Assembly (NCBI GenBank): GCA_010909165.1
Contig: VJWM01000068.1
Span: forward strand, 744,001 to 808,000
Direction of reading: 5' to 3'
DNA from: Anthoceros angustus
Taxonomy: Eukaryota; Plantae; Anthocerotophyta
DNA length: 64,000 bases
The notes beneath the pieces are model-generated. The model was not told the origin of the DNA. It saw nothing but the letters and a program-made list of their open reading frames with translations, and searched no databases. The translations under genes were made by a program, and so were the position numbers. Positions 1-64,000 of this stretch are shown in pieces (position 1 is the first letter of the stretch; each line of letters begins with the position of its first letter).

Positions 1-74
1 GAAGAATCATTCCGACTTCTTCTTTTGTTTGGTACCTTAGAGTGTAATCCAAACCCTTCAAACCCACGATGCAT

Positions 75-518
75 ATACTTGCATTTAAGGCTACAATAAG
101 TCTTCACGCTTTTGCATCCGCCCGATCCAATACCATAGTGACTTGTATTTCGTTGGTGCTTGCAAAATCTTGTAACTTGGGAGGCAGAGCATGTGGTCCT
201 TTTCATTGCATTTGAAGGAGTAATATCCTCGATGGAGATAGGCGATGAAAGACTACGAATCTCTGAAGTCCAAACACCATAGCGTCGATTAACTTTTGAA
301 TAGTCAAAACCTCATGCCCGCATGTGAATCATAGAACATTGAATGCAAAATGGTGCACCCAGCATTCAATACAAAATTTATTGCACCACACTTCTCCATG
401 TGAGGATGCAGCGTGCACTTCACATGATACTCATGCTCAAGAAAATGGGTAACCAATCAGCTGGCGTAAATAAACAGCTTGTGTTCCCGGTCTTGGGTGC
501 ATCTCTTCCAACAAATAG
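75..518 (-). CDS. PLATZ-domain zinc-finger protein, array copy 1 (apparent frameshifts)
   Basis: Cross-copy reconstruction: DWLPIFLEHEYHVKCTLHPHMEKSxCNKFCIECxGAPFCIQCSKDSHAGHEVLTIRKVNRRYGVWTSEIRSLSSPISIEDITPFKCNEKDHMLLPPKLQ...KTYCSLKCK. It fits the PLATZ signature C-x2-H-x11-C-x2-C-x5-C-x2-C-x4-H-x2-H and the terminal C-x3-C. Confidence reflects doubt about intactness more than about the domain. Confidence 0.7.
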
Positions 519-1247
519 CTACAAGTTGTAACAAATGAACATTAATAATTTCAAATATAATCACATAATTTAGTTTTAACATAATTCTCAAATCATTCAA
601 TGTTAAATCCATCTATATTAGAAACAAAATAGAAGTAAAATAATATAACACACCTTTTATCTTTGGGTCTAAAACTAACCTTAAAAAATAGAATTGACTT
701 GATGTACTTACTTCGATTGATAACACACCAAAAATCTCAAAATGGAATAAACAGATGGATCTCTTTCCACACATATATAGAGTTAAACATGCATAATGTA
801 TCGATAATAAACTTTTAAGCTCGAATAGTCTTTGTGAGAATTTCACTCTACATATAATTAAAGTGTAAAATGTAATATTTTATATATTTTATAATGAATT
901 AAATATGCAGAGATGGAAGTCTCGTCTACACTAGGGTGACGGGGAATAACCCTCTAGTGGGGAGCAACCCTCTAGAGGGAGGGCCCAGCCAAGGGAGTAG
1001 GCCCCTCAATGTCTACTCTCAAGCTACCCTACTAGAAATCCTTGTCCATGTTACACTTTTGTTAAGATTGGACCCTGGATGTTACACTTATTGCAATTTT
1101 GGGTCTATATAGCACTTATTCAGCCCCTTGTTACAAGAGGTTTGGAATATCGAGGATATTACTCCTTCAAATGCAATGAAGAGGACCACATGCTCTGTTT
1201 CCTAAGATACAAGATTTTACAAGCACCAACATAGTCGACCATGACAA
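143..1247. repeat. Inverted repeat present in every array unit; arms 143-233 and 1149-1247 in unit 1
   Basis: The reverse complement of 152-233 matches 1149-1230 with 6 mismatches in 82 nt. Equivalent + strand arms lie at 5347-5443, 9523-9620, 13680-13780, 18839-18938 and 23037-23136. Confidence 0.95.
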
Positions 1248-4200
1248 TTCCCACACCACAATGATTTGGACCCTGGATGTTACACTTATGTTGCAATTTT
1301 AGGTCCATATTACAATGAGGTTTAAGGTTTTTCCCTTTGCGGATCGGTCTTTGGGATGGAGTGCGTATCTTGAGTCACTTTAATTATAATTTTGAGCCTA
1401 CTTGAAACTTTGGAGCATGCTTGCGGGCATAGGGCATGTCCGTGTCACTCACGGGCTCAGCCTTATCCCTCACTTTTGGAGGAGGAGGAGGAGGAGTCTT
1501 TGTCCATCATGTTATTTACCCCCATTTTATTAGTGTTTGGTAAGACTAAGGGATAGAATGACTACATGGTGTGTGCGAATAAGTTAAATAAATTGAAATC
1601 AAAGAAAGTGCAGTTATGAGGATGGAGTGAGATGAGAGAGATAGACTCATGTTACGTCATGTTGCAATAATGGTGTGGGAAAAATTATTTAACCCATGTA
1701 TAGGTGACTTGGGTAACTTTATTCAATACAACAAGATAGGATTCTCTAGAACTAAATGATATGAAATTGCGAAAATTGGGTTGGAGACTATATTAAATAA
1801 GTAGAGATAGGGTGAGCCCATATACCATAAGACACCTAACCCCAGTGGCCGACTTACTCAAATCGAGACTTTGAGGTCGGTTTAGAAACTCGACAAAAAT
1901 ATGGGACCCCAATGAATTAAGCATGCCATAGAGTTAGATCCGCTTTACATTCCGCACCTCTAGATCTACAAAGCGAAAAGATTGGACCATAACAACATTT
2001 AGAATCTCGATATGAATGTAGGCGGTGGTGGCAAGCTCGGGGCTCTCGGCATTTCTCTTGCGATGATCGCTGGCATATGCTCCCCTCTCTATGGTAATTC
2101 TCCTTGCATTGTGAGAGAAAATGCTCTGGTCTGCGTCTTGGTGGAGTGGGAAGCGAATGGAGTCGCCGTGTGGGTGTGATGTCCTTGTTTTGTGGTATAT
2201 GGAGGCTTGGGCGGGGAGGCGTATAGTGCAACGTTTGCATTCACCGTCTCAATTTTATGAAGGATTTGCCGTTCATCATGCCTCAAATTTGTCGGTTGAG
2301 TGTCTCATGCGAAAATTTGGTGAGGATGATCGCTGACTATGATAGTCGGAATGGCATGTCGATGCCATGGAACTTTCTGACACTTGGCGAGACCGCACTC
2401 TCTTAAATATGTAGAAGCTTGCCTCCCATTGCAAGATGGTACATGGGCTATATGCAAAGGAATGAGCTATCTTGCAAAGGATATCGCCAAGGAGATGTAA
2501 GCAGTACACACACCATTGGAAAGCCCGTGTTCGTTGCATGAGGCGGTGCCATTTTCCATATTTCGTGTGCACGGTGAGAGCATGAAAAATGGAGTGAGGC
2601 AGGGAATTAAGCGGAAAAATAGGCCAGCGGACCCCGGTCATTCTGGGGTTAAAGTGTCCCTTAGGGTCACAACGAGAAAGAGCAACTAAGATTTATCCGA
2701 CGGTGACTTGGCCCTACATTCCAACCGAGGTTGTCCGTAGCTGAGGGTTGGCATTCGTGGGGGCTAGCCCACGGCTCTTGGCCCTTCTTGGGTTATCCCA
2801 CCTCGGTTCGGGGTTGATGGGTTTCCCATCTCTTCTTTTTAATAAAGTCTCCATTGAGCCATTTTAGTTATCCTCGATGGATTGGGATTGTGCGAAATGG
2901 TGCTGCTCTCGGCGGTTTTGCTCTGGCCGTCGCCACTATATAAGATAGTGGTTGCAAGTTTTCTTGCAGCTTTTGCCAAGGCCTATTGAATATGGCATGG
3001 TGTGAGCTCCTTTTCTACTTATGTGGTATTTTATAAGAGTTTTGGAGGAGTTATTTTTAATACAACAGCAAGTACAAAGGAGGCTTAGGACACTTCTTCA
3101 CACACGATAGGGAGGCCTTTTCATATTCTTAGCTTTGTATCTTTTATTTTTCAGCTTCGTGTTGGTTATTGGGCCATGCATAATCTGCGTCACATTGTAT
3201 CTTCTCATTATTTGAAGTCTTCTTGTATCTTTGTGGTAGGTTTCAATGAAGAAGCTTGTAGTGGTTGTTGGCGGTTTCATCTACGTAACTATGAAAAGTT
3301 AGTTTTCACTTGCAGTATTAAAATACTAATTGGTGTTGATGAAGAGTGGTGTTAAATCATACTTTTGGGTTAGTGTGTCTACTCGTTTGACAAGAAATCA
3401 AAACCCAATAAGTTAATGTTTCAAAGAAGGTCGGTCTGCGTATGAAGGAGGTGAGCAAGGTCATCATCCATTTGATGTCCTTTCTTCCCTCATCCTATAT
3501 GAAAGCTATTTCCTCTTCTCCATGTTCAAGTGCAAGGAATTGTACAATCTGCCCTTGAAGGTTGAGCTTAGGCATCCTCGTGGGGCAACGCGTACTCTTA
3601 TTTTGGTACAAAGGAGGACATCTATTTTAAGTCGTATATATGTGTTTTGATATAACAAAACTTACCACTAAAACAAGAAAGTAAGAGAAGTGAAGTAAAA
3701 TTTTACAACACACCATTTTACTATCGAGTCTAACACAAATATTTAAAAAAAAGCACACTTGAGCGAAACACTTTTGCTTTGAAAATTTATTAAGTTGCTA
3801 CTTCTACATGCCCGCTTAACAACTTAATATATGAATCTTTTAATGAGATCTACTAGTTATTATTGACATCATTTTCAATCGAACTAAAACCCTTGCGGCC
3901 ACGTTAGTGCTCATTTGATCTCGATCGTTGTGACCAAGCTTTAGCAAAGAAGACCTTCCACAACTTCTTTCTCTAGCTCGGATAGAAAGGTCTCATTCCG
4001 GGTCCAATTGGGCCACAAGCTTCCTCACTCTGTGTTTTGAACTTGTACTGCGAAATTGATTGATGCATTGTCAAATGCGCTTACATATTTTTATTGCATC
4101 TTATTAACGCGTCTACCAACACAATGCAAATACTAAGATGTTACACCATGCTAGTAGATATTGGGAGTGGCGATATATCATTGTGAGAAGAATCATTCGA

Positions 4201-4262
4201 CACATTCTTCTTTTGTTTGGTACCTTAGAGTGTAATCCAAACCCTTCAAACCCACGATGCAT

Positions 4263-4708
4263 ATACTTGCATTTAAGGCTACAATAAGTCTTCACGCTTT
4301 TGCATCCATAGATCCAATACCATAGTGACTTGTCATGGTACGCGTTGGTGCTTGCAAAATCTTGTAACTTGGGAGGCAGGGCATGTGGTCCTTTTCATTG
4401 CATTTGAAGGAGTAATATCCTCGATGGAGATAGGCGATGAAAGACTACGAATCTCTGAAGTCCAAACACCATAAGCGTCGATTAACTTTTGAATAGTCAA
4501 AACCTCATGCCCCGCATGTGAATCCTTAGAACATTGAATGCAAAATGGTGCACCCCGCATTCAATACAAAATTTATTGCACCGACTTCTCCATGTGAGGA
4601 TGCAACGTGCACTTCACATGATACTCATGCTCAAGAAAATGGGTAACCAATCGGTGGCGCCAAATAGGCTTTGTGTTCTGTCTTGGGTGCATCTCTTCCA
4701 ACAAATAG
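4263..4708 (-). CDS. PLATZ-domain protein, array copy 2 (apparent frameshifts)
   Basis: ORF-track pieces 4333..4560 (GAPFCIQCSKDSHAGHEVLTI...SEIRSLSSPISIEDITP), 4113..4295 (KTYCSLKCK) and 4614..4802 (DWLPIFL). Confidence 0.7.
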
Positions 4709-7700
4709 CTACAAGTTGTAACAAATGAACATTAATAATTTCAAATATAATCACATAATTTAGTTTTAACATAATTCTCAAATCATTCAATGTTAAATCC
4801 ATCTATATTAGAAACAAAAATAGAAGTAAAATAATATAACACACCTTTTATCTTTGGGTCTAAAACTAACCTTAAAAAATAGAATTGACTTGATGTACTT
4901 ACTTCGATTGATAACACACCAAAAATCTCAAAATGGAATAAACATGATGGATCTCTTTCCACATATATAGAGTTAAACATGCATAATGTTTCGATAATAA
5001 ACTTTTAAGCTCGAATAGTCTTTGTGAGAATTTCACTCTACATATAATTAAAGTGTAAAATGTAATATTTTATATATTTTATAATGAATTAAATATGCAG
5101 AGATGGAAGTCTCGTCTACACTAGGGTGACGGGAATAACCCTCTAGTGGGGAGCAACCCTCTAGAGGGAGAGGGCCAGGAGCCAAGGGGAGTAGGCCCCT
5201 CAATGTCTACTCTCAAGCTACCCTACTAGAAATCCTTGTCCATGTTACACTTTTGTTAAGATTTGGACCCCTGGATGTTACACTTGTATTGCAATTTTGG
5301 GTCTATATAGCACTTATTCAGCCCCTTGTTACAAGAGGTTTGGAATATCGAGGATATTACTCCTTCAAATGCAATGAAGAGGACCACATGCTCTGTTCCT
5401 AAGATACAAGATTTTACAAGCACCAACATAGTCACCATGACAATTCCCACACCACAATGATTTGGACCCCTGGATGTTACACTTATGTTGCAATTTTAGG
5501 TCCATATTACAATGAGGTTTAAGGTTTTTCCCTTTGCGGATCGGTCTTTGGGATGGGGGCGATATCTTGAGTCACTTTAATTATAATTTTGAGCCTACTT
5601 GAAGCCTTTGGAGCATGCTTGCGGGCATAGGGCATGTCCGTGTCACTCACGGCTCAGCCTTATCCCTCACTTTTGGAGGAGGAGGAGGAGGAGGAGTCTT
5701 TGTCCATCATGTTATTTACCTTACATTTTATTAGTGTTTGGTAAGACTAAGGGATAGAATGACTACATGGTGTGTGCGAATAAGTTAAATAAATTGAAAT
5801 CAAAGAAAGGGCAGTTATGAGGATGGAGTGAGATGAGAGAGATAGACTCGTGTTATTCGGTCATGTTGCAATAATGGTGTGGGAAAAATTATTTAACCCA
5901 TGTATAGGTGACTTGGAGTAACTTTATTCAATACAACAAGATAGGATTCTCTAGAACTAAATGATATGAAATTGCGAAAATTGGGTTGGAGACTATATTA
6001 AATAAGTAGAGATAGGGTGAGCCCATATACCATAAGACACCCTAACCCCAGTGGCCGACTTACTCAAATCGAGACTTTGAGGTCGGTTCCGAAACTCGAC
6101 AAAAATATGGGACCCCAATGAATTAAGCATGCCATAGAGTTAGATCCGCTTTACATTGCACCTCTAGATCTACAAAGCGGAAAAGATTGGACCATAACAA
6201 CATTTAGAATCTCGATATGAATGTGGAAGCGGTGGTGGCAAGCTCGGGCTCTCGCATTTCTCTTGCGCGATGATCGCTGGCATATGCTCCCCTCTCTCTA
6301 TGGTAATTCTCCTTGCATTGTGAGAGAGAAATGCTGGCGTCGTGGTGGAGTGGGAAGCGAATGGAGTGCGTAGTGTGGGTGGCCAGTGTCCTTGTTTTGT
6401 GGTATATGGAGGCTTGGGCGGGGAGGCGGTAGTGCAAACGTTTGCATTCACCGTCTCAATTTTATGAAGGATTTGCGTTCATCATGCCTCAAATTTGTCC
6501 AGTTGAGTGTCTCATGCGAAAATTTGGTGAGGATGATCGCGACTATGATATGGAATGGCATGTCGATGCCATGGAACTTTACTTTCGCTTGAGAGACCGC
6601 ACTCTCTTAAATATGTAGAAGCTTGCCTCCCATTGCAAGATGGTATGGGCTATATGCAAAGGGAAGGCTGTGGGCTATCTTAAAGGATATGCGCCAAGGA
6701 GATGTAAGCGACACACACCATTGGAAAGCCGTCGTTCGTTGCATGAGGCGGTGCCATTTTTCCATATTCGTGTGCACCGGTGAGAGCATGAAAAATGGAG
6801 TGAGGCAGGCGGAAAAATAGGCCAGCGGACCCCGGTCGTCGGGGTTAAAGTGTCCCTTAGGGTCACAACGAAAGAGCAACTAAGATTTATCCGGCCGGTG
6901 ACTTGGCCCTACATTCAAGCGAGGTTGTCCGTAGCTACGGGGTTGGCATTCGTGGGGCTAGCCCGGCTCTTGGCCCTTTCTTGGGTTATCCCACCTCGGT
7001 TGGGGTTGATGGGTTTCCATCTCTTCTTTTAATAAAGTCTCCATTGAGCCATTTTAGTTATCCTCGATGGATTGGGATTGTCGAAATGGTGCTGCTCTGT
7101 CGGCGGTTTCGGTACTGCGGCGTCGCCACTATATAAGATAGTGGTTGCAAGTTTTCTTGCAGCTTTTGCCAAGGCCTATTGAATATGGCATGGTGTGAGC
7201 TCCTTTTCTACTTATGTGGTATTTTATAAGAGTTTTGGAGGAGTTATTTTTAATACAACAGCAAGTACAAAGGAGGCTTGAGGACACTTCTTCACACACG
7301 ATAGGGAGGCCTTTTCATATTCTTAGCTTTGTATCTTTTATTTTTCACCGTGTTGGTTATTGGGCCATGCATAATCTGCGTCACATTGTATCTTCTCATT
7401 ATTTGAAGTCTTCTTGTATCTTTGTGGTAGGTTTCAATGAAGAAGCTTGTAGTGGTTATTGGCGGTTTCATCTACGTAACTATGAAAAGTTAGTTTTCAC
7501 TTGCAGTATTAAAATACTAATTGGTGTTGATGAAGAGTGGTGTTAAATCATACTTTTGGGTTAGTGTGTCTACTCGTTTTGACAAGAAATCAAAACCCAA
7601 TAAGTTAATGTTTCAAAGAAGGTCGTCTGCGTATGAAGGAGGTGAGCAAGGTCATCATCCATTTGATGTCCTTTCTTCCCTCATCCTATATGAAAGCTAT

Positions 7701-8444
7701 TTCCTCTTCTCCATGTTCAAGTGCAAGGGTGCAATGCCTTGAAGGTTGAGCTTAGGCATCCTCGTAGGGCAACGTACTCTTATTTTCGGTACAAAGGAGG
7801 ACATCTATTTTTAAGTCGTATATATGTGTTTTGATATAACAAAACTTACCACTAAAACAAGAAAGTAAGAGAAGTGAAGTAAAATTTTACAACACACCAT
7901 TTTACTATCACTAACACAAATATTTAAAAAAAAGCACACTTGACGCGAAACACTTTTGCTTTGAAAATTTATTAAGTTGCTACTTCTACATGCCCCGCTT
8001 AACAACTTAATATATGAATCTTTTAGCTGAGATCTACTAGTTATTATTGACATCATTTTCAATCGAACTAAAACCCTTGCGCCACGTTAGTGCTCATTTG
8101 ATCTCGATCGTTGTGACCAAGCTTTAGCAAAAGAAGACCTTCCACAACTTCTTTCTCTAGCTCGGATAGAAAGGTCTCATTCCGGGTCCAATTGGGCCAC
8201 AAGCTTCCCTCATGTTTTGAACTTGTACTGCGAAAATTGATTGATGCATTGTCAAATGCGCTTACATATTTTTATTGCATCTTATTAACGCTCTACCAAC
8301 ACAATGCAAATACTAAGATGTTACCCGCCATGCTAGTAGATATTGGGAGTGGCGATATATCATTGTGAGAAGAATCATTCCGACTGTTCTTCTTTTGTTT
8401 GGTACCTTAGAGTGTAATCCAAACCCTTCAAACCCACGATGCAT

Positions 8445-8893
8445 ATACTTGCATTTAAGGCTACAATAAGTCTTCACGCTTTTGCATCCGCCCGATCCAA
8501 TACCATAGTGACTTGTCATGGTACGCTACGTTGGTGCTTGCAAAATCTTGTAACTTGGGAGGCAGAGCATGTGGTCCTTTTCATTGCATTTGAAGGGAGT
8601 AATATCCTCGATGGAGATAGGCGATGAAAGACTACGAATCTCTCAAGTCCAAACACCATAGCGTCGATTAACTTTTCGAATAGTCAAAACCTCATGCCCC
8701 GCATGTGAATCCTTAGAACATTGAATGCAAAATGGTGCACCTGCATTCAATACAAAATTTATTGCACCGACTTCTCCATGTGAGGATGCAACGTGCACTT
8801 CACATGATACTCATGCTCAAGAAAAATGGGTAACCAATCGGGCGCCAAATAGGCTTTGTGTTCAGTCTTGGGTGCATCTCTTCCAACAAATAG
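8445..8893 (-). CDS. PLATZ-domain protein, array copy 3 (apparent frameshifts)
   Basis: This copy reads APDWLPIFLEHEYHVKCTLHPHMEKS and IEDITPFKCNEKDHML in frame. ORF 8313..8519 has KTYCSLKCK. Putative intron 8894-9084 has a GTAAGT donor and a TTGTAG acceptor. Confidence 0.7.
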
Positions 8894-11800
8894 CTACAAG
8901 TTGTAACAAATGAACATTAATAATTTCAAATATAATCACATAATTTAGTTTTAACATAATTCTCAAATCATTCAATGTTAAATCCATCTATATTAGAAAC
9001 AAAAATAGAAGTAAAATAATATAACACACCTTTTATCTTTGGGTCTAAAACTAACCTTAAAAATAGAATTGACGATGTACTTACTTGCGATTGATAACAC
9101 ACCAAAAATCTCAAAATGGAATAAACATGATGGATCTCTTTCCACACATATATAGAGTTAAACATGCATAATGTTTCGATAATAAACTTTTAACTCGAAT
9201 AGTCTTTGTGAGAATTTCACTCTACATATAATTAAAGTGTAAAATGTAATATTTTATATATTTTATAATGAATTAAATATGCAGAGATGGAAGTCTCGTC
9301 TACACTAGGGTGACGGGAATAACCCTCTAGTGGGGAGCAACCCTCTAGAGGGAGGGCCAAGGGGAGTAGGCCCCCTCAATGTCTACTCTCAAGCTACCCT
9401 ACTAGAAATCCTTGTCCATGTTACACTTTTGTTAAGATTTGGACCCCTGGATGTTACACTTGTATTGCAATTTTGGGTCTATATAGCACTTATTCAGCCC
9501 CTTGTTACAAGAGGTTTGGAATATCGAGGATATTACTCCTTCAAATGCAATGAAGAGGACCACATGCTCCTGTTCCTAAGATACAAGATTTTACAAGCAC
9601 CAACATAGTCACCATGACAATTCCCACACACAATGATTTGGACCCCTGGATGTTACACTTATGTTGCAATTTTAGGTCCATATTACAATGAGGTTTAAGG
9701 TTTTTCCCTTTGCGGATCGGTCTTTGGGATGGGGTGCGTATCTTGAGTCACTTTAATTATAATTTTGAGCCTACTTGAAGCCTTTGGAGCATGCTTGCGG
9801 GCATAGGGCATGTCCGTGTCACTCACGGGCTCAGCCTTATCCCTCACTTTTGGAGGAGGAGGAGGAGGAGGAGTCTTTGTCCATCATGTTATTTACCCCA
9901 CATTTTATTAGTGTTTGGTAAGACTAAGGGATAGAATGACTACATGGTGTGTGCGAATAAGTTAAATAAATTGAAATCAAAGAAAGGGTACAGTTATGAG
10001 GATGGAGTGAGATGAGAGAGATAGACTCAGTGTTACGTCATGTTGCAATAATGGTGTGGGAAAAATTATTTAACCCATGTATAGGTGACTTGGAGTAACT
10101 TTATTCAATACAACAAGATAGGATTCTCTAGAACTAAATGATATGAAATTACGAAAATTGGTTTGGAGACTATATTAAATAAGTAGAGATAGGGTGAGCC
10201 CATATACCATAAGACACCCTAACCCCAGTGGCCGACTTACTCAAATCGAGACTTTGAGGTCGGTTTAGCTCGACAAAATATGGGACCCCAATGAATTAAG
10301 CATGCCATAGAGTTAGATCCGCTCATTGCACCTCTAGATCTACAAAGCGAAAAGATTGGACCATAACAACATTTAGAATCTCGATATGAATGTGGAAGCG
10401 GTGGCAAGCTCGGGGCTCTCGGCATTTCTCTTGCGCGATGATCGCTGGCATATGCTCCCCTCTCTCTATGGTAATTCTCCTTGCATTGACAGAGAAATGC
10501 GTACAGTCGTGGTGGAGTGGGAAGCGAAATGTCGCAGGTGTGGGTGATGTCCTTGTTTTGTGGTATATGGAGGCTTGGGCGGGGAGGCGGTATGGTGCAG
10601 AAACGTTTGCATTCACCGTCTCAATTTTATGAAGGATTTGCCGTTCATCATGCCTCAAATTTGTCCGAGTTGAGTGTCTCATGCGAAATTTGGTGAGGAT
10701 GATCGCCTGATATTTGGAATGGCATGTCGATGCCATGGAACTTTCAACACTCCGGCGCACTCTCTTAAATATGTAGAAGCTTGCCTCCCATTGCAAGATG
10801 GTATGGGCTATATGCAAAGGGAAGGCTGAGCTATCTTAGGATATGCGCCAAGGAGATGTAAGCGACACACACCATTGGAAAGCCGTCGTTCGTTGCATGA
10901 GGCGGTGCCATTTTTCCATATTTCTGTGCACCGGTGAGAGCATGAAAAATGGAGTGAGGCCCGGAATTAGCGGAAAAATAGGCCAGCGGACCCCGGTCAT
11001 TACAGGGTTAAAGTGTCCCTTAGGGTCACGAGAAAAAACAACTAAGATTTATCCGGGTGACGGCCCTACATTCAAGAGGTTGTCCGTAGCTACGGTTGGC
11101 ATTCGTGGGGGCTAGCCCCGGCTCTTGGCCCTTCTTGGGTTATCCCACCTCGGTTCGGGGTTGATGGGTTTCCATCTCTTCTTTTAATAAAGTCTCCATT
11201 GAGCCATTTTAGTTATCCTCGATGGATTGGGATTGTGCGAAATGGTGCTGCTCTGTCGAGCGGTTTTTTGGCCGCTGCGCCACTATATAAGATAGTGGTT
11301 GCAAGTTTTCTTGCAGCTTTTGCCAAGGCCTATTGAATATGGCATGGTGTGAGCTCCTTTTCTACTTATGTGGTATTTTATAAGAGTTTTGGAGGAGTTA
11401 TTTTTAATACAACAGCAAGTACAAAGGAGGCCGAGGACACTTCTTCACACACGATAGGGAGGCCTTTTCATATTCTTAGCTTTGTATCTTTTATTTTTCA
11501 GCTTCTGTTGGTTATTGGGCCATGCATAATCTGCGTCACATTGTATCTTCTCATTATTTGAAGTCTTCTTGTATCTTTGTGGTAGGTTTCAATGAAGAAG
11601 CTTGTAGTGGTTGTTGGCGGTTTCATCTACGTAACTATGAAAAGTTAGTTTTCACTTGCAGTATTAAAATACTAATTGGTGTTGATGAAGAGTGGTGTTA
11701 AATCATACTTTTGGGTTAGTGTGTCTACTCGTTTTGACAAGAAATCAAAACCCAATAAGTTAATGTTTCAAAGAAGGTCGTGTCAGATGAAGGAGGTGAG

Positions 11801-12599
11801 CAAGGTCATCATCCATTTGATGTCCTTTCTTCCCTCATCCTATATGAAAGCTATTTCCTCTTCTCCATGTTCAAGTGCAAGGCTGCAATCGCCCTTGAAG
11901 GTTGAGCTTAGGCATCCTCGTAGGGCAACGTACTCTTATTTTGGTACAAAGGAGGACATCTATTTTTAAGTCGTATATATGTGTTTTGATATAACAAAAC
12001 TTACCACTAAAAACAAGAAAGTAAGAGAAGTGAAGTAAAATTTTACAACACACCATTTTACTATCGATCTAACACAAATATTTAAAAAAAAAAAGCACAC
12101 TTGAGCGAAACACTTTTGCTTTGAAAATTTATTAAGTTGCTACTTCTACATGCCCGCTTAACAACTTAATATATGAATCTTTTAGAGATCTACTAGTTAT
12201 TATTGACATCATTTTCAATCGAACTAAAACCCTTGCGTACGTTAGTGCTCATTTGATCTCGATCGTTGTGACCAAGCTTTAGCAAAGAAGACCTTCCACA
12301 ACTTCTTTCTCTAGCTCGGATAGAAAGGTCTCATTCCGGGTCCAATTGGGCCACAAGCTTCCTCACTCATGTTTTGAACTTGTACTGCGAAAATTGATTG
12401 ATGCATTGTCAAATGCGCTTACATATTTTTATTGCATCTTATTAACGTCTACCAACACAATGCAAATACTAAGATGTTACCGCCATGCTAGTAGATATTG
12501 GGAGTGGCGATATATCATTGTGAGAAGAATCATTCCGACTGTTCTTCTTTTGTTTGGTACCTTAGAGTGTAATCCAAACCCTTCAAACCCACGATGCAT

Positions 12600-13045
12600 A
12601 TACTTGCATTTAAGGCTACAATAAGTCTTCACGCTTTTGCATCCCTTGATCCAATACCATAGTGACTTGTCATGGTACACGTTGGTGCTTGCAAAATCTT
12701 GTAACTTGGGAGGCAGGGCATGTGGTCCTTTTCATTGCATTTGAAGGAGTAATATCCTCGATGGAGATGGCGATGAAAGACTACGAATCTCAAGTCCAAA
12801 CACCATAGCGTCGATTAACTTTTCGAATAGTCAAAACCTCATGCCCGCATGTGAATCCTTAGAACATTGAATGCAAAATGGTGCACCCTGCATTCAATAC
12901 AAAATTTATTGCACCCGACTTCTCCATGTGAGGATGCAGCGTGCACTTCACATGATACTCATGCTCAAGAAAATGGGTAACCAATCGTTTGGCGCCAAAT
13001 AAACCTTTGTGTTCCTGTCTTGGGTGCATCTCTTCCAACAAATAG
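12600..13045 (-). CDS. PLATZ-domain protein, array copy 4 (apparent frameshifts)
   Basis: ORF 12859..13041 has FLEHEYHVKCTLHPHMEKS; ORF 12477..12680 has KTYCSLKCK. Confidence 0.7.
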
Positions 13046-15451
13046 CTACAAGTTGTAACAAATGAACATTAATAATTTCAAATATAATCACATAATTTAG
13101 TTTTAACATAATTCTCAAATCATTCAATGTTAAATCCATCTATATTAGAAACAAAAATAGAAGTAAAATAATATAACACACCTTTTATCTTTGGGTCTAA
13201 AACTAACCTTAAAAATAGAATTGACTTGATGTACTTAACGATTGATAACACACCAAAAATCTCAAAATGGAATAAACACGATGGATCTCTTTCCACACAT
13301 ATATAGAGTTAAACATGCATAATGTATCGATAATAAACTTTTAAGCTCGAATAGTCTTTGTGAGAATTTCACTCTACATATAATTAAAGTGTAAAATGTA
13401 ATATTTTTATATATTTTATAATGAATTAAATATGCGAGATGGAAGTCTCGTCTACACTAGGGTGACGGGAATAACCCTCTAGTGGGAGCAACCCTCTAGA
13501 GGAGAGGGCCAGGCCAAGGGGAGTAGGCCCCCTCAATGTCTACTCTCAAGCTACCCTACTAGAAATCCTTGTCCATGTTACACTTTTTGTTAAGATTTGG
13601 ACCCTGGATGTTACACTTGTATTGCAATTTTGGGTCTATATAGCACTTATTCAGCCCCTTGTTACAAGAGGTTTGGAATATCGAGGATATTACTCCCTTC
13701 AAATGCAATGAAGAGGACCACATGCTCCTGTTTCCTAAGATACAAGATTTTACAAGCACCAACATAGTCGACCATGACAATTCCCACACCACAATGATTT
13801 GGACCCTGGATGTTACACTTATGTTGCAATTTTAGGTCCATATTACAATGAGGTTTAAGGTTTTTCCCTTTGCGGATCGGTCTTTGGGATGGGGTGCGTA
13901 TCTTGAGTCACTTTAATTATAATTTTGAGCCTACTTGAAGCCTTTGGAGCATGCTTGCGGGCATAGGGCATGTCCGTGTCACTCACGGCTCAGCCTTATC
14001 CCTCACTTTTGGAGGAGGAGGAGGAGGAGTCTTTGTCCATCATGTTATTTACCCTTACATTTTATTAGTGTTTGGTAAGACTAAGGGATAGAATGACTAC
14101 ATGGTGTGTGCGAATAAGTTAAATAAATTGAAATCAAAGAAAGGGTACAGTTATGAGGATGGAGTGAGATGAGAGATAGACTCGTGTTGGTCATGTTGCA
14201 ATAATGGTGTGGGAAAAATTATTTAACCCATGTATAGGTGACTTGGAGTAACTTTATTCAATACAACAAGATAGGATTCTCTAGAACTAAATGATATGAA
14301 ATTGCGAAATTGGGTTGGAGACTATATTAAATAAGTAGAGATAGGGTGAGCCCATATACCATAAGACACCCTAACCCCGGAATGGCCGACTTACTCAAAT
14401 CGAGACTTTGAGGTCGGTTTCGAGCTCGACAAAAATATGGGACCCCAATGAATTAAGCATGCCATAGAGTTAGATCCGCTTTCTCACCTCTAGATCTACA
14501 AAGCGAAAAGATTGGACCATAACAACATTTAGAATCTCGATATGAATGTGGAAGCGGTGGTGGCAAGCTCGGGGCTCTCGGCATTTCTCTTGCGCGCGAT
14601 GATCGCTGGCATATGCTCCCCTCTCTATGGTAATTCTCCTTGCATTGACAAAGAGAAATGCAGATGCAGCGTCTTGGTGGAGTGGGAAGCGAATGGAGTC
14701 GCCGTGTGGGTGTGATGTCCTTGTTTTGTGGTATATGGAGGCTTGGACAGGGAGGCGATGGTAAAACGTTTGCATTCACCGTCTCAATTTTATGAAGGAT
14801 TTGCCGTTCATCATGCCTCAAATTTGTCCAGTTGAGTGTCTCATGCGAAATTTGGTGAGGATGATCGCGACTATGATATGGAATGGCATGTCGATGCCAT
14901 GGAACTTTCTGACACTAAGCGACCGCACTCTCTTAAATATGTAGAAGCTTGCCTCCCATTGCAAGATGGTGTGGGCTATATGCAAAGGGAAGGCTGGGCT
15001 ATCTTGTAAAGGATATGCGCCAAGGAGATGTAAGCAGTACACACACCATTGGAAAGCCCGTCGTTCGTTGCATGAGGCGGTGCCATTTTTCCATATTTCG
15101 TGTGCACCGGTGAGAGCATGAAAAATGGAGTGAGGCCCGGAATTAGCGGAAAAATAGGCCAGCGGACCCCGGTCATTCGGGGTTAAAGTGTCCCTTAGGG
15201 TCACAACGAGAAAGAGCAACTAAGATTTATCCGGGTGACTTGGCCCTACATTCAAGCGAGGTTGTCCGTAGCTACGGGGTTGGCATTCGTGGGGGCTAGC
15301 CCCGGCTCTTGGCCCTTCTTGGGTTATCCCACCTCGGTTCGGGGTTGATGGGTTTCCATCTCTTCTTTTAATAAAGTCTCCATTGAGCCATTTTAGTTAT
15401 CCTCGATGGATTGGGATTGTGCGAAATGGTGCTGCTCCGCCGGCGGTTTAA

Positions 15452-17396
15452 GGCCGTCGCCACTATATAAGATAGTGGTTGCAAGTTTTCTTGCAGCTTT
15501 TGCCAAGGCCTATTGAATATGGCATGGTGTGAGCTCCTTTTCTACTTATGTGGTATTTTATAAGAGTTTTGGAGGAGTTATTTTTAATACAACAGCAAGT
15601 ACAAAGGAGGCTTCTGAGGACACTTCTTCACACACGATAGGGAGGCCTTTTCATATTCTTAGCTTTGTATCTTTTATTTTTCAGCTTCGTGTTGGTTATT
15701 GGGCCATGCATAATCTGCGTCACATTGTATTTTCTCATTATTTGAAGTCTTCTTGTATCTTTGTGGTAGGTTTCAATGAAGAAGCTTGTAGTGGTTATTG
15801 GCGGTTTCATCTACGTAACTATGAAAAGTTAGTTTTCACTTGCAGTATTAAAATACTAATTGGTGTTGATGAAGAGTGGTGTTAAATCATACTTTTGGGT
15901 TAGTGTGTCTACTCGTTTTGACAAGAAATCAAAACCCAATAAGTTAATGTTTCAAAGAAGGTCGGTCTGCGTATGAAGGAGGTGAGCAAGGTCATCATCC
16001 ATTTGATGTCCTTTCTTCCCTCATCCTATGAAAGCTATTTCCTCTTCTCCATGTTCAAGTGCAAGGAATTGTACAATCGCCCTTGAAGGTTGAGCTTAGG
16101 CATCCTCGTGAGACAGCGTACTCTTATTTTCGGTACAAAGGAGGACATCTATTTTTAAGTCGTATATATGTGTTTTGATATAACAAAACTTACCACTAAA
16201 AACAAGAAAGTAAGAGAAGTGAAGTAAAATTTTACAACACACCATTTTACTATCGTCTAACACAAATATTTAAAAAAAAAGCACACTTGAGCGAAACACT
16301 TTTGCTTTGAAAATTTATTAAGTTGCTACTTCTACATGCACCTTAACAACTTAATATATGAATCTTTTAATGAGATCTACTAGTTATTATTGACATCATT
16401 TTTCAATCGAACTAAAACCCTTGCGGCCGTCGCCACTATATAAGATAGTGGTTGCAAGTTTTCTTGCAGCTTTTGCCAAGGCCTATTGAATATGGCATGG
16501 TGTGAGCTCCTTTTCTACTTATGTGGTATTTTATAAGAGTTTTGGAGGAGTTATTTTTAATACAACAGCAAGTACAAAGGAGGCTCGAGGACACTTCTTC
16601 ACACGATAGGGAGGCCTTTTCATATTCTTAGCTTTGTATCTTTTATTTTTCAGCTTCGTGTTGGTTATTGGGCCATGCATAATCTGCGTCACATTGTATC
16701 TTCTCATTATTTGAAGTCTTCTTGTATCTTTGTGGTAGGTTTCAATGAAGAAGCTTGTAGTGGTTATTGGCGGTTTCATCTACGTAACTATGAAAAGTTA
16801 GTTTTCACTTGCAGTATTAAAATACTAATTGGTGTTGATGAAGAGTGGTGTTAAATCATACTTTTGGGTTAGTGTGTCTACTCGTTTTGACAAGAAATCA
16901 AAACCCAATAAGTTAATGTTTCAAAGAAGGTCGGTCTGCGTATGAAGGAGGTGAGCAAGGTCATCATCCATTTGATGTCCTTTCTTCCCTCATCCTATAT
17001 GAAAGCTATTTCCTCTTCTCCATGTTCAAGTGCAAGGAATTGTACAATCTGCCCTTGAAGGTTGAGCTTAGGCATCCTCGTAGGGCAACGACTCTTATTT
17101 TGGTACAAAGGAGGACATCTATTTTTAAGTCGTATATATGTGTTTTGATATAACAAAACTTACCACTAAAAACAAGAAAGTAAGAAGTGAAGTAAAATTT
17201 TACAACACACCATTTTACTATCGTCTAACACAAATATTTAAAAAAAAAGCACACTTGAGCGAAACACTTTTGCTTTGAAAATTTATTAAGTTGCTACTTC
17301 TACATGCACCTTAACAACTTAATATATGAATCTTTTAATGAGATCTACTAGTTATTATTGACATCATTTTTCAATCGAACTAAAACCCTTGCGGCC
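15452..17396 (+). repeat. ~970-bp internal tandem duplication within one array unit
   Basis: At 16425 the sequence jumps from 'aaacccttgcggcc' (normally followed by acgttag) back to 'ggcc|gtcgccactatataag'. GGCC occurs at 15452, 16425 and 17393, which explains the 5177-bp period. Confidence 0.95.
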
Positions 17397-17760
17397 ACGT
17401 TAGTGCTCATTTGATCTCGATCGTTGTGACCAAGCTTTAGCAAAGAAGACCTTCCACAACTTCTTTCTCTAGCTCGGATAGAAAGGTCTCATTCCGGGTC
17501 CAATTGGGCCACAAGCTTCCTCACTCTGTGTTTTGAACTTGTACTGCGAAAATTGATTGATGCATTGTCAAATGCGCTTACATATTTTTATTGCATCTTA
17601 TTAACGCGTCTACCAACACAATGCAAATACTAAGATGTTACCGCCATGCTAGTAGATATTGGGAGTGGCGATATATCATTGTGAGAAGAATCATTCCGAC
17701 TGTTCTTCTTTTGTTTGGTACCTTAGAGTGTAATCCAAACCCTTCAAACCCACGATGCAT

Positions 17761-18202
17761 ATACTTGCATTTAAGGCTACAATAAGTCTTCACGCTTTTG
17801 CATCCGCCCGATCCAATACCATAGTGACTTGTCATGGTCATACGTTGGTGCTTGCAAAATCTTGTAACTTGGGAGGCAGGAGCATGTGGTCCTTTTCATT
17901 GCATTTGAAGGAGTAATATCCTCGATGGAGATAGGCGATGAAAGACTACGAATCTCAAGTCCAAACACCATAAGCGTCGATTAACTTTTCGAATAGTCAA
18001 AACCTCATGCCCGCATGTGAATCTTAGAACATTGAATGCAAAATGGTGCACCGCATTCAATACAAAATTTATTGCACGACTTCTCCATGTGAGGATGCAA
18101 CGTGCACTTCACATGATACTCATGCTCAAGAAAATGGGTAACCAATCGTGGCCAAATAGGCTTTGTGTTCACAGTCTTGGGTGCATCTCTTCCAACAAAT
18201 AG
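17761..18202 (-). CDS. PLATZ-domain protein, array copy 5 (apparent frameshifts)
   Basis: ORF 17777..17971 has EIRSLSSPISIEDITP; ORF 17638..17841 has KTYCSLKCK. DNA is collinear with the other copies. Confidence 0.7.
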
Positions 18203-21200
18203 CTACAAGTTGTAACAAATGAACATTAATAATTTCAAATATAATCACATAATTTAGTTTTAACATAATTCTCAAATCATTCAATGTTAAATCCATCTAT
18301 ATTAGAAACAAAAATAGAAGTAAAATAATATAACACACCTTTTATCTTTGGGTCTAAAACTAACCTTAAAAATAGAATTGACTTGATGTACTTACTTGCG
18401 ATTGATAACACACCAAAAATCTCAAAATGGAATAAACATGATGGATCTCTTTCCACATATATAGAGTTAAACATGCATAATGTTTCGATAATAAACTTTT
18501 AAGCTCGAATAGTCTTTGTGAGAATTTCACTCTACATATAATTAAAGTGTAAAATGTAATATTTTTATATATTTTATAATGAATTAAATATGCAGAGATG
18601 GAAGTCTAAATCTACACTAGGGTGAGGAATAACCCTCTAGTGGGAGCAACCCTCTAGAGGGAGAGGGCCTGAGCCAAGGGGAGTAGGCCCCCTCAATGTC
18701 TACTCTCAAGCTACCCTACTAGAAATCCTTGTCCATGTTACACTTTTGTTAAGATTTGGACCCTGGATGTTACACTTGTATTGCAATTTTGGGTCTATAT
18801 AGCACTTATTCAGCCCCTTGTTACAAGAGGTTTGGAATATCGAGGATATTACTCCCTTCAAATGCAATGAAGAGGACCACATGCTCTGCTTCCTAAGATA
18901 CAAGATTTTACAAGCACCAACATAGTCGACCATGACAATTCCCACACCACAATGATTTGGACCCTGGATGTTACACTTATGTTGCAATTTTAGGTCCATA
19001 TTACAATGAGGTTTAAGGTTTTCCCTTTGCCGGATCGGTCTTTGGGATGGGGTGCGTATCTTGAGTCACTTTAATTATAATTTTGAGCCTACTTGAAGCC
19101 TTTGGAGCATGCTTGCGGGCATAGGGCATGTCCGTGTCACTCACGGGCTCAGCCTTATCCCTCACTTTTGGAGGAGGAGGAGGAGGAGGAGTCTTTGTCC
19201 ATCATGTTATTTACCCTTACATTTTATTAGTGTTTGGTAAGACTAAGGGATAGAATGACTACATGGTGTGTGCGAATAAGTTAAATAAATTGAAATCAAA
19301 GAAAGTGCAGTTATGAGGATGGAGTGAGATGAGAGAGATAGACTCAGTGTTACGGTCATGTTGCAATAATGGTGTGGGAAAAATTATTTAACCCATGTAT
19401 AGGTGACTTGGAGTAACTTTATTCAATACAACAAGATAGGATTCTCTAGAACTAAATGATATGAAATTGCGAAAATTGGTTTGGAGACTATATTAAATAA
19501 GTAGAGATAGGGTGAGCCCATATACCATAAGACACCCTAACCCCAGTGGCCGACTTACTCAAATCGAGACTTTGAGGTCGGTTTCGAGCTCGACAAAAAT
19601 ATGGGACCCCAATGAATTAAGCATGCCATAGAGTTAGATCCGCTTTACATTCCGCACCTCTAGATCTACAAAGCGAGAAAAGATTGGACCATAACAACAT
19701 TTAGAATCTCGATATGAATGTGGAAGCGGTGGTGGCAAGCTCGGGGCTCTCGGCATTTCTCTTCTTGTGATGATCGCTGGCATATGCTCCCCTCTCTATG
19801 GTAATTCTCCTTGCATTGACAAGAGAAATGCAGATGCAGTGTGCGTGGTGGAGTGGGAAGCGAATGGAGTGCGTGTGGGTGATGTCCTTGTTTTGTGGTA
19901 TATGGAGGCTTGGACGGGGAGGCGTTATGGTGCAAACGTTTGCATTCACCGTCTCAATTTTATGAAGGATTTGCCGTTCATCATGCCTCAAATTTGTCCA
20001 GTTGAGTGTCTCATGCGAAATTTGGTGAGGATGATCGCGACTATGATAGTCGGAATGGCATGTCGATGCCATGGAACTTTGCGACACTCGCTTGGCGAGA
20101 CCGCACTCTCTTAAATATGTAGAAGCTTGCCTCCCATTGCAAGATGGCTGGGCTATATGCAAAGGGAAGGCTGGGCTATCTTGTAAAGGATATCGCCAAG
20201 GAGATGTAAGCAGTACACACACCATTGGAAAGCCCGTCGTTCGTTGCATGAGGCGGTGCCATTTTTCCATATTTCGTGTGCACCGGTGAGAGCATGAAAA
20301 ATGGAGTGAGGCGGAATTAGCGGAAAAATAGGCCAGCAGACCCGGTCATTCAGGGTTAAAGTGTCCCTTAGGGTCACAACGAGAAAGAGCAACTAAGATT
20401 TATCCGGGGTGACTTGGCCCTACATTCCAAGCGAGGTTGTCCGTAGCTACGGGGTTGGCATTCGTGGGGCTAGCCCACGGCTCTTGGCCCTTCTTGGGTT
20501 ATCCCACCTCGGTTCGGGGTTGATGGGTTTCCCATCTCTTCTTTTTAATAAAGTCTCCATTGAGCCATTTTAGTTATCCTCGATGGATTGGGATTGTGCG
20601 AAATGGTGCTGCTCTGTCGGCGGTTTTTCTGGCCGTCGCCACTATATAAGATAGTGGTTGCAAGTTTTCTTGCAGCTTTTGCCAAGGCCTATTGAATATG
20701 GCATGGTGTGAGCTCCTTTTCTACTTATGTGGTATTTTATAAGAGTTTTGGAGGAGTTATTTTTAATACAACAGCAAGTACAAAGGAGGCTTCGAGGACA
20801 CTTCTTCACACACGATAGGGAGGCCTTTTCATATTCTTAGCTTTGTATCTTTTATTTTCAGCTTCGTGTTGGTTATTGGGCCATGCATAATCTGCGTCAC
20901 ATTGTATCTTCTCATTATTTGAAGTCTTCTTGTATCTTTGTGGTAGGTTTCAATGAAGAAGCTTGTAGTGGTTGTTGGCGGTTTCATCTACGTAACTATG
21001 AAAAGTTAGTTTTCACTTGCAGTATTAAAATACTAATTGGTGTTGATGAAGAGTGGTGTTAAATCATACTTTTGGGTTAGTGTGTCTACTCGTTTTGACA
21101 AGAAATCAAAACCCAATAAGTTAATGTTTCAAAGAAGGTCGTCTGCGTATGAAGGAGGTGAGCAAGGTCATCATCCATTTGATGTCCTTTCTTCCCTCAT

Positions 21201-21960
21201 CCTATATAAAGCTATTTCCTCTTCTCCATGTTCAAGTGCAAGGAACTGATCGCCTTGAAGGTTGAGCTTAGGCATCCTCGTAGGGCAACGTACTCTTATT
21301 TTGGTACAAGGAGGACATCTATTTTTAAGTCGTATATATGTGTTTTGATATAACAAAACTTACCACTAAAAACAAGAAAGTAAGAGAAGTGAAGTAAAAT
21401 TTTACAACACACCATTTTACTATCGATCTAACACAAATATTTAAAAAAAAAAAGCACACTTGAGCGAAACACTTTTGCTTTGAAAATTTATTAAGTTGCT
21501 ACTTCTACATGCACCTTAACAACAATATATGAATCTTTTTAATGAGATCTACTAGTTATTATTGACATCATTTTCAATCGAACTAAAACCCTTGCGGCCA
21601 CGTTAGTGCTCATTTGATCTCGATCGTTGTGACCAAGCTTTAGCAAAGAAGACCTTCCACAACTTCTTTCTCTAGCTCGGATAGAAAGGTCTCATTCCGG
21701 GTCCAATTGGGCCACAAGCTTCCTCACTCTGTGTTTTGAACTTGTACTGCGAAAATTGATTGATGCATTGTCAAATGCGCTTACATATTTTTATTGCATC
21801 TTATTAACGTCTACCAACACAATGCAAATACTAAGATGTTACGCCATGCTAGTAGATATTGGGAGTGGCGATATATCATTGTGAGAAGAATCATTCCGAC
21901 TGTTCTTCTTTTGTTTGGTACCTTAGAGTGTAATCCAAACCCTTCAAACCCACGATGCAT

Positions 21961-22401
21961 ATACTTGCATTTAAGGCTACAATAAGTCTTCACGCTTTTG
22001 CATCCGCCCGATCCAATACCATAGTGACTTGTCATGGTGCTCGTTGGTGCTTGCAAAATCTTGTAACTTGGGAGGCAGGAGCATGTGGTCCTTTTCATTG
22101 CATTTGAAGGAGTAATATCCTCGATGGAGATAGGCGATGAAAGACTACGAATCAAGTCCAAACACCATAGCGTCGATTAACTTTTCGAATAGTCAAAACC
22201 TCATGCCCGCATGTGAATCTTAGAACATTGAATGCAAAATGGTGCACCCTGCATTCAATACAAAATTTATTGCACCGACTTCTCCATGTGAGGATGCAGC
22301 GTGCACTTCACATGATACTCATGCTCAAGAAAATGGGTAACCAATCGGTGGCAAATAGGCTTTGTGTTCACAGTCTTGGGTGCATCTCTTCCAACAAATA
22401 G
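21961..22401 (-). CDS. PLATZ-domain protein, array copy 6 (apparent frameshifts)
   Basis: ORF 21811..22161 has IRSLSSPISIEDITP...KTYCSLKCK. DNA is collinear with the other copies. Confidence 0.7.
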
Positions 22402-24810
22402 CTACAAGTTGTAACAAATGAACATTAATAATTTCAAATATAATCACATAATTTAGTTTTAACATAATTCTCAAATCATTCAATGTTAAATCCATCTATA
22501 TTAGAAACAAAATAGAAGTAAAATAATATAACACACCTTTTATCTTTGGGTCTAAAACTAACCTTAAAAATAGAATTGACTTGATGTACTTACTTGCGAT
22601 TGATAACACACCAAAAATCTCAAAATGGAATAAACATGATGGATCTCTTTCCACACATATATAGAGTTAAACATGCATAATGTTTCGATAATAAACTTTT
22701 AAGCTCGAATAGTCTTTGTGAGAATTTCACTCTACATATAATTAAAGTGTAAAATGTAATATTTTATATATTTTATAATGAATTAAATATGCAGAGATGG
22801 AAGTCTAAATCTACACTAGGGTGACGGGAATAACCCTCTAGTGGGAGCAACCCTCTAGAGGGAGAGGGCCAGCCAAGGGGAGTAGGCCCCTCAATGTCTA
22901 CTCTCAAGCTACCCTACTAGAAATCCTTGTCCATGTTACACTTTTGTTAAGATTTGGACCCTGGATGTTACACTTGTATTGCAATTTTGGGTCTATATAG
23001 CACTTATTCAGCCCCTTGTTACAAGAGGTTTGGAATATCGAGGATATTACTCCCTTCAAATGCAATGAAGAGGACCACATGCTCCTGTTCCTAAGATACA
23101 AGATTTTACAAGCACCAACATAGTCGACCATGACAATTCCCACCACAATGATTTGGACCCGGATGTTACACTTATGTTGCAATTTTAGGTCCATATTACA
23201 ATGAGGTTTAAGGTTTTTCCCTTTGCGGATCGGTCTTTGGGATGGGGTGCGTATCTTGAGTCACTTTAATTATAATTTTGAGCCTACTTGAAGCAACCTT
23301 TGGAGCATGCTTGCGGGCATAGGGCATGTCCGTGTCACTCACGGGCTCAGCCTTATCCTCACTTTTGGAGGAGGAGGAGGAGGAGGAGTCTTTGTCCATC
23401 ATGTTATTTACCCTTACATTTTATTAGTGTTTGGTAAGACTAAGGGATAGAATGACTACATGGTGTGTGCGAATAAGTTAAATAAATTGAAATCAAAGAA
23501 AGTGCAGTTATGAGGATGGAGTGAGATGAGAGATAGACTCTGTTACGTCATGTTGCAATAATGGTGTGGGAAAAATTATTTAACCCATGTATAGGTGACT
23601 TGGAGTAACTTTATTCAATACAACAAGATAGGATTCTCTAGAACTAAATGATATGAAATTGCGAAAATTGGGTTGGAGACTATATTAAATAAGTAGAGAT
23701 AGGGTGAGCCCATATACCATAAGACACCCTAACCCCAGAATGGCCGACTTACTCAAATCGAGACTTTGAGGTCGGTTTCCGAGCTCTGACAAAAATATGG
23801 GACCCCAATGAATTAAGCATGCCATAGAGTTAGATCCGCTTTCTGTTCCGCACCTCTAGATCTACAAAGCAGAAAAGATTGGACCATAACAACATTTAGA
23901 ATCTCGATATGAATGTGGAAGCAGCTGGTGGCAAGCTCAGGGCTCTCAGCATTTCTCTTGCGCGCGATGATCGCCTGGCATATGCTCCCCTCTCTCTATG
24001 GTAATTCTCCTTGCATTGACAAAGAGAAAGTACGGGTACGGCGTGCCGTGGTGGAGTGGGAAGCAGAATGGAGTGCGCCGTGTGGGTGACAGTGTCCTTG
24101 TTTTGTGGTATATGGAGGCTTGGACAGGGAGGCAGTATGGTACGAAACGTTTGCATTCACCGTCTCAATTTTATGAAGGATTTGCCGTTCATCATGCCTC
24201 AAATTTGTCCAGGTTGAGTGTCTCATGCCGAAAATTGGTGAGGATGATCGCCTGACTATGATAGCTGGAATGGCATGTCGATGCCATGGAACTTTGCAGC
24301 ACTCGCTTCGGCAGAGACCGCACTCTCTTAAATATGTAGAAGCTTGCCTCCCATTGCAAGATGGCTGTGGGCTATATGCAAGGAAGGCTGTGGGCTATGC
24401 GCAAAGGATATGCGCCAAGGAGATGTAAGCAGTACACACACCATTGGAAAGCCCGTCGTTCGTTGCATGAGGCAGGTGCCATTTTTCCATATTTCGTGTG
24501 CACCAGGTGAGAGCATGAAAAATGGAGTGAGGCCAGGAATTAGCGGAAAAATAGGCCAGCAGACCCCGGTCATTCTGGGGTTAAAGTGTCCCTTAGGGTC
24601 ACAACGAGAAAGAGCAACTAAGATTTATCCGGCCGGTGACTTGACGGCCCTACATTCCAACTGAGGTTGTCCGTAGCTACGGGGTTGGCATTCGTGGGGC
24701 TAGCCCCCTGGCTCTTGGCCCTTTACTGGGTTATCCCACCTCGGTTCGGGGTTGATGGGTTTCCCATCTCTTCTTTTTAATAAAGTCTCCATTGAGCCAT
24801 TTTAGTTATC

Positions 24811-25490
24811 GCCTTTGTCCTAAGGATTCGTACATACCTGCACGACGCACAGAAAGTTCGCGGAATTCGGAAATGCAACGGCTCCTTCTTGCGTCCAAAC
24901 TGTAGAGTCGAAGCGCTGCTTGGAACATCCTGCAATTAGAGCACTCCACGTTACCACATATCTATGATGAAGAACCATCAAGCAAGTTCTGAGCTTTCTC
25001 TAAGCTGCCACACTTTGCACCCAATCACACTGTTGGCTATGAACACATCACCTCGATGTCCTTGTTCTTGTATTTCCAGATGAGTGTGCTTCCTGTTCTC
25101 CGACGCTGGGGTACCCGGACTTGGACATGCCTGCAAGAGGCACAAATATGTCACTGAAATCTCGTAAAGCCATGGCTTCTTTCATATGATTCCATACACG
25201 AAGCTTTTCTAGGCCCAACCCTAGCCAAGACATCAACATGTACCAGTTTTCAAGTCTGATCCACTGCTGAAGCCGTGAACATTACCACAAATACATAGCC
25301 ATCGAGCTTCTCACCTGGCCTGTACGTCCGATGTTGCAGTACCACGTATGGACTGCTTGTCCTGTGTTTAACGTGCACAGGAATCATGGAAGACACATGT
25401 AGGCATCTGGAGTGGCAAAGAGGGTGAACACATCTGTCTGGTTGTGGTCACCGTGGTTGGGCATCCGCTGACGCCACGGTCCACACACAC
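24811..25490 (-). pseudogene. Decayed PLS-class PPR paralog of the adjacent gene, truncated by the array
   Basis: Broken frames SSMIPVHVKH...GEKLDGYVFV, VTYLCLLQACPSPGTPASENRKHTHLEIQEQGHRGDVFIAN, AKCGSLEKAQ, VVTWSALIAG, FPNSANFLCVVQVC are collinear with motifs of 25499..28273. Confidence 0.85.
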
Positions 25491-25498
25491 CCTTGCCA

Positions 25499-28273
25499 TC
25501 AGCCTACCATCACAAGTTCAGAAGCCACACACATTCTTTGTATTTCAGTTTGGAGGAAACATGTTTCAGCCTTGCTTGACTGGCTCTTTGAATGCTTCAT
25601 TTCTCCCACCAAAAAGCTATGCACTATTCCATCCGAATCAGTCCACCAGCTCTGACCAGGATGCTTCCATGCCCCGGCTCTTATTCGGCAAGCTTGCATC
25701 TCCTGCGCGTTCTCCAACATCTGGGTGGCGGTGTATATGTTGGACATTAACACATATGCTGAGGCATTTGCCTTGTCTAGCTTCACTGCTTCATCAAAGG
25801 CATGGCGTCCGACCTCCACGTTGCTCCACTTCTGACAAGCACCCAACAGCGTGTGCCAAACTGCAGCATTAGGTAGTACAGGCATTGTTCGTACCAAAGC
25901 TAGAGCCTCATCCAGTCGGCCTAAACGGCCCAGAAGATCTATCATGCATGTGTAGTGCTCTACAGTTGGAGTGATGTTGTACTGTCTATCCATAGCTTCC
26001 AGATATTCTCTCCCCTTGTTCACTAGACCTGCATGACTGCATGCTGTCAGTACGCTGAGGAGTGTGATTCCGACTGGGTGTATGCCGTCCTCCCTCATTC
26101 TCCGGACCAAATTAAAGACTATGTCAGCGAATCCTTGACAAGTGTAGCCTGCAATTAAAGCACTCCATGTGACAACGTCTCTTTCCGGCAACGCATCAAA
26201 CACCTGCTGTGCATCATCCATGCTCCCAGACTTTCCATACATGTTTATCAAGCTGGCGGCAACAAACAAATCACCTTGCAGTCCTTGTTCCACGATCTGT
26301 GCATGGAGGTGCCTTCCGAGATGCAACGCAGCCACGTTTGCACATGCCTGCAGGAGGCAGACAAATGTCATGGAATCAGGTACAGCAATGCCTTCTTCTT
26401 GCATAGCACTGTAAAGACTAAGGGCTTTGTGCCCAAGTCCCTGCTGAGAATACCCTGCTATCATGGAAGTCCAAGTCACCTCATTTTTTTCACCAAGTCC
26501 TTCGAACACTCTCTCAGCCTCTTCCAAGTTCCCACACTTTACATACATGTTCACCAGACCGTTTGCTAGAAAAACATCTGCTTGATATCCTTGCTCTCTA
26601 ATTTGCGCATGGAGCTGTTTCCCTTTCTCCAACGCCAGAGTTCCTAGACTCGCACATGCATGCAGGAGGCACATGAATGTCACAGAAGTGGGTTCGGCGA
26701 TGCCTTCGTCTTGCATAGCACCGTAGATGCAAAGGGCTTCCTGGCCCATGCCCTGCTGGGAGTACCCTGCAATCAGGGTATTCCACGTTACTACACCTTT
26801 TTGGCCAAGGCTGTCAAATACTTTGTGAGCTTCTTCCAAGCTGCCACACTTTGCATACATGTCCACCAACCCGTTGGCTACAAACACATCCGCTTGATAT
26901 TCTAAATCTACTATGTGTGCATGAATCTGCTTCCCCATCGCCAAAGCCGGGTTGCCCACACTTGCGCATGCCTGCAGGAGGCACACGAATGTCACGGAGT
27001 TGGGTGCTGTCATGCCTTCTTCTTGCATAACACTGTAGAGATGAATTGCCTCCCGGCCCATACCCTGCTGGGAATACCCTGCCATCATTGCATTCCAAGT
27101 CACCACATCTTTTTGACCCAGTCCTTCAAAAACTCTTTGAGCGTCTTCAACGCTACCACACTTTGCATACATGTTTACCAAGCTGCTGGCTACAAACACA
27201 TCAGTGTGGTGTCCCCGTTCTCTAATCTGTGCATGAAGCTGCTTCCCCGTCTCCAAAGCTGGGCTGCCCACACTGGCACACGCCTGCAGGAGGCACACAA
27301 ATGTCACGGAGTTCGGTACAGCCATGCCTCCTTCTAGCATAACACTGTAGAGACGAAGTGCGTCCTGGCCCATGCCCTGCTGAGAGTACCCTGCAATGAG
27401 AGCCGTCCAAGTTACCACATCTTTTTCACCAAGTCCGTCGAACACCCTTTGAGCGTCTTCCAAGTTGCCACACCTTGCATACATGCCCACCAAGCAATTA
27501 CAGACAAACAAATCAGGCTCCATCCCACTGGCCAACACATCAGCATGAACCTGCTGCCCAGTTTCCAAGTCCAATCCGCTTGCACAAGCCTGAAGGGCTG
27601 CCACAAACACGTGGCCGTCCGCCTTCACCCCTGCCCTGCGCATCCGACGATACAGTTCAATAGCCTCCTTGTCATGCCCGTGCTTCACATGCGCAGAAAT
27701 GATTGACGACCACATGAAAGCATCTGGTTCAGCAGCCTCGGTGAACACATCCATCGCATCTTGTAACCTGCCCCGAGAAGCATACATTCTCAGAATGTGG
27801 TTGCACAGGAAAGTGTCCGACTGATACCCCTTCTTCACCGTCAAGGCATGGACGCGGCGCCCAAGATCAAGATCCTTTTCCACCACACATTTCTTCAACA
27901 CAGTATAAAAGTAAAATTGGGAAACACAACAGCCCGCCTGCACCAGCACTCCCAAAGCCTCAACAGCCTGGGTGAGACGGCCTTGCCGACACAGCTGGCT
28001 CACAGTTTCCGCGGTTACGCCCCTTCCATATCCTGCAGGCCTGCCAAGCTCAGCATCATCCGGCAAGCTCCAGCTGAATTTGCAGCTACGCAGCCCCACG
28101 TTGCCGGACGATATACATCCTTTCCGACGGGCTGCCTGTTGTGCAAAGGTTCTCCACGAAAACTGTTCCCATGACCACTCCTGTTGCCCTGTACGTAACT
28201 CAAGTGCCGCGCTGCAGACAGCCATGGCCAGCGGGAGCAGGAGCACGGGTAGAGCCAACTCATGCACTTCCAC
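25499..28273 (-). CDS. PLS-class PPR protein (about five P-L-S triplets, P2-L2-S2, E1-E2, partial E+), organellar RNA-editing factor type
   Basis: Intronless 924-aa ORF with repeated DVVTWxALIAGY / PNSVTFVCLLQAC / DxFVAxSLVxMYAKCG motifs, HYTCMIDLLGRLG, NASAYVLMSNIY and PGQSWWTD. The true start may be the ATG of MAVCS. Confidence 0.95.
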   Translation of the reverse strand: MEVHELALPVLLLPLAMAVCSAALELRTGQQEWSWEQFSWRTFAQQAARRKGCISSGNVGLRSCKFSWSLPDDAELGRPAGYGRGVTAETVSQLCRQGRLTQAVEALGVLVQAGCCVSQFYFYTVLKKCVVEKDLDLGRRVHALTVKKGYQSDTFLCNHILRMYASRGRLQDAMDVFTEAAEPDAFMWSSIISAHVKHGHDKEAIELYRRMRRAGVKADGHVFVAALQACASGLDLETGQQVHADVLASGMEPDLFVCNCLVGMYARCGNLEDAQRVFDGLGEKDVVTWTALIAGYSQQGMGQDALRLYSVMLEGGMAVPNSVTFVCLLQACASVGSPALETGKQLHAQIRERGHHTDVFVASSLVNMYAKCGSVEDAQRVFEGLGQKDVVTWNAMMAGYSQQGMGREAIHLYSVMQEEGMTAPNSVTFVCLLQACASVGNPALAMGKQIHAHIVDLEYQADVFVANGLVDMYAKCGSLEEAHKVFDSLGQKGVVTWNTLIAGYSQQGMGQEALCIYGAMQDEGIAEPTSVTFMCLLHACASLGTLALEKGKQLHAQIREQGYQADVFLANGLVNMYVKCGNLEEAERVFEGLGEKNEVTWTSMIAGYSQQGLGHKALSLYSAMQEEGIAVPDSMTFVCLLQACANVAALHLGRHLHAQIVEQGLQGDLFVAASLINMYGKSGSMDDAQQVFDALPERDVVTWSALIAGYTCQGFADIVFNLVRRMREDGIHPVGITLLSVLTACSHAGLVNKGREYLEAMDRQYNITPTVEHYTCMIDLLGRLGRLDEALALVRTMPVLPNAAVWHTLLGACQKWSNVEVGRHAFDEAVKLDKANASAYVLMSNIYTATQMLENAQEMQACRIRAGAWKHPGQSWWTDSDGIVHSFLVGEMKHSKSQSSKAETCFLQTEIQRMCVASELVMVG

Positions 28274-29408
28274 GGCGCATTTCTACGACCCACATGATCT
28301 TACTCCACAACCACACGCCGATGTGACAGCGCATCCGGCAAAGCACGGTCGGATCAAGTACTGTCAGATACAGTATGTGGCGTGAGAGCCAGACGGCTTC
28401 TGAAAAGATCATGGAACGATCCAGCACACGGCAGCATGTGATCACCTTGCTAGCCAAATGGAAACCCTCAAGGCGAGGCGAGGCAAGGCAGGATGGACAT
28501 CACTAGGCAGTCCTTCTTGTGATGAAGAAGCAGGGGAAAAGCTTGCCAGCGTGTACAATTTCGGGACCTATTCAAAAGGCACCCAGAAGAAATTATGGGC
28601 TCCCTTGCTCTTGGTAGACGAAATCCTTGAGATGGGGTATGTCGCAATGGCCTCAACATGGGTGGGAAGATGAGATCAAAACAGTGTCTGCGATTCGAAT
28701 CGTCTCAAAGCCCGCACAAATATCCGCACCATGGGAGCAATCAGACTCCGTACCAGATTTTGTTCCACGACAGACAAAAATGAACACCAGGTCGGGTCCT
28801 GAGTCCGGACAGCAGTTGCGCAGAGCATGCCATGGCCGGATCTAAGAGAAGGGACAAGCGCGAGGAGCGCGCCAAAATGAGGCACGGTGGGCATGCAACT
28901 GCAGCGCGGAGGAGGGAGGAGGAAGGGGACATGGCGGTATTCTGTTCGTCAGTGGGTCGGGGCTTGAAAGCCGCCCGTGTGAGTCACGTTGGGCGCGGCG
29001 GGGAAGAAGGAGTCAGGGCCCGGCTGATGACGCTCTGCGCATTCCAGAGCAGAGCTAGCTGTCCGGTTATGAGGCTCTGAGCACGGCCTCTGTCAGATCG
29101 AGGCGTGGCCTATAGGCCGGTCCAAGTGTGATCTGGCCACCCCTGCACGAATCTCCTCTGCTGTCCTTTATGCCGCCATCAACGCCAGCCTTTGTGCAGC
29201 AAATCTCTCTCATCGCATCACACAAACCTTCCATTTCCAGCCTGTCGTGTCTCCTCTTTCTCCCCTCCCAGTCTTCTTCCCCTCTTGTTTTTCCTTTCAC
29301 TCTGCTGCTGCCTGTCCGGGGAAAATGATGGGCGGAAGACGCGCATTCTCCTCACCGGCAGAATGCCGGCCTTGCGCGGATCGGCCGCCATCCGCGTGAC
29401 CGCCCGCC

Positions 29409-31042
29409 ATGGCCGCAGTGGAGGCGAGGCCCGCAGGAGGCAGCCGGCTCCGCGCGCTGCGGGCCATCCTGTGGTTCGGCGGCCGCAGCGGCCACAGGAG
29501 GGGCCAAGGCCTCCTCCCGAATTGCCCACAAGGAGGTCTCGCAGGAGCAGCCGGCGCACTTCGACTTCCAGGATTCTGCCCGGATCAAGCTCCCTTCTCC
29601 TTCTCTCTCTCCTTCTCTCCCCGGCTCGCTGCAGGGGGAGGTGCAGAAGGTGAAGAAGCCGCAGGCTGCAGGGTCGGGCTCGCTGTGGCGGAAGCTCAAG
29701 GCCGGGTACGGCGTGTGCGGGGGGGATGCGGAAGTCGCCCTTGACGTGCAACAGGAACGGAATCCTTCTCCCCCCTCGGAGGAGACGTCCATCCCTCTCC
29801 CCTCCCACCCGGAGGAAGAGAAGCCGGCGGTGGAGGAGGGGCCCGGTGCAGTCCCGGATGCGGATGTGCCGCCTCCCGAGGACGTGATTGACACGGCCCC
29901 TGATCCTCCTGCCCCGGGCCCGGCCGCAGACTACCCGTACCAGGAGCTGGTGGAGAGGCTGCGGAGCGGGAGCCTGGAGGAGCGGGCAGTGGCGGCGGAG
30001 GAGGTGCGGGGCCTGGCCCGCTGCGACGGAAATGCTCGGGAGGCTCTGGGCTCCCTCGGCGCGGTGGCTCCTCTGGTATCGCTCATGCTACACTCAGGGG
30101 AGGAGATGGTGCAGCAGAGGGCGGCGGTGCTGGCGCTGCTCAATCTGGCCATCGGGCACGACGGGAACAAGCGGGACATCGCATCCGCGGAGGGCGCGCT
30201 GGGGCGGCTGGTGGAGCTTCTGGAGAAGGGGAGGTGCAAGCCGGCGGCGGCGGCCATGCTGTCCCTCTCGGCGCTGGACGCCAACAAGGCGGTGATCGGG
30301 AGCAGCGGGCCATCCCAATTCTGGTCCGCCTGCTCAAGGGCGGGATCTCTGCCGAGCTCCAGGAGGCGGGCTCGCGGAGGCAGCAAAGGCGGGATGCGCT
30401 CGAGCGCTGTACAATCTCTCCCCTCTGCAAGGCGAACCTGGCTCTGATGGTGGGGTGCGGGGCCGTGGCGGCGCTGCTGTCCTCGGCCGAGGAGGGGAGG
30501 AGGACGTTCAGGAGAAGGGGATGGCGGTGCTGGGGCACCTGGTGGGGGTGGAGTCGGGGCGGCGGGCCATCGCGAGCAGCAAGGACGGGGTGCAGTTCCT
30601 GGTGGAGGTGCTGCGGGAGGAGGCGTCGCCCAAGACGCAGGAGCGGGCGGTGTTCATCCTCATGGTGGTCGCGCACCACAGCAGGAGCACGCGCGGGGCC
30701 ATCGCCCGCGCGGGGGCCGTGAACGCGCTGCTGGAGCTGCTGCTGCTGGGGACGCCGCTGGCGCAGAAGCGGGCGTCCAAGCTGCTGGACAGCTTGCGGG
30801 AGGATTCCGAGAAGGGGAGGTCCATCTCCGCGCCCATGGCCACCGGGATCCTGGATTCGCAGCTGGAGATTCAGGAGGTGCAGGAGGGGGACGAGGGTGC
30901 TGCCGTCCGCAGGCTGCCTGATGAACGGCGGGCCATGGACAAGATTGTGCAGCAGAGCTTGCAGAGGAACTTCAGGACTATGGTGAGGCGCGCCAATTTC
31001 CCCTCCTCTGCGGATTTGCAGCTGCAAACGCAGTCGGGGTGA
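29409..31042 (+). CDS. ARM-repeat protein without U-box; single exon broken by 1-bp frameshifts in G/C runs
   Basis: ARM motifs (AAEEVRGLAR, GAVAPLVSL, AVLALLNLAIGHDGNK, IGSSGAIPILVRLL, GAVNALLELLLLGTPLAQKRASKLL) and the C-terminal VQQSLQRNFRTMVRRAN are spread over ORFs 29409, 29641, 30234 and 30455. Confidence 0.85.
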
Positions 31043-31879
31043 GGACATCGGTTGCTATTTCAGCTGCCAGAGCCCCGCTTCTTCTTCATGGAGTCATGGC
31101 CGATCGATCTCGGGTCCTTGGAATGGCTACAAGACGGACACCCACGGACGACCTCGTCGTCTGTTTCAGCTTTCAGCTCTGCTCCAAGCCACAGGTCTCC
31201 GGTGCCCTCTAGCTGTTTTTTCCCAAGAGACATGGCCCGCGGCTGACGAGAGATTTTTGCCTCTCATTCTTGCCCTGGCCGGATTGTATATTATTGTTCT
31301 ATGTGGAACACCACATGACCCGGCCCACTGCTGGGCTTGTGTGGGACCCATATACCCCGACATAGTCTTCTAGTAAAGCTTGTAAAGCATATCTTCTTCA
31401 TTGTCATGCTCCACGGACAGCCTGAGAGCACTTATTCCAACTAACGAGTGGCACTCATCCCGACTAACGAATTCGAACGGGTTTATTAATCTATATTTCA
31501 ATTTTTTATTACTACGAGATGTATGGATAAACAGTATTCAGATACGACATGGTACATATGTACGGAGAAACAAAGTACAGGCTAAACATAAATAAATAGA
31601 ACTTTTCATGAAGAATGAAGGAAGTTTCCATAGAAAAAAGAATGAAGGAGGTATCCATAGAGTAAATGAAGGAGGTATCCATAGAGTAAAGGAGAGCAGG
31701 AAGTTTTCATGAAGAATGAAGCAAGTTTCCATGGAGAAAAGGAGAGAGTTGGAACGTCAATGAACAATGGGGTGAGAGGGAAAAAAAAGATGAATAATGG
31801 GGTGGGGAGTGGGAATGTAAAAGCAAACGCATAAGACATTAAAGGGAGCTATGATGGAGCAAGGGTGTATATTAGGATA

Positions 31880-32430
31880 GGAATTCAGATGTCACAAGGT
31901 TAATCCAGCGGGTATACTCGACTAACAAATATGTCTCTTCAAATGACTTGTCATTTCTAGGATAATAATTATTGTGGCTCTATCTAACACACAAACAAAG
32001 CATAGAGTATGATACCATGCTCTCTAGGTACGGAAACAATACGGCTGCGCAATTTTCTTGAAGAAATTTATGGGATCAAAGTTGCAGGATGCAACAACCA
32101 TCTCTAATGATAATCAAGGTTGCATATTCTTGACCAAGAACACAACTTTCATGCAAGGATAGGACATATCGACAAATCCAAGATTCTTAATCTCTAGCAT
32201 GGTTTGGGATGACATTCTTTCAATTCAATTTAGGATTGAAGCAAGACTTTACACCAGAGAAAAAGTAGAATCCAAAAAGGAAAATATGAGTATTGTCCAA
32301 AAAAGGACATGCCTATGGATATCTTGGTATGAGTGGGCCAAGCATATCGGCTAGCACATATCAAAGGATTGATATCTTGACCAAAGGATTGACTTTGAAG
32401 AAATATACTGGGTTTGAAAGGGAGTGTGAA
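31880..32430 (+). mobile_element. Degenerate Ty1/Copia RNase H remnant ending in a PPT and LTR start
   Basis: Broken frames VALSNTQ, RLRNFLEEI, ISNDNQGCIFLTKN-FHARIGHID and KGKYEYCPKKDMPMDIL match Copia RNase H motifs. They are followed by 'gaaagggag|TGTG' at 32416-32428. Confidence 0.75.
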
Positions 32431-32908
32431 AAATCCATAAAATTGTGATAAGAATCTTAAATTAGAATCTATGAATAGAAATCCTAAAAGTATAAAGGAT
32501 ATTGCATATATCCCCATAGAGGGTTAGCCATACGCCGATGTGAAATAGGCCTGCGGGGCCGCTTGTTGTAAAAGCCCATGGGACTGCCTATTCTAAAAGC
32601 CCTACGGGGCTACTCTGAATTAAGTTCACGAACAAGTTCACTATGAAACAAAGATCGAGTTCATAATCCTCAAGATTATGCCAACTCCAAAGGCTATATG
32701 TAGATCTATTGTTATGGGACACCTATGGTTCTACCAAACTTCTGTTCAAACGAGGTTAACTTGTATGCATATTAAGTCCGAATGGATTAACCTATATTTA
32801 GTATATTTTATAAATATTAATTATTTATAAAATTATGGGAGTTGTTGTCATGCTTCAACATCCTTCATAAGAAAGCAATGGCACGTTCTTCATGTTTTGA
32901 AATTCTTT

Positions 32909-33154
32909 TGTTAAAATCCTAGCAGTAGGATTGTGCATCTCTTGTATCTAGTCTAGCATTATCGAGATGCTATGCTCACAAAGATATTTCGTGTTGAATT
33001 AGCTATAAGGTGTATACAAAATGTGTCTTAAATAGTGTATGTGGGTGTCTCTTCCGAAGAGGCACACCCGTTCGTAATTACTAAATACTATTAATTACGG
33101 TCTACGGTAACTAGCGGACGGTAGGGTTACGGACAGATTAATTGTTTCGTAACA
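32909..33154 (-). repeat. 3' LTR of the non-autonomous Copia
   Basis: Direct repeat of 34614-34859, adjacent to the PPT. Confidence 0.95.
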
Positions 33155-34613
33155 CTCCCTCTTAAGCTGGACGTAACCTGAACAGTAGTGGAGGCTATCT
33201 CCCATGGAGCGCGACGCTCCTCTTTGATGCGCTCCCTCTGAAGGCTAATGAGAGCCTGTACAGGCCGTCTTGAGGCACGGCACTGAAGAGGCACAATTCA
33301 GGATTTGTGGTCCTGAAAAAGTAGCATGACCCCCTTGAAACTAGCATCTCAAGATCGCCTTGCTTCAGCAGCTGAGTCATGGAAACCAGGTTCTTGCCCA
33401 TTTGTGGGACGAGGAGCACATGGAAACCAGGTTCTTGCCCATTTGTGGGACGAGGAGCACAGGCTCCAAGGTAAGCACCGAACCGTCCTCGAGGGGAAAT
33501 TCGCAAATGCCTTGTCCCATAATTGGCAGGTTGGATCTACTCCGTTCGTCACCAAGTAACACCCTTTCCCTGAGAGGATGAGTATCCAGCTTGGTGAATA
33601 GAGTACGGTTGTTGCATATGTGGGCGGTGGCTCCACTGTCCAGATACCACCCCGCATCCTGATGCAACTCGGTGTTGAGGCAAACTATAAGTATCTTTAC
33701 GGTCTTTGCCTCTGCTATACTGGCGCTCCCTCTAACTGCAGTACAGGCTGCCTGTCTTAAGTCGGTACTACTCCCACAGGGGAGGAGGTACTGCTAGCCA
33801 TGGAAGCGGTAGCGTCGAGCGAAAGCGAGTTGAAGTGTTGTATAAGTTGATTCACCACGTCTCTGTAAGTTGTGGTCATAAGACTTCACGGCTCGATACG
33901 GTAGCGGCGCTCCGTGTGGCGCGCCGTGCGGGCTCCACGCCGTTCGCCGGGCCTCGCCGCCTCCACCGACGCGCCCGGCGGAGGCCCTCCCAGCGCGCCG
34001 CCCACGCCATGCCGCCGTGCTCGAGCACAACGCCGGCGCAATGCCGCCGGGCGCATGCTCCGGCGCACCACGGTGGCGTGGGTGAGGCCGGGATCGCCCC
34101 TCCGGCTCACGGCTAGGGTGAGGGCGCCGGAAATTGCTGCTCCTCTTGCCTGGAATTACTGGCCATATCTAGATTTCCTTGAGCCTGCAATAAACAGACA
34201 CGCATCAAGATGGCTTCAATGCGGCGGAGGGAGGCTTTCAATTCTCGTGTAATTTTGTTGAATTCCAGCTTGCCGATGGAATTCACAACATCATGTTGTC
34301 TCGCAGGTGTAATTGGTGGGGGCCGTAGGTCCAAGCTTGCTTGCAGGTCCAGATCAGGGTGCCGGCGGTAGTAGAAATTGTGAAGAAATGCACGCTACCG
34401 AGGTGGTGGGCTCGAACGCAACGATGGAGCCTCACGGCGTGGTGCACAAGGCTATTGTAGGCTCGTGGGTCATTCTCCGTCGAGGCAGCCATGTGCCTTG
34501 GTTTGCATGCCACGACAGCTCTCCATGTTGAGAACTTCTACGATGGGACTGCCGCCGCGGCATCTCCCTTAGACTCCCGGAGGATCATAAGCATGATATA
34601 GGCTCTGATACCA

Positions 34614-34859
34614 TGTTAAAATCCTAGCAGTCGGATTGTGCATCTCTTGTATCTAGTCTAGCATTATCGAGATGCTATGCTCACAAAGATATTTCGTGTT
34701 GAATTAGCTATAAGGTGTATACAAAGTGTGTCTTAAATAGTGTCTGTGGGTGTCTCTTCCGAAGAGGCACACCCGTTCGTAATTACTAAATACTATTAGT
34801 TACAGTCTATGGTAACTAGCGGACGGTAGGGTTACGGACAGATTAATTGTTTCGTAACA
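34614..34859 (-). repeat. 5' LTR of the non-autonomous Copia
   Basis: Direct repeat of 32909-33154, adjacent to the initiator tRNA-Met PBS. Confidence 0.95.
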
Positions 34860-36626
34860 TCTTTCAATTGTAGTGATAAATTAGGCTGCATTTGCACCTT
34901 GTTTATGAAGTGGATATCATATTGTTAGTGAAACCATGAACAATCCATTTATTTCTTAAACGAACAAATGGAGTGTTGCTGTGTCCACTAGTAATAAGAT
35001 GTGCAACCCATAAGAAGCAGTTCAATATCACCTTGTTGAGAACATATAGAGCCATTGCAATTTGAGGAGGCTTGTAAACTTGAACAGCGCTGGCCCTGTT
35101 TTCCTATGTAGGATATGAAGACAAATACAACTCTCACAACTTCACAAATTACTCATTGACATTGGGTACGAGACCCAATTCATGATAGACAGTAGAAAAT
35201 CCATAGAAAACATAATTTAGGTTGAAATCATACGTAGTTTTTGTATCCATACATATTTTTATGAATGATTAGAGTATAAAATTTGAATTAAAATGTATAG
35301 AATATTGTTAATGAAACTGTGAGAGAATTGTTTAAACTCTGTTTGGAAAACGGCCAGGAATAAGTGATGCTTGTGATAGAGTAGATGGACCATCATGGCC
35401 GAACATGAAGCCGTTAAAGGCTCATGCCTCATAGGGTAGTTCAAGTTAAAGGCTTTCTTCAGCAAAAAAATATTTACAAGGCTCTTGACTTAAATTGGCA
35501 GAGTTGTATTAGACAAGAAGATAAAAGTAGCAGCTATGATGGCTGAAGCATTCAAGTTTGCCATAATTTCATCCATTCATTATATGTTAGAAAAATTTAA
35601 TTTATCGAACTAAGTTTTTCAATCCCTAAAAGAGAGACATGGGCTTAGTTCTTTGCCACCTAGCAGCATTAGATCATTATGCCAAGGACCAAAAAATAAG
35701 ATGAGAAACGTAACCTTTCAATAATGCGCTTCTTATGAGTCTATCCCACCGCCCCGGCACGCCTGTCCCGAATAGGGTCTTGTCCTCTTGTCTACAGGAC
35801 TTTTCTCTCCAACTTGCGTGCTTTGATAGGTAATGGAATGTGGTAGGAAAAGAGGTCAAAGAATATTGTGATCAAGGAGGTAGGTCTGTGATCTCAAAGG
35901 TTCAAAGCTCTCGCTACCTGCCATCAAGGCGGAAGATGTGGACTACGCCAAGCATCAGCCAGCAGCACCGCAACGCAGCAAACACTCAACCCTGCCTCCT
36001 TCACTGACGCGGTAACGCTGCCGCGTACACAGTCGTGGCATACTTGCAAGCATTCGACAGCGAACTTACCAACAGTGCATCCACTCAACCGAGAGCCTCG
36101 ATTTCTGCGAAAGAGAACGCGGCAACTCCGTCGAGAACATAATGCGTCCATATGTATCGTAGAAATTCTGTTGTCAGGCGTTGAGCATCTTCAACCCATG
36201 ACAACAACGTCTTCCAACCAAATTGCTCGCGTTCGCTGCCTGTACAGCTTTTGGCTGCTTAGCAAAACCTTTTGCCGGCTTGAACAAGGGAAGAAAGCTC
36301 GCTTGTCGAGTTCACGTTGCTGAGATCCGAGTGTGAGGAGTGACTGTGCGTTTCACTCCCACTGCTCCGCACACACCATGAACCTGGAATCGCTACCGTG
36401 ATTTCCTTAGATAGTCTGAATGAATTGCAATGAGGGAATGGGAACATAGTATCCACATATTTCCCCTTCTTCATTTGAAGTTCTGCCCAGGTAGCTTTAG
36501 GGTTTAAGGAAGGGTTTAGGAGGCTGCAGATGTAGACCCGGTACTCTCAAGTGTTCAAGTTGGTTTCAGGAATTTTGCAGGGGCGTTGGATTGTCGCTGA
36601 GGCTCCAGTGACCTTAGCGAAGAAGT

Positions 36627-39600
36627 ATGCCTCTGGGACAACGTCCAGGGGATAACAGCGAGTCGCGGTATTGCGGGGCAGAAGTTGCCTTCTCTTATGA
36701 CATTGACCAAACCTTAGCCTTTGCATTGAATGGTTCCTTCGACTTCCTTGTCGCACCCTTGGTACGTGATGCTGTTCAAGCTGTAGCTGCTGGGATGTTG
36801 AATTTTGAGCCCTTGTTGCTTAACCTGGCATCCTGATGTTTTGAGACACTGTCCTTTACCGCGTCTTCGTATTCGGGTTTCCAGACAAGTCCGGATTACA
36901 GGCCTAGCAAGTTACAGGACATCGGAGGAGGAACTCCTGTCCCTCCGTTCGCAGGGTCTGATCTAGTTCTTAGTCCGTCTCAGTGGAGTAGTCACATTGT
37001 TGGTGCGTTCCTCGACCAGCTTGTACTTTGGTGCTTGTTGCCCAGGAGACCGTGATTTTTGCATTGCCATCTCGTCACTTATGGAGGCCATCGTATTGCA
37101 TCACAGGGAAGATCAGTTCATGGATCGACCTTGATTCTCAGGACGAGGTAGCACGTTTGGATGGAGAAACTACCCTGAAGCAGGAGCTGGGATGGGCAAG
37201 TCACCTGTCATTGCAGGTATTATTTCTCGACGGTTTATGCATGTTTGGTATTCTTCCCGGTGGGTTTTTTTTATGTCTGCACCAGTGCCTGAACATGGGA
37301 CCAAGCCACTGTGTTACTATCACTGAGTTGTCTTATGTGCTTTAGGCATGTCTGTTGCCCACTCCGAAGGCTCTGAATTGTGGCAACTATGCACGCGGCG
37401 TCAATCAAACACTTCAAGGGCTATCAAACATGCAGGTGCATATGCATCTTCAAAAATGTTGCTGTCGAAGGGTTCTCGTTCCACAAAGTGGATTGGTCCT
37501 GATGTGATGTTGGTGCTGCAAACAGTTATGGTTGCGGATACCCCTTGTGAGTCCCGAATTGCAAGAAGCTGAGGGTACAGCAGCAGAAGATGCTGTCTTC
37601 CTGGTACATTTCCTGAAGTTTTGGATCCTCTCTCTCTTTAAGTTCTTTCATCTCTTATTTGGTCTGTGCTGATCAAGAATTCGATGGATTGGGATTGTGC
37701 AGAAACGGGATGCTATCACCGGGCGCCCTGCAAGTGATTCCTGGGAGTGGTGGAATATGTTTAGAGCACTTTGTGAGCATCACAATCAGCTCTCCGTTGC
37801 CCTTGATATCACGTGAGCTCCATGTTTGATGATGCAACTTTGTGCAGCTGTGGGGGTGGTATTTTTTTGTTTGACGCTTGGTCAGTGCAAAACTCATGGC
37901 CCGTCGCTTTGCACTGATCTAGGGCTTCCTTACCATCTCCAAACTCCATGAAGCGTTGGATCGGAGAACCCCTGAAGGCAGCTGTGGTGCATACTAGTGT
38001 AAGTATTGTGCAGTGTTGCGCCATGGGAGTTTTTGGTTCCATGTTTACTAAAGTTTCCGTGATATGCTTGGTAACTGACGTTTAAAGCTACTGGTGACAA
38101 GCATGGGGCAGGTATTAAAGCAGTCAACTCATCGAACTGTTGGTTGTCGTGTTGCAGGCGTTCTTGACAAATAAACGCGGATATCCCTGTCTATCCAAAC
38201 GGCATCAGAATTTCATTGTGACCCTTTTTAACCACAATGTGCAGGTAATAAAGTCTACTTACTGTGTGGTTTTGCAGTGACTAAGCAAATGTGTTGTCTT
38301 TTGTCAAGGTCTGAAACGTCTTACAATAACTTTCATGGCACAAATGCAGGTTATCATTTCAGGAGAACCCCAGCAGCATGGTAGTGTAGGGGACTTGGGA
38401 GTGACAAGCGAGACAAGCAGTAATGGCTGTGATGGTAGGACACAGCTCTCTTCGTCTTGCAGACCTCAGGATTGACTTACATGTGGTTGAGAATGCAACT
38501 CCATGTCTCTTGCTGCTGTTCACATTGGTTTTATTGAAGTGTCTTCTGTTTGTCCTCTTGCAGACCTAGATGTATCATCTCTGAACCACCCATTAAGGCC
38601 ATACTTGGAGTACATTGCCCACCTGTACAGGCGCATGGATCCTCCTTCAGAACAAGAACGTTTTGAAGTGAGTGGCCTATGGTGCTGGTTTTCAGGTGTC
38701 TGGTATCCTTCACTGTGTCATCAGTCGCAAGACTGTTTCCTGTTTGGTCAATTCGTTTAATTCTTGAGGATCTCATGTGATTGCAGATTGGCTACAGAGA
38801 TTTTCTTCAGGCACCGTTGCAGGTATGCTTCGCTTTCCATTTTATTGTTCTCCCAAGTTAGCTGGCTGGCTGTCATTGCAATTGAACTGTGCATTCTGTT
38901 GAATCAGCCTTTAATGGACAACCTCGAAGCCCAGACATATGAGACCTTTGAAAAGGATGCTACAAAATATCGACAGGTTATGAGCCTAAACCCTTGGATA
39001 TCTCCCCAAAAGTCCTTTCCTAATTTTATAGAGATAGTGTCAATAGTGCCAAGCATATAGCTAGGTAGGTTATTTATTCCCATTTAGGTGATTTGTTAAG
39101 CCCGGAAGGAAAGTGGTTGACCTAGATTCCGTCTATCTTGATTCCGTTTGCACCTATGTTTCTTGTCTGTTGGCCATACCTGACAATCCCATGCCGGTGT
39201 TACATGGGGAGCAGTACCAGAAAGCAGTGCATGCGGCATTGCTTGACCGTGTGCCAGAGAAAGAGAGCTCAACAACGACAGTTGTAAGCTTATCTTACTT
39301 CTGATCGAGCCTTCCGTTGAGCTCTGTTTATAGCTGGATTTGCATCCTCTCCAAGCTTCTGAAAATGGAAATCTGAGCAGGTGCTGATGGTAGTTGGAGC
39401 AGGCAGGGGACCTCTTGTTAGAGCTTCTCTTCAGGTAAGTGTTAAGCAATTAATCTAGAGGCAGGTTCCTCGTTTTGCGTCAGTGTGGAATAAGGACAAG
39501 TTGATGGCAGGCGGCCAAGGAAGCTGGGAGAAAATTGCGCGTTTATGCCGTGGAGAAAAATCCAAATGCCGTAGTCACATTGCATGTACGTCCATCTACT

Positions 39601-41065
39601 TTCTGATAACTTGGGCTGAGTGCCTTGATTCCCAGCTTCTTCCTGACCTTCCTCTATCTTACTTTACTGTATGTGAAAATGCTGTGCAGAGTCTGATCAA
39701 GCTTGAAGGGTGGCAGAAACTGGTCACAGTTGTTTCCAGTGACATGCGGCAGTGGGCTGCGCCCGAGCAGGCTGACATCTTGGTATGTCTCTAATTTTGT
39801 TGGGTGCAGGCCTTTGTTAAATTCGCATCCAATTCTAGGGTTTTGTCAGGTGGATGCTGGAGCTCGGATGAAAAACGTGTGGAATGGTTGCTGATGTGGA
39901 TAGGTGAGCGAGTTGTTGGGGTCTTTTGGAGACAATGAGCTTTCTCCAGAATGTTTGGATGGTGCACAGAGGTTTTTGAAGAAAGACGGAATCTCGATTC
40001 CATCCTCGTAAGTTCCCTACATTCGAAAGCTCGGACTGCAGCACCTGTTCCCTCCCATAGCATTGATTACTCCTGTGACAATTCAGGTATACAAGCTTCA
40101 TTGGACCAATTACAGCTTCGAAACTTTACAACGATGTGAGACAAATTTCCAACTTGACACGTTTGTCTCTCCTGACTTTCCATAGTGATTGGCATGGTCA
40201 GGCAGAGGAAGGGCAGAACCATAACGTCTTAAGAAATCTCTAACTCGGTCGTGTGTGCTGTGTCAGGTGAAGTCTTACAACGACCTTGTGCACTTTGAAA
40301 CAGCCTATGTCGTGAAGCTTCACAGTGTCGCACGATTAGCTCCTCCTAAGCCGGTATAACACCCTTGTGGCTTTGATTATGTGCCGCCTGTGTGGTCGAT
40401 CGTCTATTTTCTCCTAAACTCATGGACGGCGTGGATCAGGTGTTCACTTTTGAGCATCCTAATCCGGACATTAAACCAGACAACAAGCGGTACAAGAAGC
40501 TGCTGTTTGAACTGCCTTCAGACACCGGATCTGCTCTGCTTCACGGTGAGAGAATCCACCATATCCATCATTCTAGGTGCTGGATGTTGTGTTGTGCGTG
40601 TAATTGTGACTTCAGAATTATGCTCCTTTCTGCAGGGTTTGCTGGCTACTTCGATGCTGTCCTTTACAAAGACGTTCACCTCGGGATAGAACCTTCAACA
40701 GCCACGCCAAACATGTTCAGCTGGTAAATTTCATGAACGATCGACAACCCATTTCTCAGCTATTCGATGTCACCTGGCACTGCATTTGTTTGACATGGTT
40801 ACTTTTTCAGGTTCGCCATATTTTTCCCTCTCCGCCAACCAATTTACATACCTGCTGGAGCACTGTTAGAAACTCATTTCTGGCGCTGCGTTGGTCCAAC
40901 AAAGGTGAGCGTTTAACATTTCTGACACTTCGGAATGACTCCTATTAACTGACAAGAACTTCTTGGCTGACTGGCATCCAGGTATGGTATGAGTGGGCGG
41001 TCAGTGCTCCGTCTGTCTCTTCCATTCATAATACGCATGGGCGATCATATTGGGTCGGGCTGTAG
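36627..41065 (+). CDS. PRMT5: Protein arginine N-methyltransferase 5 (SKB1), multi-exon
   Basis: Start [20 protein letters not shown]...FDFLVAPL. Exons read [102 protein letters not shown]. It ends VWYEWAV...[12 protein letters not shown] at 41065. Confidence 0.97.
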
Positions 41066-41161
41066 ACGGAAATGTGGAGTAAATGTTTTGCACACTGGAC
41101 AACAGTGGGAGTTTCTTGATTGCAACGTCGGTGTATCAATTTCAACCTAAGTTAATTTCAC

Positions 41162-42874
41162 CTATACCGCCAATTTTGAATTTTGGCCAAGAAAGTCCGC
41201 ATAGGTATTGTACATTGGTTCTGTGGCCATCACAGATCCAAAAAACTCCGCGACTTTTACCTGCAACGAATTTGTTTACAGGAATTTTTATGCAAAGTGT
41301 TAAAATGGGAAACGTCAAGCTTGTCACCCTTTCCCAGATAGCTACGTGGCATACCTTGTTCAAAGGTCGAGGAAACAGATCTGTCTTGTACTCGGCGTGA
41401 GACAGCAGCAAGGCGGGGTCGTAGGATTGAAATAGGCTGCCAGCAGCAACAACGAGCAATGAAAAAGGCAGCGTACAAGGAAGGATTAGGATGGACATGT
41501 CTTCGTGCTTCTCATTGCCACCCACCTTTGCACCGTGGAATTGCTGTTGATCCTAATATTTTCAAAAAACTGTAGAGTGTAATAGGTGAAACGATCCACC
41601 ACGGAAACTCCTACCTGCAGGTCAATTATAATGCTTTAAGACACCAGACGGAAAGCTTTGAGAGCAAGTTGCATCCACGCATTCCAGAAAGCTAGTTGGG
41701 TTGTCGTCTGAAAGGTAGTAAGGAGTAAGGACTGAGACCATACATCGGGATCAAGGTGATGGGAGTATGAGCTTTCACCCTTAACACTGCTCCCGATTGC
41801 CAGAACACCAGGTGAATACACCTGCACCAGTGTGGACAAACATATTAGCTGGTCGGACAAGACTACTTTCACTCAAGCTCTGTTCCATGTGACAAACCTC
41901 TGAATGAAGGGTCGCAGCTTGACAGGTGTCCACCATCAATAGGACTTCCTTGTACCTGTGTTCCCACACCTTTTACATAAGAGAAGGGCATACATACCGC
42001 TGCAGTAGGCTATACATACAGCTCTGATGGTCATAATTCTAACCCTGAAACTCTGCACCATCCAAACACTTTCACAACATCGCTAAAGACCTTTTCTTTT
42101 CATGCATTTGAGCCAGGGCATCTGCGATGTCCCTACTCTGAACCTCTTCTGCATCCTGGAATTTCAAGAATTTGTCTCCTCCATGTCCTGTCATGTACAC
42201 AAGAATGTGGCTACCCGCATCACTCAATAACCGCTTCGATCGGGGCACTGCTGGGGCATGTCGACCAGTCAAAACACGAAGAAAATTCTCGACTGTCACC
42301 TCATAACCACGATAGTCAACCTGGGCAAACCAAACGTTCGTCATCTCCTTCATAAGCTACATCACTATAAGCTGCACACCAGAGCGCAGGAAGTCACCTC
42401 CACGTTGTCTCCATAGAGATTTATATGATGATTCTTATTGTTGAAAACTTGGGCGGGGTGGCAATTCCTTGAATTGCAGGCCATATCATCCGCCAGCATT
42501 AAAATGATATTGCTGTCGGGTATACCTAACCTCTTCACCGTCCTGCACTCAGCATCCTAGAACATTAGGCGAGAGAGAAGCTCCGGTGCTACCTAGCTCC
42601 AAAACCAACCCAGCACGGACTAAGCTTGCCTGTATAGAGACAGTGTGTTGGCCATGTGGCGGTAATTGAACCTGCAGCACAAGCCATTAGGGCAGAGAAT
42701 ACACAGACGGTCCAGAAAGCAAGTGCGATCTGGGAGATCAAAGGAGAAAACTCACCAATACCGAGAAGTGCAGACAAGGACAGCCCAATTGTTTGTGTGA
42801 GAAGCTGCAACTAGCACTACCAGGATCTGCCATGCCAGAAGCGACCATAACAGCGTCTGACCACAACTCCTCAT
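41162..42874 (-). CDS. GPI8: GPI-anchor transamidase catalytic subunit (peptidase C13), multi-exon
   Basis: Signal peptide [25 protein letters not shown], then [83 protein letters not shown], and last exon [15 protein letters not shown]...KLAV*. Confidence 0.95.
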
Positions 42875-44065
42875 AGCGTTGCAGTGCAAAGTAGAAAGTG
42901 CAACGCTTGACCCCACGCACATTAACCACTGCCCGTAAACCCTGACTCGAGGTTTTGAGCCTACGGGTTCTGCACATGCACTGTAAATGTCAATCCTGGT
43001 AGCTGCCGTCGAAGTAAAGTTTAAACCAAACCATCCTAGCCGGCCATATATGCCGCCACCCTGTGAGAGACAGACATGGACACGTTTACGAGGAACTGCG
43101 AAGGGGCGCCGTGGTCGATATGCTCCTCGTCAGCCTGACAGTGTGGGAGCAGAGGTTGCATCTGGGCTGGCTCTTGTATGGAAAAACGTGGTCTGGGCAG
43201 GACCATCCACAAAAAGAATCGTCACATCTGCTCCACACAAAGAATCACAGGTGCTGGCACCATGGATTTAGACACTGTAACCCCGGTATTATGCTATTAA
43301 TATCTGGTAACGGCACTGTGACCAAGCCCCATCAGAGTGGTTGCAAGGACAAATCCGAGTCAATCCGGTAACACAGCAGGTGGTCAGCATTGCAGTCATG
43401 TGCCCAACAAATCCATGGCAGATGCAGCACGCACATCCTGATTCATTGTCTTAAGCCTAAAAGCAGCCCCAGTCTGCGGAAAGTAACAACTTTGAGGTGG
43501 GCCACAACAGGACAAGGTTACAGACACACAACAGGCACGTCTGCAGTCCCATGCAGGCTGCATTCAGGCAGGCTCTTCCGGGGCGCAGGCCAAGGAATCT
43601 GGAAAGTGCAACAGGTACTGGAGACTCATCAGATGACATGTTGTATGGAGCAACGCGTTCTAGAACCCAGAAATCAATCTGTGTTTGCTAAAACGATGCT
43701 GCGGGGACCACAACACTGCAGTGCCGTCAAGTACCTTATAGGCGCACTTTACAGAGGCGTCATCCAGCCAGGTCTCGAGCAGGGAACGGTGCACACTACA
43801 AATGAAGCAAGCTCGCCTGCCCCCAGCTGTGTGGAATTGGCCTTGCCAGTCGCCTAGAGTAGAGTGTCCGTCATTGGTCTCTCCGGTTCTGTCCACAGGG
43901 AATTCGTCCGCCCCTTTCCAGTGTGCTCCAGCCTCCAAGTTTGACGAGGCGGGGGAGATTTCCAGACTTAGTGTAGTTCCCTCCACGCAGCTTCTCATGC
44001 TCTGATCCTTCCAATTGCCTGTCATCCGTGTTCGCAGGATTCTTGGATTTAGATAGGTCTGCCTC

Positions 44066-44533
44066 TTGTCTCGCAGGATATTTGAATTTTTATTCAGTCC
44101 CCATCCTCCAGGCTGTTGTTCTGCGATGAAGATCGTGTCGGGGCTCATTCCAAGCTCCATAAGAAACTTCATCAAGGAGCAGAAGAATGGCAAGGTGGAA
44201 ATGACAGAGGAAAGGAGGCATGAGATCGCGCAGAAGATCATTGCCAAGACATTAAAGCTGGCAGATCCGCCTGAACGGAGCAAGTGGCGGACTTCTGCGA
44301 TGAGGTTCAGGAAGAAGTTGGCGCCAGCAGTGACCAAAGTGGCTGGTGCCGGTGTCGCACATGTAAGGGATGTTGTGTCGATGCCGGCGAGATTCAGTTT
44401 TGCCGATGCTGGAGGTCGATTCAGCACCGAGGGATTTTCAAGTCCCAGAAGATTCAGTGATGTTGGACTCTTCGGACATCCAAAACGACATGTGACGGGG
44501 GATGAAACGTTGTCGCTGCTGGATGTCGAATGA
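44066..44533 (+). CDS. Hypothetical protein, probably the last exon of an unidentified gene starting near 43050
   Basis: Charged, helix-like composition (SSIRNFIKEQKNGKVEMTEERRHEIAQKIIAKTLKLAD...). No family recognised and the upstream exons are unresolved. Confidence 0.4.
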   Translation: MSRRIFEFLFSPHPPGCCSAMKIVSGLIPSSIRNFIKEQKNGKVEMTEERRHEIAQKIIAKTLKLADPPERSKWRTSAMRFRKKLAPAVTKVAGAGVAHVRDVVSMPARFSFADAGGRFSTEGFSSPRRFSDVGLFGHPKRHVTGDETLSLLDVE

Positions 44534-45007
44534 CAAACGTTCTTGTCTTTAGGGTGTTGAATGAGAAGTGTAACACTGAAGGATGCAAACTGACACAATT
44601 CGAGAGCCAGATGCTTGAGGCTGTCCGCAGATGGAGCTGAATGGAAGCCGAATGTGAGATGGATCTGGGAAGTAGAATTCCTGTGCCCTCCAGCCGCACA
44701 GAATCCAATTTTGAACCCGTGATTCCAAACTGGCCTCCAGTCTGTTGCACTATATACTGCAGTCCACTCGTGTGGATGTGTCAAAGTATTTCGGTTTGAT
44801 TGTTGTTCCAGGGGCATAGTTAGCAGCTGCTGGAACACTATATCCATGTCCCATGGAGCCCTTCCACACTCGCTACGGGAAGGAAAACAGATTCTGCATG
44901 CTGCTTAGGAGACCTTGAGATGGACACATGGAATGACTCTGAGCATGTTTTCTAGTGGAGTAGTTCCATCAGTACCCATATATTCTTTTGTTGCCATGAA
45001 AATATCA

Positions 45008-45233
45008 GAGTTGTTGGGTACCATTCCTACAGTTTGTCATGATAATACTAGTTCAACTCTTGTATCGAATACATTCGAGTTATTGGGTACCATTCTTGCA
45101 ATTTTTCATGATAATACCAGTTCAACTCTTGTATCACATGATAGGCGAATACATTAGAGTTGTTGTTCACCATTCCTGTTGTTTGTCTGATAATACTAGT
45201 TCAACTCTTGTATCACACGATAATACTAGTTCA
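45008..45233. repeat. Degenerate ~70-80-bp tandem repeat with core GATAATACTAGTTCAACTCTTGTATC
   Basis: The core starts at 45041, 45110 and 45189, with a partial copy at 45219. Confidence 0.85.
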
Positions 45234-45397
45234 GCTATTGCATCACATCGTTTTGAAAGAGCGGTAGTTCTCATTACATATTCTCTTCATGCAAACACCC
45301 ACGCCCTACAAAGGAATAATAAACTTGCCTCTAAAAATGCAAATATATATAAGAATACATGCAAGAATGGGTACTTTCATAGTTTTTTCAATGTACC

Positions 45398-45603
45398 GAA
45401 AGGAGGTAGTCATGAAAAGAATGGTTGACTATTATCATATAATAATATATGATAACAACGTGTTGAAAGGAGGTAGTTATGAAAAGAATGGTTGACTATT
45501 ATCATATGATAATATATGATAACAACGTGTTTGAAAGGAGGTAGTCATGAAAAGAATGGTTGACTATTATCATATAATAATAATATATGATAAAAACGTG
45601 TTA
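45398..45603. repeat. 67-68-bp minisatellite x3
   Basis: 'gaaaggaggtagtcatgaaaagaatggttgactattatcatat...atatgataacaacgtg' at 45398, 45465 and 45533. Confidence 0.95.
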
Positions 45604-45893
45604 AAAATATACAAAAGAAGAAAAATCATCACTTGTGGACTGACGTTTATGTTTCAATTATGAACACTTAAGTATTGTTGGTTATATGATGAAATTCATG
45701 ATTGAATAGTGTGTAGCATACGACTAGTTAGAAGAATTGAATTGAATTGGTTATTACAAGGCATACGACTCATGATAGGATTGAGTTGTTTTAAACCCTG
45801 GTAGTGTTTAAAGGCCAATTAGTAATCCATTGCGAATTCCATTCATTGGAAGCTTGCAAATGAATATCTTTGCTAGGCTGATCACAAAGTTCC

Positions 45894-46200
45894 GTGTGCT
45901 TTGTGAGAAGGTATGAATGTATAAGCCTAGCTCGGTGTGCTTTGTGAGAAGGTATGAATGTATAAACCTAGCTCGGTGTGCGTTGTGAGAAATGTATCAA
46001 CTTTGCACAGTGTGCTTTGTAAGAAAGTATAAATCTATCAGCCTTACTTAGTGTGCTTTGTGAGAAGATATAAGTCTATCAGCAGCCTAGCTGAGAGTGC
46101 CTTGTGAGCATGTATGAATCTTTCATCTTTGCCGGTGTGCTTATGGGAAGGTATGCTTTGTGAGAAGGTGTGCTTATGGGAAGGTATGCTTTGTGAGAAG
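45894..46200. repeat. Degenerate 30-45-bp repeats with core GTGTGCTTTGTGAGAAGGTAT
   Basis: About 8 imperfect copies, including an exact ~30-bp doublet at the right end. Confidence 0.8.
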
Positions 46201-46558
46201 GTTCGGAGTTTGTATGTCACATGTCAAAGTCTTTAGCTCGTACTTATATGTGTTTTCTAAAGTTCTAGGTCAGAGGTAAAAAGCAACGGGTTGCTAAGAT
46301 CTCAAAAAGAACCTAGAGAGTCAATTGACCATGCCAATAATGTACAGAAAGCTCAAAAAGACAAGCTCCAACATCAATGCCTCCAATGCGCTACTAGGTA
46401 TTCTAAACCTCCGCATTACGGATACACAAAATTTCTGGCCCTCCCTTGTTGAGCCAGATTCAATGGTTCGCTGTAGGAAATTTACAAAGCCTGCAATGTG
46501 CATCTTTGTCCAATGCAAGGAGAATCTTTTAGGACATCAAATGCCTATCATCACCCGA

Positions 46559-49500
46559 CTATGCCCTGAACAAATACCGCAAATCTGACTCGGACAGCCG
46601 AGTTCTTTGCTCCGTGAGCTCTGTCTCGCCAAAAGCGGAAGCAACCAGCTGCCTTTTATTGTCCTGCACAACCGAGAACAACAAGTCATCAGAAGTGAGT
46701 CAAAGAGGAGCTACATCCTACAGACAGGATTTGTAAACGGTGGACTAACCAACCTGCAACGCTAAAATGCGGTCCTCAATTGTGTTCTTGACTGTGAAAC
46801 GGGACACTTTCACAGGGCGGGTTTGTCCAATGCGATGTGCACGATCAATAGCCTGATCTTCAGTTGTGGGATTCCACCAAATGTCCATCAGCAGGACATG
46901 AGATGCAGAGACCATGTTCAGCCCCAAGCTTGCTGCCTTCAAGGACATGATAATAACATTGACCTGCAAGAATCAAAGCAAGATGAGAAACCAGGTACCT
47001 CAAAGTTGGTCAGTCACACTGGAATATCATCTGGGCATCGATGACCAAGGATAGCAAATACTGACCTCAGGAACTGTGTTGAACTCATGGACAGCGCGAT
47101 CTCTGGCATTAACGGACATAGTACCATCCAGCCGTCTGTAGCAAAATCCTGCTTCCTTCAACGGGGTTTCCAGCAGATCAAGCATGCTTGTCCACTGTGA
47201 AAACACGATAGCCTTTTCCGTTGCAACTGAATGCTTTGTAAGGACATAGCTTTTGTCAACTTCAACCAGCGGACCTGTCTTTTCTCCCTTTACTTCAAGC
47301 CGCCCTCTGTGTGTCAGTACCTCTGATCCAACAGTGTCAGGCAAAATTCCTACCGTCTTGTCAGTCACCTGCAACTTTGGTAGTGCCATAAGTGTACTGA
47401 TGACAGCATCTATCTTAGATGAAGAAACCCAAGCTTGGTGTGCCTCCGAGTCCAGAGTTGACTGCTGGCCCTTCACCAGTGTTGCATCGTCCAATATTGT
47501 GGCCTGGCCATTCAATGCAGCAAGAGAGTACAGTTGAGATGATTTCAGAGCCTTCCTACACCCAGAAAATGGGCAAATTGTATCATCTCCCGCTCCCAGG
47601 TGCTGTAATATGCACTGCTCACAGAAGACATGAGAGCAGGAGGTCACAACTGCTTCCTCAAGGGCATCCTGCAGAGAGATTGAAGGAGTCAGTAACAAAT
47701 CACGAAGGGAACCGGGTGATACAAAGAAAAAATGATCGCAAGATTCACAAAACGATGATGAAAACCCACTTGTGCTTAAGTGGCTAAATAAAATCTGATC
47801 AAATGTCTTTGGAGAAAACAAGGGGATTCAAGCATACATTGCATATGGAGCAGATAGAAATGTTGTCCTCCACCAAGGCCAGCAGCTGCCTTCGCTTGAT
47901 CTCAGGCAATGTGCGAACTGAGTCAACAGTAGATTGCTGGCGACACCGTGAACTAAGGCCCTTTACGAGCTGCCTGTGATCACATGCCTGGCGTAGTCGC
48001 AGCAGCAACCACAATATGTTGACATAGTTGTTCTGAACAGTTCCAGCTGCTGCATACATCTACACCATTCCAAAGTGACAAGGGCACGGCAGGTTAGCTT
48101 GAATATTTCACTTTGTGATAAACAAATATAACAAGCTGGATCAACCAACTATGGAATCAATGCTACTTAAAGACCTACCTGAAACTGCTCCCGAGACTCT
48201 TTCTCAAGACAAGTGTAAAACGCACGTTCATCAGGAGTGAATTCTGCTTGTTTCAGTTCCACAATTCGAGGAGGCAACTTCACTATTGGCTCTCCATCAA
48301 TAAGGGTACCTGGACAAGCTGACAAAGGTTATGCTGCTGTTGTCTGAATTGCAATATACATGAAAAGAGACTAAGAATATGTATCAGCCTGAACAGACTA
48401 GAGAGAGAGTACGTTTTCTTTATCTATGGAACTAAGCTGTTCCAACATAGAGTACTATTCTTGGACCAAGTACTGACCTTTAGTGCGCCGCAGCAGAATT
48501 CCACGTAAAATAGCTTGCAACTCACGATATCCTTCGGCAGGAAACCGGGTGATTTTATCTTTTATTCTGGCCCGAAACTCATTGTATTTATCATATGGTG
48601 AGTATCTCAGAAACCGGAAGTAACTGTAGAGGTCATCAATGGAGTTCTGAATGGGTGTTCCACTCAGACACCACCTCCTCTTGGCCCTCAAACCCCAGGC
48701 AGCACGAGCAACCTGGGTTTTTCCATTCTTAATGCTTTGGGCTTCATCAAGAATAACCCGAAACCATGCAACCCTTGCCAAAGGCCCAGCATCTGAATGA
48801 GCTGCAACACCATCTTGTCCCTCAGTACCTCTCCCCCTTGACTTCTTCCTCCCTTTGTCTGCTTTCTTTGCAGCCTTGGCTTGGAAGAAGCTGTTGTTTA
48901 GCCCGTAGTCACTGTAGTTCCTTTTCTCTTCTTCCTGTTCCTCAGGAGATGGTTGCAAAGGCACCTCCAAACCAAGAATTGAGTATGTGGTCAGCACCAC
49001 ATCATATTTTGCGAGCTCTTCTGGATCACGTGTCCTGCTTCCTCCGTGATATATCACAAATGCAAGTCCTGCATTAGGGGACACTCTGGTCCGTAGTTCA
49101 TTTGCCCATTGTCTCAGCACACTTGTGGGGCACACAACCAGAGTGCCTGCTGCTGGCCTTCCCTTTGCTGGGAAACAAGCACCATGGTTCGACATCTTGT
49201 CATCAACATGACAACGCTCATTTGCTATTGATTCCAGAAGTTCAAATTGTTCCATAGATCGCTTGATTGGAAAACCTTTGCTCTCCTCCTCATCCTCAAT
49301 ATGAACAGTCTGAGGCTCTAGCAGTAAGGGATGTGAATTTTCAGAATCTACATTCCGAGGTGGTGGTCTGTTTTTCAAAATAAGAGAGATCATTGAGATC
49401 GTCTTTCCAAGACCCTAGCACAGACAAGGACATGAACAATGTGAGCATATGAAATGTGCATGCATTCATTCATCTATTTCATTCTAAAGAATGAATTTCG

Positions 49501-51466
49501 GGCCTGTCATTTGTTACAAAAGTATCTGAAAACTACCTGATCATCCGCCAGGATACCACCAACAGGGAAGTGCTCACTTGGAGCCTCCCTCTTTGTCATC
49601 CAATTAAGAGCAATCCTCTGCAATATCCACATGACAAATATCCTCAATATACTCTCACATTGAAAGAGAAGTAGTATCTTTCAGAAAGAGGATCACACAA
49701 AATTTCCATCCATGTGACCACCCATTAGTGTACCTGATGCTTCAAAAGTTGAACAGTCATCAGACCCTCATCCAAAATTGATTCGGCAGAGGTAGCACCT
49801 TCTGCAAGATTCTGAAACATCAACAGAAGATCACGCTTAGAGGCTTCAACAGACAGCAAGACGCAAGAGAGCAGTTAATCTCATACTCGAATGGCAGATC
49901 ATACAGTTCAGAGATCATCAAAGGAGCCAGCTGAACCTACTTTTCCCCTGCTGACCACACTGTTGACGTTCTGACCAGGGAAGGTTCTACAGATATTCCG
50001 TGCAATTCCAGAGGGTGGCATGGTCACTATTGCAGTCAGATCATTGCTGTAAGGCTGAACCTGCTCCTTCAAACGTCTTCGTGTGTACCCAGGCAAATCA
50101 AGGACTTTGACATCAGGCCACTTTGTGATGGCAGGATGTCTGGCAGAGAGCCCAGCAGCAGCGATCTGTTTGTTCAACAAGTCTGTTGGCAAAGATGCCA
50201 CAGGTTTGGCAATATTCCAAGCTTGCGGTGCAGGTGCTTCTGACTTAACCATAGAAAGATCAACAAGCTGAAATTCTGACTTATCCTGTCCATCAAACTT
50301 CTGGGCTAGACAGGGACTTGTAACACGATGCCGTTTTGCTCCTGAATCCATCCATGCAGGAAGCATTCGTTTTCCAAGTGCAGTGCTCCCCACTTCCATT
50401 TGATCTGACAGTTCATCATCACTGCTTTCTATCTCAGTGAGGTCAACAATTCCATAGCTGATTACAGCAGGCTGACTTTTTGTGTCTACAGCTTGCACTC
50501 TGGAGCTTCCAGGATATGACATGACCATGACACATGTATCATCTTCAGAAGCAGCCATCCCATCCTTGCGAAACTCGACAACGTCAGAGCATGGGGACAG
50601 GTCTCCAGCTGATTCATTCACAAACTTGGACGGCTCCCAATCTGACGCTAAAACAGAATCATCAGGTTGTTTCGGTCGATTATGGTCAATAAGCCTATCT
50701 GGTGATCCATAAGACATAAGTCCTAACTCCTGTGACACATTGCTTGGGCCTCCAAAACTGAAGTTTTCCCCTCTCAGACCCTTGGATGTAGCAAATCGGC
50801 TGTCTACTGCCATTCCTGAAGCAGCACAGTCTTTTGAATTAGAACAGAGGGGTTGCAAGTCAGAGTCGACCAGAGCGGGACAAACGCCTCACAAGAAGAA
50901 TACCAGATGTTTGAGAGCCAAAATCCTGCCCAGCCGAAAGATCTCTTTGTTCTCCCAGAACTACGGCAGGTGAAAAGTGATTGTGTGACATATTTCCTGG
51001 TGTCTCCACGTTGTTATCCTGCCAAAAAGATGACAGCGGTAATAAGGTACAAACTGCAAAAACTAAGAGCTGTAAAGACTTCAAACCCTGAAACTAGGAC
51101 TAGCTTCCACATTCACAATCTAAAGTTGATCACTTCATACTGCATTACCTTTGGATCTTCCTCCAGTAAAGCCAAAAAATCGGCATAGCCAATATCAGCC
51201 TTGTCCCCATCACCCGTCATTTGTTCATCCCCATCCGCCATGATCTCCGGCTCCACCATACCATCTGCAGAGGTGTTGTAGCATTCATCCCCACTGTCAC
51301 TGATTTCATCCTCAGAGCTGTGGGTCAAGATATTTTTCATCCCATCAACCGTTGGATGAACCGGAGGACGAGAAAACAGACTTCCCATTCCTCCACCATC
51401 GATATGATCCAAAGAGATATTCATCTTCTGGATCTGCTGAACATCTCTGCACATTATTTTCCACAA
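46559..51466 (-). CDS. SNF2-family RING-finger helicase-like protein (RAD5/RAD16-like; plant CHR27/CHR28/EDA16 group), multi-exon
   Basis: [57 protein letters not shown] (CSIC...CSHVFCEQC...CPFSGC), [45 protein letters not shown]. The last exon ends DLRYLFRA*. The start codon is uncertain (51250-51466). Confidence 0.94.
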
Positions 51467-52843
51467 CCCTATAACCGTATGTCTACCCTGTTACAGCCAC
51501 CATTCCCGGCAGTTGTAGTATATTGACAACAGCGAGAGACATCTAGAAGCCGATCCTGTTACGCTTGCCGATCGCAGGTGCAGGCTACGTGCTATGAAGC
51601 TCTCCTCTGACTTTTCTTTCCAAGTCGAATCCTGGACCCATCTAAGAAAGATCAAGCTTCCAGATACAAAAAAAAGCAGCAACATGCCCACATCAAGACA
51701 ACTGCTGATCTCAGCATCAAAATCACAAAAAACGGGCAGAATCACGAAAAAACGGTTGGACTTCTCCCAGTACCTCACAATCAAAAGCAGCAAACAAGCG
51801 CAGGAATCGCTTGGACTGACATAAGTTTCTTGCACCAGCAGCTCATCTGGACTACAACCTTCCCAACAACCAGTCAGCACCCCAACTCCCCCGACATGCA
51901 ATCGCTGCCTCTCGTCTCCCATTCTGATGCCCCAAACACGTCTCCAGCTCCGAGGAAAACCCGTCCGTTTCCAGCTCCAAATCAGACAATTCAGCACACG
52001 GGCCTCACGTCGGACATTCGCATTGGCCAGACGCTTCAATATCCTCAGTCCGACTGACCAGTGATTCTCATCGTCCGCAAGCTGACTAAGCACTGAGAAA
52101 TGGCTTCCTTATAGCTGAGACATACCGGTAGACGATCCCGACGCAGCCAAGGTGGGTAGCATACAATGCAACAGTTGTCACGTTGGTATCAGAACATCGG
52201 CAGCAATCCGTAGATTAGGGTCTCTCCACCGGCTGTGGACAGCCATCACACAGATTTCACTCTTCCTCCGGCCTAGGGCTCTGTTCTTGCCTTTCACTTC
52301 ACGCGTACGCAATTGCAATCCCGCTTCTGCACTTATACGGAGTGCAGACCAAGTCTCGCCTCGGCATCATGCCTATTAGTCTTCAGCGATCCATTGCAGC
52401 GACTTGCTGAGTTGTCGAGCCTTCCTATGTTCGAGGTTTATGATAGCCCGCCCTCGAGCCAACGTTTCCACTGAAATTTGCCGAAGTCGCAAGGAATAAG
52501 CGTTAAACCTTTTTAAGATAATAGACCCACCCTCGGATCACAAATGAAAATTGAAGTGCGATAAAAATTTGTGCGTATCGCACTTACGGGGTACTAAAAT
52601 TCGCAGAACGTGCAGAGATTTAAACGTCGTTTCATTCGCGTGTATCTATTTTTCACACGTACGTAAAACCCTAAACCTATTTTGAAGAGAATAACCTACT
52701 TGCTTATGTTTCAAAGACACAAAAGTGGGTTGAGTTGTCAAATACCATTAGGATGTCCGTAAAAAAACTTAAAAATATTATGTTCAATGTATGGCGCATA
52801 TGGTCTCGCACTCCAAGGTATCTCGTCTCTCTAAGTGAAAATC

Positions 52844-53063
52844 CAGGGTCTATTTATAAAAGGACCAACTAAGGAACCTCAAGGGTCTATTTTTAAAAGG
52901 ACCAACTAGGGAACCTCAAGGGTCTATGTAAAAGAGGACGAACCAGGGAACCTCAAGGGTTTATTTATAAGAGGACCATCTAGGGAACCTCAAGGGTCTA
53001 TGTATAAGAGGACGAACTAGGGAACCTCAAGGGTCTATTCATCATAGGACCAACTAGGGAACC
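52844..53063. repeat. 37-bp minisatellite x6
   Basis: Units start at 52844, 52881, 52918, 52955, 52992 and 53029; consensus AAGGGTCTATTTATAAGAGGACCAACTAGGGAACCTC. Confidence 0.95.
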
Positions 53064-53456
53064 AATGGCTATCATGGGACTGAATTGGATTAATACATTT
53101 GGGGAAGCAAAAAAAAATGTAGAACTATTTTAAGGTAAAACTATTTGTATGATGGGCCTAGGACCTTATGTGGGTTTTTCCCATTCATCTTATTGTAGAT
53201 GGGACTTTGCATCGCTGCTTTTTTATAAAGGCCCCTGGCCTGGTGCCCCCTTGAGGATTGTTTCCCTTCCTTTCAGGGCAGATGGGATTTCTCATTTCTT
53301 TTTCTTACATGAAGTCTCTTTTTTGTCTTTTTACAAAGTCTCGGGCTACGCTCCATGATGCTCATACTACATCAGAAGAAGCCTCATAGGGATTTTTGAA
53401 TAGGCGACCTTATGTGACCAACAAATAGGCCTTTCTGTAGATAGGCCTACCTTTCT

Positions 53457-53612
53457 GTAGATACCTATGTATTTTCAACTTCATGCAAAACTACAAGCCA
53501 ATCAATCAAGCTCTTTGGTAGATACCTATGTATTTTCAACTTCATGCAAAACCACAAGCCAATCAATCAGGCCCTTTAGTAGATACCTATGTATTTTCAA
53601 CTTCATGCAAAA
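53457..53612. repeat. 61-bp tandem repeat x2.6
   Basis: 'gtagatacctatgtattttcaacttcatgcaaaa' at 53457, 53518 and 53579. Confidence 0.95.
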
Positions 53613-54180
53613 TGCTTTATTTTTCAATTTCAAAAAAGAGCCTTTATAAAGTAGGCGATTCCAATTTCATATAACTTGATACACTGAATGTCACAAAGTC
53701 CAGGTAGAAAATCAAGTGGCAAGGATTAATGACTTGAGTACTGCAATTAATTATTATCAATCTAATTAAGGTTATGTAATAACTCTTTACATAGATATAA
53801 ACTTAGCTGCTCTTCTTCACCATGACCCTCAGGGTCTCCTTTGATTGTGCTCCACCATATGGGCTTTTCCCATCAATTTATTTCCCTCAATAAAAAAGAC
53901 AGATATGAACAGTTTAGAGCACAACCTTGAATTCGTTTTATTTACTTAATAATTTTGTGATATTTAAAATAAATATATAATTATATTATAAGATATTAGA
54001 GATATATATATTATATTATATTTATAAATATAAAAATATTGTTAATGCATATGTAAAAGAATGGAGAGACTTTTAATGTAGATAGAAAAGAGGAAAAACA
54101 CCATCTACATCGAGAAAAAAGGGGGTCAACCTAACAAAGGGCACTAGGCCAAGGGGGACTAACTCCCGCGATCGCTTTTC

Positions 54181-54393
54181 TCAAAACTACCTACCGTCCT
54201 AAGAATCTCATGATCGGGATAAGAAAGGGCCTACCTACCCCACCGTCGAAGAAGCCGTCTCCTCTGTTCAAGTCGTCATCCTGTACTCAAAACTACCTAC
54301 CACCTTAGGAGTCTCGTGATCGGGATAAGAAAGGGCCTACCTACCCCCGCCGCCGAAGAAGCCGTCTCCTCGGTTCAAGTCGCCATCTTGTAC
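54181..54393. repeat. 106-bp tandem duplication
   Basis: 'tcaaaactacctacc...gatcgggataagaaagggcctacctaccc...gttcaagtcg' at 54181 and 54287. Confidence 0.95.
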
Positions 54394-54479
54394 ACCGCGT
54401 TCGCCAACGTTCTCTGCAGGGCGATGGACACCCATTACCTTAAAGAAAGACACAATATAAGAAGAGAGCAACCCTAAGC

Positions 54480-54880
54480 CTTAGTACAGGCTTTGAGGAA
54501 CTTCGAGAAGTTCGACCCATGGCCTCGTGAATCTCGATGGGAGATAAAAGTGTGGCCGTACATAAACACCATGGAGTTCCACGGTTGGTATCGCTTTGGA
54601 ACTGCGGAAGCATGAACGCGGCAAAAAAAAAATGTATGAACGAGTCTGTCAAAAAGATTGCCCAAGTTGGGCCTGGAATAAAGAAACACGAACTAGATAC
54701 AAAATAGGAAGCATGAAAGCGGCAACTCAGAGTGGGATTCTTTTTAATGGGACATCTCATCAAGACAGCGTAGAAGAGAGGTTTGGAAATATGTATGACG
54801 GTGTGTCCGCAATCGGACTTCCATGGCCTCAACACTGCAACAGCCTCGGTGAGGTTGCCCTCGCGACATAGCCTGCCTTT
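54480..54880 (-). pseudogene. PPR gene 5' remnant
   Basis: RLCREGNLTEAVAVL...ISKPLFYAVLMRCPIKKNPTLSCRFHA...FQSDT parallels LCRQGRLTQAVEAL...VSQFYFYTVLKKCVVEKDLDLGRRVHA...YQSDT of 25499..28273. Confidence 0.75.
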
Positions 54881-55169
54881 GCACAATCTCTGCCGTTTTG
54901 CGCCCATCTTCACCTGCAGACATGGGAGGGTCAGGATCATACCGTAAGCCCCCGTCGGAGGCATACTGACTCATCCTCACATATGAAACACCAATCTGAG
55001 CATGTCTCCACGCTGGCTAGAGGAAGGTGACCTCATGCGACTGCGTAGGCCGGAAGTGAGGTGAGCCACGACCCTTCTTCGTTTGCCTGTTATCCCACCC
55101 AGGGGGATCGGTCTCCAGCCAGACGTCCTGCAAAGGTGCTGCACGTCCCGACGAAGGCGACCAGAAGCC

Positions 55170-55620
55170 CTTCGTGAGCAGGGGATCGGCTCGCTGAGGA
55201 GTGGGAACCCTGGAATCTCTGGCGCAGACAGACTCTGCTATTTCCCAGTTTCTGTTTCACACTGTGCTAGAACTGTGCGAAAGTAGCTAAGAATCATCCA
55301 GTTGCCGAGCGAGAAATTCATGACCTCAGTGTCAAACTTGGGTACGGATCTCATTAGAATCATATCTTTGCGCATGAGTGCCATGGATGTGCTTACCAGG
55401 GCGGGCAAACCAAATGCCTGCAAGTGGTTTTCCATGATCTCTGCATATGCTAAGTAAAGCATGGGAAACCTAATGTGGCCATACAACTGTACCATGAGAT
55501 GGGTAGGTGAGAAGTGAAGGCGAGTGCTCACGTCTTTGTAGCTGCCCATCAAGCTTGTGCATCTGCCGCAGACTTGGAATCTGGCAGAGAAAAGTGCACG
55601 CTGATGTGTTGGACAGACTG
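55170..55620 (+). pseudogene. PPR gene 5' remnant
   Basis: Broken frames TLESLAQTDSAISQFLFHTVLELC, AMDVLTRAGKPNACKWFSMISAYAK*, AIQLYHEMGR*EVKASAHVFVAAHQACASAADLESG, KVHADVL are collinear with the first motifs of the intact PPR gene. Confidence 0.8.
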
Positions 55621-56974
55621 TGGCATTCCATGCGGAGTAGTTGACTCTGTGGATGGGACGAGGTCAAGAATGACACAAGGGGGGAATGTCGGAGGACTTC
55701 TTGTAGGCTTCGAAGGCACAGCTTCCTCGACCAGCAACTGAGAAGCGCAGACCCCATGGAGCCAGCTTGGGTGCAGCGAGAAGATTGGAATCCGGGACTA
55801 AGGTTGTCAAGTCTGGGTAGTGTACTAGTGAGCCCGTGCCAGAAAAACCTCCACTCGGGAAACTGTAGCCATAGCCACTTTGCAAACTTGCTAACGGACT
55901 CCTCTACAGTTGCGCTCAAATCCACACTTCTTGCTTGGGCTTTCACCTGCATAAGCCACCTCCTGCTAAGTTGACCAGTTAATGTAACACTTTGCATGAG
56001 GTTTGAACACAATGATATGGTGATGCTCCTTAGAAAGGGCAGGTAAGTAGTGCTCTTTCTTAACACTGCTGATTCCTTCCGATATCCAGGTGGAGGAAGC
56101 TGATTGTAGCAAGCGGCATCGGAGAAAAGAAAGGGTTGCTCGCCTAGAACGTCGCTGAACGGATCCAACTTTTGAGTTTCGCGGGCAAGGATACCGAGGA
56201 AATCGCCCAGCAGGGATCGGAGCGCGCATCGCCATTCAATGCCGGGCACGTCGACATCTCCGGAACCACTTCACCTTGAAAACGTATGAAATACATACAC
56301 AGGGTTTTCATAAAGCATCCCGGCGACTTAGGGCATGGGGGTGAGGCCTGGCGCACGGGAGGATCGCGCCAATGTCGATGCGGGTGAAACCATGGATGCG
56401 GCCAAGCCCGCTGCAGCGGGCGGCCGATGGTTTCACAGCATAAGGCTGAGCCTCGCGAGCTTTCCGTCAAGTTTTTCCCAATCCCTGGACATGCACCATC
56501 AAACTGTCATGGAATACAGTCCCTCCACAACTGGTATTGCCTTTTCGGCCAGGTCCTCCACCATCTGCAGGTGAGAAAATAGGTGTTCAGCTGTTTCAGA
56601 GGTTGTCATGGTCTCTGGCGATCTCTCGTCACTGGTGCCCCAGTATTCTTACCTTTTCTGCTTGCTTCCAAGAGCTCTGTGCCACAACAAAAAGAGCAGC
56701 CCCGAAGCCCTGTTGCCACCTGCTGGGACAAAAAAGAGCGGCAATGCACCATGCGTCTTCCGGCCAGCAGCTTGCCCGACTGCTTGCAGCTCTCTTCAGC
56801 AGCCTCAGTTGCAGCCTCCTCTTTCGCTGCTTTCTCCCTTTCCTGAATGGCCTTCTGCTCCGCAGCTTCGCACGCTTTCCTCGCGTCCTTTATCTGTTGC
56901 AGTTTCAGTTTCAGTGGCCACTGTCCACTGGACATGAAGGTACAACATTTACCCAGTCAGAAAAAACTCCTCAG

Positions 56975-57060
56975 CACATCACTCGTGTGCAGATTAGACA
57001 GGGAATGCTAGATTAGACAGGGAAAAGCATTCCCTGTCTAATCTGCACACGAGTGATGTG
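56975..57060. repeat. Perfect 35-bp inverted repeat with a 16-nt loop
   Basis: CACATCACTCGTGTGCAGATTAGACAGGGAATGCT (56975-57009) is the exact reverse complement of 57026-57060. Confidence 0.98.
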
Positions 57061-57476
57061 TGACAGGAAACCTTACATCGGCAGCACCTGGCAGCAGAAG
57101 TTTCAAGGTAACCTAGACAGATACATGTACAGAGACGGGTTCAAGACGAGACAATTTCAACTAGTTCCCCGTCGCCCGCCCCCGAGGGAGAAGAAGGCAC
57201 AAGTTACAAAGTGTTTGTTAGTGGACTTCAAATAAATTTGTGTGTTTGTTTGCTTGTTTGTTACGGCAAAGGGCAAAACTCATACGTCACCTCCCTGTCG
57301 CTGTGGTAGGTTATACAACTAGAGGTTGTTCGGCATGCGGATGTGGATGCCATCAGCAACACGATAGGAAGCAGACATCGGCAGTGCTACCTGGCCTTAC
57401 AAATATCTAGAGCATACGTTTGTCCCTGGAAACAAACATCGGCCAGTGAAGAGCGGTGTTTTGAGGGATTCCCACC

Positions 57477-60400
57477 ATGGCTATGCAGTCTCCTGCAGGT
57501 GTGATTATTGGAACAAGCCTCCTGAAGGCAGCAACTGCGACGGTGAAAAATGTGAGTGTGCATGGGGTAGCATGTTTCAGAGGCAGAGGCAGAGGCAGAG
57601 GCAGAGCCATGAACCATGCAGGCGGGGCCGGCGCCGTTTCCTATGTATGTTTACTTGGTCGCCCTTGGGAGTTGCAATTTGTCGTGCTTTGCATCCACAA
57701 ACAGCAGTATAAAGGAATTGTAACCGGGTTTTGCAGGACCTAGGCAAGATGCTAGCGGAAACGGACCTGCTCGTGGCGGGAGTGAAGCAGACGCTTGCAG
57801 GCTGGGACCGGGAGCCGGCCTCCTTGTACGCCGTAGCGTGGATTGCTCGGCTTCCCGCCACAGACGATGAGGAGGTCGCAGCAAGGCCCCAGTTCCCGCT
57901 GTGCCTCGACTACATCGTGCAACACCAGCTGCAGGACGGATCGTGGGGGAACCCGGCGCTCCACCCCGTGTTCGAGCGCGTCGTCACCACGCTCGCGTGC
58001 GTGGTGGCTCTCGCGTCCTGGCCTGGATCCAGCCACGCAGTCCAGAGAGGTGGGCGACGCGATTAATTGAGCGTCCAAGTGCGAGTGGCGTGATCCTTCA
58101 TGTTGCAACATTCGAGATCTTTTGCCTTTGCAAAAAAAAAGGACTCAAGCTTTCGAGGCCACACCTCATTGTTGTGAGGAGTTTAGATGCACTGCACTGA
58201 CGCATCCGTATCCGTGTGCCATGGGCAGGCGTGGAGTTTCTGCAACGGGCCCAGAGTGACCTCCCGTCCGCGTCACCGGACCAGCTGCCAATCGGGTTTC
58301 AGATCGTCGTTCCACGGCTGATGGAAGAAGCTAGAGGTCTCGGCTTGCGATTGGAGCCGTATGGTCACGAGGGTCAGGATTATTCCAGGTATGTGAGCCT
58401 TAGTACCGTGATCGAACCGTGATCTGAGATCCGTGCCCCTCAAGCTCGCCGTTGGTGCGGGCTCCAGGGTCCTGGTTCAAGCAGCGATGCGGAAGGTAGG
58501 GAACGAGTATCCACTGGAGAGCGTACGGTACGCCGTTCACTGGAAGGAGATTTTGGAGGAGTGGGATAGAGAAGGCAGATTGGATGCCGTGAGCGCAGCA
58601 CCTCTTGCGGCGGCGGCTGCCTGCTGCCTCCACACCAGAGACACCAAATGCCTCCATCTCCTCTCTAGAGCAGTGCGGCAGTTACACAGCCCTGACGCCA
58701 CGAGTGAGACTAGTGCCCAATCAAGGCCTCATGTGGCCTCGTTTTAGTGCATGTCTCATCAAGGCACTGGTCCATGTTTCAATTGCACAGGTGAGAGTTG
58801 GACGCATGGACTAATTCCCGCACATCCACATGCCCGCAGTCTCCCTCACCAGCGCGGACCTGTTGGAGGCACTGAGAGTGACTGACAGACTCTATCGCCT
58901 CGGGCTGTACCACCCGTTCAAGCAGGAAGTTCAGGAGTTCCTCCGATTCCTATACAGGTAATGTTGTCCATTGTAATCTTCTCATGGGTATACTACAGTG
59001 TGTATGATCGCCTTGGCAATTGAGACATGTATGCATGGCTCATGAACACGCATGGCAGCCACTGCTGGTCGCCAAAGCGAGGGCTGCTAACCATGGACGA
59101 CACCGCCACAGCCTTCCTCCTCCTCCGGGTGAACGGTTTTCCTGTCTCCCCCGGTACGCCGTACGCTCGCCTGCTGCATTGATACTGTGATATTCACAGC
59201 CTCATGACCTTCCGGATATTGTTTGGTGACCTCGTGATTTGCTCTCGTGAGATTAAACATGTTGTGGACCCGGCAGACGTGTTCGAGAGATTCCGGAAGC
59301 CCGGCGGGGAAATGGTATCTGAGGACGACCCTGTCAGCACCGTGCTCAGCTTCTACCGAGCCAGCCAGAGAGTGTTCCCTGGCGAGGATATTCTGGAAGC
59401 GGACAACCTGCAAGCCCTACGCTTGCTTCAGGAAAGGCATGACAGAAATGAATGCTTCGACGACTGGGTAGTCAGAAGGGATCTCAAACTGCAGGTACCC
59501 GCCGGTCCCAGTGCATGTGGCTTGCATCACATACACCTGTACGTCTGCGTGATTTAATTTGTGTGCAGTTCCAGGTTCGACGCACTTTGAACCGGCCCTG
59601 GCACGCATCAGTGTGCAGATGCGATGAGCAAGCCTTCATCGATGCGTTTGTTCCTGCAGAGGACGTCTGGGTTGGCAAGAGTCTATACAAGTGAGCTTAC
59701 TCGTCTATGTGTTTGAGCAAGTTGGGGACTTGCATCTCTTGCCAGCGGATTTCCACGTTAACACATGTCTTTGAGCCTGACCAACTGATGGCTGTCGATC
59801 ACCCGACCTTGCAGGACACCCTGTTTCATCAACCAGGCCCTTCTCCAGCTTGCAAAGGCAAACTTTAACTTGAACCAATCCATGCACACCAAAAGCATGG
59901 AAATACTGGACAGGTACGCCTTCACTTCATGCGCGTGCATATGTTTGATTGTGCCCTATGCGTAATGTGCTTGAATGTGCTGAACAATTTGATTTCCGGC
60001 AGATGGTATCTGGACTGCAGATTAGACTTGATCAACCTGGGCAAGCGAGCGCAGGTGAGAGAAAGCTACTTTGTGGCCTGGGGATCTGGGATCCTTCCCG
60101 AGTTTCCAGAGGCGGTCATAGCTTCCGCGCAGAACACAATCCTGACAACATTGACGGACGACTATTTCGACCTGAATGTCGACCCCTTTCCCGAGTTGGA
60201 GAAATTCGTGGAAGCGATCCGAAGGTTGCACACCTGCCTCATGCCACGCACTTCACAATCTGGAGCAGAGCTGCCAGCTGACCATCACGCCTTGAATTTC
60301 ATGCAGATGGGACCCGGCAGTGATAGAGAACGGCAGTGAGGTGCAACGGGTGCTCTTCTTTGCCATCTACAACACCATCAACGCTACCAGCGAGGCAGCA

Positions 60401-61103
60401 TCTCGATGTCAAGGGCGAGACGTATCCCACGAGCTGAGAAGCATGGTGAGCAGCTGGCAAGTTCAACGAGAGGTTCGTGAACACTTAAAAGGTTAAGCCG
60501 CTCATACCACATGGATGTATGCATACATTCCAGCACCTGCGCTTGGTGGAGGCGATGCTGCAGGAGGCAGAATGGACCGAGAAGGGGTTCCATCCGCCCA
60601 TGGACGACTACCTGCGGGTGGCAGAGACGTCGGTGGGGCTGGAGCCCATCGTGCTGAGTGCGCTAATGCTTATGCCCCACAAGCTGTCCACGGAAGTGCT
60701 GGAGGGCCCAGAGTACCCGCTGCTCCTGCAACTGGTGAGCAAATCCTTCAGGCTCATGAACGACGCGCGCACAGCCGAGCGAGAGATGCAGGCCGGCAAG
60801 TTCAACGCCCTGTCCCTGTGGCTGGAGCAGAACCCTGAGGCGGGCGTGGCGGGTGCGGAAGCCTACGTGGTGAGGCAGTCGGAGGAGGCCATGAGGCAGC
60901 TGGTGCAGGCCGTGTTTTTGGGGCCCCCGGCTCGTCATCAACCACATTCACCGCTGTTTCTCCCGTCTGAGAGCAGGCATTTGTTCCTGGGAATGGCTCG
61001 CGTCGTCAGGTTTTTCTACTACAAAGGTGACGGGTGGTCCAATCCCCACGAGACTGAACTGCAAGGGCAGGTCTCGGGCCTGCTCTTCCGACCCTTCTCC
61101 TGA
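57477..61103 (+). CDS. Tri-domain (gamma-beta-alpha) diterpene synthase, class I active, ent-kaurene-synthase-like
   Basis: SLYAVAWIA, QLQDGSWG, TLACVVAL, PIGFQIVVP, DRLYRLG, TMDDTATAFLLLRVNG, YRASQRVFPGE, WVGKSLY, TTLTDDYFD (DDxxD), SVGLEPIV, RLMNDARTAERE (NSE/DTE); stop at 61103. The start could be 57477 or 57609. Confidence 0.92.
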
Positions 61104-61262
61104 CAGCCAACTCGTTTGCCAATCTAGGTCTTGACGCTCTCCGTTTGTGCGCGGATGTACTGAGATGACAAAGTGGGAGCCCCTGCTCGGTTGCGTGTAA
61201 CAAAATTGTGGACAGGTCCACCTCTAGGCAAGGCTCCCTTGCGAGGGTTCTTGCAGCTTGTC

Positions 61263-63614
61263 TCATAGTTCCATGTCCCTTCTGATGACGTCTGGTTGTA
61301 GAAGATATCCTGCTTCCTCTAGCTTCGTGCTCAGCTCGCTCAAGATATAACGAAGCTGTTCATCCTGGTGGTGACTGTGGTCGCCCACAAGAAATGTGTG
61401 CACTCCTTGTTCATGCTCAATCCAGCTCTGGCCAGGCCTCTTTGACGCACCTGCTCTGTGTCTCATCTCATCTACTTCACTCACAGAGTCCCACATGCCA
61501 GCATGAGCATAAATATTTGACATGAGCACATAGGCAGAAGCTTGTTCCGGGGCTAATGCTACAGCACAATCAAAGGCTTGCCTGCCCAGCAACACGTTTT
61601 TGTGTTTCCTGCAGGCATTCAGTACGCAGAGCCAGAGGCTAAAGTTGGGCTGCATGGGCATCAAGGAATGTAACTCTCCTGCCCTGTCGAACAGTCCAGC
61701 ACGGCTGACCAGGTCGATCATACACACGTAGTGATCCAGTTCAGCATCAATGCCATGATTTCTGGTCATGCTCTGGAAGAGCTGGAGTCCCTCATCGACC
61801 ATTCCAGCATGACTGCATGCAGTCAGGAGCGCCTGGAAGGTAACTGCATTTGGCTTCAACCCTGCCAGACACATACGGTTATAACATAGGATACTGGACT
61901 CCCAGTCACCTTGCCGAGCATAGCCAGCAAGCAGTGCAGTCCATGAGACCACATCAGGCTGAGCTATGGAGTCAAACATCCGTTGGGCATCCACCATGCT
62001 CCCGCATTTGCCAAAGGCATGAATTAAACTCGTAGCCAGAGGGACGCTGTATTCTAGTCCACTCTCCACAATCTTTCGGTGGATGTGCAAGCAGACACCC
62101 AAGGTTCCTGTGCTGCTGCAAGCCTCTAATGCGGACAGGAAGGTAGCCTCATCCAATGCCACGCCTTCGCCTTGCATTTGCCTGAAGATATGCAAAGCAT
62201 TTTCTCCTTGGTCTTGCTGAGCATAGGCGCTAATCATGGCATTCCATGACACAACATCTCGCTGGGACAATCCATCAAAAACAAGTCGTGCATCCTTAAC
62301 ACTACCACACTTGGCATACGTGCTGACCAAACAGCTGCCAACAAACATATATGATTCGTAGCCACGATGAGCTGCTTCCGCATGCAATTCCTTGCCCTTT
62401 TGCAGAGCTTCGAGCTTGACATTTTGCTTGTCCACAACAGCACTTTCTTCATGGTCGGCGAGAGTGCCACATGCTTGTAAAGCACTAACCAAGGTCCTCG
62501 CACTTGGCTTCATGCCCTCGGCTTGCATTCGCTTGTATATCTGGAAGGCTTTTGCTCCTTGATCCTGCTGAGCATATGCTGCCAGCATTGCATTCCACGA
62601 CACTACATCACGCTGAGCCAGCATCTGAAACACTTGCTCAGCATCCTTAATGCTCCCACACCTTGCGTACATACTAACCAGTGCACTGCCAACAAAAACA
62701 TCCTGCTCAAACCCCAGGCGAGCAGCTTCAGCATGTAACTCCTTCCCCTTCTGAAGCAACCCAACTTTGAGATGCGCTCTGTACACAACTGCACTTTCCT
62801 CCTTTTCTGCAAGGATGCCACATGCTTGCAGAGCACTCACCAATGTGCGATCATCCGGCACAACTCCCTGCTCTCGCATTTCCGAGTAAAGCTGCAAAGC
62901 CTGGCCTCCTTGGTCCTGCTGAGAGTACGCTGCAATCATGGCATTCCACGAGACTACATTGCGGTCAGACAAGCGTCTGAACACCAGCTCAGCATCCCGG
63001 ATACTCCCACACTTTGAGTACATACTGACCAACGAGCTGCCAACATGACTATCTGCCTCAAACCCATGCATCCGTGCATCAGCATGCACCCGCTTGCCCT
63101 GTTCAAGATCTTCCAATCTGCTGCATGCTTTGAGCACACCCACAAGAGTATACGTGTTGGGCTTCACACCATTCTGTTGCATCCGCTCGTACCATGTGAT
63201 AGCTTCTCGGCATTGCCCAGCTTTGGCATACCCTACGATGATGGCTGTCCAGGACAACACTGTTGGGGAAGACAAATCCTTAAAGACGGCAATACCATCT
63301 GCGAGGCTCCCACAGTTCACCAGCGTGGTTACCAACAGCTCGCCCAATTCTCTGTTCGAATCCAACCCATGCTTTGCCAGACGAGCTTGTACCTCCTTGG
63401 CATCATCAAGGCTCTTCTTTCGCATGCACAGCTGCAACAGGTGCTTGTAAATGCGCACGGGGGGCGCAGGGCCATGCTGGTCCATGTGGAGCACACTGTG
63501 TAGCCTCGTGCCAAGTTGTCCAGGCATCCCGACTTGCAGCTGAAAGTGCACCATGACCTCAATCGTCGAAGCCATTCCATGATAGTGTAGATCACCCGCC
63601 CCCTGCACCTTCAC
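61263..63614 (-). CDS. PLS-class PPR protein with E1-E2-E+ and no DYW domain
   Basis: Intronless 783-aa ORF with VVSWNAMIAAY / DVFVGSALVSMYARCG repeats, DHYVCMIDLVSRAG, ASAYVLMSNIY, PGQSWIEHEQGVHTFLVGDHSH. The first ATG (MASTI) is at 63575. Confidence 0.95.
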   Translation of the reverse strand: MKVQGAGDLHYHGMASTIEVMVHFQLQVGMPGQLGTRLHSVLHMDQHGPAPPVRIYKHLLQLCMRKKSLDDAKEVQARLAKHGLDSNRELGELLVTTLVNCGSLADGIAVFKDLSSPTVLSWTAIIVGYAKAGQCREAITWYERMQQNGVKPNTYTLVGVLKACSRLEDLEQGKRVHADARMHGFEADSHVGSSLVSMYSKCGSIRDAELVFRRLSDRNVVSWNAMIAAYSQQDQGGQALQLYSEMREQGVVPDDRTLVSALQACGILAEKEESAVVYRAHLKVGLLQKGKELHAEAARLGFEQDVFVGSALVSMYARCGSIKDAEQVFQMLAQRDVVSWNAMLAAYAQQDQGAKAFQIYKRMQAEGMKPSARTLVSALQACGTLADHEESAVVDKQNVKLEALQKGKELHAEAAHRGYESYMFVGSCLVSTYAKCGSVKDARLVFDGLSQRDVVSWNAMISAYAQQDQGENALHIFRQMQGEGVALDEATFLSALEACSSTGTLGVCLHIHRKIVESGLEYSVPLATSLIHAFGKCGSMVDAQRMFDSIAQPDVVSWTALLAGYARQGDWESSILCYNRMCLAGLKPNAVTFQALLTACSHAGMVDEGLQLFQSMTRNHGIDAELDHYVCMIDLVSRAGLFDRAGELHSLMPMQPNFSLWLCVLNACRKHKNVLLGRQAFDCAVALAPEQASAYVLMSNIYAHAGMWDSVSEVDEMRHRAGASKRPGQSWIEHEQGVHTFLVGDHSHHQDEQLRYILSELSTKLEEAGYLLQPDVIRRDMEL

Positions 63615-64000
63615 TCCCCATACGTTGTTGTAATCTCAGAGCTCTGACCGCGAGTCTGGTATATCGTCCCAGCCTCAGGCTGAGAGAGCAGGAGTCGGAC
63701 GTGGTGTCTGCCTTGGTGCTGTGCTGTGAAGAGCAGAGCCGTGCAGTGGATTGGAGCGGGTGCCTGGAGCCCGGCCTTTGCCCTCGCTCTTCTCCTTGCC
63801 AAAAGCGGCAGCATCTTCTTGCACCGCTCTTCCCGCCCCCGCCTCGTGCTCCATCCCGGTCCCCGCCTCCGGCTCTCCGCGGGAAATGCCTCTAGTCGAA
63901 TCTGGATTTTCCGGCTTTCTTTAAGCTCTCATCTCTGCTCTTCTGCATGCCTCTGTTCCTGCCGCTCCCGCCATATTGCTTCTCCATTATGATATCCAAT

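Follow-up and report, generated by a model that had tools for sequence, protein, structure and literature searches.

The D4Z4 repeat of primates is built from kilobase-scale units arranged head to tail, each with one intronless open reading frame (ORF) for a DNA-binding factor. The array and its gene DUX4 have been described (PMC5983732). Zinc-dependent binding of A/T-rich DNA is a trait of PLATZ proteins. Proteins of the PLATZ family have a first zinc site of the form C-x2-H-x11-C-x2-C-x(4-5)-C-x2-C-x(3-7)-H-x2-H and a second of the form C-x2-C-x(10-11)-C-x3-C, and two PLATZ genes have been reported in Marchantia polymorpha (PMC11768212).

We analysed a window of 64,000 nucleotides from the Anthoceros angustus genome (contig VJWM01000068.1). 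Positions 1-24810 are a head-to-tail tandem array of 4.2-kb units, five full and two partial, with an extra 973-bp internal duplication; the array holds six copies of a minus-strand gene of about 550 bp with an intronless coding part (Table 1). As in D4Z4, the units are kilobase-scale and head to tail, each with what would be one intronless ORF (its frames broken as assembled) and an AATAAA-type signal 3' of it; the array is also probably methylated, to judge from its error hot spots, and gave no RNA in the sampled tissue. It differs from D4Z4 in gene family and kingdom and in having only about six units, and a retrogene origin, germline or early-stage expression and a phenotype are features of the D4Z4/DUX4 side of the comparison. 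Our literature search found no paper on PLATZ genes in such arrays.

Table 1. Features of the tandem array (positions in the window).
Feature	Position	Strand	Remark
Tandem array, 4.2-kb units	1..24810	.	Recurring anchors, unit alignment, end mapping, GC
Partial first unit	1-466		
Five full units	starts 467, 4657, 8842, 12994, 18151		
Last unit, truncated	22350-24810		
PLATZ-like gene copy 0	1..502	-	Candidate ATG 502; final ~15 codons lost at window start
PLATZ-like gene copy 1	4140..4692	-	Candidate ATG 4692; frames broken as assembled
PLATZ-like gene copy 2	8322..8877	-	Candidate ATG 8877; in-frame pieces DWLPIFLEHEY..., GAPFCIQCSKDSHAGH...GVWT, EIRSL...FKCNEKDHM
PLATZ-like gene copy 3	12477..13029	-	Frames and candidate ATG (13029)
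PLATZ-like gene copy 4	17638..18186	-	Candidate ATG 18186; sole uninterrupted reading of first six zinc ligands (18023-18133)
AATAAA, copy 4	17581-17594		~50 nt past stop
PLATZ-like gene copy 5	21838..22385	-	Candidate ATG 22385; read-derived contig over 21843-22110
TATA-like AT-rich box	18560..18578	-	~375 nt upstream of candidate ATG
Inverted partial gene copy, ~102 bp	18839..18941	+	88-90% identical to 17826-17926; ~900 bp upstream of gene
Inverted partial copy, one per unit	1149-1250, 5347-5446, 9523-9623, 13680-13783, 18839-18941, 23037-23139		
Extra tandem duplication of 973-bp spacer segment, unit 4	15458..17396	.	Halves 15458-16430 and 16431-17396, 98.3% identical
GC-richer spacer block	19600..20600	.	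49% GC, 46 CG per kb, long overlapping ORFs on both strands, no family match

Six anchor families recur at a spacing of 4152-4208 bp, and the units are 97.5-98.3% identical to one another over aligned bases. The anchors and the unit alignment bear out the proposal, made in a first-pass annotation of this DNA, of a tandem array of 4.2-kb units with six gene copies. That annotation had also placed the array end correctly: the repeat stops mid-unit at 24810, and its left end lies beyond the window start. A minimum size of 25 kb, likewise proposed, is correct, and the depth of the DNA data set X1 suggests that the total is not much above this. Six kilobase-scale, near-identical units in head-to-tail order, among which plain substitutions are rare, give the array the organisation of a macrosatellite. 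The CpG observed/expected ratio is uninformative (0.66 in the array against 0.65 in the flank). The GC-richer spacer block is probably non-coding; a Pfam search with ten spacer ORFs gave nothing credible, and Rfam and tRNA scans of the whole window gave no match.

The peptide frames quoted in the first-pass annotation (DWLPIFLEHEYHVKCTLHPHMEKS, CNKFCIEC, GAPFCIQCSKDSHAGHEVLTIRKVNRRYGVWT, EIRSLSSPISIEDITPFKCNEKDHM and YCSLKCKY) are all present in the array. They are colinear in each unit and interrupted in all of them as assembled, such that none of the six gene copies is open from end to end. Compared across copies, they give a PLATZ-type order of zinc ligands, C-H-C-C-C-C-H-H, with a PLATZ-like lead-in, W-L...C-x2-H, and with CSLKCK at the C-terminal end. 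Pieces of two copies must be combined to see the eight ligands of the first site in this order: C-x2-H-x10-C-x2-C-x4-C-x2-C in copy 4 and C-x2-C-x4-H-x2-H in copy 2. The earlier claim of a match to the first zinc site holds for the eight ligands and their order; the first spacer, given there as x11, is x10 in the sole uninterrupted reading (copy 4), and x11 would require one extra residue at a CG/G-run hot spot, where the additional 'x' of the first-pass annotation falls. For the second site only x10-C-x3-C is present. The CxxC half is absent in every reading, as had been noted, although the YGIG said to replace it depends on the frame, the position reading Y-x2-G or, in the other possible frame, W-x2-I. 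Also absent, in agreement with the first reading, is a tail resembling RRKGxPxRAP.

For the middle of the composite protein, which is ambiguous, both a read-derived contig and the inverted paralogue point to a reading in which ...FKCNEKDHMLLPPKLQDFASTNV... continues in one frame into ...HYGIGSGGCKSVKTYCSLKCKY, rather than to ...LPSYKILQAPT. On copy 5 a read-derived contig (21843-22110) can be read in one frame without interruption for 89 codons, starting at FKCNEKDHM and reaching the C-terminus. Upstream of copy 4, GTAAGT (18385-18398) and TTGTAG (about 18204) could bound an intron in the 5' untranslated region.

Several further features are shared with PLATZ proteins (PF04640; pea PLATZ1 and relatives): a lead-in W-L-x2-[FL]-L-x3-[FY] placed 13 residues ahead of the first Cys, about 60 residues from H-x2-H to the second site, an x10-C-x3-C-K within a CSLxCK context, a length of about 180 residues and a plant host. 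Unlike PLATZ genes, the array gene has the x10 spacer in its sole uninterrupted reading and lacks the CxxC, its central and C-terminal parts are unrecognisable, its coding part is intronless and it occurs in a near-identical six-copy arrangement. Profile searches were run on pieces of the gene, and none of the 14 stop-free pieces matched PF04640 at E<=10; Pfam as a whole returned only sub-threshold B-box, UBR and zinc-ribbon matches for them. The proposed PLATZ domain is PLATZ-like in its motif architecture and unmatched by the family profile in any piece. No family was recognised for the C-terminal half, and word-seeded searches with a C-terminal piece of 121 residues and an N-terminal piece of 65 residues found no relatives. 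A profile search of 1.84 billion representatives used the two-piece alignment A3, of which hmmbuild retained only 49 positions; its single match, P0001, is a translated satellite on a frame-shifted stretch and was rejected as a relative. The top match of a language-model look-alike search with the N-terminal piece was a Streptophyta PLATZ/B-box cluster (score 0.84), which we treat as a lead only. An AlphaFold model of the same piece was unusable (pLDDT 49).

Weak similarity to B-box zinc fingers (PF00643; TRIM B-box2) recurs at E 0.01-0.3, and a sequence search of the PDB gave the B-boxes of TRIM28 and TRIM54 at E about 1. Membership of the B-box family was rejected on scores of at best 16.5, 16.2 and 11.7 bits against a gathering score of 24.1 bits, and the W-L lead-in and CSLKCK tail are not B-box features; the array protein and the B-boxes probably belong to the same fold class. 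Searches with gene pieces thus gave no significant profile or sequence match to PLATZ, and the label that the motifs can support is 'PLATZ-like, very divergent'.

The frames are interrupted in every copy, at about 19 breaks per gene copy. The 441 variable columns among five units fall into 131 clusters, 121 of which contain indels and 60 at least three alleles; only 5 are simple SNPs. These hot spots take in 63% of CG sites, 64% of CAG/CTG sites and 10 of 10 G4 runs, compared with 22% of all positions and 12-14% of AT/TA, and among the 16 dinucleotides CG shows the strongest enrichment. The inverted paralogue shows the same heterogeneity in length at homologous positions, uncorrelated with that of the gene copy in its own unit, which fits context-dependent error and not descent. 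Consensus errors in nanopore assemblies cluster at 5mC motifs and, next, at homopolymers (PMC6591954). Most of the breaks therefore look like long-read base-calling noise on near-identical copies at methylated cytosines and homopolymers, and from this error context the array itself is probably methylated at CG and CHG. Polishing would have passed the breaks over, since short reads have no unique placement in the array. Outside it the assembly is accurate: contigs of the RNA data set X2 match the flanking PPR gene without a mismatch or gap, and the gene's ORF of 924 codons is intact. With the noise hot spots set aside, true divergence between units is far below 1%, in line with the recent amplification proposed in the first-pass annotation, or else with recent homogenisation.

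Of the X1 indels, 7 of 9 coincide with hot spots, a coincidence that we discarded as evidence of noise given that a contig from another unit would look alike. X1 is error-prone, showing gaps in the PPR gene that are absent from X2, and is probably the data from which the window was assembled, hence neither truth nor independent. Its depth is about 30-110 on the array and about 16-22 on the unique flank, which fits a few copies, not hundreds. The depth of X2 contigs is 0 over 21700-24457, whereas the neighbouring PPR gene is covered. The array is thus probably silent in the sampled tissue, and a dosage-amplified gene, as had been suggested, finds no support in this result; X2 is one assembled RNA data set of the sample, and its zero is compatible with low or stage-specific expression.

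Could the six copies themselves be artificial, a single or double copy expanded by the assembler? The differences between copies are mostly noise, and parts of the last unit have an X1 word depth just 1-2x that of the unique flank. However, most of the array has an X1 depth 2-7x that of the unique flank, 14 fixed substitutions occur in the last unit alone, the 973-bp duplication is private to unit 4, and the junction between array and unique DNA is clean and spanned by contigs from both X1 and X2; we consider such an expansion highly improbable. Scarcely more credible is that the unit is, or derives from, a non-autonomous transposon or a rolling-circle/eccDNA amplicon that spreads PLATZ-like genes through the genome. 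The array is AT-richer than its flank (GC 40.5% against 49%), but its spacer carries no transposase, integrase, reverse transcriptase, Rep or helicase signal, the mid-unit stop at the right boundary has no terminal repeat or LTR-like end, and the other 39 kb of the window contain no further copy or fragment of the unit. IMG/VR yielded no relative of the unit, its sole match (L001) being a chance CNKFCIEC word in a phage protein. The suggestion that the gene is cargo of a selfish element thus found no backing in protein domains, terminal repeats, dispersed copies in the window or viral contigs, and the array does not classify as a transposable element or viral insertion.

A more substantial alternative, although an unlikely one, is that the PLATZ-like gene died before or soon after the 4.2-kb amplification and that some breaks are real and common to all units. 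Consistent with this, every copy is interrupted, and a majority consensus of all six fails to restore the frame, with about seven frame changes left; a 'longest allele' rule also fails as a repair, for example at AAGT[...]GTGC. At two sites, T4 at CCCA-TTTT and C2 at ACT-CC, five of the six copies share an out-of-frame allele, and a TAG follows ...QAPT in copy 2, the X1 contig and every one of the six inverted paralogues. The lost CxxC, the absence of RNA on the array in X2 and the unmatched C-terminal half fit a dead gene as well. However, the reading backed by the X1 contig and the paralogue puts the TAG out of frame, and the breaks vary by copy, with multiple alleles at CG, CHG and homopolymer sites. 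Copy-specific breaks argue against inherited lesions, which would be common to all copies. The eight first-site ligands and long stop-free stretches also persist, although stops occur in the array at 0.052 per codon.

We therefore favour, with a probability of roughly 60%, a young tandem gene cluster, that is, a gene-bearing macrosatellite, that is methylated and silenced and in which the breaks are mostly long-read noise. On this reading unequal exchange and gene conversion would have expanded a 4.2-kb segment with a lineage-specific, very divergent PLATZ-like gene into about six head-to-tail copies, and would also keep these near-identical. The truncated edge unit and the 973-bp internal duplication may be traces of these processes. 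Although it adjoins ordinary expressed genes, the array itself would be CG/CHG-methylated and transcriptionally silent in the sampled tissue. What speaks against this account is that no copy is open and that the consensus keeps its frame changes, some of which may be real frameshifts shared by the copies.

By itself, a young tandem gene cluster is nothing unusual. A bolder possibility, and a decidedly speculative one, is that the genome holds a class of methylated macrosatellites, each multiplying an intronless, fast-evolving gene for a DNA-binding or transcription factor that is intact and expressed just at a restricted stage (for example in gametangia, zygote or sporophyte); in plants, such a class would parallel DUX4/D4Z4 or ampliconic sex-chromosome genes. 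In the present assembly, the label of pseudogene should be withheld from 'broken' genes that lie in arrays. As the breaks follow CG, CHG and homopolymer contexts, their distribution may show which repeats carry methylation. Should their frames prove to be open and stage-specific RNA exist, arrays of this class would form a new example of regulatory genes embedded in plant repeats.

Direct-repeat families extending from the window start to ~24.8 kb show a period of 4152-4208 bp, confirming that the tandem array described in the first-pass annotation is real and correctly placed. Units cut for alignment at anchors 467, 4657, 8842, 12994, 18151 and 22350 share 97.5-98.3% identity across aligned bases, and gaps take up ~3% of columns. 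The left end of the array lies beyond the window start. The right end, at 24810, falls mid-unit in the last unit (equivalent to unit-5 coordinate 20578), with neither a terminal repeat nor an LTR-like end at this boundary, and the remaining 39 kb of the window contains no unit-like sequence. Rfam and tRNA scans of the window gave no matches. Unit 4 has a private tandem duplication of 973 bp of spacer, and unequal exchange is therefore acting inside units too.

Each unit carries ~550 bp of colinear coding-like frames on the minus strand, uninterrupted by introns; the first copy is truncated by the window start. The copies terminate in ...YLLAWR and a stop, with AATAAA ~50 nt further downstream. 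Upstream of the gene, a TATA-like box lies in a very AT-rich region, and a GTAAGT...TTGTAG pair could bound a putative 5'-UTR intron. We read a composite protein from overlapping stop-free pieces of different copies: DWLPIFLEHEYHVKCTLHPHMEKS is followed by CNKFCIEC, GAPFCIQCSKDSHAGHEVLTIRKVNRRYGVWT and SEIRSLSSPISIEDITPFKCNEKDHM..., and the C-terminal piece is ...GCKSVKTYCSLKCKYMHRG...LLAWR. Every unit also contains an inverted partial gene copy (the paralogue), which lies upstream of both the TATA-like box and the gene, ~900 bp from the latter. Both arms of this inverted repeat would be present together only in a transcript reading through from the unit before.

Features of the array and its flank (window coordinates)
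Feature	Position	Strand	Remarks
Candidate ATG of the gene	502, 4692, 8877, 13029, 18186, 22385	-	Invariant context GAAGAGATGCACCC
Inverted partial gene copy (middle part)	1149-1250, 5347-5446, 9523-9623, 13680-13783, 18839-18941, 23037-23139	+	102 bp, 88-90% identical, one per unit
Private exact-tandem spacer duplication, unit 4	15458-16430 and 16431-17396	.	98.3% identical
TATA-like box	18560-18578
GC-richer spacer block	19600-20600 and homologous part of each unit		49% GC; long overlapping ORFs on both strands
Decayed PPR fragment at array boundary	24777-25240	-	Short ORFs; motifs VVTWSALIAG, PNSANFLCVVQ
PPR-E gene	25499-28273
Armadillo-repeat ORF
SNF2-RING-helicase gene	47027-49393, perhaps to 52093	-	Adjacent ORFs with SNF2-related domain, RING finger, Helicase_C
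Second PPR-E gene	61263-63614

No copy is open as assembled, and a majority consensus of the copies retains ~7 frame changes. The differences among units are distributed unlike mutations. When the five full units are aligned, the 441 variable columns form 131 clusters (hot spots) separated by invariant sequence; 121 of the 131 include indels, in 60 the five sequences show three to five alleles, and only 5 are simple biallelic substitutions. Hot spots take in 63% of CG sites, 64% of CAG/CTG and 68% of CCG, against 22% of all positions; they include all G4 runs (10/10) and only 12-14% of AT/TA. Among the 16 dinucleotides, CG shows the strongest enrichment. The paralogue shows the same length heterogeneity as the gene at homologous positions (ACT-CC/ACTCCC, CATGCT(C)CTG), and its length state is uncorrelated with that of the gene copy within one unit; context-dependent error thus accounts for the pattern, and inheritance does not. 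Silenced plant repeats carry methylation in CG plus CHG contexts, and the nearly identical array units are probably methylated in both. Nanopore consensus errors cluster first at 5-methylcytosine motifs and next at homopolymers (PMC6591954). The long-read consensus would have been left uncorrected in the array because short reads lack unique placement there. The assembly is of good quality outside the array: on the flanking PPR gene, RNA contigs align with 0 mismatches and 0 gaps, and the ORF of that gene is intact over 924 codons.

Length varies at 17 of the 19 hot spots in the gene. This DNA was found in two sequencing runs only, X1 and X2, both of one sample. A 270-nt X1 contig (depth 50.9) matches 21843-22110 with 0 mismatches, adding two letters at one of the hot spots. 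With these letters, 89 codons form one open frame from FKCNEKDHMLLPPKLQDFASTNV via HYGIGSGGCKSVKTYCSLKCKY to ...YLLAW; in that frame the paralogue gives FKCNEEDHMLLFPKIQDFTSTNIV, which differs by conservative changes. The two together correct the segment previously read as ...LPSYKILQAPT, and they place the TAG of copy 2, X1 and all paralogues out of frame. X1, probably the long-read data underlying the assembly, is gapped in the PPR gene where RNA contigs are gap-free and is no truth set.

PLATZ proteins have a first zinc site of C-x2-H-x11-C-x2-C-x(4-5)-C-x2-C-x(3-7)-H-x2-H and a second of C-x2-C-x(10-11)-C-x3-C (PMC11768212). Combining pieces of copies 4 and 2, the latter contributing C-x2-C-x4-H-x2-H, places all eight site-1 ligands in PLATZ order. 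This agrees with the ligand order first proposed for the site. Its first spacing may be x10 rather than x11: the sole uninterrupted reading, in copy 4 (18023-18133), has spacings x10 and x4, and x11 would need one extra residue at a hot spot where alleles differ in length and represent every frame class. As first reported, the second site has no CxxC half, and this holds in all possible frames. We take the W-L-x2-F-L-x3-Y-H-x2-C-x2-H lead-in, the ~60 residues to the second site and the x10-C-x3-C-K motif (CSLKCK) to fit PLATZ. In a Pfam scan, none of 14 gene pieces matched PF04640 at E<=10; B-box matches of 11.7-16.5 bits were all below the cut-off of 24.1, and the nearest PDB matches were TRIM B-boxes at E ~1. 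Word-seeded searches with gene pieces found zero relatives, and a profile search, with the profile reduced to 49 positions, matched solely a translated satellite. In a language-model look-alike search, a Streptophyta PLATZ/B-box cluster came out closest to the N-terminal piece (0.84), a lead only, and the C-terminal 106 residues went unrecognised. Because the motifs fit without statistical support, we call this very divergent gene PLATZ-like and not a tested PF04640 member; the label first given to it is reasonable but unproven.

X2 is RNA by a tool's guess and acts like RNA, in that genes have depth and the array has none. Its depth of 0 over 21700-24457 leaves the earlier suggestion of a dosage-amplified gene without support. 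Coverage runs from 24579 on, PPR gene included, and one X2 RNA contig (24579-24931) crosses the boundary, reaching 230 bp into the last unit. X2 contigs are a better guide to presence than to absence, so the array may still have low or stage-limited expression despite the zero depth. X1 word depth is ~30-110 on the array versus ~16-22 on unique sequence (25246-25639), and 19-37 for contigs that represent only the last unit's slightly diverged end. These word depths, which are not copy numbers, fit about the six assembled copies, perhaps with one or two more leftward, not hundreds.

We found no TE or viral signal in the array, and the idea that the gene is cargo of a selfish element is likewise without support. 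The array spacer contains no recognisable protein; its block at 19600-20600 has the highest density of CG hot spots, and the ORFs there have zero family matches. The array adjoins ordinary genes. Judged by their domains, the SNF2-RING-helicase ORFs look like a RAD5/RAD16-like gene split by introns; ORFs 49908-50858 and 51491-52093, upstream of it, have no Pfam match. Inside the PPR gene, a 312-bp period detected by Tandem Repeats Finder (26338-27493; 3.7 copies, 78% identical) is the PPR protein's own repeat structure, and PPR-paralogue contigs cover the interval by hundreds in both runs. Short intergenic tandem repeat blocks with periods of 30-106 bp lie at 45066-46202 and 52845-54393.

The array would have arisen most simply if a segment was duplicated and its copies then underwent unequal exchange and conversion. 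We found no paper in the literature on PLATZ genes in arrays of this kind. The closest known organisation is the gene-bearing macrosatellite of D4Z4/DUX4 type, and PLATZ is the closest family to the array gene in sequence.
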